Below are positions 1 through 64,000 of a stretch of DNA of 64,000 nt, piece by piece. The position numbers and the translations under genes are program-made. The notes beneath the pieces are model-generated. The model did not search any database. It saw nothing but the letters and a program-made list of their open reading frames with translations, and had not been told where the DNA came from. This DNA is from Vulcanimicrobiota bacterium (GTDB lineage Bacteria; Vulcanimicrobiota; Xenobia; Xenobiales; Xenobiaceae). The stretch spans positions 33,141 through 97,140 of the forward strand of contig CALUQR010000004.1 of NCBI GenBank assembly GCA_944322965.1, written 5' to 3'. Numbering within the stretch: position 1 is the stretch's first letter; every line of letters starts with the position of its first letter.

Positions 1-2
1 GT

Positions 3-602
3 CAGTTGCGAGAAGTGCGCAAGTTGGCCCAAGATAAGCGCATGCGCAATACGATCCTCGACATGGCGGCCAACGCCCGTTTCTTGAGTAATGAGCTGCG
101 CATCGTCAGTAAGGATACGAATCGCTATTTGGCCTTAGCTTACGACTCTTTAGATAGTTACGACCGTCAGATAGTCGATCAATTAGAGCGCTTCGACTTA
201 CAGATCGCCCAGAGCCGCGAGACTTTAAGTAAGCTTACCGCCACTACCAAGAGCAAGAGTTCCCAATGGCGCCAGCAAAGCGAAGAGTTAAATAATAAGC
301 TTCACAATTTAGGTCAACTGGCGGTAGCGGAGACGGAGCGCTATCGCCACTTAAGCGCCCAAGCGGAGGAGCGCCTCACCCAAGTTGGCAATCCTCAAAT
401 AGTAGCCAAACTCCACCGCGCCGCCCGCAAGAGCCGGGAATACGCCCAGATAGCCGAAGACTTACATTACATCACTAGCGAACCTTCCACCCAAGAGGCT
501 CTAAAAGGCATGGCTGCTAAGTACAAAGACCAAGCCAAATCGATAGACGACCTCTTACGCAAAATAGAAAGCATTATACCCGGCTCTATTCCGGAGGAAT
601 AG
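3..602 (+). CDS. Coiled-coil hypothetical protein (5' partial)
   Basis: Frame is open to the window edge; helical E/Q/K/R/L-rich sequence with no recognised motif. Confidence 0.6.
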   Translation, partial: QLREVRKLAQDKRMRNTILDMAANARFLSNELRIVSKDTNRYLALAYDSLDSYDRQIVDQLERFDLQIAQSRETLSKLTATTKSKSSQWRQQSEELNNKLHNLGQLAVAETERYRHLSAQAEERLTQVGNPQIVAKLHRAARKSREYAQIAEDLHYITSEPSTQEALKGMAAKYKDQAKSIDDLLRKIESIIPGSIPEE

Positions 603-610
603 AGCCGGGT

Positions 611-1510
611 ATAATGCGGAATTCGGAGGGCGCTAGCCGCCGGAACGGCGGCTAGCAATGCGGAATGCTTAATTCGTAATTCGGAATTGGGGAAGTAGGG
701 CGCCGCCTGAGGGCGGCAGCTTAAGTTGCTGCTTGTTAGTGACTTGGCGGATCCGAGAATCGCTTGGCCTATGAGAGAATCGTCGGCTTCGCCAAATCTA
801 ATTCGTAATGCGGAATGCATAGTTCGGAATTAAATGGCTCTTGTTAGTGGATTGGCAAATCCGAAAATAACTTAGCCTATGGGAAAATCGCTGGCAGTTT
901 CACTGCCTTTTTAGCGCTTTGGTTCTGGCGTCCAGATCCTCATTTGTGTTCTGTTACCGGAATGAGGCCTTTAGGGCGTTTGTCCAATGAGACCGCGGCG
1001 CGGGCCCCGCGCCGCACATCCCCAGCGATTTTCTCCCAGCCAAGCCACTCACGGAATCAGCCGGTCATTTCCCCAGCCCCCTCGCCCCTCACCCACTGCC
1101 GAAACCAAGGTTAGCGCCATAACTTTCCCCACTGTCAGGCGCTTCCTCAATTCCGAATTCCGCCCTCCTAATTCCGAATTGCTTTTCCCCCCGCCGCGCC
1201 GCCCCTAATTCCGCATTACGCATTTCTAATTCCCAATTTATCTGGCGGCCGGAGGCTGCCAGATAAGCGCATTCCGAACTCCTAATTACGAATTGTTCCT
1301 CCATCTCGCCCCTCACCCACCGCGAAACTAAAGTTAGAGACACGCCCTCCCTCCTCGCCGCGTCCCCTCAATTACGCATTACGAATTCCTAATTCCGCAT
1401 TACCTTCCCTCGCCTCTAAGTTCTGCTGAAACCAAAGTTAGCGCCAGAACCTTTGTCCTGCGGCAACCCACTACCTCAATTACGCATTCCTAATTCCTAA
1501 TTCCGAATTG
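611..1510. repeat. Modular quasi-palindromic intergenic element, copy E1 (expanded)
   Basis: Heptamer arrays (AATGCGG/AATTCGG/AATTCGT on the left; reverse complements AATTCCG/AATTACG/CATTCCG on the right), hairpin GCTAGCCGCCG-GAA-CGGCGGCTAGC at 632-656, and modules shared with E2-E5. Confidence 0.85.
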
Positions 1511-2698
1511 CCCCGTCTTATACTGGACGTAGGTGATGGCCAGGCTGCCGATGATGAAACAGATGAGGAGCAGGTGTTCCATGGCGGTCATGCCCCAGAG
1601 GGGGGTGAAGGTTCCTTGGATCCCGGAGATGACGGTCATCGCTCCCCAGGCGGTGAGGGTATTGAGCGAGCCAAAGGCCGTCTTTTCGCCTATAGAGGGG
1701 AACATTTGGGGTATAGAGATGACTAGGGCCATAGAGTAGATGCGGTCCAGGGTCATAAAGAGGGCGATAGCGGCGATAGCCCAGTCGAGGTTTAGACCTC
1801 CGTAGATGAAGAGGGGCAGGATGACGAGGGAGAGGATGAGGGCCGAGAGATAGGTGAAGCGGTGGCCTAGGCGTTTAATGATGGAATTAGTGGCAAAATT
1901 AATGAGGCAGTCGGCCAGTCCAATAATGAGCAGGGCCAGGCTGATCTTAGCTAAGTCTAGTCCGTAATGGTAGGGGAACCACAATCCGCACAGGGAGTAG
2001 AATCCGAAGTAGGCCATACGGTTGACGGTGGAGCCTAGGTAATAGGTCCAGGCGTAGGGCGCGGTCAGGGCTTGGCGGTAGGGATTGAGGAAGCGGGCTA
2101 GCCAGGACTCTTGGGGTTTAGGGCTAGGGGGGGTAGCTTCGACCTCCTCCGGGTTGCGGGGGTAGTACCAGGCTAGGATAAGCCCCGAACTAGCGGCCAG
2201 GAGGGCGATAACAGTCACCGGCCAGTGCCAGTTCCATTGGTAGGTCATTAGTCCCGCGGCCGGCACCCCTAAGGCGGTGGCTAGAGGGCGGGCGGACATT
2301 AAGACGGCCAACATGGCGGCGTAGTAGTTTTTAGAAATATCGTGGAAGGTCAAGCGCCACATAATAGAGGCGATGAGTCCGGCCGCCACTCCGGCTAGGG
2401 CCCTACATCCTAGCGCCCAAAGGAAATTGGGGCAGACTACTAGGGCCATTTGGGAGAGGGCTAAGAGCAAGACGCACCCGGCCAGGAAGCAGCGCCGATC
2501 CCAGCTGGCTACGAGGGCCGGTCCCAGGATTAGTCCCACCACGGTTCCGCCCGTACAGAAAGAGATCAGCCACAGCGCGCGCTGGGGGCTGACCTTAAAA
2601 TCTTCGCTCAAGGGCCCGATGAGGGGGGCGATAGAATTATCTATAGAGTTGAAAGCGAAGATGAGGATAAAGGAGAGTATGACCAGGAAGAGTTGCAT
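1490..2698 (-). CDS. MFS transporter (probable exporter)
   Basis: 402 aa with about 12 hydrophobic segments in a 6+6 arrangement; last gene of the four-gene operon. Confidence 0.85.
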   Translation of the reverse strand: MQLFLVILSFILIFAFNSIDNSIAPLIGPLSEDFKVSPQRALWLISFCTGGTVVGLILGPALVASWDRRCFLAGCVLLLALSQMALVVCPNFLWALGCRALAGVAAGLIASIMWRLTFHDISKNYYAAMLAVLMSARPLATALGVPAAGLMTYQWNWHWPVTVIALLAASSGLILAWYYPRNPEEVEATPPSPKPQESWLARFLNPYRQALTAPYAWTYYLGSTVNRMAYFGFYSLCGLWFPYHYGLDLAKISLALLIIGLADCLINFATNSIIKRLGHRFTYLSALILSLVILPLFIYGGLNLDWAIAAIALFMTLDRIYSMALVISIPQMFPSIGEKTAFGSLNTLTAWGAMTVISGIQGTFTPLWGMTAMEHLLLICFIIGSLAITYVQYKTGQFGIRN

Positions 2699-2719
2699 GG
2701 CGCCGCCGTCCGTTCTCCT

Positions 2720-4033
2720 TTAAGGATTAGAGCCGGTACCTAGGGCTCGCATAGCCATCCGCAAGACGCTTTGAGTATACTCGGGGCTATCTCCAAAGAC
2801 GGCGATACTCACTCCCCCGTGGAGCGGGGGCGAGGTCAAGACTAAGCCGCGACGGGCCCGATGGGCCTGGAGCGGCGAGCGCAGGAGCACATTCTCCCCT
2901 TCGTAGGTCAAAAATTCGAGCGCTTGCAAGACGGTGGCGCTGTCGGTGAGGGAGGTGGGACACTCTTCGCGGCTAGCGATAAAGAGGCGCGACCAGTACT
3001 CGCCAAAGAGGCGCTTCCCTAAGTCGAGGACGTAGCTCAAACCATTGTGGCGGAAGTTGCACTCTAAGAGGATCGGCTCTAGGATCCCTTGGGCGTTAGG
3101 TTTAATACCCCAGTCTACATTGAGTAAGCCGCGCGCCCCGGCTAGATGGAGGGCCCGGCCTAAACGTTGGCTGGCGGCAGCGATCTCTTCTAAGAAGGCC
3201 TTTTGGTTTTGGAGGGGCACGGCCGGGTAATCGAAGCCTTGCCAATGGCCGTCGCGCACCACCTGACGGTCGATAGCTAAAAGCTGGGAGCCTACGCCGT
3301 CGAGGAGGGTCAGGGACCCGCATACTTCAACGAAGTCCAAGAAGGGTTCTACTAAGACTCGCCCTAGGCTATACCACTTGGGGATACGCTCTTGGAGTTG
3401 GGAGGCGGTTCCGCTCATATTGCCGCATCCCCCGGCGCATTTCACTTTGCGCAACATGATCCGCCCCTGGCGTTTATCTTCTAAGGTGGCGGTCAGGCGT
3501 TCGATAGCCAGGCTGAGATCGCTCAAATTATCGGCGTGCAGTCCCTCTACGACCCGGCAGCTAGCGCCTAAACCCAGCCCTTTGCAGAAGTCTTTATCGT
3601 TAATGGCCTCTACTAAGTCCCGTTCGACTAGGCGGCGAGGGGTGACACGGAGGGGCAACCCCAGGAGGTCTCCCACTTGGTAGGCGGCGGGCGACTGGTA
3701 GTAGGGTTCTAAGTACCAGCCTGGCCCTTGGCAGCGGCGGCGCAACTCGCGCAGGGCGTGGCTGTCTTGGTGGATGGAATCTCCTAAAAGGCAGGAAGCC
3801 GCCAATTGGACGTCTAGGACCACCTCCGTCGGTTGGCCTAGCCCCAGAAGCTGGCAGGCGTACTTTTGGAAGCTCAGCTCAATGGGGATAGGGGTCGCCA
3901 AAATATCGCCCGGATCGAGACCATAGAGGAAGCGCGCGAACATTTTGCGCGATTTCGACATAAAGATCTGGGTAAAGGAGGCGTCTAGTTGGGAGAGGGC
4001 CTCCTCCGTATTGGGGAAGAAGAGTTTAGGCAT
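2720..4033 (-). CDS. ATP-grasp amide ligase with pre-ATP-grasp domain (PGM1-like)
   Basis: N-terminal 'RFLYGLDPGDILATPIPI..FQKYACQLLG' pre-ATP-grasp pattern; K..AGGCGN loop, VLVEPF, NVDW and ECNFR ATP-grasp motifs. Confidence 0.7.
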   Translation of the reverse strand: MPKLFFPNTEEALSQLDASFTQIFMSKSRKMFARFLYGLDPGDILATPIPIELSFQKYACQLLGLGQPTEVVLDVQLAASCLLGDSIHQDSHALRELRRRCQGPGWYLEPYYQSPAAYQVGDLLGLPLRVTPRRLVERDLVEAINDKDFCKGLGLGASCRVVEGLHADNLSDLSLAIERLTATLEDKRQGRIMLRKVKCAGGCGNMSGTASQLQERIPKWYSLGRVLVEPFLDFVEVCGSLTLLDGVGSQLLAIDRQVVRDGHWQGFDYPAVPLQNQKAFLEEIAAASQRLGRALHLAGARGLLNVDWGIKPNAQGILEPILLECNFRHNGLSYVLDLGKRLFGEYWSRLFIASREECPTSLTDSATVLQALEFLTYEGENVLLRSPLQAHRARRGLVLTSPPLHGGVSIAVFGDSPEYTQSVLRMAMRALGTGSNP

Positions 4034-4997
4034 AGAAAGTCCCGTTACAGAGCATCTGGCGCGGATATTCGCGCAGATTGAGTCCGCGAATGCTCTTGAG
4101 CGAGCAGAGCACGAACTGGAAGTTACGCGCCATAAGCGCTTTGGCCACTTTATCGACGGACTCTAAGGCCACGTCGTTCTTTTGGGCGAAAGAGATCGTA
4201 TCCTCTTGGCCGGGCAAGACTTGACGCTCGGAGTGGAGGTCGTAGCGCTCTAAGAGCTCTGACCACAGCTTGGGATCTACCAGGGGGGGCATACTCTCTA
4301 AGAGCGTAGGCGAGAGCAGGAGGTAGGACCACATGACCCGCTTCAGCTTATAACTCTCCAAAAGGTCGAGGAAGGGCTGGAGCGCTTGGGGCTGGTCGTC
4401 AATTTGGGCCACGAAGGGGTCGCAGTGGATAGTAGTCAGTAATCCCGCCTCTTGGGCCTGGGCGGCCGCCTCCAAGCGCTGGCGCAGGGGAAGTAAATTC
4501 TTCTCAAAGCTGGGTAGCGGGTCGGGGTCTAAGAGGGAGGAGGGCCTACAGGCGGCGTTATAGGAGAACTTCTGAGGGTAACGGGCTAAAAGCTCCAAGA
4601 GCTGACGGTCGGGCGCCCCCTTAGTGGTGATGATCACTCGGGAGACGCGAGATTTAGCTAAGATCTCTAAGATCTCATAACTCAAGCCGTCGGCCACAAA
4701 GCGGGGGCTAAAGATGTCCGTATAGCGGGAGAGCTTAAAGATAGAGACTTGGCCGCTATTAGCTTGGCGCTCGATAGCCTCCAAGAGTTCCTGACGGGGT
4801 AAGAGGGGCTGGGGATTAGCGAAGTTCGTTCCCAGCTCCGCTAGAGAGTTGCGCACCGCCATCCGGCTGCGGGCGTAGCAATAAGGGCAATTATGTTCGC
4901 AACCTACCCAAGGTTCTAAATAGTGGTACTTCCCGTACCAGCAGGTCCCCAAGGACCCGGGAGCGACTAATTGGACGCGCTCAACGTTGGGACTCAT
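4026..4997 (-). CDS. Radical SAM enzyme, spore-photoproduct-lyase-like family
   Basis: LEPWVGCEHNCPYCYA (CxxxCxxC), TD motif, ITTK, and DP near the strand ends. Confidence 0.85.
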   Translation of the reverse strand: MSPNVERVQLVAPGSLGTCWYGKYHYLEPWVGCEHNCPYCYARSRMAVRNSLAELGTNFANPQPLLPRQELLEAIERQANSGQVSIFKLSRYTDIFSPRFVADGLSYEILEILAKSRVSRVIITTKGAPDRQLLELLARYPQKFSYNAACRPSSLLDPDPLPSFEKNLLPLRQRLEAAAQAQEAGLLTTIHCDPFVAQIDDQPQALQPFLDLLESYKLKRVMWSYLLLSPTLLESMPPLVDPKLWSELLERYDLHSERQVLPGQEDTISFAQKNDVALESVDKVAKALMARNFQFVLCSLKSIRGLNLREYPRQMLCNGTFYA

Positions 4998-5039
4998 AAG
5001 TTTTAATAATACCTCTCATATCTTTCCAAAAAGTCTTCT

Positions 5040-5705
5040 TTACACCTTGCGGGCTAAGATCCCGCCATAGAAAGAGGAGCGGGGGTAAGTTTTTAAGAGT
5101 TGGAAGCCTCCCCGCTGCAGGCACTCCTTCCAGTAACCTAAGCCGCAGGGGTGTTCCCGGCGGAAACTGTTGTAGAGATCTTGGCGCTTACTCTCCCAGC
5201 TCTCTCCGTAATAACGGGCCGCATCGGCCCACAGCTCTTCCCAATGATCGTCAAGCTGCGAGCGTTCGAAATTAAAGAAGATGCCATCCTCTATGTAGAG
5301 CAGGGCCCCGGAGCGGAAGGCGGGCCCTAAGTTGAGGCAGAGTTCCAGCTTTTGAGGGTCGGCGAGGTGGTGTAGAGCCTTGCGGGAGAAGCCCTTAGTA
5401 AAGGATTGGGCTGGCGCCTGGAACTTTTCAAAGGAGGTACAAGTTAATTCCCAAGGAGTAGCCAAGGCGCTACACTTTTCGCTAGCTAAAGAGATCTGCA
5501 GGGGCGAGAGATCGATCCCGTGGACTCGGGCCACTTTAGGGGCGGCGTAAGTTAAGAACTCCCCCGCTCCGCAACCCAAATCGAGGAGCGCGTCTTGGGG
5601 CCCCAACTCTAAGAGCTCTAAGTAAGGGGCGTACTCCTGGCTGGGAGTCGCGTAATTAGTATTGTAGTAGCGCACGTATTCGTCATTTAACCAATTCTCT
5701 TCCAT
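5040..5705 (-). CDS. Class I SAM-dependent methyltransferase
   Basis: LLDLGCGAG, GIDLS and ALHHL motifs; start moved to ATG 5705 (GAGG RBS) rather than 5960. Confidence 0.85.
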   Translation of the reverse strand: MEENWLNDEYVRYYNTNYATPSQEYAPYLELLELGPQDALLDLGCGAGEFLTYAAPKVARVHGIDLSPLQISLASEKCSALATPWELTCTSFEKFQAPAQSFTKGFSRKALHHLADPQKLELCLNLGPAFRSGALLYIEDGIFFNFERSQLDDHWEELWADAARYYGESWESKRQDLYNSFRREHPCGLGYWKECLQRGGFQLLKTYPRSSFYGGILARKV

Positions 5706-5732
5706 AATCGTTCCTCGCCTCTCTAGATCCGT

Positions 5733-5762
5733 TTGCCAGATTTGCTGGTGCAATGGTATAAT
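5733..5762 (+). promoter_or_regulatory. Putative sigma70 promoter
   Basis: TTGCCA, 18 bp, TATAAT with extended TG, upstream of ATG 5832. Confidence 0.6.
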
Positions 5763-5831
5763 CAGGAACTTACAATTAATAGTTCGTGCCCTGCGGGTGG
5801 GAGCCTGGAGGGACGGAAGGTGGAATCTTTC

Positions 5832-6314
5832 ATGATCAATAATTGGCAGCCTGTGGCCTGTGATCGGCCCAATATCACCCTCTACGAACGCCAGTCCCCG
5901 CGCGGCCAGGCGGAGATCGAGCGCCACGAAGACGGTTCGGCTAGCGCCTCCTCTAAGCACGGCCCCTTAGGGTTGGGCATGTCTATTGAAGCCGACTACT
6001 TTAGCCCCGCTCCTAGCGACGAGCAGATCTTAGATCGCATGGACCAGAGCGCCTACCCTCCCATCTACGGCGAGTGGAAAGAGGTAGAGCCCAAAGGTCC
6101 CAAGCTCCCCAGCGTCAAGACCTATGAAGGGCGCGAGACGGGCGGGCTCATTAAGAGCAAAGTCACGGTAACTATCGATCGCGATAAGGACCGGGTCGAC
6201 TTTGTAGGTAAGGTGGGCCATTTTGGAATGGAGATGGAGGGTACCTTCTTCGCCCCCACCCCCTCCGACCAGGAGATCTTGACTCGCCTCTCCCGCAATC
6301 CCAAGCTAGATTAG
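5832..6314 (+). CDS. Hypothetical protein with two internal repeats
   Basis: GMSIEADYFSPAPSDEQILDRM vs GMEMEGTFFAPTPSDQEILTRL; GGAAGG RBS before ATG 5832; promoter upstream. Confidence 0.7.
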   Translation: MINNWQPVACDRPNITLYERQSPRGQAEIERHEDGSASASSKHGPLGLGMSIEADYFSPAPSDEQILDRMDQSAYPPIYGEWKEVEPKGPKLPSVKTYEGRETGGLIKSKVTVTIDRDKDRVDFVGKVGHFGMEMEGTFFAPTPSDQEILTRLSRNPKLD

Positions 6315-7089
6315 TCTCCCCTCCCCCATCCCTCTCCGGGGTTTGACCGGGCCGAGGGTAGGGGGTATAGGGGATAGCCCGATGGTTGGGCTTATAGCGC
6401 CAGCAGTACCAATAGAGTTGGGCTAGCTGGCGCAAATAATTTAAAATCTCGCCGCTACCGAATTTGCTCCGTCCCAACTGGCGATCGACGAAGGTGAAGG
6501 GCGCCTCGCAGAGGGTAGCGTAACGCCCTTTGATCATTACTTCCAGGTTAATTTTAAAGCCGATAGGGTTGAGCTCTACCCCTTCGATAACTTCGCGCTT
6601 CATGAGCAAGTAACCGGAAGTTACGTCCCGAGCGGGGCAGATGGGGCGCCCCAACATAATGGCTACCCAGGAAGTAAAGCGCCTAAACCAGGGCCAATTA
6701 GCCACCCCTCCCCCGGGCGCGTAGCGACTCCCCAGAGCGATATCGGCGCCCCCTTCTAGGAGAGAGTAGATCATGTCGGGCAAGATGGCCGGATCGTGGG
6801 AGAGATCGGCGTCAATCACCCCCAAAAGGCGCCCTTTAGCCTCCTTCCAGCCGGCGATAACGGCGGAGGAGAGCCCCAACTTACCGCTCCGGCGCAAGAC
6901 GCGCACTCCGTAGCGGGGATCGAGACTTTCGGCTACCTGGGCCGTGCCGTCGGGGGAATTGTCGTCTACTATTAAGATCTCCGCCCGGTAGGGGGTAGGT
7001 TCCAAGGCGGCGGTGATCTTTTGCACTAGGGGGATGAGGTTTTCCCGCTCGTTGTAAGTGGGAACCACTAGGGTGAGGGTGGGATTCAT
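6172..7089 (-). CDS. GT2 polyprenol-phosphate mannose synthase-like glycosyltransferase
   Basis: VVPTYNERENL, VDDNSPDGT, IDADLSH and DVTSGY motifs; the C-terminal tail overlaps the opposite gene. Confidence 0.9.
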   Translation of the reverse strand: MNPTLTLVVPTYNERENLIPLVQKITAALEPTPYRAEILIVDDNSPDGTAQVAESLDPRYGVRVLRRSGKLGLSSAVIAGWKEAKGRLLGVIDADLSHDPAILPDMIYSLLEGGADIALGSRYAPGGGVANWPWFRRFTSWVAIMLGRPICPARDVTSGYLLMKREVIEGVELNPIGFKINLEVMIKGRYATLCEAPFTFVDRQLGRSKFGSGEILNYLRQLAQLYWYCWRYKPNHRAIPYTPYPRPGQTPERDGGGETNLAWDCGRGESRSPGRRGWGRRRYPPSPFQNGPPYLQSRPGPYRDR

Positions 7090-7557
7090 TTAAAGTTGGA
7101 TCACTTTCTCAGAGTTGAGGCAAATATCGAGAATGAGGTGCACGGAGACTAAGTGGCCTACTTTGAGTTTATCGGTCAGCCCCAAATTGTGGAGCGAGGT
7201 CTCGCAGACGCGCAGGGAGCAGCCTCTCTTTTGGAGGAGCTGCAAGACGGGCACAAACTCCGAGTCTTCTAGGCATAGGCGCACCGCTTCATGGATAAAG
7301 ATCAGGTACTTAGGGGGCGATTTGAGGCCATTGAGGTTAAAGATAGCCGCACGTAAGAGTTCCCGCCCCAAGTCGTCGGGCGCCCCAATGTAGAGGTGGG
7401 AGATGAGGACCGCTCCCCGGTTGGGCGGATCCTGGCGGGTTCCCAGTTGGGCGCTCTCCTGGTCGAGGGGGCGGCCGTAGCGCAGGGCGCCTAAATAGTA
7501 CTGGAGGTCCTTCTCTTCAAAGCGAGGAGGAGCGGTGAGACTCACTTTAGCTTCCAT
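7090..7557 (-). CDS. DsrE/YedF C-terminal-like sulfur/selenium transfer protein
   Basis: 'G..DDLGRELL..AI..L....PPK.LIFI.EAVRL', 'VCETSL..LGL.DKLKVG'. Confidence 0.7.
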   Translation of the reverse strand: MEAKVSLTAPPRFEEKDLQYYLGALRYGRPLDQESAQLGTRQDPPNRGAVLISHLYIGAPDDLGRELLRAAIFNLNGLKSPPKYLIFIHEAVRLCLEDSEFVPVLQLLQKRGCSLRVCETSLHNLGLTDKLKVGHLVSVHLILDICLNSEKVIQL

Positions 7558-7765
7558 GGCTTTTTTCCCCTCAGAGAGAGTTTTGAGCGTCCGCAGAACT
7601 TCCCCTAAATAGGCTGCGCTCCTTCCTCTCCGCGCCTAGTAATCCCGCTCCTAAAAGAGGGCATAGCAGGTTTTTGCTAGACCCATATCTAAGAGTTAGG
7701 GGAGCTAATTGAGGTTCCAATTAACGGTCACCTAATTCCCCATAGGGCTAGATGGAAGAGGGATA

Positions 7766-8152
7766 ATGGAAGTTAGGCGGGTGCTAGTCGTAGATGACAA
7801 CGAGGACATGTGCGTCTTGTTGGCTAGCTTTTTGCGCATGGCTGGTTGGGAGGTTTTGACTACTACCAGCGGCTCGCAGGCCTTAGAATTGGCCGCTTCC
7901 AACCCCATAGACGCCATTATGCTCGACTTGCAGATGCCGGAGATGAGTGGGCCCGAGGTCTTTTTGGAACTCAAAAAGGATCCCCGCACCGCCGATATTC
8001 CCTGTATCCTCTTTACTTGTCACGTCGAGAATTTAGATAAAGAGCATTACCTGCGTTTGGGCTTTAGAGGGGTGCTCTCCAAGAGCTTTATCGTTGAGCG
8101 TTTAGTGGGCGACATTTCTAAGATGTTAGGTTGGGATGTAGGTCGTCCATGA
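7766..8152 (+). CDS. Single-domain response regulator (CheY-like receiver)
   Basis: VLVVDD, MLDLQMPEMSG, conserved T and K. Confidence 0.9.
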   Translation: MEVRRVLVVDDNEDMCVLLASFLRMAGWEVLTTTSGSQALELAASNPIDAIMLDLQMPEMSGPEVFLELKKDPRTADIPCILFTCHVENLDKEHYLRLGFRGVLSKSFIVERLVGDISKMLGWDVGRP

Positions 8153-9360
8153 ATTCGCCGGCTGGGAAGGCGGTGCGCGCCAAATTGCGGGGGTTATTCT
8201 GGGGTTTCCGCTGGCGCCTACTCTTGATGGTGGCCCTCATCCAAGCTTTGGCCTTCGCTCTAGCTTCCTTTTACGTACTCTCTACTTCCCGCCAGCAGGG
8301 GGAGCGCGACTTAGAACTCAGCTTAGAACAAGCGGTCGACAGTTACTCTTTTGTAGCCACTCGCTCTTATGAGTCTCTGACTGCGCGGGCGGAAGAGCTG
8401 GCGGCCGATCCCAGTTGGCGCGCCCTTTTGGGGTCTAACCCTTTAGACGAGGCTAAAAAACGGGAGTTAAAAGAGCGCACCGTAGCCGATCTAGGTTCAG
8501 TAGCGGGGGATCTCCTCTTAATAGTCGACTCCCAGCGCCACATCCTCTTCCAGGCTTCCCGCCCTCAGAATAAGCAGTTAGATAGCCAGCGCCCTACCCT
8601 AACTGAGGTCGACTTCGCCCAGGGTCCCTTATTGCTCCCTACGGGTACGGAGAGTAACCCTCAGCGTCTAGAATTTAGTTTTTTAGAGCCCCTCTTTAAG
8701 CTCAATGAGGTTAGTCGCGGCTTTATGCTCTATCCCGATCCGCGCCATGGCGATCTCATCGCCGTAGTGGGGGTCGCTATCGACAAAGAGCGCCCTCAAG
8801 ACGGGGCTTTAGTCTTGGGGAAGCGTTTAGACGACAGTTCCCTCATCAAGTTGGCTCAAGGTATGCCGCGGGGGATCGTCTTAATTACGACTGGCGATCG
8901 CCTCTCTTTAGTCTACGATAACCGCTCCGGCACGCGCCCCACTCCTACTATGGCCGCGGCCTTAGAGGAGATGCTTAAAGGCTGGGATCCGGCCCGCGGT
9001 GAGAAGGCTTTACAGACGGGGAGCTTAGGTTTGAGCTTCCATTTAGACGACGCTCCCTTAGCGGGATGCCAATGGAAAGCGGCGGTCGTCAACTTAGGGA
9101 ATCTGCGCAACTCCGGGGCTTTAGGTTATCTCATCTTCTTAGCCGACCCCCAGAGCTTAACTACCCAATTAGACTTATTGACTCGCGGCCTCATCACTTG
9201 CGGCCTGCTCAGCCTAGTCGTCCAGATTATCCTCCTCTTCTTCTGCGCCCCCCTAGCCACCCGCTTCGCCCGTCCCTACTGGCAACTAGGCGTCCTCGGC
9301 CTAGTCGAACACCACGCTCAGAAGATTAATTCGGAATTAGGAATTCGTAATTCGGAGTGA
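8149..9360 (+). CDS. Membrane sensor-like protein (TM, Cache-like domain, TM) lacking an output domain; possibly truncated
   Basis: ATGA overlap with the receiver gene; two TM helices around a large extracytoplasmic region; C-terminus runs into repeat E2 (INSELGIRNSE*). Confidence 0.6.
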   Translation: MNSPAGKAVRAKLRGLFWGFRWRLLLMVALIQALAFALASFYVLSTSRQQGERDLELSLEQAVDSYSFVATRSYESLTARAEELAADPSWRALLGSNPLDEAKKRELKERTVADLGSVAGDLLLIVDSQRHILFQASRPQNKQLDSQRPTLTEVDFAQGPLLLPTGTESNPQRLEFSFLEPLFKLNEVSRGFMLYPDPRHGDLIAVVGVAIDKERPQDGALVLGKRLDDSSLIKLAQGMPRGIVLITTGDRLSLVYDNRSGTRPTPTMAAALEEMLKGWDPARGEKALQTGSLGLSFHLDDAPLAGCQWKAAVVNLGNLRNSGALGYLIFLADPQSLTTQLDLLTRGLITCGLLSLVVQIILLFFCAPLATRFARPYWQLGVLGLVEHHAQKINSELGIRNSE

Positions 9361-9905
9361 GCTAGCCGCCGGGACAGCGGCTTAGCAATTCGGAATGCGG
9401 AATTCGTAATTCGGAATTAAGAAGCGCTTGTTAATGGCTTGGCAGATTTGGGAATAACTTGGCATACGGGAGAATCGAGCTTGCCGCCGGAGGCGGCAAT
9501 GCGGAATGCTTAATTCGGAATAGAGTGGCTGTTGTTAGTAGCTTGGCGGATCTGGAAGTAGCTTAGTCTAGGGGAGAATTGCACTGAGTGCTCGAGCGCC
9601 CAATTCCTAGATTTGTGCTCTGTTTTTAGAACACTTGTCCCATTGGACCGTGCGGGCTACGCCCGCACATCAGAACGATTTTCTCCTCTAGCCAAGGGGC
9701 CCCTCGGAATCTGTCAGTCATTCCCCCGAGCTACCTAGCCCATCACCCATTGCCGAAACAAAAGTTTCCGCCAGAACCTTTGTCCTGCGGCAACCCAATT
9801 ATGCATTATGCACTCCGAATTACGCATTGCCGCCTCCAGGCGGCTATCCGCATTCCGAATTCCTAATTCCGCATTGTTCTGGCGGCAACATAAGTCTTGC
9901 GGCAA
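9326..9905. repeat. Modular element copy E2
   Basis: Heptamer arrays, hairpin at 9361-9386, two A modules (~9426, ~9528), C module (~9676), reverse heptamers at ~9797-9875. Confidence 0.85.
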
Positions 9906-9974
9906 CCAAGGTTACGGTTATATACTCTCCTTAGTGATAACTTAACTTCGATACGCATAAAAGGGGGGGGCAGA

Positions 9975-10994
9975 TTGAGTCACGATTCTAGTTACAAAAA
10001 GTTTTTCAGTCGCGTCGATATGGTTGAATCGTTAGTGCGCGACTTTATTTCTAAAGATTTAGCTGATGAGCTAGACTTTAAGACTCTGAAGCTCATGCCT
10101 ACCGTTTTCCAAAAGCATGGGCAGACAGAACGGCGTGGCGATCTTATTTGGCGACTCAAATGGCGAGATGGTAACCCTTGCCTTTTGGCTATACTCTTAG
10201 AGTTTCAGAGTACTATCGATAAGAAGATGCTCTGTCGGTTAATGGAATATGCCACTCTATTCTTAGAGCAAACATTGGACGATGATAAGAACAAAGGGCT
10301 GACTTTGCCGCAAATTTTACCCATAGTCCTTTACAATGGGGCAAAGCCTTGGAGTGCGCCTCGCGTTTATGGCGAGTTATCGGAGCGCGAAAGACTGGCT
10401 TATGAGCGCGGCATTTGGGATTTCAAATACCATTTAATTGACATTCGCCATCTAGAAGAATCTTTGGTTGATAAGGCTAAGGGTATCAGCGCCTGGATCT
10501 TTCGCTTTGAGCGGGCGGCCAACGTCCAGGAGATGGAGAGGCTCTGGAGAGTGATGTTCCGCGCTCTAAAGAGTCCAGCTTATGAAAATTTGCGCCAAGA
10601 GATTATAATCTGGCTAGAGACTTGCGTCTTGCCGGTCCGTAAAATCGCGGGCGCTAAAATAGTTGTAAAACGTTTGAAGGAGGAAGAGAAGATGACCGTA
10701 GTTACCGCCGAAATGGAAGACTGGACCCTCCCCTACATCAACCAAGGAATAAGACAAGGCCGCACCGAAGGTGAGGCACGCGGTCGCGCTGAGGGGAGAC
10801 TTGAAGGTAAGCTCGAGGGGGAGCGCATAGGAGAGTTACGCGGTAGAACTGAGGGAATTGCAGAGAAAGCGGCTCAAGTTATCCGCCAAATGATCGCTGA
10901 GGGATTTGAGGACAATCTGATCGCCAGATTAGTCAGCGTCCCCTTATCTGAAGTAAAAAAACTACGCATTGCTAGCCGCCGGGACGGCGGTTAG
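9975..10994 (+). CDS. Rpn family (transposase_31 / PD-(D/E)XK) recombination-promoting nuclease
   Basis: HDSSYK..F, RGDLIW, LLEFQS, PIVLYNG..PW motifs and C-terminal G(R/K)xEG repeats; lower GC; TTG start after a G-rich RBS. Confidence 0.9.
   Translation: MSHDSSYKKFFSRVDMVESLVRDFISKDLADELDFKTLKLMPTVFQKHGQTERRGDLIWRLKWRDGNPCLLAILLEFQSTIDKKMLCRLMEYATLFLEQTLDDDKNKGLTLPQILPIVLYNGAKPWSAPRVYGELSERERLAYERGIWDFKYHLIDIRHLEESLVDKAKGISAWIFRFERAANVQEMERLWRVMFRALKSPAYENLRQEIIIWLETCVLPVRKIAGAKIVVKRLKEEEKMTVVTAEMEDWTLPYINQGIRQGRTEGEARGRAEGRLEGKLEGERIGELRGRTEGIAEKAAQVIRQMIAEGFEDNLIARLVSVPLSEVKKLRIASRRDGG
10692..10994 (+). CDS. Putative intragenic small protein (RpnS-like antitoxin), in frame with Rpn
   Basis: AAGGAGG at 10677-10683, 8 nt before in-frame ATG 10692; 100 aa covering the GxxEG repeats. 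Confidence 0.55.
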   Translation: MTVVTAEMEDWTLPYINQGIRQGRTEGEARGRAEGRLEGKLEGERIGELRGRTEGIAEKAAQVIRQMIAEGFEDNLIARLVSVPLSEVKKLRIASRRDGG

Positions 10995-11531
10995 CAATGC
11001 GGAATGCGGAGTTCGTAATTAAATGGCGCTTGTTAGTGGCTTAGCAGATTTGGGAATAACTTGGCATACGGGAGAATCGCACTGGACACTTCTACGCCCC
11101 TTTTTTAGTTTGTGCTTTATTACTTGACTGAGGCCTTTAGGACGCTTGTCTAATTGAACCACACACCCGGCGCCCGCACACCAAGACGATTTTCTCCCCG
11201 GCCAAGTTACCTACGGAACTAGCCAGCAACTGACTCACTGTGTTCTCGCCCCTGACTCACAGCCGGAACAAAAGTTAAAGCAACAACCTCCACTCCCGCC
11301 TGCCTCCTCAATTACGCATTCCGAATTACGAACTCCGCATTATCCTCCCCCCAGCCGCGGCACACCGGAGCGATTTTCTCCCCAGACAAGCTACCTCCGG
11401 AACCAGTCGGTCATTGCCTCAAGCCCTCTTGCCCCTCACCCCACCACTGAAACTAAAGTTAGAGCCATAACCTCTCCACCGCCGACACCCCCAATTACGC
11501 ATTCCGAATTCCTAATTACGAATTCCGCATT
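10962..11531. repeat. Modular element copy E3
   Basis: Hairpin at 10971-10995, A module ~11028, central module ~11135, two C/D modules (~11186, ~11371), reverse heptamers. Confidence 0.85.
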
Positions 11532-11580
11532 GCCTTTTTTTGCCGCCCCAGCCCGGAGGGCTGGGGCGGCAAAAAAAGGC
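11532..11580. repeat. Perfect 23-bp inverted repeat (3-nt loop)
   Basis: GCCTTTTTTTGCCGCCCCAGCCC-GGA-GGGCTGGGGCGGCAAAAAAAGGC. Confidence 0.9.
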
Positions 11581-11652
11581 TTGAGCTCTCCAATAGAGAA
11601 GGGGGCACGCTAGTTTTTAGATTTCTATTGAGCAAATCGGAGTACACGAGTT

Positions 11653-14244
11653 ATGGGATTCTTCAGAACGCTTTTCGACCCCAACGAGCGCGAAGTGCGT
11701 AAAATCCGCAAAATAGTTGACAAGATCAACGCTTTAGAGAAGGGGATGGAGGGTCGTTCTGACGAGGAGTTGCGCCAGTTGACGGACGATTTCCGCCAGC
11801 GTTTGCAAAAGAAGAAGAGTCTAGACGACATCTTGCCCGAGGCTTTTGCGGCGGTGCGGGAGGCTTCTAAGCGCACTTTAGGTCTGCGCCATTACGACGT
11901 GCAGATGATAGGCGGCGTAGTCTTACATCAGGGGCGCATCGCGGAGATGAAGACTGGCGAAGGTAAGACTTTGGTAGCTACTTGTCCGGTCTATCTCAAC
12001 GCTCTGACGGGCAAGGGCGTACACGTGGTGACGGTCAACGACTATTTGGCTAAGCGCGACGGCCGCTGGATGGCGCCCATCTACCATTTCTTGGGTTTGA
12101 GCGTAGGCATTATCAATCACGACACGGCCTACCTTTACGATCCCACTATCGATACGGGCAACGAGAGTACGCGCCATTTGCGTCCCGTCCCTCGGCGGGC
12201 GGCCTATGAGGCGGACATCACTTACGGTACTAATAACGAGTACGGTTTCGACTATCTGCGCGACAATATGGTCATGGACTTAGAGCAGCGCGTGCAACGG
12301 GAGTTGAATTATGCCATTGTAGACGAGGTCGACTCCATCCTTATAGACGAGGCCCGCACCCCGCTCATCATTTCCGGTCGGGGCACGGGTTCTACCAATA
12401 TGTACGGCCGTTTTGCCCAGGTGGCGCGAGAGTTAAAGAAGGACGTCCATTATACGGTCGACGAGAAGTCTAAGACGGCCCCTTTAACTGAGGAGGGCGT
12501 GGCTAAGGTCGAGCAGATCTTAGGCTTAAAGAACCTCTTCGACGCCGACAATATGGAGATCGCCCACTTTATGGATAACGCTCTGCGGGCTAAGGAGTGT
12601 TACCGTTTAGACAACGAGTACGTTATTAAGGGCGGGGAGATCGTCATCGTCGACGAGTTTACGGGCCGCTTGATGTTTGGGCGTCGTTACTCGGACGGTT
12701 TGCACCAGGCCATCGAGGCTAAAGAGGGGGTCAAGGTCCGCCAGGAGGATCAGACTCTGGCTACCATCACCTTCCAGAACTACTTTAAGCTCTACCACAA
12801 ATTGGCCGGTATGACGGGTACGGCTCTCACGGAGGAGCGCGAGTTCCGGGAGATCTACGGTTTAGACGTGGTCGTCATCCCCACCAACGTGCCGGTGGCC
12901 CGTTTAGACTTGCCCGATAGGGTCTATAAGAATGAGAAGTATAAATTTAAGGCCGTCTGTGAGGATATAGCCGAGCGCCACGCTAAGGGCCAGCCCATCT
13001 TGGTGGGTACCCGCTCTATTGAGAAATCGGAATACTTGGGCTCTCTTTTGAGCAAGATGGGCATTAAGCATAATATTTTGAACGCCAAGTACCACGAGAA
13101 AGAGGCTCAGATTATCGCTCAGGCCGGTCGCGTGGGGGCGGTGACTATCGCTACTAATATGGCGGGCCGCGGCGTAGATATTAAGTTGGGCGGCGATCCC
13201 ATTAATCCTGAAGAAGAGGCCAAGGTCCGGGAGGCTGGGGGCTTATACATTCTGGGTACGGAGCGCCATGAGTCGCGTCGTATCGACAACCAGTTGCGCG
13301 GCCGTTCCGGTCGTCAGGGCGATCCGGGCGCCTCTCGTTTCTACGTAGCTTTGACGGACGAATTGATGCGTCTCTTCGCTAGCGACAATATCTTACGCAT
13401 GATGGATCATTTAGGCTTAGAAGACGAGGTTATCGAGAATGGTCTCATCACTCGGGGCATTGAGAACGCCCAGACTAAGGTAGAGAGCCATCACTTTGAG
13501 ATCCGCAAGAACGTCTTAAAGTATGACGATACGATGAACGAGCAGCGCCGAGTGATCTATGCCGACCGCGATAAGATCTTGGAGGGCCGGGGCCTGCGGG
13601 AGACGATCGATAACTTTATCGACGAGGCTGTCAGCGACTTAGTAGACGCCCACATGCACGAGGACGTCCATCCCGAGGAGTGGGACTTTGACGGCTTGAT
13701 GCTCAACTTGCACGATCTCTTCGTCTTACCGGAAGGGGCCAACAAGAAGGATCTGGGCGGCAAGACTCCGGCGGAGATTAAGGAGAAGGTCAAGGAGTGG
13801 TGCCACGGGGTCTACAATCAGAAGATCCAAGCTTTGGGCGAGGAGCTGATGCAGGAGCTGGAGCGTTTCACCCTCTTGCGGGTCTTAGATGAGAAGTGGA
13901 TCGAACACCTCAATAATATCGAGCTCTTGCGGGAGGGCATCAACTTGCGCGGTTACGGTCAGAAGGACCCGCAGGTAGAGTTCATTCGCGAAGCTTCGGA
14001 GGAGTTCGACGCTTTGAAGCGCCGTCTGCGCGACGATACGATCCAGTATCTCTTCCGGGTGGAGGTGCGCGCCCCCGAGCAGGTCGAGCAGAAGGAGACG
14101 ATGCAGGTCACAGGGACTAATAGGGACCAGGAGATGCCGGTCGTCCCCATTAAGCGTACCGGCTCTAAGTTAGGGCGCAACGATCCTTGTTGGTGCGGTA
14201 GCGGCAAGAAGTGGAAGAAGTGCCACTATCCGGAGGAGCGTTAG
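11653..14244 (+). CDS. secA: Preprotein translocase ATPase SecA
   Basis: MKTGEGKT, DEVDSILIDEART, TNMAGRG, GRQGDPG motifs; C-terminal SEC-C zinc motif. Confidence 0.98.
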   Translation: MGFFRTLFDPNEREVRKIRKIVDKINALEKGMEGRSDEELRQLTDDFRQRLQKKKSLDDILPEAFAAVREASKRTLGLRHYDVQMIGGVVLHQGRIAEMKTGEGKTLVATCPVYLNALTGKGVHVVTVNDYLAKRDGRWMAPIYHFLGLSVGIINHDTAYLYDPTIDTGNESTRHLRPVPRRAAYEADITYGTNNEYGFDYLRDNMVMDLEQRVQRELNYAIVDEVDSILIDEARTPLIISGRGTGSTNMYGRFAQVARELKKDVHYTVDEKSKTAPLTEEGVAKVEQILGLKNLFDADNMEIAHFMDNALRAKECYRLDNEYVIKGGEIVIVDEFTGRLMFGRRYSDGLHQAIEAKEGVKVRQEDQTLATITFQNYFKLYHKLAGMTGTALTEEREFREIYGLDVVVIPTNVPVARLDLPDRVYKNEKYKFKAVCEDIAERHAKGQPILVGTRSIEKSEYLGSLLSKMGIKHNILNAKYHEKEAQIIAQAGRVGAVTIATNMAGRGVDIKLGGDPINPEEEAKVREAGGLYILGTERHESRRIDNQLRGRSGRQGDPGASRFYVALTDELMRLFASDNILRMMDHLGLEDEVIENGLITRGIENAQTKVESHHFEIRKNVLKYDDTMNEQRRVIYADRDKILEGRGLRETIDNFIDEAVSDLVDAHMHEDVHPEEWDFDGLMLNLHDLFVLPEGANKKDLGGKTPAEIKEKVKEWCHGVYNQKIQALGEELMQELERFTLLRVLDEKWIEHLNNIELLREGINLRGYGQKDPQVEFIREASEEFDALKRRLRDDTIQYLFRVEVRAPEQVEQKETMQVTGTNRDQEMPVVPIKRTGSKLGRNDPCWCGSGKKWKKCHYPEER

Positions 14245-14298
14245 CTCTTTCGCTTAGAGACCTAGGGGGGAATATAAGATTTTGAGGACTAGACCTTT

Positions 14299-15436
14299 AT
14301 GTTACAAGCTCTGCAGGAGCCTTTAAATAGCGCTCGAGCGCGTGTTGAGCACATGCGCCACTACCTTTGACCTGCCCAAATTAGAGAGGCAGATCCAAGA
14401 GTTAGAGGCCCAGTTGGGCGACTCTCAGGTGTGGGAGGACCCGGCTAAGGCTCAGCGTTTGACGGCTGAGTTGAGTCAGTTTCGGGGTTTAGTCGGCGAT
14501 TGGCAAGAGTTAGTCCAGGCTTTAGAGGAGGCGGAAGTAGCGGCGGAGTTGGCGGAAGCTGACGACGACTCCAGCGTAGAGGAGGCCAACCGTTACTTCC
14601 AGCTCTTAGAGAGCAAGTTAGAGCGGGCCGAGACCCTATCTCTCTTGCAGGGCGAGTACGACTCCGCTCCGGCCATCCTCACCTTACACGCCGGCGCGGG
14701 TGGGGTGGACGCTCAGGACTGGACGGAGATGCTCTTGCACATGTACTCCCGTTGGGCGGAGAAGAATGGTTACCAGGTGACTTTGGCGGAGTACTCTCCG
14801 GCGGAGGAGGACGGTATCCATTCGGCCACCCTTTTAATTAACGGTTTTTATCCCTTCGGCATGTTGAGCTCGGAGCGGGGCGTCCACCGTCTGGTGCGCA
14901 TCTCCCCTTACGACGCGGCCCACAGGCGCCACACCTCCTTTGCCAAGGTGGAAGTCGTACCCGAGCTAGATGATCAAGAGCGTTTAGAATTGCGCCCCGA
15001 GGATTTAAAGATCGACACTTACCGCTCCCAAGGAGCGGGCGGTCAACACGTCAACAAGACGGAATCGGCGGTGCGCATTACCCATCTACCGACCGGGGTG
15101 GTGGCCGCTTGTCAAAACGAGCGTTCCCAACACTCCAATAAAGAGACGGCTCTGCGCCTACTCCAGGCCAAGTTACTGCAATTACAGCGCCAACAGCGCC
15201 AGTCTACCCTAGAGAGCGTAAAAGGAGAGAATAGAGAGGCCGCCTGGGCGAACCAGATTCGCAGCTACGTCCTCCAGCCCTACTCCTTAGTTAAAGACCG
15301 GCGTACCAACTGGGAAGAGTCCGACGTCAGCGGGGTCTTAGAAGGCAAATTGCAGGGCTTTATGAATAGTTGGCTCCGAGCCCGAGCCCGTCTAGGGCGG
15401 GAACCTAACCTGAGCGACGCCGCTCAACCAAGTTAA
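14299..15436 (+). CDS. prfB: Peptide chain release factor 2 (programmed +1 frameshift)
   Basis: ATG 14299 reads 23 codons to CTT-TGA-C (14365-14371), then continues in +1; GGQ motif, SPY anticodon-mimic, downstream of secA. Confidence 0.95.
14365..14371 (+). promoter_or_regulatory. RF2 autoregulatory frameshift site CTT TGA C
   Basis: Canonical slippery codon plus stop joining the two frames. Confidence 0.9.
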
Positions 15437-15787
15437 AAAAATGCTAAATTCACCCTCTAAAGGCCAGATCGGGCCTCTTAGAAAGAGGGTGGAGGCGTCC
15501 TCCATGGAAAGAGGCTCTCATACGACCAGGAAGCATTAGTAACATTTAGTTTACAAAATGTTATCCTTTTATTCAAACAACCAGCAGGATATGCGGCCAA
15601 GCGTCGAAATCTTGCCCAGTTGAGGAAGGTACCGCTTTTCTCCGTTTTGCCGATCGTCGGCCCTTGATGAGGAAACTCTAGGAAGGCTCTTTGAGAGCTG
15701 GCGGTGGCGCAAGATGCAGGCAGGGTACGCTCCGAAACTATTTTCCTAACCCTCATATACACAGAAAATACATAAGGAGATCATGCA

Positions 15788-18358
15788 ATGAATTTGCGCA
15801 TGAAGACTGCGGTAGCCGCCGCGGTATTTACACTCGGTCTAGCCGCCCCTGCGTTGGCCGCTCCTTTGTTCCCGGATGTTCCCGAGAACCATTGGGCTCG
15901 CGACGCTGTAGCCACCTTGGCTGCTAAGGGCATCGTCGAAGGTTATCCGGATGGTACCTTCAAGGGCGACCGCAACGCCACTCGTTGGGAAGTCGCCATG
16001 ATGGTGGCTCGTCTCTTGGGTCAGATGGAACAAGAGCACGCCACTTTCGCCACCAAGGCCGAGCTCGCTGAGCTCCAGAAATTGGTGGACGCTCTCCGCT
16101 CCGAGTTAGACGCTCTGGGCGCCCGCGTGGGCACCTTAGAGGACAAGGTCGACAAGCTCGATCTGCGCGTCTCTGAGTTAGAGAGAATCACCTTCTACGG
16201 CTCCCTCGAAGCTCGTGTAACCGCTCAGTCCTTCAGCAACGACAACGATGGCATCCAGGACATGAACAATGGCGCCGGCATCAGCTACAATGATATCGCT
16301 GGCACCGCTGCCGGCTTCCAGCTCGACCCCCGTAACGGCGGCGTGCTGCCCGTGGCCGACTTCCGCAATGGCGTAGGTCTGAGCAATGGCACCGGCTTCA
16401 CCATGAAGGGCGTCTTGGGTATGCGCATCCGCGTTACCGACGACATCGACGCTGGCGCTGAGTTCGCGGCTTACACTTCCGCTGGTAACGGCGTAGTCGA
16501 CGCTCTGTGGGGCGTCTCCGCTCCTTACCTCTGCAACCAGTTCGGTGGTTCCACTTCCACCAACAACTTAAACAACGCCCCCTACACTCGTATGGTGTTG
16601 GACAACTTCTGGGTCATCCACAACCCCTCCGGGATTAAGTTGACCTTGGGCGCCTACAGCGAAGACCAGATGGACGACATCCTCTTCGCCGGCCAGAAGA
16701 ACCTCTCCGCTTTCGGTCCTGAGTACTTAGATCGCTTCGGCTTCAACCTGAGCGGCAGCCACGCTTTCGAAGCTGGCGTACTGCGCTGGGAGTTGCTCGG
16801 TTCCCGCATCTCCACCTTCCAGGACACCTTCACCGGCGGTCTCGACGCGGTTTCTCCTTTCTCCTATGACACCGACATCATCGGCGGCGACATCGCCTTC
16901 GAGTTCAAGGGCGGTCAGGTAAAGGTCAACTTCATGCGCGCGGCCAACGAGGCGGCTAATGGCGACGGCTTGGCTATCGGCATGATCGACGGCGGCAACA
17001 TCAACTACGGCAGCGGCCTGGTTCAGACCACCAACTTGCAGTGGGTCAACCCCTCCGGCTACTGGGCGGCCAACATGGTTCCCGGCGGCATCGAGGCTGG
17101 CGGTTACTTCTCTGACAATCGTCCCATCCCCGGTTGGGGCACCTTAGTTGACGCTGGCATGGGTACCTTCGGTCCCCAGAGCATGTTCGGTTACGGCATC
17201 AGCGCCGACTACAAGTGGGATATCGGTGAGACTGGCAACGAGATTTACGTAGCTGGTGAGTACGCTCGCACCGAGTACAAGTCCAACAAGGACTCCGACT
17301 ACACCTCCGATGGCAACGCCTTCCGGGTAGAGGTCGGTACCAACCTCTTAGAGGGCGACTTGGACCTCAGCTTGGCTTACGTCAGCGTCGATCCTAACTA
17401 CGATCCTTTCGTCAACATGAACCCCTACGTCAATGGTTTCTACAACAATACCACCAGCCGCTACAGCGCCTGGAACTTGTTGAACCTCAACTACTATGAC
17501 GATATGTGGTCCTTGCACGACACCGAAGTCTATCCTCACAACCGCGAAGGCTTCCGCTTCAACGGTCAGTGGCGCTTCGATGAGCGGCGCGGTTTAGTCT
17601 GGGCCAAGGCCTCCTTCTTGAACCAGAAAGAGTCCAGCCTCTACGACGTACGCGCTTTAGCTGACGGTACCACCGGCGCTCCTACCAGCACCATCCTGGG
17701 CTTCGCCCCTGGCTTCATGGACCCCGTCTTCTACGGTTACGCCGCTCCTTCCGTCTATGGCGCTCAGAGTGGCAACGCCTTCGACCCCAACCTCAATCCC
17801 TTAGAGGATGAGAAGGGCTCCCAGACCCAGTGGGGTATCGGCGGTAGCTACAAGTGGGACAACCCCCGCTTGAAGTTAGACCTCGGTTACGAGCACAACG
17901 AGTTCAAGCGCGACTCCAGCCTGACCGTGGCTCAGGGCGGCAGCCAGAACCACGTTAAGCTGAACACGCACAACATCCACCTCGGTTTAGGTTGGGAAGC
18001 CAACGATCAGTGGACCATCCGCGCCGGCGCCGACATGATCAACATGAGCGGTCACTGGGATCCGAGCGGTGCTTACAACCAGTTCGCGACCCTCGTCAAC
18101 TCCACTGACTTCAAGAACATTGACGTTCAGCAGACCATCCCCTTCATCGGGTTTGACTATGACATGAGCGCCAACACTCAGTGGACTATGGACTTCCGTT
18201 ACTACGACACCAAGGACAACGTGGACGCCGCGACCTTCGCTAACTTCCAGCAGGGTGGCGCTCCTCAGACCGCCGGTAATACCACCGATGGTTACACGAT
18301 GCACCCCTTCAGCTGGTACGGCTGGCAGGTTACCACCCAGTTCAAACTCAAATTCTAA
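15788..18358 (+). CDS. SLH-anchored major outer-membrane/surface protein (OmpM-like), copy 1
   Basis: Signal peptide, FPDVPENHWA..GIVEGYPDGTFKG..TRWE SLH domain, coiled coil, aromatic-rich beta region, terminal Phe; strongly biased codon use. Confidence 0.85.
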   Translation: MNLRMKTAVAAAVFTLGLAAPALAAPLFPDVPENHWARDAVATLAAKGIVEGYPDGTFKGDRNATRWEVAMMVARLLGQMEQEHATFATKAELAELQKLVDALRSELDALGARVGTLEDKVDKLDLRVSELERITFYGSLEARVTAQSFSNDNDGIQDMNNGAGISYNDIAGTAAGFQLDPRNGGVLPVADFRNGVGLSNGTGFTMKGVLGMRIRVTDDIDAGAEFAAYTSAGNGVVDALWGVSAPYLCNQFGGSTSTNNLNNAPYTRMVLDNFWVIHNPSGIKLTLGAYSEDQMDDILFAGQKNLSAFGPEYLDRFGFNLSGSHAFEAGVLRWELLGSRISTFQDTFTGGLDAVSPFSYDTDIIGGDIAFEFKGGQVKVNFMRAANEAANGDGLAIGMIDGGNINYGSGLVQTTNLQWVNPSGYWAANMVPGGIEAGGYFSDNRPIPGWGTLVDAGMGTFGPQSMFGYGISADYKWDIGETGNEIYVAGEYARTEYKSNKDSDYTSDGNAFRVEVGTNLLEGDLDLSLAYVSVDPNYDPFVNMNPYVNGFYNNTTSRYSAWNLLNLNYYDDMWSLHDTEVYPHNREGFRFNGQWRFDERRGLVWAKASFLNQKESSLYDVRALADGTTGAPTSTILGFAPGFMDPVFYGYAAPSVYGAQSGNAFDPNLNPLEDEKGSQTQWGIGGSYKWDNPRLKLDLGYEHNEFKRDSSLTVAQGGSQNHVKLNTHNIHLGLGWEANDQWTIRAGADMINMSGHWDPSGAYNQFATLVNSTDFKNIDVQQTIPFIGFDYDMSANTQWTMDFRYYDTKDNVDAATFANFQQGGAPQTAGNTTDGYTMHPFSWYGWQVTTQFKLKF

Positions 18359-18374
18359 GCCCAGCTTAGTATGA

Positions 18375-18421
18375 TGTAAAACTAGCCCCTCCGGGAGTCT
18401 CCCGGAGGGGCTAGTTTTACA
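18375..18421. terminator. Bidirectional intrinsic terminator
   Basis: 23-bp perfect arms around a 1-nt centre with A/T tails, between convergent genes. Confidence 0.85.
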
Positions 18422-18429
18422 ATTAGGAA

Positions 18430-19185
18430 TTACTTCTGTGCGCCAAATATAGTGGTTGGTTGGGGTTCGGCGTCGGCGCGGATGACTACGGTAAGGTCGG
18501 GGCTTACCCAGAATTCGGCGAAGGGTTCGCCCTTCTCTTTGGAGAGGGCTTCCAGCTTATAGAAGCCGGTGTCGGGCAGGGGTTCGGGGTGGAGGCGGAA
18601 GGTGTAATCCTTCTGGGCCAGGTTGAGGCTGGTGGCGGCGGGGGGCAGTTCTTCGACTAGGGCTTGGGCCAGGTTGAGACTCATGGGGACCGTCTTCTGG
18701 TTGGGATCTAAGACGTAGCGTCCGTCGCAGGCGAAGGGTACTTGGCCGCTATGGATGACTTCGATACTCTTGCCGTCGGCGGCCAATTTGAAGTCGATAT
18801 GGCCCATCTTACCATTGATCTCCCCTTCCCAGTGGCCTATTCCCTGGGGGTCTACGCTCATAGTGGAGGCGTACATAAAGCTCTTAGCCTCCCCTTGGCT
18901 CTCATCTTCGCTCAAGGTCTCAAACTGGAAGAGTTTGATATTATCTTGGAAATTAGAGATAACTAACTCCCCGCTATTGGGCTGGCTGGAGCCCTCGCGC
19001 ACAAAGACCCCGCTCACCGTTTGCCAACTCTGGGCGCTGGTAGCGGCGCTAGCGGATGTAGCCGTAGTAGCGGCCGCAGAAGCGGGCTGGGCCGTTGAGG
19101 TAGGGGTGGGCGCCTGGGGGTTGGGGGCGCAAGCTAAGGCGGCTAAGGCTAAGACCCCACAGAGAGCGGTACTTTTTATATGCAT
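18430..19185 (-). CDS. Lipoprotein, unknown function
   Basis: LAALA-C lipobox followed by an A/T/P-rich linker; AAGGAG RBS. Confidence 0.75.
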   Translation of the reverse strand: MHIKSTALCGVLALAALACAPNPQAPTPTSTAQPASAAATTATSASAATSAQSWQTVSGVFVREGSSQPNSGELVISNFQDNIKLFQFETLSEDESQGEAKSFMYASTMSVDPQGIGHWEGEINGKMGHIDFKLAADGKSIEVIHSGQVPFACDGRYVLDPNQKTVPMSLNLAQALVEELPPAATSLNLAQKDYTFRLHPEPLPDTGFYKLEALSKEKGEPFAEFWVSPDLTVVIRADAEPQPTTIFGAQK

Positions 19186-19251
19186 ACTATTTCTATCTCC
19201 TTAATAGAGCTTATTAGGCAAAAGGCGCGCTACTTCGGGCTTTTAAGATTC

Positions 19252-19491
19252 TCAATCGGCCCCTGAGCCTACCCAAAAGTTGAGGAAGATGTAACCTAAA
19301 AAGAGGAAGTCGAAGAAGAGTAAAGCGCCGATAGCTAGGTTATAACGCCTTTTGATCTTTTCCCAGGTGGAGGGCCTCTTTTGGGCTAGGTGGGCAAAGC
19401 TGCGCTTTTTGAGCGAGACGATAACTAATAAGAGATTGAGCGCCACAAAAGCTGGGCAGGCTACCCAGAGCCCCATATATCTATCCTCCAA
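19252..19491 (-). CDS. Small two-TM membrane protein
   Basis: Two hydrophobic helices separated by a basic loop; start uncertain. Confidence 0.55.
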   Translation of the reverse strand: MEDRYMGLWVACPAFVALNLLLVIVSLKKRSFAHLAQKRPSTWEKIKRRYNLAIGALLFFDFLFLGYIFLNFWVGSGAD

Positions 19492-19628
19492 GGGGGAAAG
19501 TAGGTATGCCCGGAGATTCTCTCCAGGCCCCTATTTTACATTCTCCCAGCCCCTAACTATACTTACAAGAAAGAGCCCCCGTCTGGGCCAGACTATAGGG
19601 GCTGTTAAATTTGAGCGGGAGGTCTTTT

Positions 19629-21230
19629 ATGCCTTTAAAACTGAACCTGCGTAGCTGGGGAGGAGCGGCGCTCTGGGCGCTGCTTTTAATGAGCCTGGTC
19701 GTCTTACCGGCTATCGCTAAGAATAAGGATTATAACGACAAGAAGTTTGATAAGTACCGCGATCCCAACCTCTTCGGTACGGTAGTGACCTCGCGAGCGG
19801 CGGCCAGTTCGATCGAAGTCCCCTACGAGCCCTTAGACGCGGTAGAGGTGACGATCCAGGAGACGAAACAGAAGGCGGTCACCGACTCGCAGGGCGTCTT
19901 CTCCTTTACGGTCGAAAAGCCGGGCCAGTATACGCTCTTCATCCAAAAGGCGGGGGTGGGTATGGTCACTAAGACGGTCACCATCCCTAAGGGGCGCGGC
20001 CAGCGAGCCATGGTAACCGTTATTCTCAACCCCGGCATGACCCCCGCCTCCTCTTTGGGCGGTCCCGGCCTGCAGGGCGTGCGCACCCCGGTCAACCCGG
20101 GCACGGCCTACATCTGTCTGGCCGCTAAGGCCGGCCAAGGGGCGCCGGCGGGCAGCTCTACCTCTTACAACCAGATGCCGGTCACCACTACCCAATCTTA
20201 CGCCCAGATGATGCTCTTAGGACGCGGCAACCCCTTCGGAGCGGCCAACACCTCGGCCAGCGCCCCTCTTCCCCCCTCGATCGGTAGCGCCAAAGATATG
20301 ATGAACGCTTCCCTCAACCAGGGTTCTACCTTTAGCGTCCATCCCAACTCGCTGATGATGCTCAATGGCGACTCGCCGGGCAACCCTAACTATACCCAAC
20401 TCAGCTCCCAGCCCTTCTGGGCGGCCTTCAACGCTTCGGGCACTCGTCTTTACATCAGCACCTCCGACAAGATGATCCAGATCTACGACGCCTCCAATAA
20501 TAATACGCTGCTGACCTCTATCCCCACGGGAGGCATCGTCACCGACCTGCGTTTATCCCAGAACGGAAATTATATTATCGCCCCGGTCATGAGCGCTTCG
20601 CCCAGCGTCATCCTCATCGACCCCGTCAATAACGCCCCCCAGCGCTCTATCGTCCTGCCCCGGATGCGCACCGGCGAGGCGGGCCAACCCCGGGCGGCGG
20701 TCATCAATAGAGAGAGTACGCGCATGTTCGTCTGTCTGGGCACGGCCAGCTCGGGCGAGGTAGTAGCCGTAGATATGTATACCGGCATCCCGGAGAACGT
20801 CTTGCCAGTAGGGGCCAACCCCTGCGGCATGGAGCTCTCTCCCGACGGCCGTTTCCTTTACGTAGCTAACTCGGGCGCGGGCGACGTCTCCGTTATCGAC
20901 GCCTGGACCTTCCAGGAGATGGGACGCATTCGGGTCGGGGTCAACCCCCAGCGCATCGCCATCACCCCCGACGGCAGTAAGGTCTTCGTCACCAACAAGG
21001 GCTCGGACAACGTCACCGTCTTAAATGGCCAAAACCAAGCCCCCATCGCCACCATCCCCGTCGGGAAGGGGCCGGTCGGTATCGCCTGCAGCTCGGACGG
21101 GAGCAAAGTCTTTGTGGCCTGTACGGGTAGCGGCAATATCTCTATCTTAGACGGCCATACGGGCGGGGTCCTCAATACTACCTCCCCTATCCCCCAATCT
21201 ACCCCCTGGGGCGTGGCGGTCTGCCCTTAA
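19629..21230 (+). CDS. Exported YncE/YVTN beta-propeller protein with N-terminal carboxypeptidase-regulatory-like domain
   Basis: Signal peptide; repeats such as 'SPDGRFLYVANSGAGDVSVID' and 'TPDGSKVFVTNKGSDNVTV'; TDSQGVFSF Ig-like segment. Confidence 0.8.
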   Translation: MPLKLNLRSWGGAALWALLLMSLVVLPAIAKNKDYNDKKFDKYRDPNLFGTVVTSRAAASSIEVPYEPLDAVEVTIQETKQKAVTDSQGVFSFTVEKPGQYTLFIQKAGVGMVTKTVTIPKGRGQRAMVTVILNPGMTPASSLGGPGLQGVRTPVNPGTAYICLAAKAGQGAPAGSSTSYNQMPVTTTQSYAQMMLLGRGNPFGAANTSASAPLPPSIGSAKDMMNASLNQGSTFSVHPNSLMMLNGDSPGNPNYTQLSSQPFWAAFNASGTRLYISTSDKMIQIYDASNNNTLLTSIPTGGIVTDLRLSQNGNYIIAPVMSASPSVILIDPVNNAPQRSIVLPRMRTGEAGQPRAAVINRESTRMFVCLGTASSGEVVAVDMYTGIPENVLPVGANPCGMELSPDGRFLYVANSGAGDVSVIDAWTFQEMGRIRVGVNPQRIAITPDGSKVFVTNKGSDNVTVLNGQNQAPIATIPVGKGPVGIACSSDGSKVFVACTGSGNISILDGHTGGVLNTTSPIPQSTPWGVAVCP

Positions 21231-21269
21231 GTCTACGATAACTTAAAGGCCATAGAGCGCCTCTAGACT

Positions 21270-21301
21270 AATCCCTCAGCCTGCGGCTGAGGGATTTTTT
21301 A
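21270..21301 (+). terminator. Intrinsic terminator
   Basis: AATCCCTCAGCC-TGC-GGCTGAGGGATT followed by a T run. Confidence 0.85.
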
Positions 21302-21567
21302 ACAATCTAGGGCCCAATTTAGAACAAATGGAACGCTAGGCTCTAAATTTAAGGCGGGAGCGGCTATTTTTATAGAGAACTTATAAGGCTTAGGAAACTA
21401 ATCTAGGCGGATGCGGCGAGGGATTCCGCTCTTCTGAGGATGGTGAGGAAAATTCGGTGAGCTCCCAACCTGGAAGATGGAGGTAGCCCCTCATTTAGTG
21501 TCCAGTGGCGATTAGACCCTTTCGTCAGTAGAGAACTCAGATAGTTTTTTGAGAGGAGAAAGATCCT

Positions 21568-24129
21568 GTGCACCTACGCCATGTAACCTTACTGGGCGCC
21601 GCTCTCACTTTAGGCTGGGCCGCTCCTCTGTGGGCCGCTCCCCTCTTCCCCGACGTTCCCGAGAACCACTGGGCTCGCGATGCGGTGGCTACCTTGGCGG
21701 CCAAAGGCATTGTAGAGGGCTATCCCGACGGCACTTTTAAGGGCGACCGAGCCGCTACCCGCTGGGAAGTGGCCATGATGGTAGCTCGCCTTTTGGGCCA
21801 GATGGAACAAGAACACGCTACCTTCGCCACCAAGGCGGAGTTAGCCGAATTGCAAAAATTAGTAGACGCCCTGCGCTCGGAGTTAGACGCTCTGGGGGCT
21901 CGGGTGGGCTCTTTAGAAGACAAGGTCGATAAGCTCGACTTGCGCGTCTCCGAGTTAGAGCGCATCACCTTCTACGGCTCCTTAGAGGCCCGCATCACCG
22001 CCCAATCTTTCAGCAACGACAACGACGCCAGCCAAGATATGAACGCTGGCCAAGGTTTAAGTTACAACGACTTAGTAGGTACGGCCAACGGTTTCCGTTC
22101 CGACCTCCTCGATCCGCGCCGGGGCGGCATCTTGCCGGTAGCCGACTATCGCAATGGCGTGGGCTTAAGTAACGGTACGGGCTTCACCATGAAGGGCGTC
22201 TTGGGGATGCGCATCCGCGTGACCGACGATATCGACGCCGGGGCGGAGTTCGCCGCTTACTCTTCGGCGGGCAATTCGGTCGTCGACTCCCTGTGGGGCG
22301 TCTCCGCTCCCTATCTCTGCAACCAGTTTGGCGGTTCCAGCTCGGCCAATAGCTTAAATAATACCCCTTATACGCGCATGGTCCTGGATAACTTCTGGGT
22401 CATCCACAACCCCACCAATATCAAGTTGACCTTGGGCGCTTACAGTGAAGACCAGATGGACGATATCCTCTTCGCCGGTCAGAAGAATCTGGCCGCTTAC
22501 GGGCCCGAGTACTTAGATCGCTTCGGCTTCAACTTGAGCGGCGGCCACCAAGTGGGCGAGGGCGTCCTGCGCTGGGAGGTCTTAGGTTCCCGCATCTCCA
22601 CCTTCGCGGGCGACCCCTATGCGGCCAGTATGGATGTCAGTTACGACACCGACATTATTGGCGGCGACATCGCTTACGAATTTAAGGGCGGCCAGGTGAA
22701 GCTCAACTTCATGCGCGCGGCCAACGAGTCGGCCAATGGCGACGTCTTCGCGGTAGGTCTCATCGGCGACCCCAATATGACTTTGGGCGGTACCGCGGTC
22801 ACTACTACCAACTTGCAGTGGGTCAATCCGGCCGGCTACTGGATGGCCGACGCAGCCGCTGGAGCTATCGAGGTGGGTCTGCCCACTTCTGATAACCGTC
22901 CTATCCCCGGTTGGGGCTTAGCCGATGCCGGCCTAGGGGCCTTCGGTCCGCAGAGCATGTTCGGTTATGGCCTTAGCGCCAACTACAAGTGGGATATTGG
23001 CGAGAGCGGCAACGAGATCTACGCGGCGGGCGAATACGCCCACACTGAGTATAAGTCCAACAAGAATTCGGACTACACCTCCGATGGCAACGCCTTCCGA
23101 GTGGAGGTGGGTACTAACCTCTTAGAGGGCGACTTAGATCTCAGTTTAGATTACGTGAGCGTCGACCCCAACTACGATCCTTTCGTCAACATGAATCCCA
23201 CCATCAACGGTTGGGTAGCTGGAGCTCAGTACGGCCGCTACAGCGCCTGGAACCTGCTCAACATGAATTACTACAACGACATGTGGTCCTTGCACGATAC
23301 GGAGGTCTATCCTCACAACCGCGAGGGCTTCCGCTTCAACGGTCAGTGGCGCTTTGACGATCGCCACGGCTTGGTCTGGGCTAAGGCGGCTTTCCTCAAT
23401 CAGAAGGATTCTAGCCTTTACGACGTGCGCAGTACCGCCGGTCCTAACGGTCCTGGCAATACCGTCCTAGGCTTTGCTCCGGGCTTTATGGATCCCGTCT
23501 TCTACGGTTACGCCGACCCCGCGGTCTACGGAGGCCAATCCTACTCCTCCTTCGACCCCGATCTCAACCCCTTAGAGGATGAGAAGGGCTCTCAGACCCA
23601 GTGGGGCTTAGGGGCTAGCTACAAGTGGGACGACCCGCGCCTCAAACTGGACGTAGGTTATATTACCAACGAGTTTAAGCGCGACTCCAGCCTGACCGTC
23701 GAGCAGGGCGGCAGCCAGAACTACGTCAAGCTCAAGACGGATAATATCCACTTAGGCTTAAATTGGGAAGCGGCGGACGATTGGACGATCCGCGCCGGTT
23801 GCGACTGGGTGACCCTCAACGGCCACTGGGATCCCAGCGGGGCCTTCAACCAGTTTGCGGCGGCCAGTAAGTCGATCGACTTCAAAAATATCGATATGAT
23901 CCAGACTATCCCCTTTGTGGGCTTCGACTGGGATATGAGCGCCAATACCCTTTGGAGCTTAGACTTCCGTTACTACGATACTAAGGATAAGATCGATTCC
24001 GCCACCTACGCTAACTTCTGCTCTCAGGGCGCCCAGTCTAACGCCTGCGCTACCCAGATGGGCTATACCATCCATCCCTTCAGCTGGTATGGCTGGCAGG
24101 TTAGCACCGCCATTAAGATGCGCTTCTAA
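21568..24129 (+). CDS. SLH-anchored major outer-membrane/surface protein, copy 2
   Basis: Full-length paralog of 15788-18358 with long identical stretches; GTG start after GAGGAG. Confidence 0.85.
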   Translation: MHLRHVTLLGAALTLGWAAPLWAAPLFPDVPENHWARDAVATLAAKGIVEGYPDGTFKGDRAATRWEVAMMVARLLGQMEQEHATFATKAELAELQKLVDALRSELDALGARVGSLEDKVDKLDLRVSELERITFYGSLEARITAQSFSNDNDASQDMNAGQGLSYNDLVGTANGFRSDLLDPRRGGILPVADYRNGVGLSNGTGFTMKGVLGMRIRVTDDIDAGAEFAAYSSAGNSVVDSLWGVSAPYLCNQFGGSSSANSLNNTPYTRMVLDNFWVIHNPTNIKLTLGAYSEDQMDDILFAGQKNLAAYGPEYLDRFGFNLSGGHQVGEGVLRWEVLGSRISTFAGDPYAASMDVSYDTDIIGGDIAYEFKGGQVKLNFMRAANESANGDVFAVGLIGDPNMTLGGTAVTTTNLQWVNPAGYWMADAAAGAIEVGLPTSDNRPIPGWGLADAGLGAFGPQSMFGYGLSANYKWDIGESGNEIYAAGEYAHTEYKSNKNSDYTSDGNAFRVEVGTNLLEGDLDLSLDYVSVDPNYDPFVNMNPTINGWVAGAQYGRYSAWNLLNMNYYNDMWSLHDTEVYPHNREGFRFNGQWRFDDRHGLVWAKAAFLNQKDSSLYDVRSTAGPNGPGNTVLGFAPGFMDPVFYGYADPAVYGGQSYSSFDPDLNPLEDEKGSQTQWGLGASYKWDDPRLKLDVGYITNEFKRDSSLTVEQGGSQNYVKLKTDNIHLGLNWEAADDWTIRAGCDWVTLNGHWDPSGAFNQFAAASKSIDFKNIDMIQTIPFVGFDWDMSANTLWSLDFRYYDTKDKIDSATYANFCSQGAQSNACATQMGYTIHPFSWYGWQVSTAIKMRF

Positions 24130-24165
24130 TTGGAGTTAGCTCCCTTAACTAGCGGATAAATGTCC

Positions 24166-24198
24166 AGAGCCCGGGCCCACTGCGTGGGCCCGGGCTCT
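24166..24198 (+). terminator. Probable terminator hairpin
   Basis: 15-bp perfect arms with TGC loop, after porin copy 2. Confidence 0.65.
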
Positions 24199-24291
24199 AC
24201 TACTTTTAGGGCTCTAAAGGCTTTTGGGGACCTAAAGGCCGCTTTTTAGGCGCTTTAAGCGCTCTTCTTTAAGGACTTAAAAATCTAAGGT

Positions 24292-25272
24292 TTAGAGCGC
24301 TAAGGGGGCGCCGAAGGTGGCCTGGTAGCGCTCTTGGAACTGGGCGCGGGTAAAGTTAAAGTTCTGGGTCCCTTGACACTCCACGGCGTAGGCCCCGCAG
24401 ATACTGCCGATCTGGGCCGACTCTTGGAGGCTGTGACCGTTTAAGAGTCCATAGATGAGCCCGCCGCGGTAAGCGTCGCCCGCCCCCGTAGGATCGAGCA
24501 CCTCTTGGACCTTAGCCGCTTGGACTTGGATGGGCTCTTTCCCGGCGGTATAGATGGTGCTCCCCTCGCCCCCTCGGGTCACGACGGCGATCTCCACCAC
24601 TTGGGAGAGCTCCTCTTGGGAGAGGCCCGTCTTATCTAAGAAGAGGGAGAACTCGTAATCGTTGACGATGAGGGCCTTAGCCCCCCGGACGTCCGTCAAG
24701 AGCTGCTCGCCGCTAAAGGCGATGACCTGGAAGGAGGGATCGTAGATAAAGGGGATCTGACCGGAGCGCGCCTCTTGGCAGTGCTGACTCATCCCTTGGG
24801 GGTCATCGGGAGAGATAATCGCCAACTTAGTGTAAGGCGTAGCGCAGCGGCGCAGATCTAACTCCCGCGCTTTGGCCATAGCCCCTACGCTCACAAAGGT
24901 CAGCTGATTGTCGCGATTATCGGCGCAGATCGTACAGGCGGCGGTCAGTTCGTCGGGATAGACGGCAATACAGGAGGTATCCACCCCTTTATTCTCTAGG
25001 TAGTAGCGATACTGTTCGAAGTCTTCGCCCACGCTGGCTACGATGCGCGGGAACTCGCCCAACATCGCTAAGACGTTGGCGATATTGCCAGCGCACCCCC
25101 CCCGCTCCTTGCGGGCCTTCTCGGCCAAGAAGGAGAGGTTGATAGAATCTAAGCGGTCGGGCAGGATATGGTCCTGGAAGCGGCCCGCGTAGCGCATGAT
25201 ATAGTCAAAGCACAGGGAACCGGCAACCAACACTCGCCCCACGAGCTGCTCTTTATTCTGGGGAACGGCCAT
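24292..25272 (-). CDS. PfkB family kinase, adenosine/nucleoside-kinase-like
   Basis: GGCAGNIA, NDYE, DPTGAGDAYRGG motifs. Confidence 0.85.
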   Translation of the reverse strand: MAVPQNKEQLVGRVLVAGSLCFDYIMRYAGRFQDHILPDRLDSINLSFLAEKARKERGGCAGNIANVLAMLGEFPRIVASVGEDFEQYRYYLENKGVDTSCIAVYPDELTAACTICADNRDNQLTFVSVGAMAKARELDLRRCATPYTKLAIISPDDPQGMSQHCQEARSGQIPFIYDPSFQVIAFSGEQLLTDVRGAKALIVNDYEFSLFLDKTGLSQEELSQVVEIAVVTRGGEGSTIYTAGKEPIQVQAAKVQEVLDPTGAGDAYRGGLIYGLLNGHSLQESAQIGSICGAYAVECQGTQNFNFTRAQFQERYQATFGAPLAL

Positions 25273-25371
25273 CTCAAGAAAAACCTCGCATTACACGTCT
25301 AACTGGGCCCTCTGAGGCCTAGAACCCTGCGAAGTTCTCAGAAGGGGGCTAGATACCTCTTTCCTCTGCCC

Positions 25372-28206
25372 TTAGAGCGGGGCGAACTCATCCTCTCCCA
25401 TTTTAAAGACCCCTTCGTCCTCGCCTACGTTGGAGGGCGGATTCGTATCCCGGGGCTCGCCCACTTCGGGTAAAGGCTCGCTCTGGGCGGGCGGCGCCGC
25501 TTTGGCGGGGGCGGATTTAGCCCCTCCCTGGGGAGCGGCTTTACTATTGTTGCCCTTCTTACTCGGAGCGGGGGTCATGAGCGGATAGAGCGCCCCTTCG
25601 CGCATATTGCCCCCCTCGGAGGCTTTAGCCTTGCCCCGATCTTCGGAGCCCCACATACCGTCGCCCCGCCGCCCATCTTGGCGCGAGCCCCAAACTTGCC
25701 CTTCCTCTTCGAAGTTGGGCGCGGCGGGCTGGTAGTTACCCGGAATGGAGGGGGGCAGAGGTTGACGCCGCTCCTGGGTGCGCTGGAAGACGAAGCCGAT
25801 AAAGATTAAGAGGGCGCTCATGGCGATGACAAAGCTCAAGACCACATACTTGCCCGGCCCCCCGAACCAGCGCCAAAAGCGGCCCCAAGAGGAGTTATCT
25901 TCCTCCTCTTCCTTCTCTTTGACCATGCGCGCGTAAGTCTCGGAGGGGGTCAAGTGGCCCGTATTGCTCTTAATAAAGTCGTCTAAGCTCATAGAGCGCA
26001 GGTCGGGACGGCGCGAGACGGTATCCATCCAGGAGCCGCCCAAACTCCCGCCCAGCTGCTGGTGAGAGCCTATAGAGTCCTGACCGAAGGCGGGGCGCTG
26101 TTCCCAGGGGTAGACCCCGCCCCCCTGGGGGGCTTGGTAGGGGTTGCCCGTGGGCATAGGGGCGCTGGGCGGCAGGGAGCTATGGCCCAAACTAGTCCCC
26201 CCAAAGCGCGAAGAGCTACCCTGGGTAGCCGCCAAACTTTGGGCGATCTCCGGCGGCAAGGTAGCGGAGAGCCCCTCCCCGGGGGCTCGATTGGGCGGGA
26301 AATAGGGGGCCTGAGCTGAACCGCTGCTCTGCCCTAAGCCGGTAGCCCCTAAACTGGTAGAACCGAGCCCCGTAGCCCCTAGACTAGTCCCTCCCAACCC
26401 GGGCGCAGCCCCCCCTTGGGGGCGCTGTTTGGTCAATTGGGGAGGGGATAAACGCTGATTGGAGCGAGGTACGGCGGCGGTAGGCGTAGGGGTCGAACGG
26501 GGTACGGCGGCGGTGGGCGTGGGGGCGGAGCGGGGCACGGCGGCGGTGGGCGTGGGGGCGGAGCGGGGCACGGGCGCGGTCGGGGTATCGGTGCGCGGAA
26601 CCCCAGAATTGATACCCGGTACTCCGGCGCCTACGCGGTGGACCTGGGTAGCCGGACCGTTGGGGATGCTCAGCGGCGTCCCAGAGCCGGGGCGCACTTC
26701 ACCCCGGGCGTTGACCCCCGTCCCGGCGGCAAAGATCCCCTCCTGAGAGACTTGGGCCCCCACTCCGATAGAGGGTTTTAAGCCCAACTTGGGAGGACCG
26801 GAAGGGCGCGAACCCGAGGGCTGTAAGCCCAAGCGGGGCGGCCCAGAGGGGCGGCCAGACGCGGAAGGTAAGTTTTCTAAATTGGTGCGGTGAAGTTGGG
26901 TTGCATCCTTATCTCCCGACTGTGGCGCCATACCTATTCCTCCAGTGTGATAAGTGGCTCTAGGGAGCCCCCCTGGGGGGGCTGCTGTCCTTTTTCCAGC
27001 TTGAGCCTCCCCCTCCTGCGCTCTAGGGGCGTAAGGATCGCCCTCCCGCCTACTTTTGGGCGCGGGCAAGCGCCGCGGTTCCGATAAGGCCCGCGCCGGC
27101 GGCGCCGGTCGCCAACCGGTGGGGCGAGGCGCCCCTCCGGGACGGGGCGGCCCCGGGGGACGGGTTCCACCCTGGGGCCTAGGAGCCCCGCCTGGCCGCG
27201 GCGCTCCCCCGGGGCGCGGGATCCGCCCCGCCCCTAAGACGTCGGAACCGTAACTGACCCCGGGGCGGTTGCGCCACTGAATAGGCGGCTGCAGCTCGCC
27301 TTTAGAGGCCGGTCGATAGCGGCGGGGCTTCGGTTTGCGCCGTTGGGCGGGTAAGGAATCTAAGAGTTCGGAAAGGCGCGGATGTTCTCCAGCTGCAGCC
27401 TGAGCGTTAATGGCCCAGCCCCCCGGGGCTGGCTCCATCAGTTTTTTTTTACTGCGCTTGGGCGGGGGCAAGGGTAGAGACTTAGGCGTAGCGGCCGCAG
27501 GCGAGGCGGGAGCTTGAGGGGCGGGCGCAGGTCCAGCTGGCGGGGTTGGCTGGCGAGGGACCATTCTGGCCCCAGGGATAGGGGCTTGGAGGCGGGAGGG
27601 GGCGGCCGGACGCGCTTGGCGAGCGCTAGTAGCGCGCACTCGGGCGTTGAGATTAGGCTGAACCTCGCCCTCCAAAAAGACTTGCATGGTATGGGCTAAG
27701 CGCTCCATGCGCTCGCTATTGAGCCCCTCTAAACCTGGGGCCAAGAGGGTCAAACCGAAGAGGGTAGCTGAGGGCGGGGCCTTGCGCTCCGGGGGACGGG
27801 CCGCCGGGGGGTCGACCTCTGCGCCCGCAGGCTGAGGAGCGCTCCCCTCCCCTACGCTCGTGGCCCCCAACAGACTCTTTTGGCGCTCACTCTCGCGGCG
27901 GGCCGTAATCCGAGCCCGCAAGCTATTGACCGGAGTCATAGGCAACTCCGCCGACTCGTCTAAGGGCAAGACGTTAGTCTTGGGAGCGGCGGCTAAAGGC
28001 GGCGTCGGAGGGGCGGGCGGAGTAGTAGAAGGAGGCGGCGGATTCTGTCCGCCTAGACTCCCCGCCCCTAGGCGCAAATTCTTAGGCCCCGCGTCCTCTG
28101 TGGCGGGCGCCATTACGGGGGTAGGCAAAGGCGGAGGCAGGGTGGGCTTAACCCACTCGCCCGGCTGGGCGCCGCTCTCTCGCTTAGCCACCGCTCCACC
28201 TCCCAA
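25372..28206 (-). CDS. Very Pro/Gly-rich, largely disordered protein with one C-proximal TM helix
   Basis: 944-codon open frame; TM 'YVVLSFVIAMSALLIFIGFVF'; several internal peptide repeats; start uncertain. Confidence 0.7.
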   Translation of the reverse strand: MGGGAVAKRESGAQPGEWVKPTLPPPLPTPVMAPATEDAGPKNLRLGAGSLGGQNPPPPSTTPPAPPTPPLAAAPKTNVLPLDESAELPMTPVNSLRARITARRESERQKSLLGATSVGEGSAPQPAGAEVDPPAARPPERKAPPSATLFGLTLLAPGLEGLNSERMERLAHTMQVFLEGEVQPNLNARVRATSARQARPAAPSRLQAPIPGARMVPRQPTPPAGPAPAPQAPASPAAATPKSLPLPPPKRSKKKLMEPAPGGWAINAQAAAGEHPRLSELLDSLPAQRRKPKPRRYRPASKGELQPPIQWRNRPGVSYGSDVLGAGRIPRPGGAPRPGGAPRPQGGTRPPGPPRPGGAPRPTGWRPAPPARALSEPRRLPAPKSRREGDPYAPRAQEGEAQAGKRTAAPPGGLPRATYHTGGIGMAPQSGDKDATQLHRTNLENLPSASGRPSGPPRLGLQPSGSRPSGPPKLGLKPSIGVGAQVSQEGIFAAGTGVNARGEVRPGSGTPLSIPNGPATQVHRVGAGVPGINSGVPRTDTPTAPVPRSAPTPTAAVPRSAPTPTAAVPRSTPTPTAAVPRSNQRLSPPQLTKQRPQGGAAPGLGGTSLGATGLGSTSLGATGLGQSSGSAQAPYFPPNRAPGEGLSATLPPEIAQSLAATQGSSSRFGGTSLGHSSLPPSAPMPTGNPYQAPQGGGVYPWEQRPAFGQDSIGSHQQLGGSLGGSWMDTVSRRPDLRSMSLDDFIKSNTGHLTPSETYARMVKEKEEEEDNSSWGRFWRWFGGPGKYVVLSFVIAMSALLIFIGFVFQRTQERRQPLPPSIPGNYQPAAPNFEEEGQVWGSRQDGRRGDGMWGSEDRGKAKASEGGNMREGALYPLMTPAPSKKGNNSKAAPQGGAKSAPAKAAPPAQSEPLPEVGEPRDTNPPSNVGEDEGVFKMGEDEFAPL
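26461..26587 (-). repeat. 33-bp coding tandem repeat (PTPTAAVPRSA x ~4)
   Basis: Visible in both DNA and protein. Confidence 0.85.
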
Positions 28207-28421
28207 GATCTAATTTCCCCCTCTTTATACCCCTCACTCCAAGCCATTCCAGGCCCCTCTTCCTCCCCTGGGCCTCCAGATATTCGCTAAGGGAGAGCTA
28301 ACTCCCTAGCTCTCCCGAGACAACTCTTAAGAGCAAGTTAATGCCCTAAAAAACAGGATAAAGAGGCAGTATGTATAAAGAAATTAGGCATTTTTTCACT
28401 TTGCGCAGAGAGGTCAAGGAG

Positions 28422-29750
28422 ATGTTGTTAATTGGAAATGGACGAGTCATCACCCGCCAGGAGTCGGGTTACTTAGAGCGCGGAGGGGTCCTCATTGAGG
28501 GACAACTCATTAAAGAGGTAGGCCCCTGCCAGGAGTTGCGCCAAAAGTATCCCCAGGCCCAATTTATCGATGCTAAGGGCGGCGTGATTATGCCCGGCCT
28601 CATCAACGCTCACAACCATATTTACAGCGCTATGGCTCGGGGCTTGGCCGTTAAGGGTTACAATCCGCATAACTTTGAAGATATTTTGGAGGGCATGTGG
28701 TGGCGCTTAGATCGCCAATTGAGCTTAGAGAACGATAGGCTCTCCGCTTACGCTACCTACCTCGACTGTATTAAGAATGGCGTCACCACCATTTTCGATC
28801 ATCACGCCAGCTACGGCCACATTCCCAACTCTCTCGATCAATTGGCGGAGCCGGCCCGGGAATTAGGGCTGCGCGTCAGTCTATGTTACGAAGTCTCCGA
28901 TCGCGACGGTCGGGAGAAGATGTTAGAAGCGGTCTTAGAGAATGAGCGCATGATCGATCTGGCCGCCCGCGATGAGAGCGATATGCTCAAGGCGATGATG
29001 GGTTTACACGCCGCCTTCACTTTAAGCGACGAGACTCTGGCCCTGTGCGCTGAGCATGGCGGGGCCCGCGCCGGTTACCATATCCACGTAGCCGAGGGGC
29101 CGGGCGACGTGGCCGACTCCCTGCGCAAATATAGTAAACGCATCGTCGAGCGCCTCTATGAGCAGAATATCTTGGGCCCCAAGACCCTGGCCATCCACTG
29201 CGTCCACGTCAGTCCTCTGGAGATGGATCTCCTCAAGGAGACGGATACCATGGTCGTCCACAATCCCGAATCGAATATGGGCAACGCCGTAGGCTGCGGT
29301 CCGGTCATTAAGCTCTTCCATAAAGGGATCGCCTTGGGCTTAGGTACGGACGGTTACACTAACGATATGTTAGAGAGCTACAAGGTGGGCAATATTATCC
29401 ATAAGCACCACTTGGGCGATCCTACCGTAGCCTGGGCCGAATTGCCCGCCATGCTCTTCTACAATAACCCCGCTATCGCCGGCCGTTTCTTCCAGAAACC
29501 CTTGGGCGTCTTAGCTCCCGGCGCCTACGCCGACGTCATCATTACCGACTACGATCCGCTCACCCCCATGGAGGCCTCTAATTGCAATAGTCACATCCTC
29601 TTCGGCATGAATGGGCGCTCGGTGACCCACACCATCTGTAACGGTAAGGTCCTCATGGCCGACCGCCAGATCTTAGTAGCCGACGAGCATGAGATTATGC
29701 GCCAGTGTCGGGCCAGCGCCGCCCAATTGTGGCAGCGCATTAACGCCTAA
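28422..29750 (+). CDS. ssnA: Amidohydrolase SsnA
   Basis: PGLINAHNHIYS, HIHVAEG, HNPESNMGNAVG, LGTDG; adjacent to ygfK; start at ATG 28422. Confidence 0.9.
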   Translation: MLLIGNGRVITRQESGYLERGGVLIEGQLIKEVGPCQELRQKYPQAQFIDAKGGVIMPGLINAHNHIYSAMARGLAVKGYNPHNFEDILEGMWWRLDRQLSLENDRLSAYATYLDCIKNGVTTIFDHHASYGHIPNSLDQLAEPARELGLRVSLCYEVSDRDGREKMLEAVLENERMIDLAARDESDMLKAMMGLHAAFTLSDETLALCAEHGGARAGYHIHVAEGPGDVADSLRKYSKRIVERLYEQNILGPKTLAIHCVHVSPLEMDLLKETDTMVVHNPESNMGNAVGCGPVIKLFHKGIALGLGTDGYTNDMLESYKVGNIIHKHHLGDPTVAWAELPAMLFYNNPAIAGRFFQKPLGVLAPGAYADVIITDYDPLTPMEASNCNSHILFGMNGRSVTHTICNGKVLMADRQILVADEHEIMRQCRASAAQLWQRINA

Positions 29751-29792
29751 ATTTTGACCTAAACTACCTCGTTCTAAGTCTAAGGAGTTGCT

Positions 29793-32789
29793 ATGTCTGA
29801 CAGAATGACCCCCCTGCCCTTCGCCAAATTGATGGGCCAGATCCTCAATGAGTACGCCCAGCGGGGCACGGTCTTTGGGATCGACCACCCCTTCTGCCCC
29901 CAGGAGAAGAGGTTAGAGTTTTATGGGGAGTATTTGGAGACCCCCTTCGGCCCCGCCGCCGGCCCCCACACCCAGTTGAGCCAGAATATCGTGGCCGCTT
30001 ACTTCGCCGGTTGCCGCTTCTTCGAGCTCAAGACGGTCCAGACCTTAGACGGTGAGGATCTGCCCGTAGCTAAGCCCTGCATCGCCGCCCAAGACGAGTG
30101 CTATAACGTGGAGTGGTCCACCGAGTTGCGAGTCCAAGAGGCCTTTGAAGAGTACGTCAAGGCCTGGTGGGCCCTCAAGTTGCTGAGCGTCCAATTTGGC
30201 TGGGGCGATCCTAACGGATTCGTCTTCAATATGAGCGTCGGTTACGATTACCATGGGATCTCCTCCCCCAAGATCGACGCCTTTATCGAAGGTTTAAAAG
30301 ACGCCTCCCAGACCCCCATCTGGAAAGAGTGCCAAAACTGGGCCTTAGATAACCTGGAGACCCTCTCCAACTTAGATGGCGAATACGTGCGCCACATTAA
30401 CCCCCGCGTCTGCAACTCTATCACCCTCTCCACCTTACACGGCTGCCCGCCCCAGGAGATCGAGCGCATCGCCAGCTACCTGCTGGAGAGTAAAAAGCTC
30501 AATACCTTCGTCAAGTGCAACCCCACCCTCTTAGGTTACGAGTTCGCCCGCCAGACCTTAGATCGTATGGGTTACGATTATATCCAGTTTGACGACCACC
30601 ACTTTAAAGCCGATCTGCAATGGGCCCAGGCGGTACCCATGTTCCAGCGCCTGCTCAGCTTAGCTCAGGCTCAGGGTCTCAACTTCGGCCTCAAATTGAC
30701 CAATACGTTCCCCGTAGATATCGCCCACCAAGAGCTGCCCGGCTCGGAGATGTATATGAGCGGCCGCTCCCTCTACCCCTTGACGACGGAGCTGGCCCGG
30801 CGCATCAGCCAGACCTTTGACGGCGAGTTGCGCATTTCGTACTCGGGCGGAGCCGACGCCTTCAATATCGCCCCCCTCTTTGCGGCTAATATTTGGCCCA
30901 TCACTCTGGCTACGACCCTCTTAAAGCCGGGCGGCTACCAGCGCTGCACCCAGATCGCCGAGACCTTAGTGCAGATGGATTACCAGCCCTTCAGCGGCGT
31001 CAAGGTAGGTTTAGTAGAGGAGCTGGCCCACAACGCCCGCACCGACCTGCGCAACCAAAAGCCCCTCAAGCCCACCCCCCAGCGCAAGATGGAGAAGGCC
31101 ATCCCCCGCTTCAACTGCTTTACCGCCCCCTGCAGCCACGGCTGTCCCATCAACCAAGATATTCCTGAATACGTCCATCTAGTGGGCTTAGGGCGCTACG
31201 CCGAGGCCCTGCGCCTCATTATGGCCCGCAACCCGCTGCCCTTCACTACGGGTACCATCTGCCCCCACAACTGCCAGACGAAATGTACTCGCAACTTCTA
31301 TGAGGATGCGGTCCACATCCGCCAGAGCAAGTTGTTGGCGGCCACTAAGGCCTATGAGACCATCTTGGAGGAGGTACGCCAGCGCCAGCAGAGCTTAAAA
31401 CCGGATCCTAAGGCCCCGCGGGTAGCCGTCGTAGGCGGCGGCCCGGCCGGTATGGCGGCGGCCTACTTCTTGGCCCGCCAGAACTGCCAGGTAGAGCTCT
31501 GGGAGAAGAGTTCCCGCCTGGGCGGCATCGTGCGCTGGGTGATCCCCGAGTTCCGCATTCCTAGCGCCAATTTAGATCGCGACGTAGCCCTCTTAGAGGC
31601 CAGCGGTTGCCAGATCAAATTGGATAGCCCCGCCCCTTCCCTGGCCGAGTTGCGCGCTTTAGGTTATACCCACATCGTCTACGCCATAGGCGCCACCCGT
31701 CCGGGCCAGCTCCACTTAGAGCAGGGCCAGGCCCAGAACGTCTTAGAGTTCTTAGCCCAGGCTAAGGCCGGTCAAGCGACTAATTACGGTCCCCAGGTGA
31801 TCGTGGTAGGCGGCGGCAATACGGCTATGGACGCCGCTCGGGCCGCCAAACGCTTAGCGGGCGTCGAGAAGGTGACCGTCCTCTACCGGCGCACGCGGCG
31901 CAATATGCCCGCCGATGAGGAAGAGTTAGAGCTGGCCCTCCAGGAAGGGGTGGAGTTTGCCGAGCTGCTCAGTCCCTTAAGCTGGAGCGAGGGCCAACTC
32001 CTCTGCCAAAAGATGGTCTTGGGCGCCCCCGACGCCTCCGGTCGCCAGCGCCCCGAGCCCACCGAAGAGCGGGTAACTTTGGCCTGCGACCAACTGATCG
32101 CCGCCGTAGGCGAGAAGGTAGATAGCGCTTACTTCCAAGCCCAAGGCTTAGAGTTAAACGCCCAAGGTTACGCCGCCCTGGACCAGAACTTAGAGAGTCT
32201 GAGCCAAGAGAAGGTCTTTGTCATTGGCGACGCTCAAAGCGGTCCGGCGACGGTAGTCGAGGGGATCGCCGACGCCCTGAAGGTAGCCCAAGCTATCGTC
32301 GGCCCTTACGCCTATACAATCCCCACCGCCGCCTACAGCTCGGCGGCCGAAGTTAGCGCCAAGCGCGGCCTCCTGCAGTACTACTTCCAGGCGGCCAAAG
32401 AGAAGGAGCGCTGCTTGAGCTGCCAGACGGTCTGCGAGAACTGCCTCCAGTCCTGTCCCAACCGAGCTTACATGTCTATCCCCGTGGAGGGTATCGCCCA
32501 GCCGGTGCTCATCCACTTCGACCAGATGTGCAACTATTGCGGCAACTGCACCGTCTTCTGTCCTTACGAGGGCGATCCTTACCGCTCTAAGTTGAGCTTA
32601 TTCGCCACCTTAGAGGAGTTCCAAGGGAGCGATCTGCCGGGCTTCTATCGCCTGAGCCCCCGCCAGTACTGGATTAGGCTGGGCGGCCCCGGCAGCGAGC
32701 GCCAGCTGGACTTAGATAAGGGCCAGTGCTGTCCCGACTGTCACAAGCTCTTGGAGACCTTAGAAGCTAAGTATACCTGGATCTTCTAA
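29793..32789 (+). CDS. ygfK: Fe-S flavoprotein oxidoreductase YgfK
   Basis: GPAAGPHTQL, ELKTVQ, YNVEWSTEL, GGGPAG, GGGNTAMD motifs and C-terminal ferredoxin Cys clusters. Confidence 0.92.
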   Translation: MSDRMTPLPFAKLMGQILNEYAQRGTVFGIDHPFCPQEKRLEFYGEYLETPFGPAAGPHTQLSQNIVAAYFAGCRFFELKTVQTLDGEDLPVAKPCIAAQDECYNVEWSTELRVQEAFEEYVKAWWALKLLSVQFGWGDPNGFVFNMSVGYDYHGISSPKIDAFIEGLKDASQTPIWKECQNWALDNLETLSNLDGEYVRHINPRVCNSITLSTLHGCPPQEIERIASYLLESKKLNTFVKCNPTLLGYEFARQTLDRMGYDYIQFDDHHFKADLQWAQAVPMFQRLLSLAQAQGLNFGLKLTNTFPVDIAHQELPGSEMYMSGRSLYPLTTELARRISQTFDGELRISYSGGADAFNIAPLFAANIWPITLATTLLKPGGYQRCTQIAETLVQMDYQPFSGVKVGLVEELAHNARTDLRNQKPLKPTPQRKMEKAIPRFNCFTAPCSHGCPINQDIPEYVHLVGLGRYAEALRLIMARNPLPFTTGTICPHNCQTKCTRNFYEDAVHIRQSKLLAATKAYETILEEVRQRQQSLKPDPKAPRVAVVGGGPAGMAAAYFLARQNCQVELWEKSSRLGGIVRWVIPEFRIPSANLDRDVALLEASGCQIKLDSPAPSLAELRALGYTHIVYAIGATRPGQLHLEQGQAQNVLEFLAQAKAGQATNYGPQVIVVGGGNTAMDAARAAKRLAGVEKVTVLYRRTRRNMPADEEELELALQEGVEFAELLSPLSWSEGQLLCQKMVLGAPDASGRQRPEPTEERVTLACDQLIAAVGEKVDSAYFQAQGLELNAQGYAALDQNLESLSQEKVFVIGDAQSGPATVVEGIADALKVAQAIVGPYAYTIPTAAYSSAAEVSAKRGLLQYYFQAAKEKERCLSCQTVCENCLQSCPNRAYMSIPVEGIAQPVLIHFDQMCNYCGNCTVFCPYEGDPYRSKLSLFATLEEFQGSDLPGFYRLSPRQYWIRLGGPGSERQLDLDKGQCCPDCHKLLETLEAKYTWIF

Positions 32790-32879
32790 CTCCCCAGGGC
32801 CCCACTTACAGGTTATAATGGAGACCTAGGTGGGGCCCATCCTATTTCCCATCGGGGCTTCACAGAGAGGGGCTTTACT

Positions 32880-33917
32880 ATGTCGCAACTTACCCAAGAG
32901 CCAACCAGCGCTTACCTCTGGCAGCGCCCCGCCAGCGGAGATAAGCTAACCTGTACCCTCTGCCCGCGCCAATGTACCTTGGCCCCCGGCCAGCGCGGCT
33001 TTTGCTTTATTCGGGCCCGCGAGGGGGAGAAGATCGTCAATACCTCCTACGGTATAGCCTCCGGGGTAGCGATCGATCCCATTGAGAAGAAGCCCCTCTA
33101 CCACTTCCTGCCGGGCAGCCCCATCCTCTCCTTAGGTACGCTGGGCTGCAATATGGGCTGCCTCTTCTGCCAAAACTCCCACTTGAGTAAGAACCGCGCC
33201 CCCCAAGAACTGGGGGTCCCCCTCCCCCCGCGCCAGGTAGTAGCCCTAGCCCAGCGTTACGCCTGCCCCAGTATCGCCTATACTTATAATGATCCCGTCA
33301 TCTGGGCCGACTACGCCTTAGATTGCGCCCATTTAGCCCGAGAAGCCGGGATCTACTCGGTGGCGGTTAGCGCGGGTTTTATTAATCCCCAACCCCGGGC
33401 CCAGCTTTTTGGGGCCATGCGCGGGGCCAATATCGATCTTAAATCTTTTAATCCCGCCTTCTATAAGCGCTACTGCCAAGCCGATTTAGAGGTAGTCTTA
33501 GAGACTCTGCGCTATATCCGCCGCCAAACCTCTTGCTGGTTAGAGGTGACGACCTTAATTATCCCCACCCTCAACGATTCCCCGGAGGAGATTAAGGCCT
33601 TAACCCGCTGGATTAGGGACGAGCTGGGGGCGCATACCCCCCTCCACTTGAGCGCCTTCCATCCGGCCTACAAATTAAAAGACCTCCCTCCCACCCCAGC
33701 CCAGACGCTCATTAGCGCCCGCCAGCTGGCTTTAGAAGAAGGTCTCCATTATGTCTATACGGGCAATATCCACGACCCCGGCGGCCAGACTACCTTCTGC
33801 GCTAAGTGCGGTCAGGCCTTAATCGAGCGCTCCTTAGGCGGCATCTCGCTCCCGGGCTTAAAGGGAGAGGGGATCTGCTCCCAGTGCGCTACCCCTCTGC
33901 CCGGGGTCTGGAGTTAA
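32880..33917 (+). CDS. amrS: AmmeMemoRadiSam system radical SAM enzyme
   Basis: CTLCPRQC, DPIEKKPLYHF, GCNMGCLFCQN, YVYTGNI. Confidence 0.9.
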   Translation: MSQLTQEPTSAYLWQRPASGDKLTCTLCPRQCTLAPGQRGFCFIRAREGEKIVNTSYGIASGVAIDPIEKKPLYHFLPGSPILSLGTLGCNMGCLFCQNSHLSKNRAPQELGVPLPPRQVVALAQRYACPSIAYTYNDPVIWADYALDCAHLAREAGIYSVAVSAGFINPQPRAQLFGAMRGANIDLKSFNPAFYKRYCQADLEVVLETLRYIRRQTSCWLEVTTLIIPTLNDSPEEIKALTRWIRDELGAHTPLHLSAFHPAYKLKDLPPTPAQTLISARQLALEEGLHYVYTGNIHDPGGQTTFCAKCGQALIERSLGGISLPGLKGEGICSQCATPLPGVWS

Positions 33918-34448
33918 TTAGCGGTTCTGTAAGGTCCCCATCATATCGGTGACCGATTCGAATAGGCCCAACTTCCAGCCGCCCTCATTAAAGAATTTGA
34001 GGGCCTCGCTGGGGTTGTCGCGCTCGTAGATAGTCGCCTCTTGGCCGCCGGGAGCGATGGAGATAGCCGGATTATCGTACTCCAAGTCGCCCGTCAGCTG
34101 GGCCATATGCTTCCAGAGATCCTTAGCTAAGGGGCTGTCGGGGCGCTGCAACTCGGCGGTCAGGCTCTCCCTATTCTGCTCCGCTTCGGCGGCGGTAATA
34201 CTCCCCTGGGCCATGGCCTGGGTCAGTAAGAGCTGGGTCAAGATCTCGTAACTGCGCTTACTGAGATAGAGCCCCGCCTGGGGAGAGCCTTGGGAGCCGT
34301 ACTGCTTAAACTTTTGCAAAGCCTCCCAGACCTTAGCTTCCGGACCGGTAAAGTTCTGGGCCTGGGCGCTACCCGTCCCTAAGAAACAGAATCCCAAGAG
34401 TAAGAGCCAGACTAAGCTCGCTCCCTTAACGAATCTCCCTATTCCCAT
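33918..34448 (-). CDS. Exported NTF2-like paralog 5
   Basis: Signal peptide (AQA); C-terminal 'NEGGWKLG'. Confidence 0.7.
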   Translation of the reverse strand: MGIGRFVKGASLVWLLLLGFCFLGTGSAQAQNFTGPEAKVWEALQKFKQYGSQGSPQAGLYLSKRSYEILTQLLLTQAMAQGSITAAEAEQNRESLTAELQRPDSPLAKDLWKHMAQLTGDLEYDNPAISIAPGGQEATIYERDNPSEALKFFNEGGWKLGLFESVTDMMGTLQNR

Positions 34449-34968
34449 GGCGTCTCTCTCCAATCTCCTCTTCTAAGTTGAGGATCTCGTCTACCTTCCA
34501 GATCCCCTCTACCTGGCGCAAGTAGTAAGTGCGCGGACCAAAATCGCTCTCAATAATTAAGGTCGCAACCCCCTGCTGAATGTCGCAGAGGATATCCCCC
34601 TCGTAGAGGGGGGCGATGACCTTGCCGTAACTATGCCAGAAGCGAATTACGAACTGATTCGAGTCGCGGCCCAAATCCTTAAACATCGAAGCTTCCGCCG
34701 TGGCCCGATGGCGCTCCTCTAAGAGCCCGTCTTCCACCATCGTCTGCACCAAAATATTGGCCATCGTCTGCTGGGCGTGTTCGGTCATATAGAAACAAGC
34801 TCTAGTGGAGCCCAGGCGGCTGCGGTCGTAGAATTTCTTCCAGTCGGAGATAACTTTCTTGCGATCGTAGAGTGGCGCTACCGGATCGCGCGGGCTAGCT
34901 ACCAGTTGGGCGCCGGCGGCCCCCAATAATAAGAGAGTGGCGATCGCTAAAATCCATAGTCTGCGCAT
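34426..34968 (-). CDS. Exported NTF2-like paralog 4
   Basis: Signal peptide; 'QVEGIWKVD'. Confidence 0.7.
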   Translation of the reverse strand: MRRLWILAIATLLLLGAAGAQLVASPRDPVAPLYDRKKVISDWKKFYDRSRLGSTRACFYMTEHAQQTMANILVQTMVEDGLLEERHRATAEASMFKDLGRDSNQFVIRFWHSYGKVIAPLYEGDILCDIQQGVATLIIESDFGPRTYYLRQVEGIWKVDEILNLEEEIGERRHGNREIR

Positions 34969-35008
34969 TTATGGCTCCTCCTCGCGCTCTATAATCCTCA
35001 CTAAAATT

Positions 35009-35506
35009 CTAAGGACCTTGGAGATATTCCATCATGCCCACCTTCCAGCCCTGCCCTTCGCGCAACATTTCTATTTGGGCGGGTTGGCCGTTGCGCTGGA
35101 AATGGATCAAAGCCCGCTCCCCCTCGATCTCGATCCGGGGCTTATCTAATTGGAACTCCTTAAAGGCGGGCGAGAGGGCGCCCCAAAGTTCTAGGGCGAA
35201 TTGGCTCTGGTAGTCGCTCAACCACTCGCCTATCTGGGCCTCTACCCGGCCCCGGTCTTGGGGCTTAATGAAGCCTTGGGCTAACATCAAAGAGGCGCTA
35301 TCGCGGATAATTACCCCCCGACTATAGCGGGTAATAAAGGCCTCCGCTCGGGGCTGACCGTTAGCGGCTAGATCGTGGAATTGGCGGAAGGTCAGCCACA
35401 CCTCCCGCTGGACCTCCTCTTGGGCGGAGAGGGCCCCGCTACTAAAAAGTAAGAGGCAGATTACCCCTAGATAGAGCCCCATTCGGCGCTTTAAGTTAGC
35501 CATCAC
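35009..35506 (-). CDS. Exported NTF2-like paralog 3
   Basis: Signal peptide; 'REGQGWKVG'. Confidence 0.7.
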   Translation of the reverse strand: MMANLKRRMGLYLGVICLLLFSSGALSAQEEVQREVWLTFRQFHDLAANGQPRAEAFITRYSRGVIIRDSASLMLAQGFIKPQDRGRVEAQIGEWLSDYQSQFALELWGALSPAFKEFQLDKPRIEIEGERALIHFQRNGQPAQIEMLREGQGWKVGMMEYLQGP

Positions 35507-35527
35507 TCTCGCCTCCCTGCCCTATCT

Positions 35528-36199
35528 TTAGCGATACTTACCGCTCAATTCGCCCTTTTTAGAGCTCTCGCGGGCCTCTTCCAAGGTTTCGATGAGGCCT
35601 ACCTTCCACTCTCGACCCTCGCGAATCATCAGCTTGCCGCTCCATTCCTCTTTATTCTCAGAGGAAGAGAAGAGGCGCATAAGGCTCTTGCGGCGACGGT
35701 ATCTCTTCTTCTTTTTTTCTTTAGAGCGCAAGATCCAGACCTCGGCTACCTTGGGGGCCATGCCCTCTACTTCCGGAGGCCTAATCTCTACGCGCGCCTC
35801 GTCGGGACGCCAGGAGGCGAGATCGGAGAAGAACGTCTGATAGGCCTGGTTCCAGAAGAGCCGCCCCCACTCGCTTTGGCTATCGCTAAAATCGCGATTC
35901 AACTCGTCCTGCAATTGACGGAGATCGTCTACATCGAAACGATTCTTCATCGAGCTATCTTCTTCCAGTAACTTCTCGACCATAGTAGTGGAGAGCTTCT
36001 TGACGATCTCGCGCCTACTGTAATCGCTCAACATCTCCCAGGCCTTACCGTCGCGCCGCTCTAAGGCCTCGTAGAACCCCTTATAGGCGGCTAAGACCTT
36101 CTCTTCTTCGAGGCTCAATTTATCGTCGTCCCAGAGCCCGCAGCCCAAGCTCCCCGCCAGTAAGATTAGGACTAGCAATAGTCGCCAGACTCGCGCCAT
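35528..36199 (-). CDS. NTF2-like paralog 2 (lipoprotein)
   Basis: SLG-C lipobox; 'REGREWKVG'; polybasic insert. Confidence 0.7.
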   Translation of the reverse strand: MARVWRLLLVLILLAGSLGCGLWDDDKLSLEEEKVLAAYKGFYEALERRDGKAWEMLSDYSRREIVKKLSTTMVEKLLEEDSSMKNRFDVDDLRQLQDELNRDFSDSQSEWGRLFWNQAYQTFFSDLASWRPDEARVEIRPPEVEGMAPKVAEVWILRSKEKKKKRYRRRKSLMRLFSSSENKEEWSGKLMIREGREWKVGLIETLEEARESSKKGELSGKYR

Positions 36200-36292
36200 A
36201 ACCTCGCCTCCCAGTCTGGAGCGGAGCCTACTAAATAACGGCCCTCGCCCAACTTATGGGCTCAGTGTAGCCTATCTAAGCCAATTTTTAAA

Positions 36293-36937
36293 CTAGGGCT
36301 GAGGACGGGGCTCCGACTTAATAATGTCTATTTTCCAGATCCCCTCTTCCCTCTGTAAGTAGAACTGGCGTCCGGCTACTCCCACTACTAAATGATCCTT
36401 CGTAGAGCTCTCCGGCACCCCGCTCAAGTCGGGTAAACGGTGGGGGAATTTAAATGAGATGTTGATATAGGCCCGCCAGAAACTCTGGGCCACTTGACTA
36501 TCGTTCTTCTCAAAGAGGGAGCGGATAGTAGCCTCTACTAACTTGCGGTTGACCTTGGCCTCCGGATGGCTCTGGAGCCAGGTGTCCACCATAGTATCTA
36601 CGATCTCCTTCTGGTTAGCGAAGGTGATCAAGTTCCACAATTCGCCCGAATAATCTTGGGTCAGGGCCATAAATTTACCAATCGCCCCCCGCGGGGTGTT
36701 GGGGAAGACGTGGGGGTCCAAGACCTCTACTAAGCGGAAGTAGGGGCGCAAAAAGGATTGGTCGGGGGTAGGATTTACGATGGGAGCGTTGACCCCGCTG
36801 GGCGTATAAAATTGGACCTCAAAGCGCGTAGCCCAGGAGGTAGGGGTAGCTGGCTCCTCCGCCGGGGCGGCCTGCGCTCCCAAGGCTCCCAACCATAAGT
36901 AACAACCTAAGCTTCCTACTAATATCCATCTCTCCAT
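36293..36937 (-). CDS. Exported NTF2-like paralog 1
   Basis: ATG 36937 after AAGGAG; signal peptide (AQA); 'REEGIWKID'. Confidence 0.7.
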   Translation of the reverse strand: MERWILVGSLGCYLWLGALGAQAAPAEEPATPTSWATRFEVQFYTPSGVNAPIVNPTPDQSFLRPYFRLVEVLDPHVFPNTPRGAIGKFMALTQDYSGELWNLITFANQKEIVDTMVDTWLQSHPEAKVNRKLVEATIRSLFEKNDSQVAQSFWRAYINISFKFPHRLPDLSGVPESSTKDHLVVGVAGRQFYLQREEGIWKIDIIKSEPRPQP

Positions 36938-36957
36938 TACTAAAGGCTCCTTAGCTC

Positions 36958-39759
36958 CTAATCTAACCCCAAATAGCGACCCGTCCAGGAGGCGGGATGG
37001 CGGGCCAGATCTTCCGGAGTACCGCAAGCTACAATCTCGCCCCCCCGCTCTCCCCCTTCCGGCCCCAAATCGATGAGCCAATCGCAGCCGCGAATGACTT
37101 CTAAATTGTGCTCAATAATGACCATCGAACTGCCCGCCTCCACTAAGCGCTGTAAGACGGCCATCAGACGAGAGACATCCTCAAAGTGGAGGCCCGTGGT
37201 AGGCTCGTCTAAGATATAGAGCGTGCGCCCCACCGTCCGTTTCGCCAATTCCGTAGCTAATTTGACCCGCTGGGCCTCGCCCCCCGATAAGGTCGTAGCC
37301 GCCTGCCCCAGACGCAAGTAGCCCAAGCCCACATCGTAGAGGGTCTGCAGGCGGCTCTTGATCTTGGGATGGTGCAGGAAGAAATCTAAGGCCTCCTCTA
37401 CGGTCATCTCCAAGATCTGGGCCACGTTGCGCCCCTTAAAGCGGACCTCCAAAGTCTCGCGATTGTAGCGCTGGCCGTGACAGACCTCGCAAGGTACGAA
37501 GACGTCGGGTAAAAAGTTCATCTCGATCTTTAAGATCCCTTGCCCCTGGCAGGCCTCGCAGCGCCCGCCCTTGACGTTAAAGGAGAAGCGCCCCGGAGCG
37601 TAACCGCGCATCTTGGCCTCGGGAGTAGCCGCCAAGAGGGAACGGATGGCGTCGAAAGCCCCGGTGTAGGTGACGGGATTAGAGCGCGGGGTGCGCCCGA
37701 TGGGACTCTGGTCGATAACGATCAACTTATCGATATTCTCTAAACCCTCTATCCGCTGGCAGCGGCCGGGATTTTCGACTTGCAACCCTAAATGCTGGGC
37801 CAAATTCTTGTATAAGACTTCATTGACTAAAGTGCTCTTGCCCGAGCCGGAGACCCCGGTTACCCCCACCATCATCCCTAAGGGGATGTGGACCTCTAAA
37901 TCTTTGAGATTATTCTGGGCGCAACCGTAGAGGACCAACTCCTGACCGTTGCCCGGCCGCCGCTTTAAGGGGCGCTCTACCCGCTTGCGACCGCTCAAAT
38001 AAGCCCCCGTCAGCGACTGGGGGGCGGCCATAATGTCGGCTAAGCTCCCCTGAGCCACCACCCGGCCCCCGTGGATACCCGCCCCCGGCCCAATATCGAC
38101 GATATGGTCGGCCGCCCGAATCGTCTCCTCGTCGTGCTCCACCACGATTAAGGTATTACCCAAATCGCGCAGAGAGCGCAAAGTCTCTAAGAGACGCTCA
38201 TTATCCCGCTGGTGGAGGCCTATAGAGGGCTCGTCTAAGACGTAGAGGACCCCCACTAGCCCCGAACCGATCTGGGTGGCTAAACGGATGCGCTGGGCCT
38301 CGCCCCCCGAGAGGGTGGCCGCCTGACGCCCTAAACTCAGATAATCTAAGCCCACATTATTGAGGAAATGGACCCTACCGCGCAACTCGCGCAAGATGAG
38401 ATTAGCGATAGCCTCCTCCCGGGCGGGCAACTCCAAACCCTCGAGCCACTCCTGGACCTTATGTAAAGAGTAATTGCAAAGCGCCGGCAAGGTCGTGCCC
38501 CCTACCTCCACCGCCCGGGCCTCGGCCTTTAAGCGGCTCCCCCCGCAGGCGCTACAGGGCTCCGTCACCCTATAGCGGCCCAACTCCTCTAAAGCCCAAT
38601 CGGAGTCGCTCTCCTGGTAGCGCTTATCTAAGATGGGCAGAGCCCCGGCAAAGGGAGGCAAGTAGGGGGAGTCTTTACTCCCATATAAGACTAAATCGCG
38701 CTGCGCCGGGGGCAGATCGCGCCAGGGGGTATCTAAGTTAACGTAACCCGCCTCCGCCAGGCGCTCCAACTGGCTCCAAAACCAGGTCTCGCGCATATGG
38801 TAGCGCAAGGAGTGGATGGGCTTACCCCAGGGAGCCAACGCCCCCTCCCGCAAGCTGAGACTGGGGTCGGGAACGACCAATTGCAGGTCCAACTTAGAGA
38901 TAAAGCCTAACCCGGCGCACTCGGGACAGGCGCCGAAGGGGGAGTTAAAGGAGAAGAGGCGCGGCTCTAAAGCGGCAAAGGAGAGGCCGCAGGGAGGGCA
39001 GGCTAAATTTTGGCTATAGAGCTGTTCTCCGCCCGCCAAGTTTTCTAAGATCACTACCCCCTGCCCCAATTGCAAGGCCAACTCTACCGACTCGGCGATG
39101 CGATGGCGGGCGGAGGGTTTGACGCTCACCCTATCGACTACGATCTCAATATTGTGCTGCACGTAGCGTTCTAATTGGGGCAGTTCCTCCTCTTCTAAGC
39201 GGATCAACTCCCCGTCCACCCGCACTCGGCTGTAGCCTTGGTCTAAAGTCTCGCGCAAGAGTTTATGGAACTGACCCTTGCGCCCGCGCACTAAGGGGGC
39301 CAAGATGTTGAAGCGCGTACCCTCGGGGTGGGCCATAATGGCCTCGACAATCTGGTCTAAACTCTGGGGAGCGATCTCCCGCCCGCACTGGGGGCAGTGG
39401 GGATGGCCCACCCGGGCGTAGAGGAGGCGCAAGTAGTCGTAGATCTCGGTCACCGTCCCCACCGTAGAGCGGGGGTTAGTGGAGGTTCCCTTCTGGTCGA
39501 TAGAGACCGCAGGAGAGAGGCCCTCTACGCTATCGACGTCCGGTTTATCTAAGCGCCCTAAAAATTGGCGCGCGTAGGCGGAGAGGGACTCCATATAGCG
39601 CCGCCGCCCCTCGGCGTAGATCGTATCAAAGACTAAAGAGGACTTGCCCGAACCGGAAAGGCCGGTCACGACCGTCAACTTATGGCGGGGCAAGACTAAA
39701 TCTATATTGCGCAGATTATTTTCGCGCGCCCCTTTGATGATTATCTCTTCTAAGGCCAT
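36958..39759 (-). CDS. uvrA: Excinuclease ABC subunit A
   Basis: Two Walker A motifs ([16 protein letters not shown]), LSGGEAQR x2, zinc fingers. Confidence 0.98.
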
Positions 39760-41899
39760 CTGTTCTCCTCTGATCCCTCCCCTTGGGCCGCCCTCGGCGG
39801 GGCGTCTCCCCCATCTGCTCGGCCAGTTCCAAGGCGGCCGCTACCGGCATCCCCTCCAAGACGCTCTGGAGTTGGCGCTTGAGCGAATACATCTGGTCGC
39901 GCAAGGCGGCCGCCGTCTCAAATTCCATATCTTGGGCGGCCTGCAACATGGCCCCCTCTACTTGGCTAATGAGTTGGCGCAACTCCTCTATTCCCAGCTG
40001 GGCTCGCTGCTCGGAGTCTAAGATAGGGGCCAAACTGGAGGAAGCTTCCCGCTTAGAGCTACCCTCCTCCCCGCGCGGGGCGGGCGCCCCCACCATCCCC
40101 AAAATATCTTTAATAGCCTTATGGACCGTCTGGGGCTCGATATGGTGCTCACGGTTATAGGCCAACTGGATGGACCGCCGCCGGGCGGTCTCTTCGATAG
40201 CCCGCTCCATCGACTGGGTCACTTGGTCGGCATAGAGGATCACCCTCCCGCTCACGTTGCGAGCCGCGCGCCCTATAGTCTGGATGAGACTAGTCGTAGA
40301 GCGCAAGAAGCCTTCTTTATCGGCGTCGAGAATGGCCACCAGAGAGACTTCGGGCAAGTCTAAACCCTCGCGCAAGAGGTTGATACCTACCAAGACGTCA
40401 AAATGGCCCAGACGCAAGTCGCGCAAGATCTCGATGCGCTCTAAAGTATCGATCTCAGAGTGCAAGTAACGGACCCTGATATTGAGGCCGGTCAGATACT
40501 CCGTCAGCTCCTCGGCCATCTTCTTAGTGAGAGTAGTCACCAATACCCGCTCCTGGCGGGCGCTGCGTTCGCGGATCTCGCCTACCAGATCTTCGATCTG
40601 GCCCGCTATGGGACGGACCACGACCTCGGGATCGACTAAACCGGTGGGCCTAATAATCTGCTCGACGATGAGGGTCGAATGTTCCAACTCAAAGGGGCCG
40701 GGGGTAGCGCTCATAAAGACCACCTGGCCCACCTTCTGCCAGAACTCATCTAAGGAGAGGGGGCGATTGTCGTAGGCGGAGGGTAGGCGGAAACCGTATT
40801 TGACTAAGGTATCTTTGCGGGCCCTATCTCCAGCCAACATCCCCTTAAGCTGGGGCACGGCTACGTGGGACTCGTCGATAAAGACCACAAAGTCGCGCGG
40901 GAAATAGTCTAAGAGGGTGTAGGGGGGCTCCCCCGCCTGGCGGCCCGTCAGATGGCGCGAGTAATTCTCAATCCCGTTGCAGTAGCCTAGCTCCTCTAAA
41001 ACCTCTAAGTCGTAAAGGGTGCGCTGCTCTAAACGCTGGGCCTCTAAGAGCTTGCCCTCGGAGCGCAACTCGACTAGACGCTCTTCCAACTCTTGGCGGA
41101 TAGAATTTAGGGCCTGTGCCATCTTGTCGCCCGGCAAGACGTAAGCTTTAGCGGGACAGATGACGATCCGCTCGGGGGTAGCTACCACCTCTAAGGTGAG
41201 GGGATCTAAAGCGCTCATGCGCTCGACCTCTTCCCCAAAGAATTCGATGCGGTAGACGCGCTCTTCATCGACGGGATGGATCTCTAAGACCTCTCCCTTA
41301 AAGCGGAAGGTCCCGTAATCGAGAATATCGGTACGCTGATAGTACATCTCGATCAAGCGGCGCAAGAGCCACTCGCGATCGAACTCTTCGCCGGGGCGGA
41401 AGACTAAGAGCATAAACTTATAATCTTCGGGATTCCCTAAACCGTAGATACAGGAGACGGAAGCCACGCAGAGCGTATCGCGGCGCTGCATCGCGGCCTG
41501 AATGGCCGAATGGCGCAGGCGGTCGATCTCGGCGTTGAGGGCGGAATCCTTTTCGATGTAACTATCCGTCTGGGGGATATAAGCTTCAGGCTGGTAGTAA
41601 TCGAAGTAGGAGACGAAATACTCGACCGCATTCTCCGGAAAGAACTCGCGAAACTCAGCCGCCAACTGGGCCGCCAAGGTCTTATTGGGACTAATCACCA
41701 AAGCGGGGCGATTGAGGCGGGCGATAACCGAAGCTATAGTAAAGGTCTTGCCCGTACCGGTAGCCCCCAAGAGGGTAGTAAAGCGGCGGCCGCTCTCTAT
41801 ACTGCGCGTTAAACTCTCAATCGCTTGGGGCTGATCGCCCCGCGCGGGGAAGGGCGAGCGCAACTGGAAGGGTATAGCGTTCTGCTCCATAGCCTCCAA
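39716..41899 (-). CDS. uvrB: Excinuclease ABC subunit B
   Basis: [32 protein letters not shown]-terminal UVR domain. Confidence 0.98.
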
Positions 41900-41990
41900 T
41901 TTTAGCGACCTCCACCCGCCAAGGCAATAAAAAATGACCCTTCAAGCTCTGAAGGGCCATAGGCTCCTAGCTTAGAGGCGCTCCTCCTAA

Positions 41991-42731
41991 CTAGCCGTGG
42001 GAGATAATATAACCGTTCTGGTAGACGGAATCGACCTCCGCCTGGCCGTCGGCATCGTCGCCATGACCGGTATGGAGCACATCCTGACCCCAACCGCCGC
42101 GCAAAAGATCGGGCGCCTTATCGTCCGCCGGAGCGCGCAGACCGCCATAGATCATATCGTCGCCGCCGCCGCCATAGAGCTGGTCGGCCCCTAAACCGCC
42201 GATGAGCGTATCGGAACCGCCAATCTCGCGCAAGATCTGACGGGGCCGGAAGTCGCCAAAGATGAGATCGCGGCCGCCATTGCCGGCCACGAAGTCGTTG
42301 CCCATGCCGCCCACTAAGATGTCGTCGCCCGCGCCGCCGCGGATATTATCGTTACCCGTCCCGGCCGCCACGTGTAAAGGCAAGTCCACCTTGCCCTTAG
42401 TGGAAACCTTGTCGTCGCCCGCGCCGGTGGCGATGATGAGACCCTTAGCCTCCTCGGAAGAGAAGACGTGGCGCTGGCCGTTCATATCGACTACCAGATT
42501 GTCGCCCTCTTGGCTAACGGCCACCTGGTCGCCGCCGGGAGTACCTACCAAAACGGTGAGATCTTTCTCTTTGCAAGCCCCTCTGTCTATCAGACTGTCC
42601 GCCACATCGTGGACGCCGACTCCGAAGACGTCCAAGCCCTTCAGCGCCGCCTGCCCCTGCTCAACGGTCATATCACAGACCGGCAGCTCCACAGGCGCGC
42701 TAAACATACTGGGAAGGGAAGAAATATTCAT
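41991..42731 (-). CDS. RTX/hemolysin-type calcium-binding repeat protein
   Basis: Multiple GGxGxDxL/I nonapeptides; no Sec signal. Confidence 0.8.
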   Translation of the reverse strand: MNISSLPSMFSAPVELPVCDMTVEQGQAALKGLDVFGVGVHDVADSLIDRGACKEKDLTVLVGTPGGDQVAVSQEGDNLVVDMNGQRHVFSSEEAKGLIIATGAGDDKVSTKGKVDLPLHVAAGTGNDNIRGGAGDDILVGGMGNDFVAGNGGRDLIFGDFRPRQILREIGGSDTLIGGLGADQLYGGGGDDMIYGGLRAPADDKAPDLLRGGWGQDVLHTGHGDDADGQAEVDSVYQNGYIISHG

Positions 42732-42845
42732 AAAATTAATAAGCCTCCTGGCCCCTCGCCCCTAAGTTATAAATCCTTAATCTGTTCCCTATACTAAGCC
42801 AAAAATACTCCCCACATATTGCCTTTTTTTTAAATTTCAGACTTA

Positions 42846-43234
42846 ATCTAATTCGGAATGCGTAATTCGGAATTAAAGGGCGCTTGTTAATGGCTTGGCG
42901 GATCCGAAAATAGCTAGTCTTCTGGAAGAATCGCTGGCAGTTTCACTGCCTTCTTGGGACTTTGGTTTTGCGCTTTGATTCGGACGTCCAGATCTTTATT
43001 TGTGTCCTGTTCTCTGATAAAGGTCTTTAGAGTGCTTGTCCAATTGGACCGCGGCGCGCCCCGCGCCGCACATCTCTTACGATTTTCTCCCAAGCCAAGT
43101 GCCTATCGGAATCAGCAAGCCATTAAGTCCCCGCCACCTCGCCTCTAAGTCACCGCCAAAGCTAACGTTAAAGCCATAACCTCACCCCCAGCCGCGCACC
43201 CCCAATTACGAATTACGAATTCCTAATTCCGAAT
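42846..43234. repeat. Modular element copy E4 (minimal, single-module form)
   Basis: Forward heptamers, A (42882), GCAGTTTCACTGC, central module, C (43080), D, reverse heptamers. Confidence 0.85.
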
Positions 43235-43294
43235 TTTTCTCTTTGCAACACTCTTTGCCGCCTAAAGCGGCAAAGAGTGTTGCAAAGAGAAAAA
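43234..43294. repeat. Perfect 28-bp inverted repeat (5-nt loop)
   Basis: TTTTTCTCTTTGCAACACTCTTTGCCGC-CTAAA-GCGGCAAAGAGTGTTGCAAAGAGAAAAA. Confidence 0.9.
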
Positions 43295-43308
43295 ACTTAT
43301 GCTACAAT
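43280..43308 (+). promoter_or_regulatory. sigma70 promoter of the tRNA operon
   Basis: TTGCAA, 17 bp, TACAAT with extended TG and a GC-rich discriminator, 13 bp before the first tRNA. Confidence 0.8.
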
Positions 43309-43321
43309 GCTCCGGCCAGAG

Positions 43322-43397
43322 GGGCCCATAGCTCAGCGGTTAGAGCAGTTGGCTCATAACTAATTGGTCCCTGGTTCGAACCCAGGTGGGCCCACCA
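43322..43397 (+). tRNA. tRNA with CAT anticodon, most like tRNA-Ile2 (lysidine); elongator Met not excluded
   Basis: Cloverleaf GGGCCCA/TGGGCCC, anticodon loop CTCATAA, TTCGAAC, encoded CCA; lacks initiator features. Confidence 0.9.
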
Positions 43398-43426
43398 CAA
43401 TTGTCTGGCGTAGAAAAAGTAGATGT

Positions 43427-43503
43427 GGCCCGGTGGTCTAGCGGTTTAGGACGCTGGCCTTTCAAGCCGGAGATCGCGGGTTCGATTCCCGTCCGGGCTA
43501 CCA
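43427..43503 (+). tRNA. tRNA-Glu (TTC)
   Basis: Cloverleaf, loop CTTTCAA, TTCGATT, encoded CCA. Confidence 0.95.
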
Positions 43504-43568
43504 ATATACTTAGAGGGGAAGTTCTCTTGTGTTTAGAATTCCTGGTGCAAGCGGACTCCTTCTTTTTT

Positions 43569-43645
43569 GGACGAGTAGCTCAGTTGGTTAGAGCACCTGC
43601 CTTACAAGCAGGGGGTCGGCGGTTCGAGTCCGTTCTCGTCCACCA
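43569..43645 (+). tRNA. tRNA-Val (TAC)
   Basis: GGACGAG/CTCGTCC acceptor stem, loop CTTACAA, encoded CCA. Confidence 0.95.
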
Positions 43646-43648
43646 CTA

Positions 43649-43688
43649 AAGTTCGGTCGCTTCAGTTAGGGGCCGGGCTTTTTTATTA
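43649..43688 (+). terminator. Probable terminator after the tRNA operon
   Basis: Imperfect GC/GU hairpin followed by TTTTTTATT. Confidence 0.55.
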
Positions 43689-43710
43689 GTCTCGGTTGGA
43701 GGTCTTTAGC

Positions 43711-44502
43711 GTGTCCAATTCTCACTTACCCCAAGCGGAGATTGGGGTCTTTGGCGGTTCCGGTTTCTATTCGCTGCAGGACGGTTGTCAGAGCGTGGCT
43801 ATCGATACCCCTTACGGCGCCCCTAGCGATCGTCTCTCTTTGGTAGAGATCGCGGGCAAGCGGGTGGCCTTCTTACCGCGTCACGGAGCGGACCACCATT
43901 TAGCGCCCTCCCAGATCCCTTATAGAGCCAACATTTGGGCCATGCAGGCCTTGGGGGTCAAGACGATTATCGGCCCTTGTGCGGCAGGTAGCCTGCAATT
44001 AGAGGTCAAGCCGGGCAGTTTTGTGATCTGCGACCAGTATGTCGATCGCACTTGGGGGCGAGCGGATACTTTCTTTGAGGGTCCCAACGTAGTCCATCTG
44101 GCCGGAGCCGAGCCTTACTGTCCTACTCTGCGTTCTTTGGCGGTCTCTTGCGCTAAGGAGTTGGGGATTGAGGTCCACGAGCGGGGCACGATGGTCGTCA
44201 TCCAGGGCCCGCGCTTTTCGACTAAGGCGGAGAGCGACTGGTTCAAGAGTATGGGTTGGACGGTAGTCAATATGACCGGCTATCCCGAGGCCTATTTAGC
44301 TCGCGAGAAGGGCATCTGTTACGTCAATATCTCGCTTATTACCGATTACGACGCGGGTATAGCCGGGGTGGCGGAGGCGGTCTCCAGCGCGGAAGTCTTC
44401 CAGGTCTTTAAAGCTAATAACCATAAGGTCCGCGATCTCATCTACAAGATGATCGCCCACATAGAGCCCGGGGCCCCCTGTTACTGTCGGGAGCCCCATT
44501 AG
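43711..44502 (+). CDS. mtnP: S-methyl-5'-thioadenosine phosphorylase
   Basis: IGVFGGSG, FLPRHG, GPRFSTKAES, NMTGYPEA, TDYD; GTG start after GGAGG. Confidence 0.9.
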   Translation: MSNSHLPQAEIGVFGGSGFYSLQDGCQSVAIDTPYGAPSDRLSLVEIAGKRVAFLPRHGADHHLAPSQIPYRANIWAMQALGVKTIIGPCAAGSLQLEVKPGSFVICDQYVDRTWGRADTFFEGPNVVHLAGAEPYCPTLRSLAVSCAKELGIEVHERGTMVVIQGPRFSTKAESDWFKSMGWTVVNMTGYPEAYLAREKGICYVNISLITDYDAGIAGVAEAVSSAEVFQVFKANNHKVRDLIYKMIAHIEPGAPCYCREPH

Positions 44503-44529
44503 GCGGTAGTCCTCAAGTTAAAGACTCTC

Positions 44530-45702
44530 TCACTCCACTTTGAAGGTCGAGGTGGGGTGGGAGGGGATAGAGTTCTTGAGATTCTGGACGATACGCATGG
44601 CGATGAGCAGGGCCTGTTCGCGGGTGGCGTTGGCCCAGCCCCATTTCTCCTCTTGGGGGGTGAGGTTGCGGGGAGCGAAGCGGTTGCCCTCTAAGCCGCG
44701 CAGGATCTTACAAGCTACCATAAAGTGGACGCTCTGGCGGGCCCAGGGCGAGATAGCCTCCTCATCGGCGAAGGGCTGGGGTTGGGGGAACTCCAGAGTA
44801 TAGTAGGAGTCGGTAGCTAAGCTCCAATCGAGAAGGGCAACTTTTTTGAAGACTCGGGTGAGCATAGTAGCCGCCTGTTCGCGGTTGAGGATCGCTTGGG
44901 GGGAGTAGGTAGTGGGGGAGGTCCCTTCAACGGCCCCCAGATGGTAGGCTTTGAGGACGTCGGGGTCCTGGCAATCGCGGAAGGGATTATCGACCGGCTC
45001 GATAGCTTGGCGCCCGGAGAGGGCTTCGTAGAGGCGCACGCAGATAGCGGCAAATTCGGCCCGGTTGATAGCTTTAGTGAGGTCGGCTCCCTGCAGGACG
45101 GGGGGAATGAGATTATTCTTCTCCGCTTCGAAAAGGTCCCCTTGGGCCCAGTCGGAGGCCTTCTGCCAACTAAATTGGGAGCGCGGAATAGAGAATTTAA
45201 AGGGCTGGTCGGGCATACTCTTATGGTGTAAGGTCCCGGCGGGGATGTCGAAGTCGACGGCGTAATCGCCCCCCTCGGCGAAGGCGTAGGGGTCGTCCCC
45301 TTTATAGAAGCCCAGGACGAGACTAGCGTAGTGGGGTCCGGGTCCCGCCTCTCCCACCTCCCCTTGGCGGGGCTGGGCGGCCTCTAAGATGCGACATTCT
45401 ACCCCAGCTACGGGCCGATAGGTCCCTTGGAGGTCGGCTTTGAGGAGCCGCGTCCCTTGGGGCGCTTGGGGATCGGGCAGCGTGAAAAAATCGCCTTCGT
45501 TGAGGTAGGTGACGGTCAGGGTCTGGCTGGCTCCATCCCAAGTGACTTGGACCCCATTATTAGAGGTTTGAGCTTCGTCGACGCTGAGTTCATAATTCCC
45601 GATCTGGTAGCTCGTTTGGGCCGGCAGGGGGGACAAGCCTAAGCTGAGGAAGAGCCCTAAAGAGATCCCCCAGAGCGCCCCGCGGCGGAATGTGATGCGC
45701 AT
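44530..45702 (-). CDS. Exported protein with C-terminal SLH domains
   Basis: Signal peptide; INRAEFA, LNREQAA, FADEEAISPWA and ATREQA SLH-type motifs. Confidence 0.8.
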   Translation of the reverse strand: MRITFRRGALWGISLGLFLSLGLSPLPAQTSYQIGNYELSVDEAQTSNNGVQVTWDGASQTLTVTYLNEGDFFTLPDPQAPQGTRLLKADLQGTYRPVAGVECRILEAAQPRQGEVGEAGPGPHYASLVLGFYKGDDPYAFAEGGDYAVDFDIPAGTLHHKSMPDQPFKFSIPRSQFSWQKASDWAQGDLFEAEKNNLIPPVLQGADLTKAINRAEFAAICVRLYEALSGRQAIEPVDNPFRDCQDPDVLKAYHLGAVEGTSPTTYSPQAILNREQAATMLTRVFKKVALLDWSLATDSYYTLEFPQPQPFADEEAISPWARQSVHFMVACKILRGLEGNRFAPRNLTPQEEKWGWANATREQALLIAMRIVQNLKNSIPSHPTSTFKVE

Positions 45703-45807
45703 AAATACCTCCCGAAAAGAGCGGAAGAGGCGATCGGAGCTCTTTAATAAGGGCTCTAATCACCTCCTCTTAGCTATAAGTGTAGAGTTAGAGGGTCGTT
45801 AGGCCTT

Positions 45808-47529
45808 TTAGGCGCGTCCCTTCCCGGCCTGGACGATCTTGGCCCACGTATCTTTGAGGGTGACGACGCGGTTAAAGACTAAATGCTGGGCATCGGTATC
45901 GGGATCGGTATAGAAGTAACCGCTCCGTTCGAACTGGAACCAGCGCTGGGCGGGGGTCCCGGCCATACTCTTCTCTACTCGCGCCTCCTTTAAGATCTCT
46001 AAGGAGTTGGGGTTGAGCTCGTCGAGGAAGTTGACATCCTCGCGGGTAGCGGGATGATCGACGGCAAAGAGGCGATCGTAGAGGCGCACTTCGCAGGGCA
46101 GGGAGTGGGTGGCGGAGACCCAGTGTAAGGTCCCTTTGATCTTGCGTCCGTCGGGAGCGTTGCCGCCCTTAGTCTCGGGATCGTAGGTACAGTGGACTTC
46201 GATAACTCGCCCCGTCTCATCTTTAACTACTGATTGGCACTTAATAATATAGGCCCGACGCAATCTCACTTCGCGGCCAGGGGCTAAGCGGAAGAACTTG
46301 GGCGGCGGATCCTCCATAAAGTCCTCTTGCTCAATATAGATCTCCCGGGTGAAGGGCAGGAGTCGGGAGCCCATCTTGGGCGGATCGTCGGGGAAGTAGG
46401 GGGCCTCGAACTCTTCGACTTGATCTTGGGGGTAGTTATCGATGACCACTTTAAGGGGCCTCAAGACGGCCATAACCCGGGGTACTTTGGGATTCAAGTC
46501 GTCGCGGACGGCCTGCTCGAAGAGGGAGTAACTGATCCAGTTCTCCGCTTTACTGATGCCGATGCGCTCGCAGAAGAGGCGAATCGATTCGGGGGTATAG
46601 CCCCGACGCCTCATTCCGGCTAAGGTGGGCATACGCGGATCGTCCCAACCATTGACGCGCCCCTCTTTGACTAATTGCAAGAGCTTGCGCTTACTGACGA
46701 TGACCGACTCTAAGTTGAGGCGCGAGAATTCGATCTGACGAGGCCTACACTCTACGCCCACCTCCTCTAAGACCCAGTCGTAGAGAGGTCGGTTATTCTC
46801 AAACTCTAAGGTACAGAGCGAGTGGGTGATCCCTTCAATGGAGTCAGAGAGGCAGTGGGTAAAATCGTACATGGGGTAGATACACCACTTATCACCCGTG
46901 TGGGGGTGCGTCTGGTGGCGGATGCGGTAGAGGGTGGGGTCGCGCATCACGATATTGGGGTGGGCCATGTCGATCTTGGCCCGTAAGACTTTAGCCCCGT
47001 CGGGGAATTCGCCCGCCCGCATACGGCGGAAGAGGTCTAAATTCTCCTCTATGGAGCGCTCGCGATAGGGGCTATTGACTCCGGGCTCGGTGAGGGTCCC
47101 GCGCCCTGCGCGGATCTCTTCGGGGGTCGAATCGTCGACGTAAGCTTTACCCTTTTGGATGAGCCGCTCGGCGAACTCGTAGAGCTGGTCAAAGTAATCG
47201 GAGGCGCAGTAGACCTTCTCGCCCCAATCGAAGCCCAACCAGCGGACATCCTTCTTGATAGCTTCGATATATTCGGGTTCCTCTTTGCCGGGGTTAGTAT
47301 CGTCCATGCGCAGGTGGCAAGTCCCGTGATAATCTTCCGCTAAGCCGAAATCTAAGCAGATGGCCTTAGCATGGCCCACGTGCAAGTAACCATTAGGCTC
47401 GGGTGGGAAACGGGTGACGATCGTCTTATGTTTACCGCTCTGTAAATCTTCTTCGATGATATTGCGAATAAAGTTAGTGGCGTGCGGGGAGGTACTCTCC
47501 GCGGGGCTGGGATTAGTCTGACTACTCAT
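45808..47529 (-). CDS. glnS: Glutamine--tRNA ligase
   Basis: [41 protein letters not shown]. Confidence 0.95.
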
Positions 47530-47780
47530 ATTTCTTCCTTCTATTGACGGATCTCAGAAATCGCGCCTCCTAGAATTTGGACTAGTCGCCCTTGAGGGAG
47601 CTAGACCGCCTGGAGCCTTTAACAGAGCGAGCCCAGGCCCTGCCATAGCGAGCGCCAACTTAGTTTAGGAGTAGACGCCAACCCTATATTTGTCATACTA
47701 ATATTTGGACAGTTAAATAAAAAAAGTCTAATATTGCAACTTTCATGAAATGTAATTGACTTTAATTTTTAAGAAACTAG

Positions 47781-47789
47781 TGGTATACT
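47781..47789 (+). promoter_or_regulatory. Putative extended -10 promoter in an AT-rich region
   Basis: TGGTATACT about 40 bp before ATG 47830; no well-spaced -35. Confidence 0.45.
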
Positions 47790-47829
47790 GGAGCTCGCCA
47801 AGGAGTCCTCACTAAGGAGAGTAGAGTTT

Positions 47830-48183
47830 ATGAGTCGCTACAAGGATATGACCACTTGTCCTATCTGTCAGGAGCGCGTTTCCAAAAATGCTCCCATCTG
47901 TCCCCACTGTGGCGAACCTAACCCTGGGGCGGCGGGTTTAAATGACTTCGCTCGCCGCCAAGCGGCTCGCGAGGAGGAGCAGGTCGCCCAACTGGAGGCT
48001 CTGGCGGCCAGTAAAGCCCAGGATTGCAAGTGCTACTATTGCCATAAGAGCATCGTCCCCGACTTTAAGGTCTGTCCCTACTGTGGCAACAAAGTAATTA
48101 AAGGGCCCAGCGATGTCGCCAACTGCTTAGGCGCCGGCTGCGTCATCGTTTTTCTCTTCTTCATTATCGGATCTTGCGCTTAA
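47830..48183 (+). CDS. Double zinc-ribbon protein with C-terminal TM
   Basis: CPIC..CPHC and CYYC..CPYC; AAGGAG RBS. Confidence 0.8.
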   Translation: MSRYKDMTTCPICQERVSKNAPICPHCGEPNPGAAGLNDFARRQAAREEEQVAQLEALAASKAQDCKCYYCHKSIVPDFKVCPYCGNKVIKGPSDVANCLGAGCVIVFLFFIIGSCA

Positions 48184-48200
48184 GGATAGGTTTATAAATT

Positions 48201-49610
48201 ATGGATCCTTCCCCTACTTCTACTCTCTTAACTTCCTGTCCAGTCTGTGGAGGCAAGGTCTCTCGCAACGCCAAGGCTTGTCCCCACTGTGGCGAACCTA
48301 TGCGCCAAGCGGCTAGGGAAGTTCCCCATATCCCCTCTTCCACCCGCCCCAGGGCTGCGACTTCGGGGAGCTCATCCATCTGGTCTAGCTACGCTAGCTC
48401 CTGGACCTGGAGCGATATTCCGCTTATCTTTAGCGGCGGCCAAAAGTCTAAGCGCTGTCCTCACTGCCATCAGGAGACGCAGGAGGTAGGTAACCTCTGC
48501 CCCCATTGCGGCCGCAGTTTCGAGTCGCCTAACTGCTGCTGTTCGGGCTGTCTCGTCTTCTTTTTATTCTTTGTAGCCCTCGTCATCCTCACTCCTAATA
48601 AGGAGCGGCTCGACTCTACTACTAGCGAGCCTAGCTCTACGAGCTCCGCCGTGACGCTAACCCAAGAGGTAGAAGAAGAAGAAGAGCCGGACCAGCGCAG
48701 CCCGGAGGAGATAGCCTACGATCAGTTTTATCAGCACATCTATAGTCGCCAGCAGGCCTGCCAAAAGGAATTGTTGGAACTGGGCTTAGGAGTCACTGGA
48801 GCTACGGTTCTCGATGATCAGGCCTTGATCAGCGTTACTTGTACCCCTTACATGTTCAGCCGAGATTTCACCGACCCCCTGCAAGGGATCAGTTCCAACC
48901 AAGCGGAGCTTATAAGAGAACTCCATACCTCCAAGATCCTCTCGGAGTACAAGGATGTAGCGCGCTACTTTGTCTTCTATTACTCCTCACCCGCCATCGA
49001 AAATAATACCCCTCTTCTCTGGATAGGTTATAAGCGTGAGAATTTAAATAATTTCGTTTACGCAAAACATGAGAAGCCCTATTATGCCCTCAAACTAGCC
49101 AGTCAGATCCGCTTTTTCGATAACTTGAGCCCCATCTCTATCCAATACCAGCAATACAAATTGTTGCCAGATCACACCCCCCATGCCGACAGTTTAGCCG
49201 TGGTAGAGCGGATAGCTAACCAGACGCTTGAGGAGGGTTTGCGAGAACCTCAGCCCTGGTTGCGTCCTCAAGAAGAGCGCAATGTCAAGCTCTTGCGCGC
49301 TTATCTTAAAGAGATGTTATCCGATCGCCAGGTGACTCTCTTACTGACCGATACCCAAGCTTGCTGGCTCTATTCATGCGAGATCTACCTCACAGCCCCA
49401 ATGCAAGATCAAAACGAAGCTCGCGGCCAAGCGGTCAAATTATTTACAAGGTTGAGGCGCTATCCCCCTAAAGTAGAGGGTAATGTCGATTATCATATAA
49501 TCCTCACTAACCAGGCGGGGGTGGAGATGGGAACCGCGACCTACACCACCCTCTCAACCGACCACTATGCCTTCAGCACAGGGGATACGACTAATTTCTA
49601 TAATTTTTAG
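48201..49610 (+). CDS. Zinc-ribbon membrane protein with a large C-terminal domain
   Basis: CPVC..CPHC, CPHC..CPHC, TM helix, S/T/E-rich linker. Confidence 0.75.
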   Translation: MDPSPTSTLLTSCPVCGGKVSRNAKACPHCGEPMRQAAREVPHIPSSTRPRAATSGSSSIWSSYASSWTWSDIPLIFSGGQKSKRCPHCHQETQEVGNLCPHCGRSFESPNCCCSGCLVFFLFFVALVILTPNKERLDSTTSEPSSTSSAVTLTQEVEEEEEPDQRSPEEIAYDQFYQHIYSRQQACQKELLELGLGVTGATVLDDQALISVTCTPYMFSRDFTDPLQGISSNQAELIRELHTSKILSEYKDVARYFVFYYSSPAIENNTPLLWIGYKRENLNNFVYAKHEKPYYALKLASQIRFFDNLSPISIQYQQYKLLPDHTPHADSLAVVERIANQTLEEGLREPQPWLRPQEERNVKLLRAYLKEMLSDRQVTLLLTDTQACWLYSCEIYLTAPMQDQNEARGQAVKLFTRLRRYPPKVEGNVDYHIILTNQAGVEMGTATYTTLSTDHYAFSTGDTTNFYNF

Positions 49611-49663
49611 GTATTAACACCGGGGCCAGCGGCCTGGATCTGCCAAGAGAGGAAATTCTAGCG

Positions 49664-50032
49664 ATGAATATTTTACTCAATCTGATCTGGTTTATCTGTT
49701 GTGGCTTCTGGCAGGGGCTCTCCTGGGTAGTGATAGGGGCCCTTTGGTCTCTTAGCATTGTCGGCCTACCCGTAGGCTACCAGTGTTTTAAGCTGGCCCA
49801 TCTCACCTTCTTCCCCTTCGGCAAGGAGGTAGTCTACCGCGAGGATTCTAGCCTCTCGACGGTAGCTAACGTCTTATGGATCATCTTCGGCGGGCTGCCT
49901 ATCGCCCTAGTAGCTATAACTAACGGCTTAGTAATGTGTTGCACCATCATCGGCATCCCCTTCGGCCTACAATCCTTCAAAATAGCCCGCCTCTCCCTCA
50001 TGCCCTTCGGAGCCTCCATTCCGCATTGCTAG
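49664..50032 (+). CDS. yccF: YccF-domain inner membrane protein
   Basis: Duplicated 'N.IW...G / IVGLPVG.QCFKLA....PFG' repeat. Confidence 0.85.
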   Translation: MNILLNLIWFICCGFWQGLSWVVIGALWSLSIVGLPVGYQCFKLAHLTFFPFGKEVVYREDSSLSTVANVLWIIFGGLPIALVAITNGLVMCCTIIGIPFGLQSFKIARLSLMPFGASIPHC

Positions 50033-50925
50033 CCGCCGGGACGGCGGCTAAGCAATGCGGAATTCGTAATTCGGAATTCGGAATTAAATTTCTGCTTGCT
50101 AGTAGCTTAACAGATCAGGGAATAACTTGGCATATGAAAGAATCGTCGGCAGTTTCACTGCCTTTGTGGCGCTTTGGTGTTGCGCCCAGTTCTTAGTTTT
50201 TGTTCTGTTACTTGATGGAGGTCTTTAGGACGCTTGTCCAATTGGACCGCATCGCGCGCCGCGCTAAGTCTAATTCGGAATGCTTAATGCGTAATGCGGA
50301 ATTAAGTTTCTGCTTGCTAGTGACTTAACAGATCAGGGAATAACTTGGCATATGAAAGAATCGTCGGCAGTTTCACTGCCTTTTTGCGCTTTGGTTCTAG
50401 CATCCAAATCTTCATTTGTGTTCTATTGCCCGAATGAGGTCTTTAGGAAGTTTGTCCAATTGAACCACACACCCGACGCCCGCACACCAAGACGATTTTC
50501 CCTCTAGCTAAGCTACCCCCGGAACCCGCCAGACATTCCCCCAATCGGTCTCGCCCTTAGGTCACCGCCGCAACCAAAGTTAGCGCCACGACCTCCCCTC
50601 CCGCCGCGTCCCCACAAATTCCGAATTACGCACTCCGAATTCCTAATTGCCGCCTCCAGGCGGCAACCCCTAATTCCGAATTGCTCCTTCCCCCAAGCCA
50701 AGCCACCCCCGGAACCTGCCAGACATTCTCCCAATCGGTCTCGCCCTGACCCCATCGCCGAAACAAAAGTTAGAACCACGACCTCCTCTCCCGCCGCGTC
50801 CCCACAAATTCCGAATTCCGCATTCCTAATTCCGAATTAAACTAAAATCGCCGCCGAAACTTCCGTCCCGACGGCAACCTAATTCCTCACTAACCCAATT
50901 ACGAATTCCGAATTCCGCATTGGCC
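50016..50925. repeat. Modular element copy E5 (internal tandem duplications)
   Basis: Hairpin at 50028-50053; near-identical duplicate of the left half (~50070-50250 vs ~50285-50470) and of the right half (~50515-50625 vs ~50705-50820). Confidence 0.88.
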
Positions 50926-50946
50926 TAGCGGCTAAGCCGCTGTGAC

Positions 50947-52026
50947 CTAAAGCCCTTGGGGAGTGAAGTTATTATCCTCATTGAGCTGGATGCGGCTCTC
51001 GGTGATGTCGCCGATATCGCCAAAGTGGAGGTCGGTCAGTTCTTCGACTTCACTCTGAGGCACCTGGTACATTTCGAAGCGGCCGGGCTCGAAGCCTTGG
51101 GACTGGATACCCAACTGGCCGTCGCCTTTGATAATATCCTCCTGGTCCAAGATGAAGGAAGCGCTCTTCAAGTCGCCATTATCGTCAGCCCAAACTACGG
51201 TCTTGAAGAAGGAGAGAGGGATCTGCTCCGGCTCTTGCATCTTACCGTTATTATCGAACCAAGGATCGTCTTCCCGGAAGATGGGCCCGGTGATGACGGT
51301 CATCTTCTGACCCTTGGAGGAACCCAGAACGTGGTCTTCCAGCTGTAACCACTCTTTCTGGTTTAAGCCGCCATGCTGCAGAGCGGCGTTGCAATAGCTG
51401 AAGGTGTCGCGACTAGCCAGCTCAGGGTTGTCGCCCCAGCAAGGATCTAAGCGGCGGACCATGTGCCCCTTATCGATGTTATTGCCCTTATAAGCCTCGT
51501 TGCCCAGCTGGTGCTCGCGGGCGATACGGCCGTCGATACTCCAACCGCCGGAACGCTTCGGCTTGCTCAAGCTGGAGCCATCGATATTGCAGATAGCGTA
51601 GAAGCACTGGCGGCGATCCTTATTCATGACCACCGAATAGTTGGTATAAGTCAGCTCCGACTCGTTGGGCTTGTCGGTGCGCATGGCTACCTGATCCTTC
51701 ACGGAATCGCCCAAGGTAGGCAAGGGCAACTCTTTCCCTAAGAAGTTCTCATCGTAACCGTTGCGGTCGGGATACATGTTGACCGACTCCAACTCCACTT
51801 CGGAAGCGGCCATCATCTTGTTGGTCTGCTGCATCTCTTGGGCGCAGCTCTGGAAGAGCCGTCCGGCCTTAGCGAACTGCTGTTCCTGAACGAACCCTTG
51901 GCTCTCGCCCCGCTCGAAGACGTCTTTACTGCCAAGCGTAGAACCCTCGGGACGCTGTCCCTCGACGCCCTGTTGCATGGTGCAGACGGCCGGCGAGAAA
52001 CTGCCGGAAATACTACCTAAACCCAT
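50947..52026 (-). CDS. DNA/RNA non-specific endonuclease (NucA/EndA family), copy 1
   Basis: IDKGHMVRR (DRGH-type), N...QH..LNQKEW.LE, VITGP, IP.SFFK; N-terminal extension without a Sec signal. Confidence 0.9.
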   Translation of the reverse strand: MGLGSISGSFSPAVCTMQQGVEGQRPEGSTLGSKDVFERGESQGFVQEQQFAKAGRLFQSCAQEMQQTNKMMAASEVELESVNMYPDRNGYDENFLGKELPLPTLGDSVKDQVAMRTDKPNESELTYTNYSVVMNKDRRQCFYAICNIDGSSLSKPKRSGGWSIDGRIAREHQLGNEAYKGNNIDKGHMVRRLDPCWGDNPELASRDTFSYCNAALQHGGLNQKEWLQLEDHVLGSSKGQKMTVITGPIFREDDPWFDNNGKMQEPEQIPLSFFKTVVWADDNGDLKSASFILDQEDIIKGDGQLGIQSQGFEPGRFEMYQVPQSEVEELTDLHFGDIGDITESRIQLNEDNNFTPQGL

Positions 52027-52207
52027 AACCACCAATACCTACTTTTTTCCCTGAGTATTTCCCCCTCGGTTCCTCTCCATCATACACAAATAAAAATTTT
52101 AATTGGGGAGATTTCTTGAATAAGTTGTTAATTCTAAGACATTTCTAAAGAAGATTAAGACCGTGCAAAACGCCGAAATTTCGGTTTTTTAGTTGAATTT
52201 AATTTAA

Positions 52208-53503
52208 TTAGAGCGCCAAATAGAGTTGTGAACTTTGCACCACGGGTAGATGATTCTCTAATTGGAAATAGCGCTCGCAGACTTGGGAGATCTTTTTGAG
52301 ACGCGAGAGGCGTTTGGGGGCCACTAAGACGTAAAAGCGCCACAAGTTGCGGTGCTTTTCGCGCAAGACTTCTACTTCAGGCAGTTTAAGGGAGGCCAGG
52401 CTGCGCGGCCCTTGGGGATCGATCTTAATGAGGACCTCCGCCTCTTTGAGCTGCATCTCGGCCGCGGGGCAGTAGATTATCAGTTCCCCCGGTTTAAAGT
52501 TGAGGAGCCCGCACAACTCCTCTTCGGCGGCCTGGCGGGAGGCGGAGGAGACGTGGTAGCGGGCTACCAGTTGGCGCTCCGCCAAAGATCCGATGCGCCT
52601 AGTGAGGACGTAAGCCCGCTTATAGATCTGGCGGGCAGCTAAGGCTTGGAGTAAGGAGCGGATGAGCGGATCCTCACCCCAGCGCAGATCGATTAGGGTC
52701 AAGAGCCGTTCGTCGCCTAAGGGGAGAATATCTTCTAATTTGAGTCCCAGCTCCAGGGCCCGCTCAATAATCTTAGAGATCATAGCCCCAGAAGCGCTCT
52801 TAGTGTGGTGGAAGAAGACCCGTTCGGTGAGGAAATAGCGCAAGCGCAAGAGATTAATAACTTCAGAGACTAGATCTTCGCGGACGATCCCTTCCTTTTG
52901 GCACTCTAAATAGAGGTGGCCCTGGTGGAGGCGCAGACTGCGCAAGATACGGCGGTCGTAATTTTGGGAGAGTCCGCAGAAGAAGGCGTCGCGGGCCAGA
53001 TAATCGAGAAGATCGGCGCAAAAGACTCCGCTAATAAGTTCCGACTGCCAGGGCTGGGGGGCCTCGCCTTGGAGGATAGCCCACACTGAGGAAGCGATCC
53101 CCAGGCGCTGCAAATGGCGGGCCAGATCCCCCTTCCCGCCCAGGAAGTGGCGCAACCTCTCCGGACCGTCGTGACGTCCAAAGATGCGCCGCTCATCCTC
53201 TATAGTATGGCCGTAGGGTATATGGCCCACATCGTGGAGCAGGGCGGCCGCCCCCAGGGCTAGGAGCTCTTCCTCCCTAAGTCGCGCCCCGCCCTCCTCT
53301 AAGACGCGCCACAACTCATAAACTAGGTAGCAAGTCCCCAGGCTATGTTCAAAACGCGTATGGACCGCCCCCGGATAGACTAAGGAGGCGGTCCCCAGCT
53401 GTTTGATCCCCCGCAGCCGCTGCATCTCTACCGTATCTAAGAGCTCTACTAGCTCGCGGGGCAAAAAGATGTCGCCGTGGACGGGGTCCCTAAAGACTTT
53501 CAA
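52208..53503 (-). CDS. HD-domain dNTP triphosphohydrolase (SAMHD1/EF1143-like)
   Basis: RDPVHG, QRLR.IKQLG, HTRFEHSLG, LLHDVGH, DYLARD. Confidence 0.88.
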   Translation of the reverse strand: MKVFRDPVHGDIFLPRELVELLDTVEMQRLRGIKQLGTASLVYPGAVHTRFEHSLGTCYLVYELWRVLEEGGARLREEELLALGAAALLHDVGHIPYGHTIEDERRIFGRHDGPERLRHFLGGKGDLARHLQRLGIASSVWAILQGEAPQPWQSELISGVFCADLLDYLARDAFFCGLSQNYDRRILRSLRLHQGHLYLECQKEGIVREDLVSEVINLLRLRYFLTERVFFHHTKSASGAMISKIIERALELGLKLEDILPLGDERLLTLIDLRWGEDPLIRSLLQALAARQIYKRAYVLTRRIGSLAERQLVARYHVSSASRQAAEEELCGLLNFKPGELIIYCPAAEMQLKEAEVLIKIDPQGPRSLASLKLPEVEVLREKHRNLWRFYVLVAPKRLSRLKKISQVCERYFQLENHLPVVQSSQLYLAL

Positions 53504-53521
53504 AAGTAGCCTCGAGCGCCT

Positions 53522-54001
53522 TTACTCGTCGCTGCCGTCGTCCTCTTCGCTGAGCTCTCCCGAATAGATAGAGACCTCCCGAATCATACAATCTAACTGG
53601 GCGGCGCTCACTTGGCTAGCGGGGCAGGCGGCTTGCAAGATGATATACTCCTTCCCCTCTTCGCCCTTACTGAGCATCAAGCGGCTATAGATGAGATTCT
53701 GATCGCAAAAACGCAAGAGAGCCAGGGGATCGATCTCCTCGTCCATCTCCCCCACTTCCGCTTCTACCACCACCGCTTCCGACTCGTGGTACATGGCGTC
53801 GTCAATATCTACCATAAAGACGTCGACCTCCGGCTGGTCGTCCTGGTAGACCCGAAACAGATTCTCCTCGGGGATCCATTCCGCTTCCATATGCTCGTCG
53901 TGATACTTGGCGTAGACGATAACCTCGTCTAGCAAGTTATTGAGCATCGGGGGAATTTCTACTACTTCTTCCTCGGGATTGAGGTTTTCGGGCTGAGCCA
54001 T
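53522..54001 (-). CDS. Small acidic protein, YbjN/CesT (type III chaperone)-like fold
   Basis: Acidic 159 aa; 'LLRFCDQNLIYSRLML..YIILQA..P..VSAAQL..MIREV' pattern with an amphipathic C-terminal helix. Confidence 0.55.
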   Translation of the reverse strand: MAQPENLNPEEEVVEIPPMLNNLLDEVIVYAKYHDEHMEAEWIPEENLFRVYQDDQPEVDVFMVDIDDAMYHESEAVVVEAEVGEMDEEIDPLALLRFCDQNLIYSRLMLSKGEEGKEYIILQAACPASQVSAAQLDCMIREVSIYSGELSEEDDGSDE

Positions 54002-54088
54002 GATCTACTCCTAAAAAAAGATGCGGGGCCACTTCTCTTAAGGAAGGGCTCTTCCTCTTCCCCTCAAGAGAGGCCACCCAGCCTCAAC

Positions 54089-56860
54089 CTAAAGGGGACT
54101 CTGCCCTTCCTCTCCCGACTCTCGCTTCTGAAGGGCTTGGGTAAAGGGATGGGCGGGCTGAGCCGGCTGGGGGGTAGTAGCTAAAGACTCCTGGGAGGCG
54201 GGCTCTTCCTCCGCAGTAGCCGCTTGGGAGCTAAAGGGACGGCTAGGCTGAGGGGGCTCTAGAGGCTTAAAACCGACCTCCGGAGCCTGGGGATCGGGCA
54301 TCTTAGCTAAGAGTTCGGCCGCAGCCTCAGCGCCTTCCGAGACTTTAGGACTCCCCTCTAACTTAGGAATAGGCGCAGTTACCCTGAGAGTCCCCTCAAT
54401 GGGAGCGGGCTCAAGGGCGGGCCCCTCTTTAGCCAGGGTGAGCGGAGGTAAGGCGGCCACCCGCTCCACCTTAGGCGCCTGGGGAGCGGCGGGATCTAAG
54501 GAGGAGGTCTTAGCTTGCAAGCGGCGGTACCAGCGCGAGATGAGCAGGGAGGCGCCCGCTAAGACTAAGAGGGCTACCATCTTATAGATGAGCCCCAAGC
54601 GGGCCAGATCGTAACCTACTAAGCGCAGGACCCCTAAGACTAAGATCAAGAGGCCCAGAGTGTGGAGGGAGCGCAGGCGCAAGCGCAGGGCGAGGCCGAT
54701 GAGGAGGGTAGCATAGAGGATCCAGGAGAGAGTAACTAACGACTCCCACTGGAAAAAGCGCAGACAGTTGAGGACCTCGGCGTGGATCATCACCCACCCG
54801 ATGAGCGCCCCCCACAAGAGGTGGGCCCTAGAGCCGCCCAAGCAGTAGGCGGCTATCATGTAGAGGATCCCTAAACTGAAGGCGATGGCTCCCATATTGA
54901 CGAGGGGGAAGAAACGCACCGACCCCACTTTAAAGAGGATCCCCAACATGCCCACCCCCAGGACGAGGGCCGCCAGGTGGCTACTCACCCAGAAGAGGGG
55001 GATGCGCTCAGGATGGCAGGCGGAGAGCATATTGAGGGCATAGAGCCACCAGAGGGCCAAGAGGGAGAGGGTGACTAAGGCGCTGCCCCAATCGCCGCTG
55101 GGCAGGACGCTCTCTAAGAGGGCGCTCAACTCGTAGCTGAGATAGATATAAGCGCTAGTGACCGTCCCCCAGAGGGAGATAGTTTGGGGCGCCTTAAATT
55201 GGGGGCGCAACTTGCTCCAGCAGATCCAGCTAATAAACCAAGTGAGCAGGGTAGGCAGGGCGTAGGCCGCTCCCAGCTGCCAGAAGGGCGGGCGCGGGAT
55301 CTCCGCCAGAGCATGGTATTGACTCCAGGGCCAAAAGAGCACCCCTAAGAAGTTGAAGTAGAGGTTCCAAGCTGAAAAGCGCTTAGCCACGTACCCTTTG
55401 ACGCAACCGCTCAAACTTAAGGCTAAGGAGATGAGGCTAGAGATGGAAGTAGCCCAGAGGGCGTTGAGGGAGCTATCCCAAGTCAGAAGGGAGAGGAACC
55501 ACAAAGCCAGGGCGCTATGGCCAAAGTAGGAGGCCAGGACCGGGGCCCACTCTTGGCGCCAGATGGAGAGGACGTAGAGGATGAGGGCCGCCCCTACGAT
55601 AGCTACGCGGATCTCTTCCCGCTCGGTAGGCACAAAGCAGAGGAGGGCCCCCAAGCCCATCAGGGCGTGGTTCCAGTAGATAGTCCAGTAACGGGAGCGC
55701 GCCCGCCACGAGGTAGCGGCCTCCTTATCGAAGCGACCGCTGCGGAAGACGTCGGCTAAGAGCACGCAGATCCACAACCCCACCCAGATGCCCGTATTGA
55801 GCGGGTGGCGCTGGTCGCCAATTAAAGCTAATAAGACTAAGGCTAAGAGGTTGCCCGTATAGACCCAGGGAGAATTGCCACAACGCTTACAGACTACCAA
55901 AGCGAAGAAGGCCAGGGCGGGCAGATAGAAGGACCACAGGAGGGAATTTTCGATAGCCGCATAGATGAAGATGGCGCAGGCGTAGCTATCGATTAAGCCC
56001 ATAATGGCTAAGAGCTTGCGCTGGCGGTAAGCAGCCTGGGTGTAGAGTCCCAAAAGCAAGAGCGAAGAGAGGCCTACGCTCCAATAATCGTTCCACAGTA
56101 AGTAGTAACTGCCCCCCGCTAAGCTGGTAGCGATGGCGATCCCCCACCCTAAGCCGACGATTATATCGGCCATCCAACCCCAGATCCCCCGGTTAAAGAG
56201 GTAGGTCCCCCAGACGATCCCCGCCAAGGAGACGAGCCACAGAGTAGCGACCTTAGTCTCCTGATTGACTATTACCCAGGGAGAGAGCCAGTAGAGAAAG
56301 AGGAGGACGAAAGAGAGAAAAGAGAGCCCCCCCACCTGGGCAAAGAAGGAGCTCCAATTCCTATTAGTAAGCCCCAAACTGGCCCCCAGCCAGCCTTTTT
56401 CTACCCCCTCGCCCTCTGAACCCGTAGGGCGAGCGCTAGACTTAGGCCAAGGCCAATCCTCTCCCAACTCTACTTCGGGAAAGGGGGGCAACTCGCGGGT
56501 GGGGTGGGCCTTCTCTAAAGCGGGCTCCCCCTCTGCGGAAGCGGAATCTTTACTAGACTCCTCCTTAACCGGCGCGGACTCCGAGCCAGACTCTAGGGAA
56601 GGTTCACTAACTGGGGGGAGCGGAGCGACCTCCTCTTTAGGGGCTGGAGGCTGGGGCGGCTTAGGGTTAGAGGGGGGCGGAGGCGGCGAACCCGGGCCGC
56701 CGCGCTCCTCTAAAAGGCGCAGGCGCTCCTCTAAAAGATCTAAACGCCTCCTCAAGAGGCTACCAGAGATTAAGACCCACACTATAGCTACGGGCAGGGC
56801 CACGAATCCCAAGAGGATGAAGATCCACACTAAGAACCAAAGGCTCTCCAAAGCAAACAT
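54089..56860 (-). CDS. DUF2339-like polytopic membrane protein
   Basis: N-terminal TM plus 'RRRLDLLEERL' coil, Pro-rich linker, many TMs, 'LRLVGYDL' near the C-terminus. Confidence 0.75.
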   Translation of the reverse strand: MFALESLWFLVWIFILLGFVALPVAIVWVLISGSLLRRRLDLLEERLRLLEERGGPGSPPPPPSNPKPPQPPAPKEEVAPLPPVSEPSLESGSESAPVKEESSKDSASAEGEPALEKAHPTRELPPFPEVELGEDWPWPKSSARPTGSEGEGVEKGWLGASLGLTNRNWSSFFAQVGGLSFLSFVLLFLYWLSPWVIVNQETKVATLWLVSLAGIVWGTYLFNRGIWGWMADIIVGLGWGIAIATSLAGGSYYLLWNDYWSVGLSSLLLLGLYTQAAYRQRKLLAIMGLIDSYACAIFIYAAIENSLLWSFYLPALAFFALVVCKRCGNSPWVYTGNLLALVLLALIGDQRHPLNTGIWVGLWICVLLADVFRSGRFDKEAATSWRARSRYWTIYWNHALMGLGALLCFVPTEREEIRVAIVGAALILYVLSIWRQEWAPVLASYFGHSALALWFLSLLTWDSSLNALWATSISSLISLALSLSGCVKGYVAKRFSAWNLYFNFLGVLFWPWSQYHALAEIPRPPFWQLGAAYALPTLLTWFISWICWSKLRPQFKAPQTISLWGTVTSAYIYLSYELSALLESVLPSGDWGSALVTLSLLALWWLYALNMLSACHPERIPLFWVSSHLAALVLGVGMLGILFKVGSVRFFPLVNMGAIAFSLGILYMIAAYCLGGSRAHLLWGALIGWVMIHAEVLNCLRFFQWESLVTLSWILYATLLIGLALRLRLRSLHTLGLLILVLGVLRLVGYDLARLGLIYKMVALLVLAGASLLISRWYRRLQAKTSSLDPAAPQAPKVERVAALPPLTLAKEGPALEPAPIEGTLRVTAPIPKLEGSPKVSEGAEAAAELLAKMPDPQAPEVGFKPLEPPQPSRPFSSQAATAEEEPASQESLATTPQPAQPAHPFTQALQKRESGEEGQSPL

Positions 56861-56923
56861 TTCTACTTACCACCTAACATGGTAGCTATTTTACACCAAA
56901 GCGAAGGGAGCGCCAATAAAAAA

Positions 56924-56957
56924 TTTTCCCCGCCCTCCGTCAGGAGGGCGGGGAAAA
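56924..56957 (-). terminator. Probable terminator of nuclease copy 2
   Basis: 15-bp perfect arms, followed by TTTTTTATT on the minus strand. Confidence 0.7.
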
Positions 56958-56996
56958 GGGCCGCTCAAGAGTCTTGAGCCTAATTATAAACTCTAA

Positions 56997-58037
56997 TTAG
57001 GTCAAACGCTTAGGCTGCTCGGTGATGTCGCCAATATTGCCAAAGTGGAGGTCGGTCATCTCCTCTAACTGCTTCTGGGGCACCTGGTAGACATCGAAGC
57101 GGCCGGGGGTGAACTCCTTGAGGTGGAGCTGACCGTCGCCATTGATAATATCTTCCTGAGAGAGTACGAAGGAGGCGCTCTTCAGGTTACCGTCGTCGCC
57201 CGCCCACACTACGGTCTTGAAGAAGGACATGGGGATCTGGGCCGGCTCTTTCATCTTGCCATTATTGTCGAACCAAGGATCGTCTTCGCGGAAGATGGGA
57301 CCGGTGATGACCGTCATCTTGGAGCCCTCGCCCGTAGCGGTATCGATAACGTGGTTCTCTAATTCTAACCACTCCTTCTGGTTCAAGCCGCCATGCTGTA
57401 AGGTGGCGTTGCAATAACTGAAGGTGTCATTATTGGCCCGCTTGGCATCCTTACCCCAGCAGGGGTCTAAGCGGCGCACCATGTGCCCCTTGTCGATGTC
57501 GTTATTGCGGTAAGCCTCGTTGCCCAGCTGGCAGTCGCGCGGGATACGGCCGTCGATCTCCCACTCGCCGCTGCGCTTAATATTCTGACTCTGGGAGCCG
57601 TCGATATTGCAGATGGTGTAGAAGCACTGTTTACGCTCGCCATTCATGACGATCGAGAAGTTGGTGTAGGGAAGCTCGTACTCGCCGGGCTTGTCGGTGC
57701 GCATAGCTACCTGGTCCTTAATGGAATCCCCTAAGGTAGGCAGAGGCAACTTAGTACCTAAGAAATTCTCATCGTAACCGGCGCGGTTGGGATACATATT
57801 GACCGCCTCGCCCTGGATGCCCATCGTCCCCTGGACGTTGGCCATATTCTGAGCGTGCATATTCTGGTAGGCCTTACCGGCGTTGGCAAAATTCTGCTCC
57901 GGGGAAACCTGCCCTTGCTGTTCGCGAACGAAAGAATCGATACTCCCTCTCTCACGCTGGTCCTGGGAGGGCTGAATGGAGACCTCGCCGCGACTAGTGT
58001 TAACAAACGAGGAACCGCTAATGCTGTTAATTCCCAT
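56997..58037 (-). CDS. DNA/RNA non-specific endonuclease, copy 2
   Basis: Close paralog of 50947-52026 with the same IDKGHMVRRLDPCWG motif. Confidence 0.9.
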   Translation of the reverse strand: MGINSISGSSFVNTSRGEVSIQPSQDQRERGSIDSFVREQQGQVSPEQNFANAGKAYQNMHAQNMANVQGTMGIQGEAVNMYPNRAGYDENFLGTKLPLPTLGDSIKDQVAMRTDKPGEYELPYTNFSIVMNGERKQCFYTICNIDGSQSQNIKRSGEWEIDGRIPRDCQLGNEAYRNNDIDKGHMVRRLDPCWGKDAKRANNDTFSYCNATLQHGGLNQKEWLELENHVIDTATGEGSKMTVITGPIFREDDPWFDNNGKMKEPAQIPMSFFKTVVWAGDDGNLKSASFVLSQEDIINGDGQLHLKEFTPGRFDVYQVPQKQLEEMTDLHFGNIGDITEQPKRLT

Positions 58038-58344
58038 GATTCTCACTCTCCATCAGAGTTGTCTCCCTCCCCTATCTCTAATACTACCATCCCGAAGTTG
58101 AGAAATGTGTAAAAAAGGTAAACACTTCACCATTTATCTTCGATCTTCGAAAATCTGACGATCCCCGAAATTTGAGGATTACACAGATTTCAAGGGAGTC
58201 CCCTCCGCCCCTTTTCTGCATTCTTTAGCAAACTAAAGTAGGAGAAAAGGTTCCAAGTTACTCCCGAAGTACAGAGACTTATTAGGCTGTAAAATACGAC
58301 TCGCCAGTTATAGTTTCGCCCCTCTCTATAATTTTTAAGAATAT

Positions 58345-58382
58345 TTTTGGGGCCCGCAGCGGAGTCGCTGCGGGCCCCAAAA
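58345..58382. terminator. Perfect 17-bp hairpin after the TPR gene (terminator role uncertain)
   Basis: TTTTGGGGCCCGCAGCG-GAGT-CGCTGCGGGCCCCAAAA. Confidence 0.55.
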
Positions 58383-58402
58383 GTCCGCTCTAGCTCTTTT
58401 AA

Positions 58403-59647
<1,245 letters not shown>

Positions 59648-59778
59648 GTAAACTCCTAGACAACTAGCGGATCAGCTCTACAGGGGCCATCCGCCCTGAC
59701 ATACTAAAACCGCCTCCACTTCCAGCCCCCGCCCCCCTTTCCTGCCCCGCCCGCAGCCCGCAAGAGCCCTAAAAAGTA

Positions 59779-59808
59779 TTGGCCCGCCCACGTACGTGGG
59801 CGGGCCAA
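59779..59808 (-). terminator. glyQS terminator (30-bp perfect palindrome)
   Basis: TTGGCCCGCCCACGT|ACGTGGGCGGGCCAA, then TACTTTTT on the minus strand. Confidence 0.75.
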
Positions 59809-59828
59809 GGCGGGCGACTCTATCCCTT

Positions 59829-61169
59829 TTAGTCGATCAGCAATTTCTCATTTAAGTACGAGCGCAACTGGTCGATAGCTACCCGATCTTGGGCCATACT
59901 GTCGCGGTCGCGCACCGTCACCGTGCCGTCTTCCAAAGTGTCAAAGTCCACGGTAATACAGCAGGGGGTACCGATCTCGTCGTAACGGCGGTAGCGCTTA
60001 CCGATCTGGCCCCGCTCGTCGTAGTCGACTAAGAAGTGCTTGCGCAACTCCATCTCCAACTCGCGCGCCTTAACGACCAGAGGCTCCTTATTCTTGAGCA
60101 AAGGCAAGACGGCTACCTGGATGGGGGCTAAGCGAGGATGGAGGTGCAAGACGACACGCACCTCTTCCTGACCCTTAGCCGAAATGGCCGTATCCTCATC
60201 GTAAGCGTCGACTAAGAAGGCGAAGGTAGCCCGGTCTACGCCGCCGCTAGGCTCGATCACCCAGGGGGTAATATGCTCGTTAGTGTCGGGATCGAAATAC
60301 TCTAAGCTCTTGCCGGAATACTCCGCGTGACGCTTCAAGTCGAAATCGGTGCGGTTGGCGATACCCTCTAACTCGCCCCAACCCCACGGGAAGAGGTACT
60401 CCACATCGAAGCAACCCTTAGCGTAGTGGGCCAGCTCTTGGGGCTCGTGCTCGCGCAGGCGCAAGTTCTCCTCGCGGATGCCTAACTGCTTGTACCAAGC
60501 GTAGCGACTCTGCACCCAACCATTAAAGGCCTCTTCCGACTTCTCCGGATGGACGAAATACTCGATCTCCATCTGCTCAAATTCGCGGGTGCGGAAGATA
60601 AAGCGGCGCGGGGTAATCTCGTTGCGGAAGGACTTGCCGATCTGGGCGATACCGAAGGGCAACTTGCGCCGACTGGTAGATTGGACGTTGGCGAAGTTGA
60701 CGAAGATACCCTGAGCCGTCTCCGGACGCAGATAGACGCGGGAGGTCTCATTCTGGACCACGCCCATCTGGGTCTCGAACATCAAGTTAAATTGGCGCAC
60801 CTCAGTCAGATCGTGATGGCCGCCCGCCGGACACTCGGCCTCGGGGCTCAACTCGTCGGCCCGGAAACGCTGCTTACATTTGCGGCAGTCGACTAAGGGA
60901 TCGGAGAAGGCCTGGACGTGGCCCGAGGCCTCCCAAGTGCGAGGATGCATAAAGATGGCGGCGTCTAAGCCCACCATATCGGAGCGCTCCTGCACGTTAG
61001 TGCGCCACCACATATCTTTGACATTCTTCTTGAGCTGCACACCCAAAGGACCGTAATCCCAGCAGTTAGCTAAACCGCCGTAGATATCGGAACCGGGATA
61101 GACAAAGCCCCGGCGCTTACAGAGAGAGACTATCTTGTCAAAGAGATCTTCTTGGACTTTCTTTTTCAT
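59829..61169 (-). CDS. glyQS: Glycine--tRNA ligase, homodimeric type
   Basis: YLRPETAQGIF, FRNEITP, REFEQME, ELEGIANRTDFDL, IGKRYRR.DEIGTP. Confidence 0.96.
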   Translation of the reverse strand: MKKKVQEDLFDKIVSLCKRRGFVYPGSDIYGGLANCWDYGPLGVQLKKNVKDMWWRTNVQERSDMVGLDAAIFMHPRTWEASGHVQAFSDPLVDCRKCKQRFRADELSPEAECPAGGHHDLTEVRQFNLMFETQMGVVQNETSRVYLRPETAQGIFVNFANVQSTSRRKLPFGIAQIGKSFRNEITPRRFIFRTREFEQMEIEYFVHPEKSEEAFNGWVQSRYAWYKQLGIREENLRLREHEPQELAHYAKGCFDVEYLFPWGWGELEGIANRTDFDLKRHAEYSGKSLEYFDPDTNEHITPWVIEPSGGVDRATFAFLVDAYDEDTAISAKGQEEVRVVLHLHPRLAPIQVAVLPLLKNKEPLVVKARELEMELRKHFLVDYDERGQIGKRYRRYDEIGTPCCITVDFDTLEDGTVTVRDRDSMAQDRVAIDQLRSYLNEKLLID

Positions 61170-61214
61170 AATTCCACCTTAGGTCAAGCGAGACGTAGCG
61201 AGAGTTCCTACCCC

Positions 61215-61490
61215 CTAATTGTGTACCTCACTGTCGGGGAAGATGCGCACAATGCGATCGGAGAGGATCATCATCTCAATAGCTTTGGGCGTCAACTCCG
61301 CGGAGTAGGCGTTGATAATCCACAGATTATCGATAATCTTGCCGCCTAAACTGCTCACTAAGCGCTGATCTTCCTCTTTGAGACCATCCTTAGTCTGCAC
61401 GATAACCTTCATGGGATTAGTACTGCCATTATCGATGGCTCGGCGAATGGAGCCCTCTAACTTCTTGTTGGTAAGTTTTGCCTGATCCAT
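61215..61490 (-). CDS. Standalone subtilisin-propeptide (inhibitor I9-like) protein
   Basis: 'KVIVQ...LGGKI...LWIINAYSAELT..AI......I.RI.PD.EV' propeptide pattern; no catalytic domain. Confidence 0.65.
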   Translation of the reverse strand: MDQAKLTNKKLEGSIRRAIDNGSTNPMKVIVQTKDGLKEEDQRLVSSLGGKIIDNLWIINAYSAELTPKAIEMMILSDRIVRIFPDSEVHN

Positions 61491-61535
61491 ACTGTGCGCG
61501 CTCCTATCCTGTGATGCTCCGTGAGTATAGCATAG

Positions 61536-63509
61536 CTATCCGCGGAAATGAAACGTTTTGCCGATGATGGCCCCGCTCAGAGAGGGTTCCTCTTCCTCCG
61601 CGGCGGGAGGGACGCTGGCCTGCTCTTCCGTCTTAAATTCGCTCCCCGGACGGGAGTAGAGACTTTCGATAAGCTCCTCAAAGTGGAGGTCGACGATGCG
61701 CCTTTTCACCTTCAGAGTGGGGGTAATCTCCCCCATCTCCGCCGAGAGTTCGCAGGGCAAGATGGCGATGCGCCGCACCCGCTCGTAAGAGGAGAACTCC
61801 CGACAAGCCTCTCCCACCTGCTTAGAGAGCCAGCGCTCTACCTCTAAGTGGCTACATAAGGCCTGGCGATCGCCCTCGATCCCCTGCTCTTTGGCCCACG
61901 CTTCCAACTTCTCAAAGTTAGGGACGATCAGCGCCCCTACGAAGCTGCGGTTATTGCCCACCACTACCGCCTGTTCGATCCAGTCGTTAGCCTTGAGAGC
62001 GTTCTCTAAGGGGGCCGGGGCCACGTTCTTGCCGTTAGAGAGGATCAAAATCTCCTTTTTGCGGTCGGTAATCGTATAACACTGGGTGAGCGGATCGTAC
62101 TCCCCAATATCGCCCGTGCAGAAGTAGCCGTCCTCATCGAACATGGCCGCCGTCTCTTTAGGCAATTTGTAGTAGCCGCGCATAATGTTGGGCCCTTTGG
62201 CTCGGATCTCTCCATCTTCAGCCACTAAGATCTCTACCCCGGGAACCGCCTGCCCCACCGTGCCCGGCTGTACATTTTGCGGGGTATTGACGCACAAGAC
62301 GGGGCTAGTCTCGGTGAGGCCGTAGCCTTCTAAAATAGTTAAGCCCACGTCGGAGAAGAAATTGATGACGTCTAAGCGCGAAGGGGCGCCTCCGGAGATG
62401 AAAAAGCGCACCTTGCCCCCCGTCGCCTGGCGGATCTTAGCCAAGACGGTGCGATCGAAGAGGGCCCGCTCCGCCTTGAGCCAGAAGGGGACTTTGCCCT
62501 TAGCCTTAGCTAAACGGTAAGCCCGCCCCGCGGCCAGAGCTTGGTTGAAGAGGCGATTCTTTAAGCCCCCGCCCGATTGGGCCACAACTTTGGCAAAGAT
62601 CTTTTCGAAAAGGCGGGGCACGCTGGGGACTAAGGTGGGGCGCAGAGTCTTAAGATCCTGGGGCACGGACTTAATGCCGCGCGCGTAACCGATAGAACTG
62701 CCGCTATAAGTGAGAGCGTAGTAACAGACCCGCTCAAAGACGTGGGAGAGAGGCAAGAAGGAGAGCTCCACATCCTCTTTATAGATGCCTACGAACTTCG
62801 TGAGCGACTCCATCTGCGAGACGAAGTTAGCGTGCATCAACATGGCCCCCTTGGGGTCGCCCGTAGTGCCCGACGTATAGACGAAGCTGCAGACCTCGTC
62901 GTAACGGATCTCCTCTATATGGCGCTCGATGGTGGGGCGATGGGCCTCTAAGGTATCGCTCCCTAAGCTCATCAACTGCTCCCACTGCCAAAAGCGCACC
63001 CCGGCGGGCAACTCATCGGGCGCCACCTCAAAGTAGTCTAAGGCGATAATATGTTCCACGTGGGGCAAGTCGCCCCGCCGCACGGCCTCCAAAGAGCGCT
63101 TAATCTGCTCCTTGCAAGAGGCTACTAAAAAGCGAGCTTCGCAATTGTGGACGATAAAGGCCATCTCCGCGGTGCTCAAGGTGGGATACATGGGCACGTG
63201 GATACCCCGCGCATAGACCGTCCCTAAGTCGATCACCGGCCACTCTACCCTATTGACCGAAAAGTTGGCCACCCGATCCTTATCCTGAAAGCCCAACTCC
63301 AAGAGGGCCGCCGCCAGCTGCAAGACTTCGCCATGTACTTGGGCGTAAGTCTTAAACTGGTACTCTCCCTCTACATTCTGTCCCAAATAGGGGCGCTCAG
63401 CGTGGGTACGCGCCACATGTTCGAATACCTGGGGCAAGGTAGTGAGCTCCGCCTCTTGGGCCCAAGCCTGGACTTCGGGCGAGACGGGATAATCGGTAAT
63501 ACAACTCAT
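61536..63509 (-). CDS. Long-chain fatty acid--CoA ligase
   Basis: YTSGTTGDPKG, EGYGLTETSP, TGDIG, DRKK, TPTLK. Confidence 0.9.
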   Translation of the reverse strand: MSCITDYPVSPEVQAWAQEAELTTLPQVFEHVARTHAERPYLGQNVEGEYQFKTYAQVHGEVLQLAAALLELGFQDKDRVANFSVNRVEWPVIDLGTVYARGIHVPMYPTLSTAEMAFIVHNCEARFLVASCKEQIKRSLEAVRRGDLPHVEHIIALDYFEVAPDELPAGVRFWQWEQLMSLGSDTLEAHRPTIERHIEEIRYDEVCSFVYTSGTTGDPKGAMLMHANFVSQMESLTKFVGIYKEDVELSFLPLSHVFERVCYYALTYSGSSIGYARGIKSVPQDLKTLRPTLVPSVPRLFEKIFAKVVAQSGGGLKNRLFNQALAAGRAYRLAKAKGKVPFWLKAERALFDRTVLAKIRQATGGKVRFFISGGAPSRLDVINFFSDVGLTILEGYGLTETSPVLCVNTPQNVQPGTVGQAVPGVEILVAEDGEIRAKGPNIMRGYYKLPKETAAMFDEDGYFCTGDIGEYDPLTQCYTITDRKKEILILSNGKNVAPAPLENALKANDWIEQAVVVGNNRSFVGALIVPNFEKLEAWAKEQGIEGDRQALCSHLEVERWLSKQVGEACREFSSYERVRRIAILPCELSAEMGEITPTLKVKRRIVDLHFEELIESLYSRPGSEFKTEEQASVPPAAEEEEPSLSGAIIGKTFHFRG

Positions 63510-63579
63510 AGCCGACGTTCCTTAGTGGGGGAATGGGTTAGAGAATTATATGTTAAAGAGCTAATTTCCTAGTCTCAGC

Positions 63580-63993
63580 CTAAGTGACCCGGGCCGGATC
63601 TTGGCGGATCGTCTCCCAAGCGCCGCGCAACTCCCGCGCAAAGCGGGCTTGATCGTTACATTGGACGACTAAACGCTCCTGGGAGGAGAGGTAGAGGGTG
63701 AGGGCCGGGCGATAGGCCAGCTCAGTATCTACGATCTTGGCGATCTGATTTAAATAGATAGAGAAGCTATAGCGCGGAGCCATGAGGGCGGTGACGATAT
63801 TGAGGAGGCCGGAGCGCGTCATCACCGTCTCATAAAAGAGGAGCCTCTCTGGGGTCAACTCTAAAGTGGCGTTCTGCAGGTAGGAGGGGTTAGCTCCATA
63901 GCTGCCCACCCCCCGGAAGAGGAGGCGCTCGCCGGGATGTTTGGCGTCGGTCTGCATCTTACTGATGGCGCGCAAGGCCTCATTGATGGGCAT
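63580..63993 (-). CDS. Hypothetical protein, bacterial PH-like
   Basis: 'ATLELTPERLLFY..FSIYLNQI' plus a C-terminal helix. Confidence 0.55.
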   Translation of the reverse strand: MPINEALRAISKMQTDAKHPGERLLFRGVGSYGANPSYLQNATLELTPERLLFYETVMTRSGLLNIVTALMAPRYSFSIYLNQIAKIVDTELAYRPALTLYLSSQERLVVQCNDQARFARELRGAWETIRQDPARVT

Positions 63994-64000
63994 GGCTTGG

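What the first reader, a model, noticed from the sequence alone, without database searches (positions are those of the whole stretch)
611..50925. Undescribed family of large modular quasi-palindromic intergenic elements (5 copies in 50 kb)
Seen: copies at 611-1510, 9326-9905, 10962-11531, 42846-43234 and 50016-50925, all in the same orientation with the same module order. The order is: optional GCTAGCCGCCG hairpin; forward 7-mer array; module A (GCTTGTTAGTGG..GATCCG..AATAACTTGGC.TA.GGGAGAATCG); GCAGTTTCACTGC hairpin (E1, E4, E5); CTTTAGGACGCTTGTCCAATTG; GC hairpin; module C (CGATTTTCTCC..GCCAAG..CGGAATC.GCC); module D (CCGAAAC.AAAGTTAG); reverse 7-mer array. Module C is a degenerate reverse complement of module A, so the whole unit is a nested inverted repeat. 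Inference: a non-autonomous mobile element (MITE/REPIN-like) or a long structured RNA. At this density it could be very abundant genome-wide.
Basis: partly seen in the sequence, partly recalled or inferred. Interest (0 to 1): 0.82.

Follow-up and report, generated by a model that had tools for sequence, protein, structure and literature searches.

The report
Heptamer-armed modular repeats coupled to rpn genes
The five stretches are copies of a genome-wide family of large non-coding mirror-image DNA repeats, and in this gut bacterium every one of 23 copies of a nuclease gene (rpn) lies tightly between two such repeats, which offers a possible natural DNA partner for a nuclease family whose target is unknown.

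Summary
All five copies sit at the stated places, in one orientation, with the stated module order.

- **Extent.** The family is genome-wide: about 100 loci, 55.9 kb, 2.3% of a 2.40 Mb genome.
- **Grammar.** (heptamer array + A)n, optional centre, (C + D + reverse heptamer array)m.
- **Not a structured RNA.** The arms are complementary only at the level of the family consensus. There is no covariation and no Rfam match.
- **Not a classical MITE.** There is no target duplication and no near-identical pair of copies.
- **Constrained.** Specific positions are strongly conserved. Orientation follows the replication strand at 52 of 66 loci.
- **Linked to rpn.** The only multi-copy genes in the genome are 23 rpn (YhgA-like PD-(D/E)XK nuclease) genes, and all 23 lie between two repeat loci.
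- **Lineage-restricted.** Repeat cores and this rpn family were both not found in 9 of 9 same-genus genomes searched.
- **The heptamer arms alone are widespread** in metagenomes, there without rpn. Earlier notes of this scan already describe such arrays on other DNA.

Best reading (about 0.5): DNA-level protein-recognition elements that spread by recombination at the arrays, with Rpn as the partner enzyme. Rpn action on them is inferred, not shown.

The parts
611..1510 (+). E1: L7-A, L7-A, centre (M1 hairpin, M2 palindrome), C-D-R7, then extra R7, D-R7, D-R7. It lies between two convergent genes.
   Evidence: flanking ORFs
9326..9905 (+). E2: hairpin, L7-A, small GC hairpin, L7-A, centre, C-D-R7, GC hairpin, R7. 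This is the unit upstream of rpn.
9888..10994 (+). rpn cassette: a leader of about 90 nt that is conserved upstream of all 17 type I copies, plus the CDS (TTG at 9975, stop at 10994; 339 aa). It matches PF04754 Transposase_31/YhgA-like at 91.2 bits (cut-off 21).
10962..11531 (+). E3: hairpin overlapping the rpn stop, L7-A, centre, C-D-R7, C-D-R7. This is the unit downstream of rpn.
11535..11580 (.). Long GC hairpin with an A-run and a T-run directly abutting the right end of E3 (terminator-like by eye; the consensus scan did not list it).
42846..43234 (+). E4, the minimal unit: L7 42850-42875, A 42878-42933, M1 42935-43023, M2 43025-43049 (contains the palindrome GTCCAATTGGAC), C 43079-43125, D 43138-43182, R7 43204-43234.
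43236..43296 (.). Perfect long hairpin directly abutting the right end of E4, just before the tRNA-Met/Glu/Val cluster. It gives only sub-threshold miRNA-hairpin chance matches in Rfam.
50016..50925 (+). E5: hairpin, L7-A-M1-M2 duplicated in tandem (218-nt period), C-D-R7, GC hairpin, C-D-R7, R7. It lies between convergent genes.

Best explanation
The copies are DNA-level elements, not RNA genes. They are an unusually large, elaborated variant of the widespread 'inverted heptamer-array' repeats. The outer arms are inverted arrays of the 7-mer AATKCGK. The inner part consists of inverted A/C modules, a central 12-bp palindrome and a D module.

In this genome the family is coupled to a 23-copy family of rpn genes, which encode a PD-(D/E)XK recombination-promoting nuclease with the RpnL/RpnS layout. 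Each rpn cassette (leader plus CDS) sits exactly between the reverse-type array of one unit and the forward-type array of the next.

Proposed working:
1. The conserved blocks are protein-recognition sites.
2. Rpn, acting on or near the arrays, makes breaks.
3. Recombination or gene conversion between array-bounded sites copies units, half-units and rpn cassettes. This is homing-like copying, not cut-and-paste transposition.
4. The replication fork biases which orientation is made or kept.

Shown: the family, its grammar, the rpn linkage, the lineage co-restriction, the orientation bias, the position-specific conservation, and the absence of covariation and of target duplications.

Inferred: that Rpn binds or cuts these elements, and that copying occurs by recombination.
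For: 1. **Linkage.** All 22 TIGR01784 hits and the 23rd profile hit lie between two repeat loci. By strict regex, a reverse-type array lies 88-214 nt upstream in 19 of 23 and a forward-type array -2 to 134 nt downstream in 22 of 23. By eye, all 22 upstream regions printed carry the array. This holds for both rpn types, although type II is inverted relative to A/C/D.
2. **Only multi-copy gene.** Of 1,758 ORFs of at least 120 aa, the only families with four or more copies are rpn, with 18 and 5 members. No Y1, IS110 or TnpB gene was found, and there is one broken IS256.
3. **Co-restriction.** Neither the cores nor this rpn family at E<=1e-10 was found in 9 of 9 same-genus genomes.
4. **Second lineage.** In G012, from another genus of the family, 6 of 7 Rpn-family loci have a heptamer array within about 160 nt, and one locus read in full shows unit-rpn-unit.
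5. **Constraint.** 79 of 342 columns are at least 95% conserved, against 0.3 expected under uniform decay, at a mean pairwise identity of 71%.
6. **Recombination rather than transposition.**
   - There is no target-duplication signal: 4.04 against 4.08 in permuted pairs.
   - No pair of units exceeds 90.6% identity.
   - Arm copy number is variable.
   - rpn similarity is uncorrelated with flank similarity: Spearman -0.12 and -0.09, n=136.
   - Cassette identity drops at the arrays.
   - Contigs of other samples differ by one heptamer at 616 (2 of 4 runs) and by a 215-nt right-arm block, 1267->1483 (3 of 4 runs).
7. **Orientation.** At 52 of 66 loci the top strand is on the strand with negative GC skew, binomial p = 2.8e-6. 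Gene-strand bias marks that strand as lagging.
8. **Literature.** Kingston et al. 2017 (PMC5350276, passages read) raised the possibility that YhgA-like proteins target specific sites in vivo, like homing endonucleases.
Against: - No experiment or read evidence shows Rpn acting on these elements.
- RpnA of E. coli showed little or no sequence specificity in vitro (PMC5350276).
- Zhong et al. 2023 (PMC10400941, passages read) found no flanking inverted repeats or target duplications around rpn genes in general, and judged a transposase role highly unlikely.
- The arrays occur widely without rpn. None of 80 metagenome loci (417 kb) has an Rpn-like ORF, and the HMM does detect the divergent G012 genes.
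- G003 has arrays with four-helix-bundle genes and at most one weak Rpn hit.
- In another family of the phylum with arrays, rpn and four-helix-bundle genes, none of 6 rpn loci and none of 6 four-helix-bundle loci had AAT-type arrays nearby.
- 80 distant rpn loci show no consistent heptamer arrays.
- rpn lies between units, not inside a unit's loop, so the arrays around it have the opposite polarity to those around a unit.
- No filled/empty site pair was seen. The congeners are too diverged to provide one: secA is 75-79% identical in 8 of 9 congeners, and G003 gave no secA match.
- The loci are clustered, so the binomial test overstates independence.
Confidence: 0.5

Rival explanations
1. Independent selfish repeats with rpn as a hitch-hiker. 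The heptamer-array units spread through some other factor, host or trans-acting. The rpn cassettes, being toxin-antitoxin or antiphage genes, merely use the arrays as landing pads or as portable homology. Rpn plays no part in the units' spread.
For: Arrays are widespread without rpn. In other genomes they accompany four-helix-bundle genes instead: 6 of 80 metagenome loci, and G003. Earlier scan notes describe the same (unchecked notes). rpn similarity is uncoupled from flank similarity. Published work sees Rpn as a toxin-antitoxin defence system and not as a transposase (PMC10400941).
Against: No other multi-copy gene exists in this genome to act as the mobilising factor. Cores and rpn are both missing from all 9 congeners searched. 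The 23 of 23 tight flanking needs a specific reason. The same linkage recurs in G012 with a different Rpn subfamily.
Confidence: 0.25
2. Host-level chromosome sites. The units are polar protein-binding sites used by the cell, for example for nucleoid organisation, or for replication- or segregation-oriented functions. Selection, not mobility, keeps them in place.
For: Position-specific conservation exists without pairing covariation. There is a central perfect palindrome and phased 7-mer arrays. Orientation follows the replichore at 52 of 66 loci. No recent copies are seen.
Against: The units were not found in 9 of 9 same-genus genomes, so they cannot be an essential conserved function. Loci are strongly clustered and often lie at contig ends. 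Module numbers vary between loci and between samples. The tight link to a selfish-type gene family argues the same way.
Confidence: 0.12
3. Long structured RNA, or an RNA-level element such as a terminator, an mRNA stabiliser or an sRNA, encoded by each unit.
For: Both strands of E4 fold better than shuffles as single strands (z -4.42 and -3.25). Units lie preferentially at gene 3' ends: 21 of 49 between convergent genes, and 63 of 98 flanks are 3' ends. The small M1 hairpin shows a compensated pair, A-T in 16 units and G-C in 10. Contigs of RNA libraries cover E2 and E3.
Against: There is no covariation in the long arms: 71.2% paired against 71.5% in shuffles, with 437 of 500 shuffles at least as high. 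Intra-unit complementarity equals inter-unit complementarity. The RNAalifold consensus is -3.15 kcal/mol. There is no Rfam match and no consensus promoter or terminator in the units scanned. Depth over the units in the RNA libraries equals that of neighbouring low-depth genes, and DNA carry-over cannot be excluded. The apparent strand preference of folding disappears once composition is controlled.
Confidence: 0.05
4. A classical MITE family, made of deletion derivatives of a cut-and-paste DDE transposon.
For: The units have terminal inverted arrays, small size, intergenic location and many copies.
Against: There is no target duplication signal. No pair of copies exceeds 90.6% identity. There is no multi-copy transposase, only one broken IS256. 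The arms are arrays of variable length, not fixed ends.
Confidence: 0.05

Closest known systems
REPIN / RAYT systems (REP doublets with a REP-associated Y1 transposase; PMC3116915, PMC3333891, PMC2817692; search listings and abstracts only)
   Same: These are also intergenic palindromic repeats in about 100 or more copies, arranged in composite structures. A nuclease-type gene is itself flanked by the repeats. Distribution is lineage-specific. The repeats persist as diverged copies with no recent burst.
   Different: The enzyme here is a PD-(D/E)XK Rpn protein, not a Y1/HUH protein; none was found. It is present in 23 copies, whereas I recall RAYTs being single-copy. The units are about 370 nt and modular, with tandem 7-mer arms, not 20-40 nt hairpins.
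Rpn (YhgA-like, PF04754) toxin-antitoxin / antiphage nucleases (Kingston 2017, PMC5350276; Zhong 2023, PMC10400941; passages read)
   Same: The gene matches PF04754. It has a variable number of four-residue repeats before a C-terminal helical domain, and an invariant internal Met about a dozen residues before the repeats. This fits the RpnL/RpnS layout described. Copy number varies strongly between related genomes, as that paper reports.
   Different: The published survey found no identifiable flanking inverted repeats. Here every copy is bracketed by inverted heptamer arrays and full repeat units, and the copies are dispersed over at least 15 loci, not confined to tandem arrays.
Inverted heptamer-array cassettes around four-helix-bundle (PF05635, '23S rRNA IVS protein') genes. 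Known to me from earlier notes of this scan. The link to ORF-bearing 23S rRNA intervening sequences is those notes' wording and my recollection, and I did not check it in a paper.
   Same: The same kind of arms is found: forward array, loop, reverse array. The same 7-mer AATKCGK occurs in metagenome contigs of 31-70% GC. Cargo-less copies exist.
   Different: In G000 the loop holds a conserved non-coding A/M/C/D core of about 300 nt in place of a gene or a short spacer. No PF05635 gene is present. The associated gene (rpn) lies between units, not in the loop.
Modular mosaic repeats such as BIMEs of E. coli and BOX elements of pneumococci (recalled; abstracts on BIMEs seen)
   Same: These are built from a few module types whose number varies from locus to locus. 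They are intergenic, often at 3' ends of genes.
   Different: The module sequences are unrelated, the units are much larger, the arms are tandem 7-mers, and there is a replication-strand orientation bias and a linked multi-copy nuclease gene.

Membership tests
MITE | Terminal inverted repeats | tested here: met
   Forward and reverse heptamer arrays lie at the two ends. 75.9% of cells pair in the array helix.
MITE | Target-site duplication flanking each copy | tested here: not met
   At 51 loci, the longest word shared between the two boundary windows is 4.04, against 4.08 +/- 0.14 in permuted pairs. Duplications of 2-3 bp would escape this test.
MITE | A related autonomous element that encodes a transposase and shares the ends | tested here: inconclusive
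   rpn cassettes are bounded by the same arrays, but in the opposite polarity. Rpn is not a demonstrated transposase. No multi-copy DDE, Y1 or IS110 gene was found.
MITE | Recent copies and insertion polymorphism | tested here: not met
   Maximum pairwise identity is 90.6% and the mean is 71%. Only module-number variants were seen in other samples, and no empty site.
REPIN/RAYT | Associated Y1 (HUH) RAYT gene | tested here: not met
   PF01797 gave no match in the 96%-complete genome.
REPIN/RAYT | The associated gene is flanked by the repeats | tested here: met
   This holds for rpn in place of RAYT: 23 of 23.
Rpn / YhgA-like nuclease (PF04754), for the linked gene | Profile match above the curated cut-off | tested here: met
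   PF04754 scores 91.2 bits against a cut-off of 21. TIGR01784 scores 40.7 bits, below its cut-off of 52.1.
Rpn / YhgA-like nuclease (PF04754), for the linked gene | RpnL/RpnS layout: variable four-residue repeats shortly after an internal start, then a helical C-terminal domain | tested here: met
   Alignment of 18 of the 23 paralogs shows an invariant internal Met, repeat blocks of variable number and a conserved C-terminal segment, matching the description in PMC10400941. Internal translation itself was not testable.
Rpn / YhgA-like nuclease (PF04754), for the linked gene | Endonuclease activity | not testable with these tools
   Invariant acidic and E-x-Q-type residues are present in the N-terminal domain. 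That these are the catalytic residues is recalled, not tested.
Rfam structured RNA | Match to a curated covariance model | tested here: not met
   At gathering threshold only 3 tRNAs matched in the window. Permissive scans of E4 and E5 gave only sub-threshold miRNA-hairpin chance matches outside the unit cores.
Rfam structured RNA | Covariation supporting the helices | tested here: not met
Inverted heptamer-array cassette / ORF-bearing IVS type | Forward array, loop, reverse array of a tandem 7-mer | tested here: met
Inverted heptamer-array cassette / ORF-bearing IVS type | PF05635 four-helix-bundle gene in the loop | tested here: not met
   There is no PF05635 match in G000. The loops hold the non-coding A/M/C/D core.

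The most novel reading that the evidence does not exclude
In this lineage the Rpn nucleases are still in their native, site-directed state. They recognise the heptamer arrays and/or the unit core, cut there, and drive homing-like, recombination-based copying of their own cassettes and of the gene-less units.

That would make this the first repeat/enzyme partnership built on an Rpn (PD-(D/E)XK) protein. It would also give the natural DNA target that the E. coli Rpn work could not find. The replication-strand bias would then point to action on fork-associated DNA.
Probability: 0.3. Interest if true: 0.85.

Novelty: new variant of a known kind. Interest (0 to 1): 0.7.

Why it matters
Rpn/YhgA-like genes occur in dozens of phyla. 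They were long annotated as 'putative transposases' and are now seen as toxin-antitoxin defence genes. Their natural DNA substrate is unknown, and the published survey found no flanking repeats.

This genome has 23 intact copies, each in the same repeat setting, and a second genus shows the same linkage. Together they form a concrete system in which binding, cutting and copying can be tested with defined DNA.

Separately, the finding ties a large modular repeat family to the widespread AATKCGK heptamer arrays. It also shows that such repeats can be orientation-biased with respect to replication, and constrained at specific positions without any RNA-type covariation.

Tried and rejected
- **RNA structure.** RNAalifold on 40 units gave only short local helices at -3.15 kcal/mol.
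- **Strand preference of folding.** As RNA, the bottom strand is more stable in 51 of 52 units. This proved to be a composition effect once dinucleotide shuffles were used.
- **Empty sites in congeners.** Same-genus genomes are only 75-79% identical in secA, and the upstream neighbour is not syntenic, so no filled/empty comparison was possible.
- **Reads.**
  - All four runs laid were contigs that break at the repeats.
  - They gave no empty-site joint and no usable evidence of transcription.
  - Many listed joints between E1 and E3 are cross-matches between repeat copies.
- **Block duplication of unit-rpn-unit.** Rejected: there is no correlation between rpn similarity and flank similarity, and the two flanks of one locus are no more alike (76.6%) than flanks of different loci (77.2%).
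- **A second linked gene family.** Other genes lying between units are diverse: RTX-repeat proteins, peptidases, an RNase D-like exonuclease, an MmeI-like fragment, radical SAM, CsgG.
- **A free-standing copy of the rpn leader.** None exists; it occurs only upstream of the 17 type I genes.
- **General coupling of arrays and rpn.** Not found in 80 metagenome loci, in 80 distant rpn loci, or in 6 rpn loci of another family of the phylum.
- **Solved structures.** No relative by sequence.
- **Plasmid and phage collections.** No match to E4.
- **Redundant call.** One search repeated the family-level result and added nothing.
- **Literature.**
  - Searches on Rpn plus repeats, on heptanucleotide repeats, and on the four-helix-bundle family listed no paper describing these elements.
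  - Supplementary files were not open to me, so SI Fig. S1 of PMC10400941, on rpn neighbourhoods, was not seen.
Full report
**What is in the window**

Each copy starts with tandem 7-mers of the type AATKCGK (L7). Next comes module A. A centre may follow, made of M1, often the GCAGTTTCACTGC hairpin, and M2, which contains the perfect palindrome GTCCAATTGGAC, plus a GC hairpin. Then come module C, module D, and the reverse-complement 7-mers (R7).

E4 (42846-43234) is the minimal unit. E1, E2, E3 and E5 carry extra left (L7-A) or right (C-D-R7 or D-R7) half-units, and E5 holds a 218-nt tandem duplication. All five are on the + strand.

The gene between E2 and E3 (CDS 9975-10994) matches PF04754, Transposase_31/YhgA-like, at 91.2 bits against a cut-off of 21. 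It is an rpn gene.

**The family in the genome**

The window is C4:33141-97140 of a 2,402,764-base assembly of 20 contigs, 57% G+C, 96% complete.

- blastn with E4 finds 295 HSPs in 102 clusters.
- nhmmer finds 210 hits, 52 of them near full length.
- With 30-nt margins the modules cover 55,923 bases, 2.3% of the genome.

The module strings of all loci follow one grammar: (L7 A)n [M1 M2] (C D R7)m.

The 52 full units are only 71% identical on average. The maximum is 90.6%, in one pair, so there is no sign of a recent burst.

Decay is far from uniform. 79 of 342 alignment columns are at least 95% conserved and 40 are at most 55% conserved. A uniform-rate simulation gives 0.3 and 0.005 such columns. 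Specific positions are therefore kept, either by selection or by repeated copying from constrained sources.

**DNA element or RNA**

The two arms are complementary in register: 71.2% of cells pair, against 29-41% when slid by 1-3 columns (on 40 of the 52 units). The pairing is a property of the family consensus only.

- Shuffling the 3' partners among units gives 71.5 +/- 0.3%, and 437 of 500 shuffles are at least as high.
- My own test gives 59.3% Watson-Crick pairs within units against 59.7% between units for A:C, and 67.1% against 67.6% for the arrays.
- RNAalifold finds only short local helices (-3.15 kcal/mol).
- There is no Rfam match at gathering or permissive threshold.
- The consensus scans see no promoter or terminator inside the units examined.

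As single-stranded DNA, both strands of E4 fold better than shuffles (z -4.42 and -3.25). That is expected for any inverted repeat. The apparent advantage of the bottom strand is a composition effect.

Only the small M1 hairpin shows a compensated pair, A-T in 16 units and G-C in 10, and this may be a single inherited event.

I conclude that the long-hairpin RNA reading is not supported. The conserved blocks look like sequence-specific sites on DNA.

**Where the units lie**

Of 49 loci with both neighbours called, 21 lie between convergent genes, 14 and 7 between co-directional genes, and 7 between divergent genes. Of the 98 flanks, 63 are gene 3' ends.

Many ends directly abut long GC hairpins with A- and T-runs, for example the right ends of E3 and E4. 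I did not quantify this.

There is no target-site duplication signal. The longest shared word is 4.04 at the same locus against 4.08 +/- 0.14 in permuted pairs, over 51 loci.

Orientation is not random. At 52 of 66 loci the top strand (L7 to R7) is on the strand with negative GC skew (binomial p = 2.8e-6). Coding density marks the positive-skew strand as the leading one: 57% and 63% of coding bases are co-oriented with it.

Gene orientation alone, at about 60:40, cannot produce a 79% bias. However, the loci are clustered and not independent, and the origin and terminus are not mapped in this draft.

**The link to rpn**

A TIGR01784 search of the genome gave 22 hits, and a profile of the genome's own proteins gave 23. 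Every one lies between two repeat loci.

There are two types:

| Type | Copies | Amino-acid identity | Orientation |
|---|---|---|---|
| I | 18 | mostly 83-94% (two at about 72%) | co-oriented with the units |
| II | 5 | 87-91% to each other, about 35% to type I | inverted relative to A/C/D |

In the gene's own orientation, both types have a reverse-type array upstream and a forward-type array downstream. So it is the arrays, not the A/C/D core, that keep a fixed relation to the gene.

The cassette consists of a leader of about 90 nt plus the CDS. Identity among copies falls sharply at the arrays. The leader occurs nowhere else in the genome.

The proteins show the features that Zhong et al. 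describe for RpnL/RpnS (PMC10400941, passages): a variable number of four-residue repeats, an invariant internal Met shortly before them, and a conserved C-terminal segment.

Among 1,758 ORFs of at least 120 aa, the two rpn groups are the only families with four or more copies at 60% identity or more. No Y1, IS110 or TnpB gene was found, and there is only one broken IS256.

**How the copies relate to each other**

If unit-rpn-unit blocks moved as a whole, the similarity of rpn pairs should predict the similarity of their flanks. It does not: Spearman -0.12 and -0.09 over 136 pairs. The two flanks of one locus are also no more alike than flanks of different loci (76.6% against 77.2%).

Several observations point the same way:

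- arm copy number is variable;
- E5 carries a tandem duplication;
- contigs of 2 of the 4 runs laid carry one extra heptamer at 616, and contigs of 3 of the 4 carry a 215-nt right-arm variant, 1267->1483.

Together these fit exchange and unequal recombination at the arrays better than cut-and-paste transposition.

**Relatives and the wider picture**

The organism occurs in chicken and bird gut metagenomes. Earlier notes of this scan call it a member of Xenobia (unchecked).

In 9 of 9 same-genus genomes searched, neither the repeat cores nor this rpn family at E<=1e-10 was found.

Heptamer arrays occur in 3 of 41 relatives: G000, G003 and G012.

- **G012** belongs to another genus. Rpn-family genes of a different subfamily are flanked by short units made of a forward array, a 26-nt loop and a reverse array. 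Six of 7 loci have an array within about 160 nt, and one locus read in full is unit-rpn-unit.
- **G003** has arrays, three PF05635 four-helix-bundle hits (one beside arrays) and at most one weak Rpn hit.

The 7-mer arrays themselves are widespread. The 80 loci fetched span 31-70% G+C and often show forward array, loop, reverse array.

- None of the 80 (417 kb) has an Rpn-like ORF. The profile used does detect the divergent G012 genes.
- Six of the 80 have a four-helix-bundle gene, five of them beside the arrays.

In the phylum sample, 9 of 401 genomes have exact arrays. In the one other family concerned, rpn (5 of 5 genomes) and PF05635 (4 of 5) are present, but none of 12 sampled loci had AAT-type arrays. 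Eighty distant rpn loci in named genomes show 12-nt repeats inside the genes and no consistent flanking 7-mers, in line with Zhong et al.

After I had found the four-helix-bundle link myself, the scan's earlier notes turned out to describe the same things on other genomes: inverted heptamer arrays around four-helix-bundle genes, around small PD-(D/E)XK genes, and as cargo-less copies, including one with AATTCGG arms. The arms are therefore not a first sighting for this scan.

What is new here is the large conserved A/M/C/D core, the coupling to Rpn, and the replication-strand bias.

**Reading**

The best-supported account is a repeat/enzyme partnership of the REPIN/RAYT kind, built on different parts. 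The units are DNA elements with protein-recognition blocks. Rpn is the only candidate enzyme. Spread is by recombination or gene conversion between array-bounded sites.

The steps from 'linked' to 'acts on' are inferred. The published non-specificity of E. coli RpnA and the wide occurrence of arrays without rpn count against them. I put this reading at about 0.5.

| Rival | Weight |
|---|---|
| Units spread by something else and rpn merely lodges between them | 0.25 |
| Host-level polar binding site | 0.12 |
| Structured RNA | 0.05 |
| Classical MITE | 0.05 |

Noticed in passing
window 43322-43645: A cluster of tRNA-Met, tRNA-Glu and tRNA-Val lies directly downstream of E4 and of the long perfect hairpin at 43236-43296.
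   Followed up: no
whole genome (G000): GAATGC and GCATTC are about three-fold rarer outside the repeats than base composition predicts (166 and 150 against about 540). The repeats, 2.3% of the genome, hold nearly half of all copies. The expectation used base frequencies only, so this may be a dinucleotide or codon effect. A link to restriction avoidance is only a thought.
   Followed up: partly
G000 C2:370125-371044, C9:143-779, C13:126-782: Three repeat loci at or near contig ends share the same 60-nt left flank. They probably sit beside a multi-copy region that broke the assembly.
   Followed up: no
window 10747-10850 (inside rpn): Contigs of all four runs laid replace 102 nt of the four-residue-repeat region by 114 letters, a difference of one 12-nt repeat. 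This may be strain variation or a cross-match to a paralog. The 18 aligned paralogs also differ in repeat number.
   Followed up: partly
G000 C4:133523-134860 (outside the window): A 445-aa ORF holding only the C-terminal half of an MmeI-type enzyme (part of the methyltransferase domain, the TRD and the C domain) lies between two repeat units.
   Followed up: no
G000 C16:11969-13699, C1:625027-626148, C15:2600-3472; window 41991-42731: Several RTX-repeat proteins, one of them with a Peptidase_M91 domain, lie next to or between repeat units.
   Followed up: no
window 26461-26587: A 33-nt tandem repeat of 3.8 copies, G-rich on the + strand, lies inside the long minus-strand ORF 25372-28206.
   Followed up: no
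window 29793-32789: There is a full-length YgfK-type putative selenate reductase subunit (TIGR03315, 1283 bits).
   Followed up: no
L008 (G003:C70), about 1380-1711: In the same-genus genome G003 the heptamer arrays (mixed 7-mers) alternate with a different, roughly 55-nt C-rich module in a tandem array of about 120-nt period. That genome therefore has its own core between the same kind of arms.
   Followed up: partly

What the first reader, a model, noticed from the sequence alone, without database searches (positions are those of the whole stretch)
1490..5705. Compact biosynthetic operon: methyltransferase + SPL-like radical SAM + PGM1-like ATP-grasp ligase + MFS
Seen: four co-oriented genes with gaps of 42, -8 and 21 bp. 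Known: pre-ATP-grasp/ATP-grasp ligases of the PGM1 (pheganomycin) and KtmD (ketomemicin) type join unusual amino acids to peptides or pseudopeptides in actinomycetes. Inference: the radical SAM and methyltransferase build a modified amino acid or nucleoside, the ligase forms an amide, and the MFS exports it. I do not recognise this combination. No amidinotransferase or short precursor ORF is evident, and rule-based BGC finders may miss it.
Basis: partly seen in the sequence, partly recalled or inferred. Interest (0 to 1): 0.75.

Follow-up and report, generated by a model that had tools for sequence, protein, structure and literature searches.

The report
Conserved radical-SAM/ATP-grasp ligase export cassette
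Four neighbouring genes (a methyltransferase, an unusual radical SAM enzyme, an amide-forming ligase and a membrane transporter) are kept together in gut and groundwater bacteria of several phyla and probably make and export a small, still unknown dipeptide-like compound.

Summary
Four minus-strand genes lie at 1490-5705 with gaps of 42, -8 and 21 bp: a class I methyltransferase, an SPL-fold radical SAM enzyme, a PGM1/BesA-type pre-ATP-grasp ligase and an MFS transporter.

- **Co-occurrence:** the genes co-occur widely. Of 67 genome loci found with the radical SAM protein, 51 hold all four genes, and 9 of the 16 others are cut by a contig end. Hosts include Xenobiaceae (this genome), Elusimicrobiota, Riflebacteria/Ozemobacteraceae and Wallbacteria.
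- **Split loci:** where the cassette is split, it splits into rSAM+ligase and MT+MFS pairs, and both pairs stay in the genome.
- **Not a repair lyase:** the radical SAM protein shares the SPL fold (Z 19.2) but fails the SPL family models.
- **Ligase fold:** it matches 8ynd, PGM1 and BesA at TM 0.75-0.80.

An 8-nt rSAM-stop/ligase-start overlap is kept in 52 of 63 loci. All database names are "hypothetical protein" or "DNA repair photolyase". Seven literature searches found no description of the cassette.

The best reading is NRPS-independent synthesis and export of a small methylated amide. The product is unknown.

The parts
5040..5705 (-). Class I SAM-dependent methyltransferase, 221 aa from the ATG at 5705 (the ORF is open up to a GTG at 5960)
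   Evidence: Pfam Methyltransf_25 2.3e-13 and Methyltransf_11 2.5e-12. Relatives align from residue 1 of the 221-aa form. A family profile matches phosphoethanolamine N-methyltransferases best in the PDB (7.2e-17 to 1.5e-13). Family-invariant residues include DxGCGxG and RK..HHL.
4026..4997 (-). SPL-fold radical SAM enzyme, 323 aa, with CX3CX2C at C33/C37/C40 and further invariant C19, C298, C317 and a C-terminal ...FYA
   Evidence: Pfam Radical_SAM 3.3e-07. NCBIfam PA0069 family scores only 38 bits against a cut-off of 360. AF2 model has pLDDT 90.2. The best solved fold is spore photoproduct lyase 4fhc: Foldseek E 2.8e-07, TM 0.60; VIA Z 19.2 against 14.4 for the next chain.
2720..4033 (-). 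PGM1/BesA-type pre-ATP-grasp amide ligase, 437 aa
   Evidence: Pfam PreAtp-grasp 3e-11. PDB sequence hits are 8ynd 3.3e-07 and PGM1 0.024. AF2 model has pLDDT 94.0. Foldseek gives 8ynd E 1.5e-27 (TM 0.76/0.80), PGM1 3wvq 3.6e-25 and BesA 8yi6 9.4e-22, with PurK next at TM about 0.55. Invariant columns include N145, K147, G202/G204/N205, D255, Q257, E324, N326, R328 and N330.
1490..2698 (-). MFS transporter, 402 aa
   Evidence: Pfam MFS_1 5.9e-30. The weak best NCBIfam matches are mostly efflux families (Cmx/CmrA 6.8e-12, Bcr/CflA 9.4e-06), all far below their cut-offs. Orthologs are 52-60% identical in family loci.
4026..4033 (-). 8-nt overlap ATGCCTAA: the rSAM ends ...F-Y-A-stop while the ligase starts M-P-K
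   Evidence: Read directly. The same -8 junction occurs in 52 of 63 loci that hold both genes.
6172..7557 (-). Co-oriented upstream GT2 glycosyltransferase (6172-7089) and YedF-like protein (7090-7557). These are neighbours only in this genus and are not part of the conserved cassette.
   Evidence: Pfam Glycos_transf_2 7.3e-31 and NCBIfam YedF 2.4e-17, below cut-off. They are adjacent in the 8 long genus loci but in none of the 7 loci of other genera of the family. One RNA-library contig spans 1483-7656.

Best explanation
The four genes form one functional unit: an NRPS-independent pathway that makes a small amide-linked (dipeptide-like or gamma-glutamyl-like) metabolite and moves it across the membrane.

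- **Ligase:** the PGM1/BesA-type ATP-grasp activates a carboxylate as an acyl phosphate and couples it to an amine.
- **Radical SAM:** the SPL-fold enzyme is translationally coupled to the ligase. It uses a 5'-deoxyadenosyl radical for a C-C or C-N rearrangement or a lyase step on the amino-acid part. That substrate is either the acid before ligation or the ligated product, as in the BesA-then-tailoring logic.
- **Methyltransferase:** the class I enzyme, closest to small-amine N-methyltransferases, methylates the product.
- **Transporter:** the MFS, always paired with the MT, exports it.

Shown here: the folds, the conserved catalytic-type residues, the co-inheritance of the four genes, and the two-pair substructure. 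Inferred: substrates, order of steps, direction of transport, and the product.
For: **Co-occurrence**
- All four genes are present in 51 of 67 loci, and 9 of the 16 partial loci end at a contig edge where the missing gene is expected.
- The ligase is found in 17 of 18 other genomes of the family and in 0 of 22 other genomes of the order and class.

**Split cassettes**
- In the Elusimicrobiales genomes where rSAM+ligase lack neighbouring MT and MFS, an adjacent MT-MFS pair sits elsewhere in 3 of 4 genomes (64-69% identity to a sister clade).

**Co-evolution**
- Pairwise identity matrices of the four families correlate at r = 0.90-0.94 over 46 complete loci. Relatedness inflates this figure.
- The 8-nt rSAM/ligase overlap is kept in 52 of 63 loci.

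**Ligase**
- The fold matches 8ynd, PGM1 and BesA at TM 0.75-0.80, far above other ATP-grasps.
- The invariant ATP-grasp-type residues are kept.

**Radical SAM**
- SPL is the top fold match (Z 19.2).
- A second SPL-like enzyme, phage M6 gp53, is a mutase acting on a glycine moiety (PMC8989533, passages read). Amino-acid rearrangement therefore has a precedent in this fold.

**Methyltransferase and transporter**
- The MT profile's best PDB hits are phosphoethanolamine N-methyltransferases.
- The MFS's weak best matches are mostly efflux families.

**Accessory genes**
- Peptide-related genes recur beside the cassette: an M20 ArgE/DapE-type deacylase within the flanks of 20 loci, an M15 D-Ala-D-Ala dipeptidase in 6, and a second LAL-type ATP-grasp in L089.
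Against: - No product, substrate or activity is known for any member. Every name in the databases is 'hypothetical protein' or 'DNA repair photolyase'.
- The direction of transport is not shown. The weak MFS matches also include importers (TsgA, aromatic-acid and galactonate symporters).
- The MT's N-methyltransferase likeness rests on the SAM-binding core (profile positions about 24-140).
- The cassette is kept in very small genomes (1.5-2.4 Mb) and in nearly all members of one family. That fits a physiological role at least as well as a classic 'secondary metabolite'.
- Three further invariant cysteines in the rSAM could mean an auxiliary cluster and chemistry other than a mutase or lyase step.
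- The accessory peptidases are absent from this genome. The best M20 match is 4.2e-8 at 27% identity.
Confidence: 0.5

Rival explanations
1. Uptake and intracellular conversion. The MFS imports, or pumps out, an external compound from the gut or sediment, and the three enzymes convert it. This would be salvage, catabolism or detoxification/resistance rather than biosynthesis.
For: The direction of transport is unknown, and the weak NCBIfam matches include importers as well as drug-efflux pumps. The MT-MFS pair persists as its own unit, a layout also seen in modify-and-pump resistance. The cassette is retained in streamlined genomes. One locus has a TetR regulator next to the MFS (L031).
Against: ATP-grasp ligases of the PGM1/BesA clade are known (recalled) only as biosynthetic amide ligases. 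The rSAM and ligase are the most tightly coupled pair, which is unusual for catabolism. No catabolic enzymes such as dehydrogenases or aminotransferases recur among the 98 flanking ORFs scanned.
Confidence: 0.15
2. Pheganomycin-type hybrid. The ligase caps the N-terminus of a ribosomally made peptide, encoded elsewhere, with an acid built by the rSAM and MT.
For: PGM1, one of the three closest solved folds, ligates a non-proteinogenic acid to a ribosomal peptide. This is stated in PMC8939145 (passages read), which also notes a radical SAM and a C-methyltransferase in the pheganomycin cluster.
Against: No conserved small ORF lies in the window's 466-bp upstream gap or in the MT-rSAM gaps of the 8 genus-relative loci examined. 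In most other loci the genes abut or overlap, with median gaps of 10.5, -8 and -1 nt, which leaves no room. An MFS is a more usual exporter for small molecules than for peptides. A precursor encoded elsewhere cannot be excluded.
Confidence: 0.1
3. Cell-envelope or peptidoglycan-peptide remodelling. The ligase and rSAM make or alter a D-amino-acid or stem-peptide-like unit.
For: A D-Ala-D-Ala dipeptidase (M15; NCBIfam 6.2e-50) sits directly upstream of the rSAM in the closely related Elusimicrobiales loci and inverted in L060. A DapE/ArgE-type M20 lies in the flanks of 20 loci. A GT2 is upstream in this genus.
Against: The ligase fold is PGM1/BesA-like, not Ddl- or Mur-like. The M15 loci form essentially one clade, so they count as one event. 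GT2 linkage is confined to one genus. The M20 is absent from this genome. An MFS is not a known lipid-linked precursor flippase (recalled).
Confidence: 0.07
4. The radical SAM protein is a DNA-repair lyase (SPL) that merely neighbours unrelated genes.
For: SPL is the best fold match. Some sources name homologs 'DNA repair photolyase'.
Against: The Pfam SPL model PF20903 finds nothing in this genome, while the B. subtilis control rings over the cut-off. No SPL model appears in the Pfam or NCBIfam scans. Identity to SPL is 13-16%. The overlap with the ligase is fixed across phyla, and all four genes co-occur.
Confidence: 0.01

Closest known systems
PGM1 (pheganomycin), BesA (beta-ethynylserine pathway) and the Streptomyces 'ATP-grasp peptide ligase' 8ynd: pre-ATP-grasp amide ligases
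   Same: They share the N-terminal PreAtp-grasp domain and the whole-chain fold: TM 0.75-0.80, E 1e-27 to 1e-22. The N-terminus aligns with 8ynd from MPK onward. ATP-grasp-type invariant residues are kept.
   Different: Identity is only 19-20%. The window's orthologous group is separate: about 75 representatives at E <= 1e-57, then a step to 1e-48, within a wider family of 1794 representatives. Hosts are uncultured anaerobes rather than actinomycetes, and the partners differ (SPL-fold rSAM, MT, MFS). The substrates of PGM1 and BesA are recalled or taken from PMC8939145 and were not tested here.
Spore photoproduct lyase (SplB) and phage M6 gp53 (SPL-like radical SAM isomerase of N-alpha-glycinyl-thymidine)
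   Same: It has the radical SAM CX3CX2C motif and the SPL-type fold (Z 19.2, 263 residues aligned, rmsd 3.5). gp53 shows that this fold can rearrange an amino-acid moiety (PMC8989533).
   Different: It fails the SPL HMMs. A family profile finds no PDB sequence match. tblastn finds no phage relative. Its context is a small-molecule operon with a transporter, not DNA repair or DNA modification. It has its own invariant residues (C19, C298, C317, C-terminal FYA). Likeness to gp53 itself was not tested.
Pyrrolysine genes pylB/pylC (radical SAM mutase makes methylornithine, ATP-grasp ligase joins it to lysine): an analogy recalled from memory
   Same: The logic matches the proposal here: a radical SAM enzyme supplies an unusual amino acid, and an ATP-grasp ligase forms the amide.
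   Different: The families differ. PylB ranks far below SPL as a fold match (Z 11.4), and the ligase is PGM1-like, not PylC/Ddl-like. There is no PylD. The MT and MFS are additional.

Membership tests
PGM1/BesA-type pre-ATP-grasp ligases (Pfam PF18604 plus ATP-grasp fold) | N-terminal PreAtp-grasp domain | tested here: met
   PF18604 at 3e-11, 44.2 bits against a cut-off of 27.5, residues 34-126.
PGM1/BesA-type pre-ATP-grasp ligases (Pfam PF18604 plus ATP-grasp fold) | Whole-chain fold like the solved members | tested here: met
   Model pLDDT 94. Foldseek gives 8ynd at 1.5e-27 (TM 0.76/0.80), 3wvq at 3.6e-25 and 8yi6 at 9.4e-22. The next family, PurK, is at TM about 0.55.
PGM1/BesA-type pre-ATP-grasp ligases (Pfam PF18604 plus ATP-grasp fold) | Nucleotide/Mg-binding and catalytic residues of ATP-grasp enzymes conserved | tested here: inconclusive
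   N145, K147, the G-rich loop G201-N205, E324, N326 and R328 are invariant or nearly so in 29 sequences. Their roles are assigned from general knowledge of ATP-grasp enzymes (recalled), not from a residue-by-residue superposition.
PGM1/BesA-type pre-ATP-grasp ligases (Pfam PF18604 plus ATP-grasp fold) | ATP-dependent amide bond formation | not testable with these tools
   This needs an enzyme assay.
Spore photoproduct lyase (Pfam PF20903 SPL; SplB) | Radical SAM CX3CX2C cluster motif | tested here: met
   C33, C37 and C40 are invariant in 17 sequences. Pfam Radical_SAM scores 31.1 bits against a cut-off of 29.5.
Spore photoproduct lyase (Pfam PF20903 SPL; SplB) | Match to the family's sequence model | tested here: not met
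   PF20903 finds no match in the whole genome at E <= 0.001, while the control genomes ring, B. subtilis among them. The model is absent from the Pfam and NCBIfam hit lists.
Spore photoproduct lyase (Pfam PF20903 SPL; SplB) | SPL-type fold | tested here: met
   4fhc at Z 19.2, rmsd 3.5, 263 residues aligned, with the next chain at 14.4. Foldseek TM is 0.60.
PA0069-family radical SAM (NCBIfam NF033668) | Score at or above the curated cut-off | tested here: not met
   38.3 bits against a cut-off of 360.
Pheganomycin-type RiPP/ligase hybrid cluster | Precursor peptide gene in the cluster | tested here: not met
   No conserved small ORF was found in the window or in the 8 genus-relative loci examined. 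Junctions in other loci are too short to hold one. A precursor encoded elsewhere is not excluded.
MFS drug:H+ antiporter-type exporters | MFS fold and assignment to a named efflux subfamily | tested here: inconclusive
   MFS_1 at 5.9e-30. The best named subfamilies (Cmx/CmrA 45 bits against 400; Bcr/CflA 25 against 201) are far below their cut-offs.

The most novel reading that the evidence does not exclude
The cassette encodes a previously unseen small-molecule pathway shared by horizontal transfer among uncultured anaerobes (Elusimicrobiota, Xenobiaceae, Riflebacteria, Wallbacteria and others). In it, an SPL-fold radical SAM enzyme works hand in hand with a PGM1/BesA-type ligase on an amino-acid or dipeptide substrate. 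That would be the first small-molecule chemistry for the SPL clade. The product would be an N-methylated pseudo-dipeptide exported as a physiologically important gut metabolite, such as a metallophore, signal or antimetabolite.
Probability: 0.3. Interest if true: 0.8.

Novelty: new variant of a known kind. Interest (0 to 1): 0.62.

Why it matters
ATP-grasp ligase pathways of the PGM1/BesA type have so far been studied in actinomycetes (from recall; the three closest solved structures are Streptomyces proteins by title or recall). SPL-fold radical SAM enzymes are known only on DNA, from SPL and phage M6 gp53 (PMC8989533).

Here the two are fused into one tightly coupled unit, with a methyltransferase and a dedicated transporter. 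The unit is conserved from chicken-gut Xenobiaceae to groundwater Elusimicrobia and bioreactor Riflebacteria, all lineages without cultured producers.

If the reading holds, it defines a new enzyme function for the SPL clade. It also defines a new metabolite class from little-known gut phyla, one that rule-based cluster finders would probably miss. The cassette is compact at 4.2 kb, so it can be tested directly by heterologous expression.

Tried and rejected
- **Complex prediction** of rSAM with ligase: no verdict (score 0.00). It says nothing either way.
- **Rfam:** window 1-10000 and ten diverse loci gave no riboswitch, T-box or other family.
- **PADLOC:** nothing for three of the proteins, and only a generic MT hit (mad2, 1.3e-11) for the fourth. 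This is not a known defence system.
- **Phage collection,** tblastn with the rSAM: no match.
- **Family profile of the rSAM against PDB sequences:** no hit.
- **Small-ORF search:** nothing conserved in the window's GT2-MT gap or in the MT-rSAM gaps of relatives.
- **Promoter and terminator scans:** counts no higher than in shuffles, and no minus-strand site inside the cassette.
- **ESM Atlas:** for the MT only generic class I methyltransferase clusters. For the rSAM, 'SPL family radical SAM' clusters, partly viral or archaeal, with no function.
- **Earlier findings of this scan:** none by place or by sequence.
- **Literature:** seven searches found no paper on this gene combination.
  - One search was wasted, because 'PGM1' mostly returns phosphoglucomutase.
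  - Searches found nothing relevant.
  - The paper behind PDB 8ynd/8yi6 was not found in the library.
  - Most subscription journals are not covered.
- **RNA-library contigs**: they hold the locus, and one contig spans 1483-7656. Depth is flat across flanking regions and DNA carry-over cannot be excluded, so transcription and operon structure are not shown.
- **** failed on a format slip (a locus id given where a genome handle was needed). It was redone through.


Full report
**What is in the window**

The ORF lists show four minus-strand genes:
- MFS, 1490-2698 (402 aa)
- ATP-grasp, 2720-4033 (437 aa)
- radical SAM, 4026-4997 (323 aa)
- a methyltransferase whose ORF runs 5040-5960 from a GTG; relatives align from the ATG at 5705 (221 aa)

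Pfam gives MFS_1 (5.9e-30), PreAtp-grasp PF18604 (3e-11, above its cut-off), Radical_SAM (3.3e-07, just above its cut-off) and Methyltransf_25/11 (2.3e-13 and 2.5e-12).

NCBIfam has no model for the ligase. For the rSAM it gives only far-sub-threshold hits to PA0069-, Rv2578c- and 'mobile pair B'-type SPL-like families.

Upstream on the same strand lie a GT2 glycosyltransferase (6172-7089) and a YedF-like protein (7090-7557).

**Host**

Names on close homologs and on the matching genome records point to Candidatus Bruticola / UBP9. That is Xenobiaceae, in the phylum Vulcanimicrobiota (Eremiobacterota). The genome has 2.40 Mb in 20 contigs and is 96% complete. Public runs that hold the locus are chicken, bird and other animal gut metagenomes from 8 studies.

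**Is the quartet conserved?**

Within the family, the ligase was found in 17 of 18 other genomes. The one miss is an 86%-complete genome. It was found in 0 of 22 genomes from the other families of the order and class.

tblastn on 17 fetched loci shows MT-rSAM-ligase-MFS in the same order in 15. The other two (L026, L027) are cut by contig ends, and in L027 the ligase matches in two pieces. GT2 and the YedF-like gene accompany the quartet only in the 8 long loci of the window's own genus. The flanks change in the other four genera, so the quartet is the conserved unit.

Beyond the family, a word-based search found only 15 ligase homologs but 151 rSAM homologs. The 120 listed are 42-65% identical and are named from Elusimicrobiota, Ozemobacteraceae/Riflebacteria and others.

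A scan of species-representative genomes with the rSAM alignment returned 67 loci. phmmer with the window's four proteins against their six-frame ORFs gave these counts:

| Category | Loci (of 67) |
|---|---|
| All four genes present | 51 |
| - collinear and co-oriented (counting L049, whose rSAM ORF start is merely over-extended) | 43 |
| - MFS-MT divergent from rSAM-ligase | 8 |
| Partial | 16 |
| - end at a contig edge where the missing gene is expected | 9 |
| - rSAM+ligase only, closely related Elusimicrobiales loci (L079, L080, L081, L084, L087) | 5 |
| - L064 (Oligoflexia), lacks the MFS | 1 |
| - L089, a variant: LAL-type ATP-grasp, rSAM, ligase, second rSAM | 1 |

In the genomes behind four of the five rSAM+ligase-only loci, an adjacent MT-MFS pair lies elsewhere in 3 of 4 (E 1e-103 to 1e-170). 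It was not found in the fourth. The unit therefore consists of two pairs, and both are retained even when unlinked.

Other measures of co-inheritance:
- Identity matrices of the four families over 46 complete loci correlate at r = 0.90-0.94. Shared ancestry inflates this figure.
- In a 301-genome sample of the Elusimicrobiota, the rSAM ortholog is present in 15, so the distribution there is patchy.
- In a quick tree, the Xenobiaceae rows sit inside a starred set that also holds Elusimicrobiales rows. This suggests exchange between phyla. The tree is unrooted and several branches are long.
- An exhaustive profile search with the ligase finds about 75 representatives of the orthologous group (E <= 1e-57), then a step to 1e-48. 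The wider family has 1794 representatives.

**A fixed gene junction**

The rSAM ends ...F-Y-A-stop and the ligase starts M-P-K on the same eight nucleotides, ATGCCTAA. This -8 junction is present in 52 of 63 loci that hold both genes, across phyla. Median gaps for MT-to-rSAM and ligase-to-MFS are 10.5 and -1 nt.

The overlap ties the invariant C-terminus of one protein to the invariant N-terminus of the other, and it implies coupled translation. A complex prediction gave no verdict.

**The ligase**

The model built with 29 aligned sequences has pLDDT 94. Foldseek puts three chains far ahead of all other ATP-grasps:
- the Streptomyces 'ATP-grasp peptide ligase' 8ynd (E 1.5e-27, TM 0.76/0.80)
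- PGM1 3wvq (3.6e-25)
- BesA 8yi6 (9.4e-22)

PurK and the rest sit at TM about 0.55. Invariant columns include N145, K147, the glycine-rich loop, D255, Q257, E324, N326, R328 and N330. This is the pattern expected of an active ATP-grasp enzyme, although the assignment of roles is recalled. The 'PGM1-like' call is therefore supported at the fold level, at 19-20% identity.

**The radical SAM enzyme**

The model has pLDDT 90. SPL is the best solved fold by Foldseek (E 2.8e-07, TM 0.60). It is also best in an exhaustive aligner run, at Z 19.2, 263 residues and rmsd 3.5, against 14.4 for the next chain.

Yet the protein is not an SPL. PF20903 finds nothing in the genome while the control genomes ring. 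No SPL model appears. A family profile has no PDB sequence hit.

The family is strongly conserved, with 58% mean column identity over 17 sequences from several phyla. Besides CX3CX2C, it keeps C19, C298, C317 and many basic residues invariant.

The only other characterised SPL-like enzyme I could document is phage M6 gp53. It is a mutase that moves a glycine from N- to C-linkage on thymidine in DNA (PMC8989533, passages read). That is a precedent for amino-acid rearrangement in this fold, but its likeness to the window's protein was not tested. tblastn against phages found nothing.

**The methyltransferase and the transporter**

A 23-sequence profile of the MT hits phosphoethanolamine N-methyltransferases first in the PDB. 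Eight of the nine best hits are of this kind, at 7.2e-17 to 1.5e-13, over the SAM-binding core. This is a lead towards N-methylation of a small amine, nothing more.

The MFS resembles efflux families weakly. It is unusually well conserved for an MFS, at 45% mean pairwise identity against 34% for the ligase. This fits a specific shared substrate.

**Accessory genes elsewhere**

- An M20 deacylase (NCBIfam PRK13983-type, 2e-165; ArgE/DapE subfamily) lies within the fetched flanks in 20 of 67 loci.
  - In Elusimicrobia it sits directly upstream of the MT and is co-oriented.
  - In Ozemobacteraceae it sits downstream and is convergent.
  - The window's genome has no ortholog.
- An M15 D-Ala-D-Ala dipeptidase precedes the rSAM in the split Elusimicrobiales loci.
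- Ozemobacteraceae add a pyruvate-kinase-barrel-only protein after the MFS.
- Otherwise the 98 immediate neighbours scanned are heterogeneous.
- No riboswitch, T-box or other Rfam family was found.
- No conserved small ORF was found.

**Reading**

The evidence shows one co-inherited unit. It is built from an amide ligase, a radical enzyme coupled to it, a methyltransferase and a transporter, with peptide-hydrolase accessories in some lineages.

The most economical mechanism is NRPS-independent synthesis and export of a small methylated amide, dipeptide-like or gamma-glutamyl-like. It follows the logic of PylB/PylC or of BesA followed by tailoring; both analogies are recalled.

Substrates, step order, transport direction and product are all inferred. 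I put this reading at about 0.5. The rivals are:
- uptake, salvage or detoxification (0.15)
- peptide capping as in pheganomycin (0.10)
- envelope-peptide remodelling (0.07)
- DNA repair (0.01)

**Novelty**

All database names are 'hypothetical protein' or 'DNA repair photolyase'. NCBIfam has no model for the ligase. Seven full-text searches found no description of the combination. The library lacks most subscription journals, so absence from print is not proven.

The components belong to known kinds. The combination, its cross-phylum conservation and a small-molecule role for an SPL-fold enzyme would be new.

Noticed in passing
window 610-1512: This is a repeat-rich intergenic stretch between ORF 3-602 (+) and the MFS stop. 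It has units of about 108 nt built from heptamer-like words (AATTCCG, AATTACG, CATTACG) in both orientations: 7- and 5-copy direct families and 12 inverted pairs. RNA-library contigs break and join here, and summed depth is several-fold higher. No Rfam family matches. The same words form the last codons of the MFS and of ORF 8131-9360.
   Followed up: partly
window 5733-6314 (+): A 193-aa plus-strand ORF with an internal repeat and no Pfam match lies in the 466-bp GT2-MT gap. Genus relatives have only 13-119 bp there. A strong sigma-70-like site (11 of 12, with TG) sits at 5733-5762. The window's GT2 ORF carries a low-complexity C-terminal extension of about 56 aa (305 aa against about 249 aa in relatives), so an insertion or rearrangement here is likely.
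   Followed up: partly
L028, L030, L032, L034, L035, L040, L092 (MT-rSAM gap): Genus relatives have a 112-285 nt gap between MT and rSAM. In five of the seven (L028, L030, L032, L034, L092) it has a GC hairpin plus T-run right after the MT; L035 and L040 lack it. The window has 42 bp. The cassette may be two transcripts in those species.
   Followed up: partly
L027 / L042 (same contig of a UBP9 genome), ligase at about 6242-7448: The ligase matches in two pieces in different frames. This is a possible frameshift, pseudogene or assembly error.
   Followed up: no
L089:286-4516: This is a variant cluster in a MAG labelled Pseudomonadota: an LAL-type ATP-grasp (PF02222, LAL_C2), the rSAM ortholog, the PGM1-like ligase and a second rSAM paralog. 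No MT or MFS lies on the 4.5-kb contig.
   Followed up: partly
L054:10470-11459, L056:5426-6463, L057:4854-5226, L093:10470-10849: In Ozemobacteraceae, a protein of about 330 aa consisting only of the pyruvate-kinase barrel domain follows the MFS directly (PF00224, 5.7e-37). The M20 gene is convergent behind it in L054 and L056; L057 and L093 end at a contig edge.
   Followed up: no
window 9897-10994 (+): An Rpn/YhgA-like 'Transposase_31' protein (PF04754, 1.1e-25) with a repetitive charged C-terminal tail.
   Followed up: no
window 4026-4997 (rSAM family): Three cysteines outside the CX3CX2C motif (C19, C298, C317) and the extreme C-terminal FYA are invariant in 17 sequences from several phyla. 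This suggests a possible auxiliary cluster or metal site.
   Followed up: no
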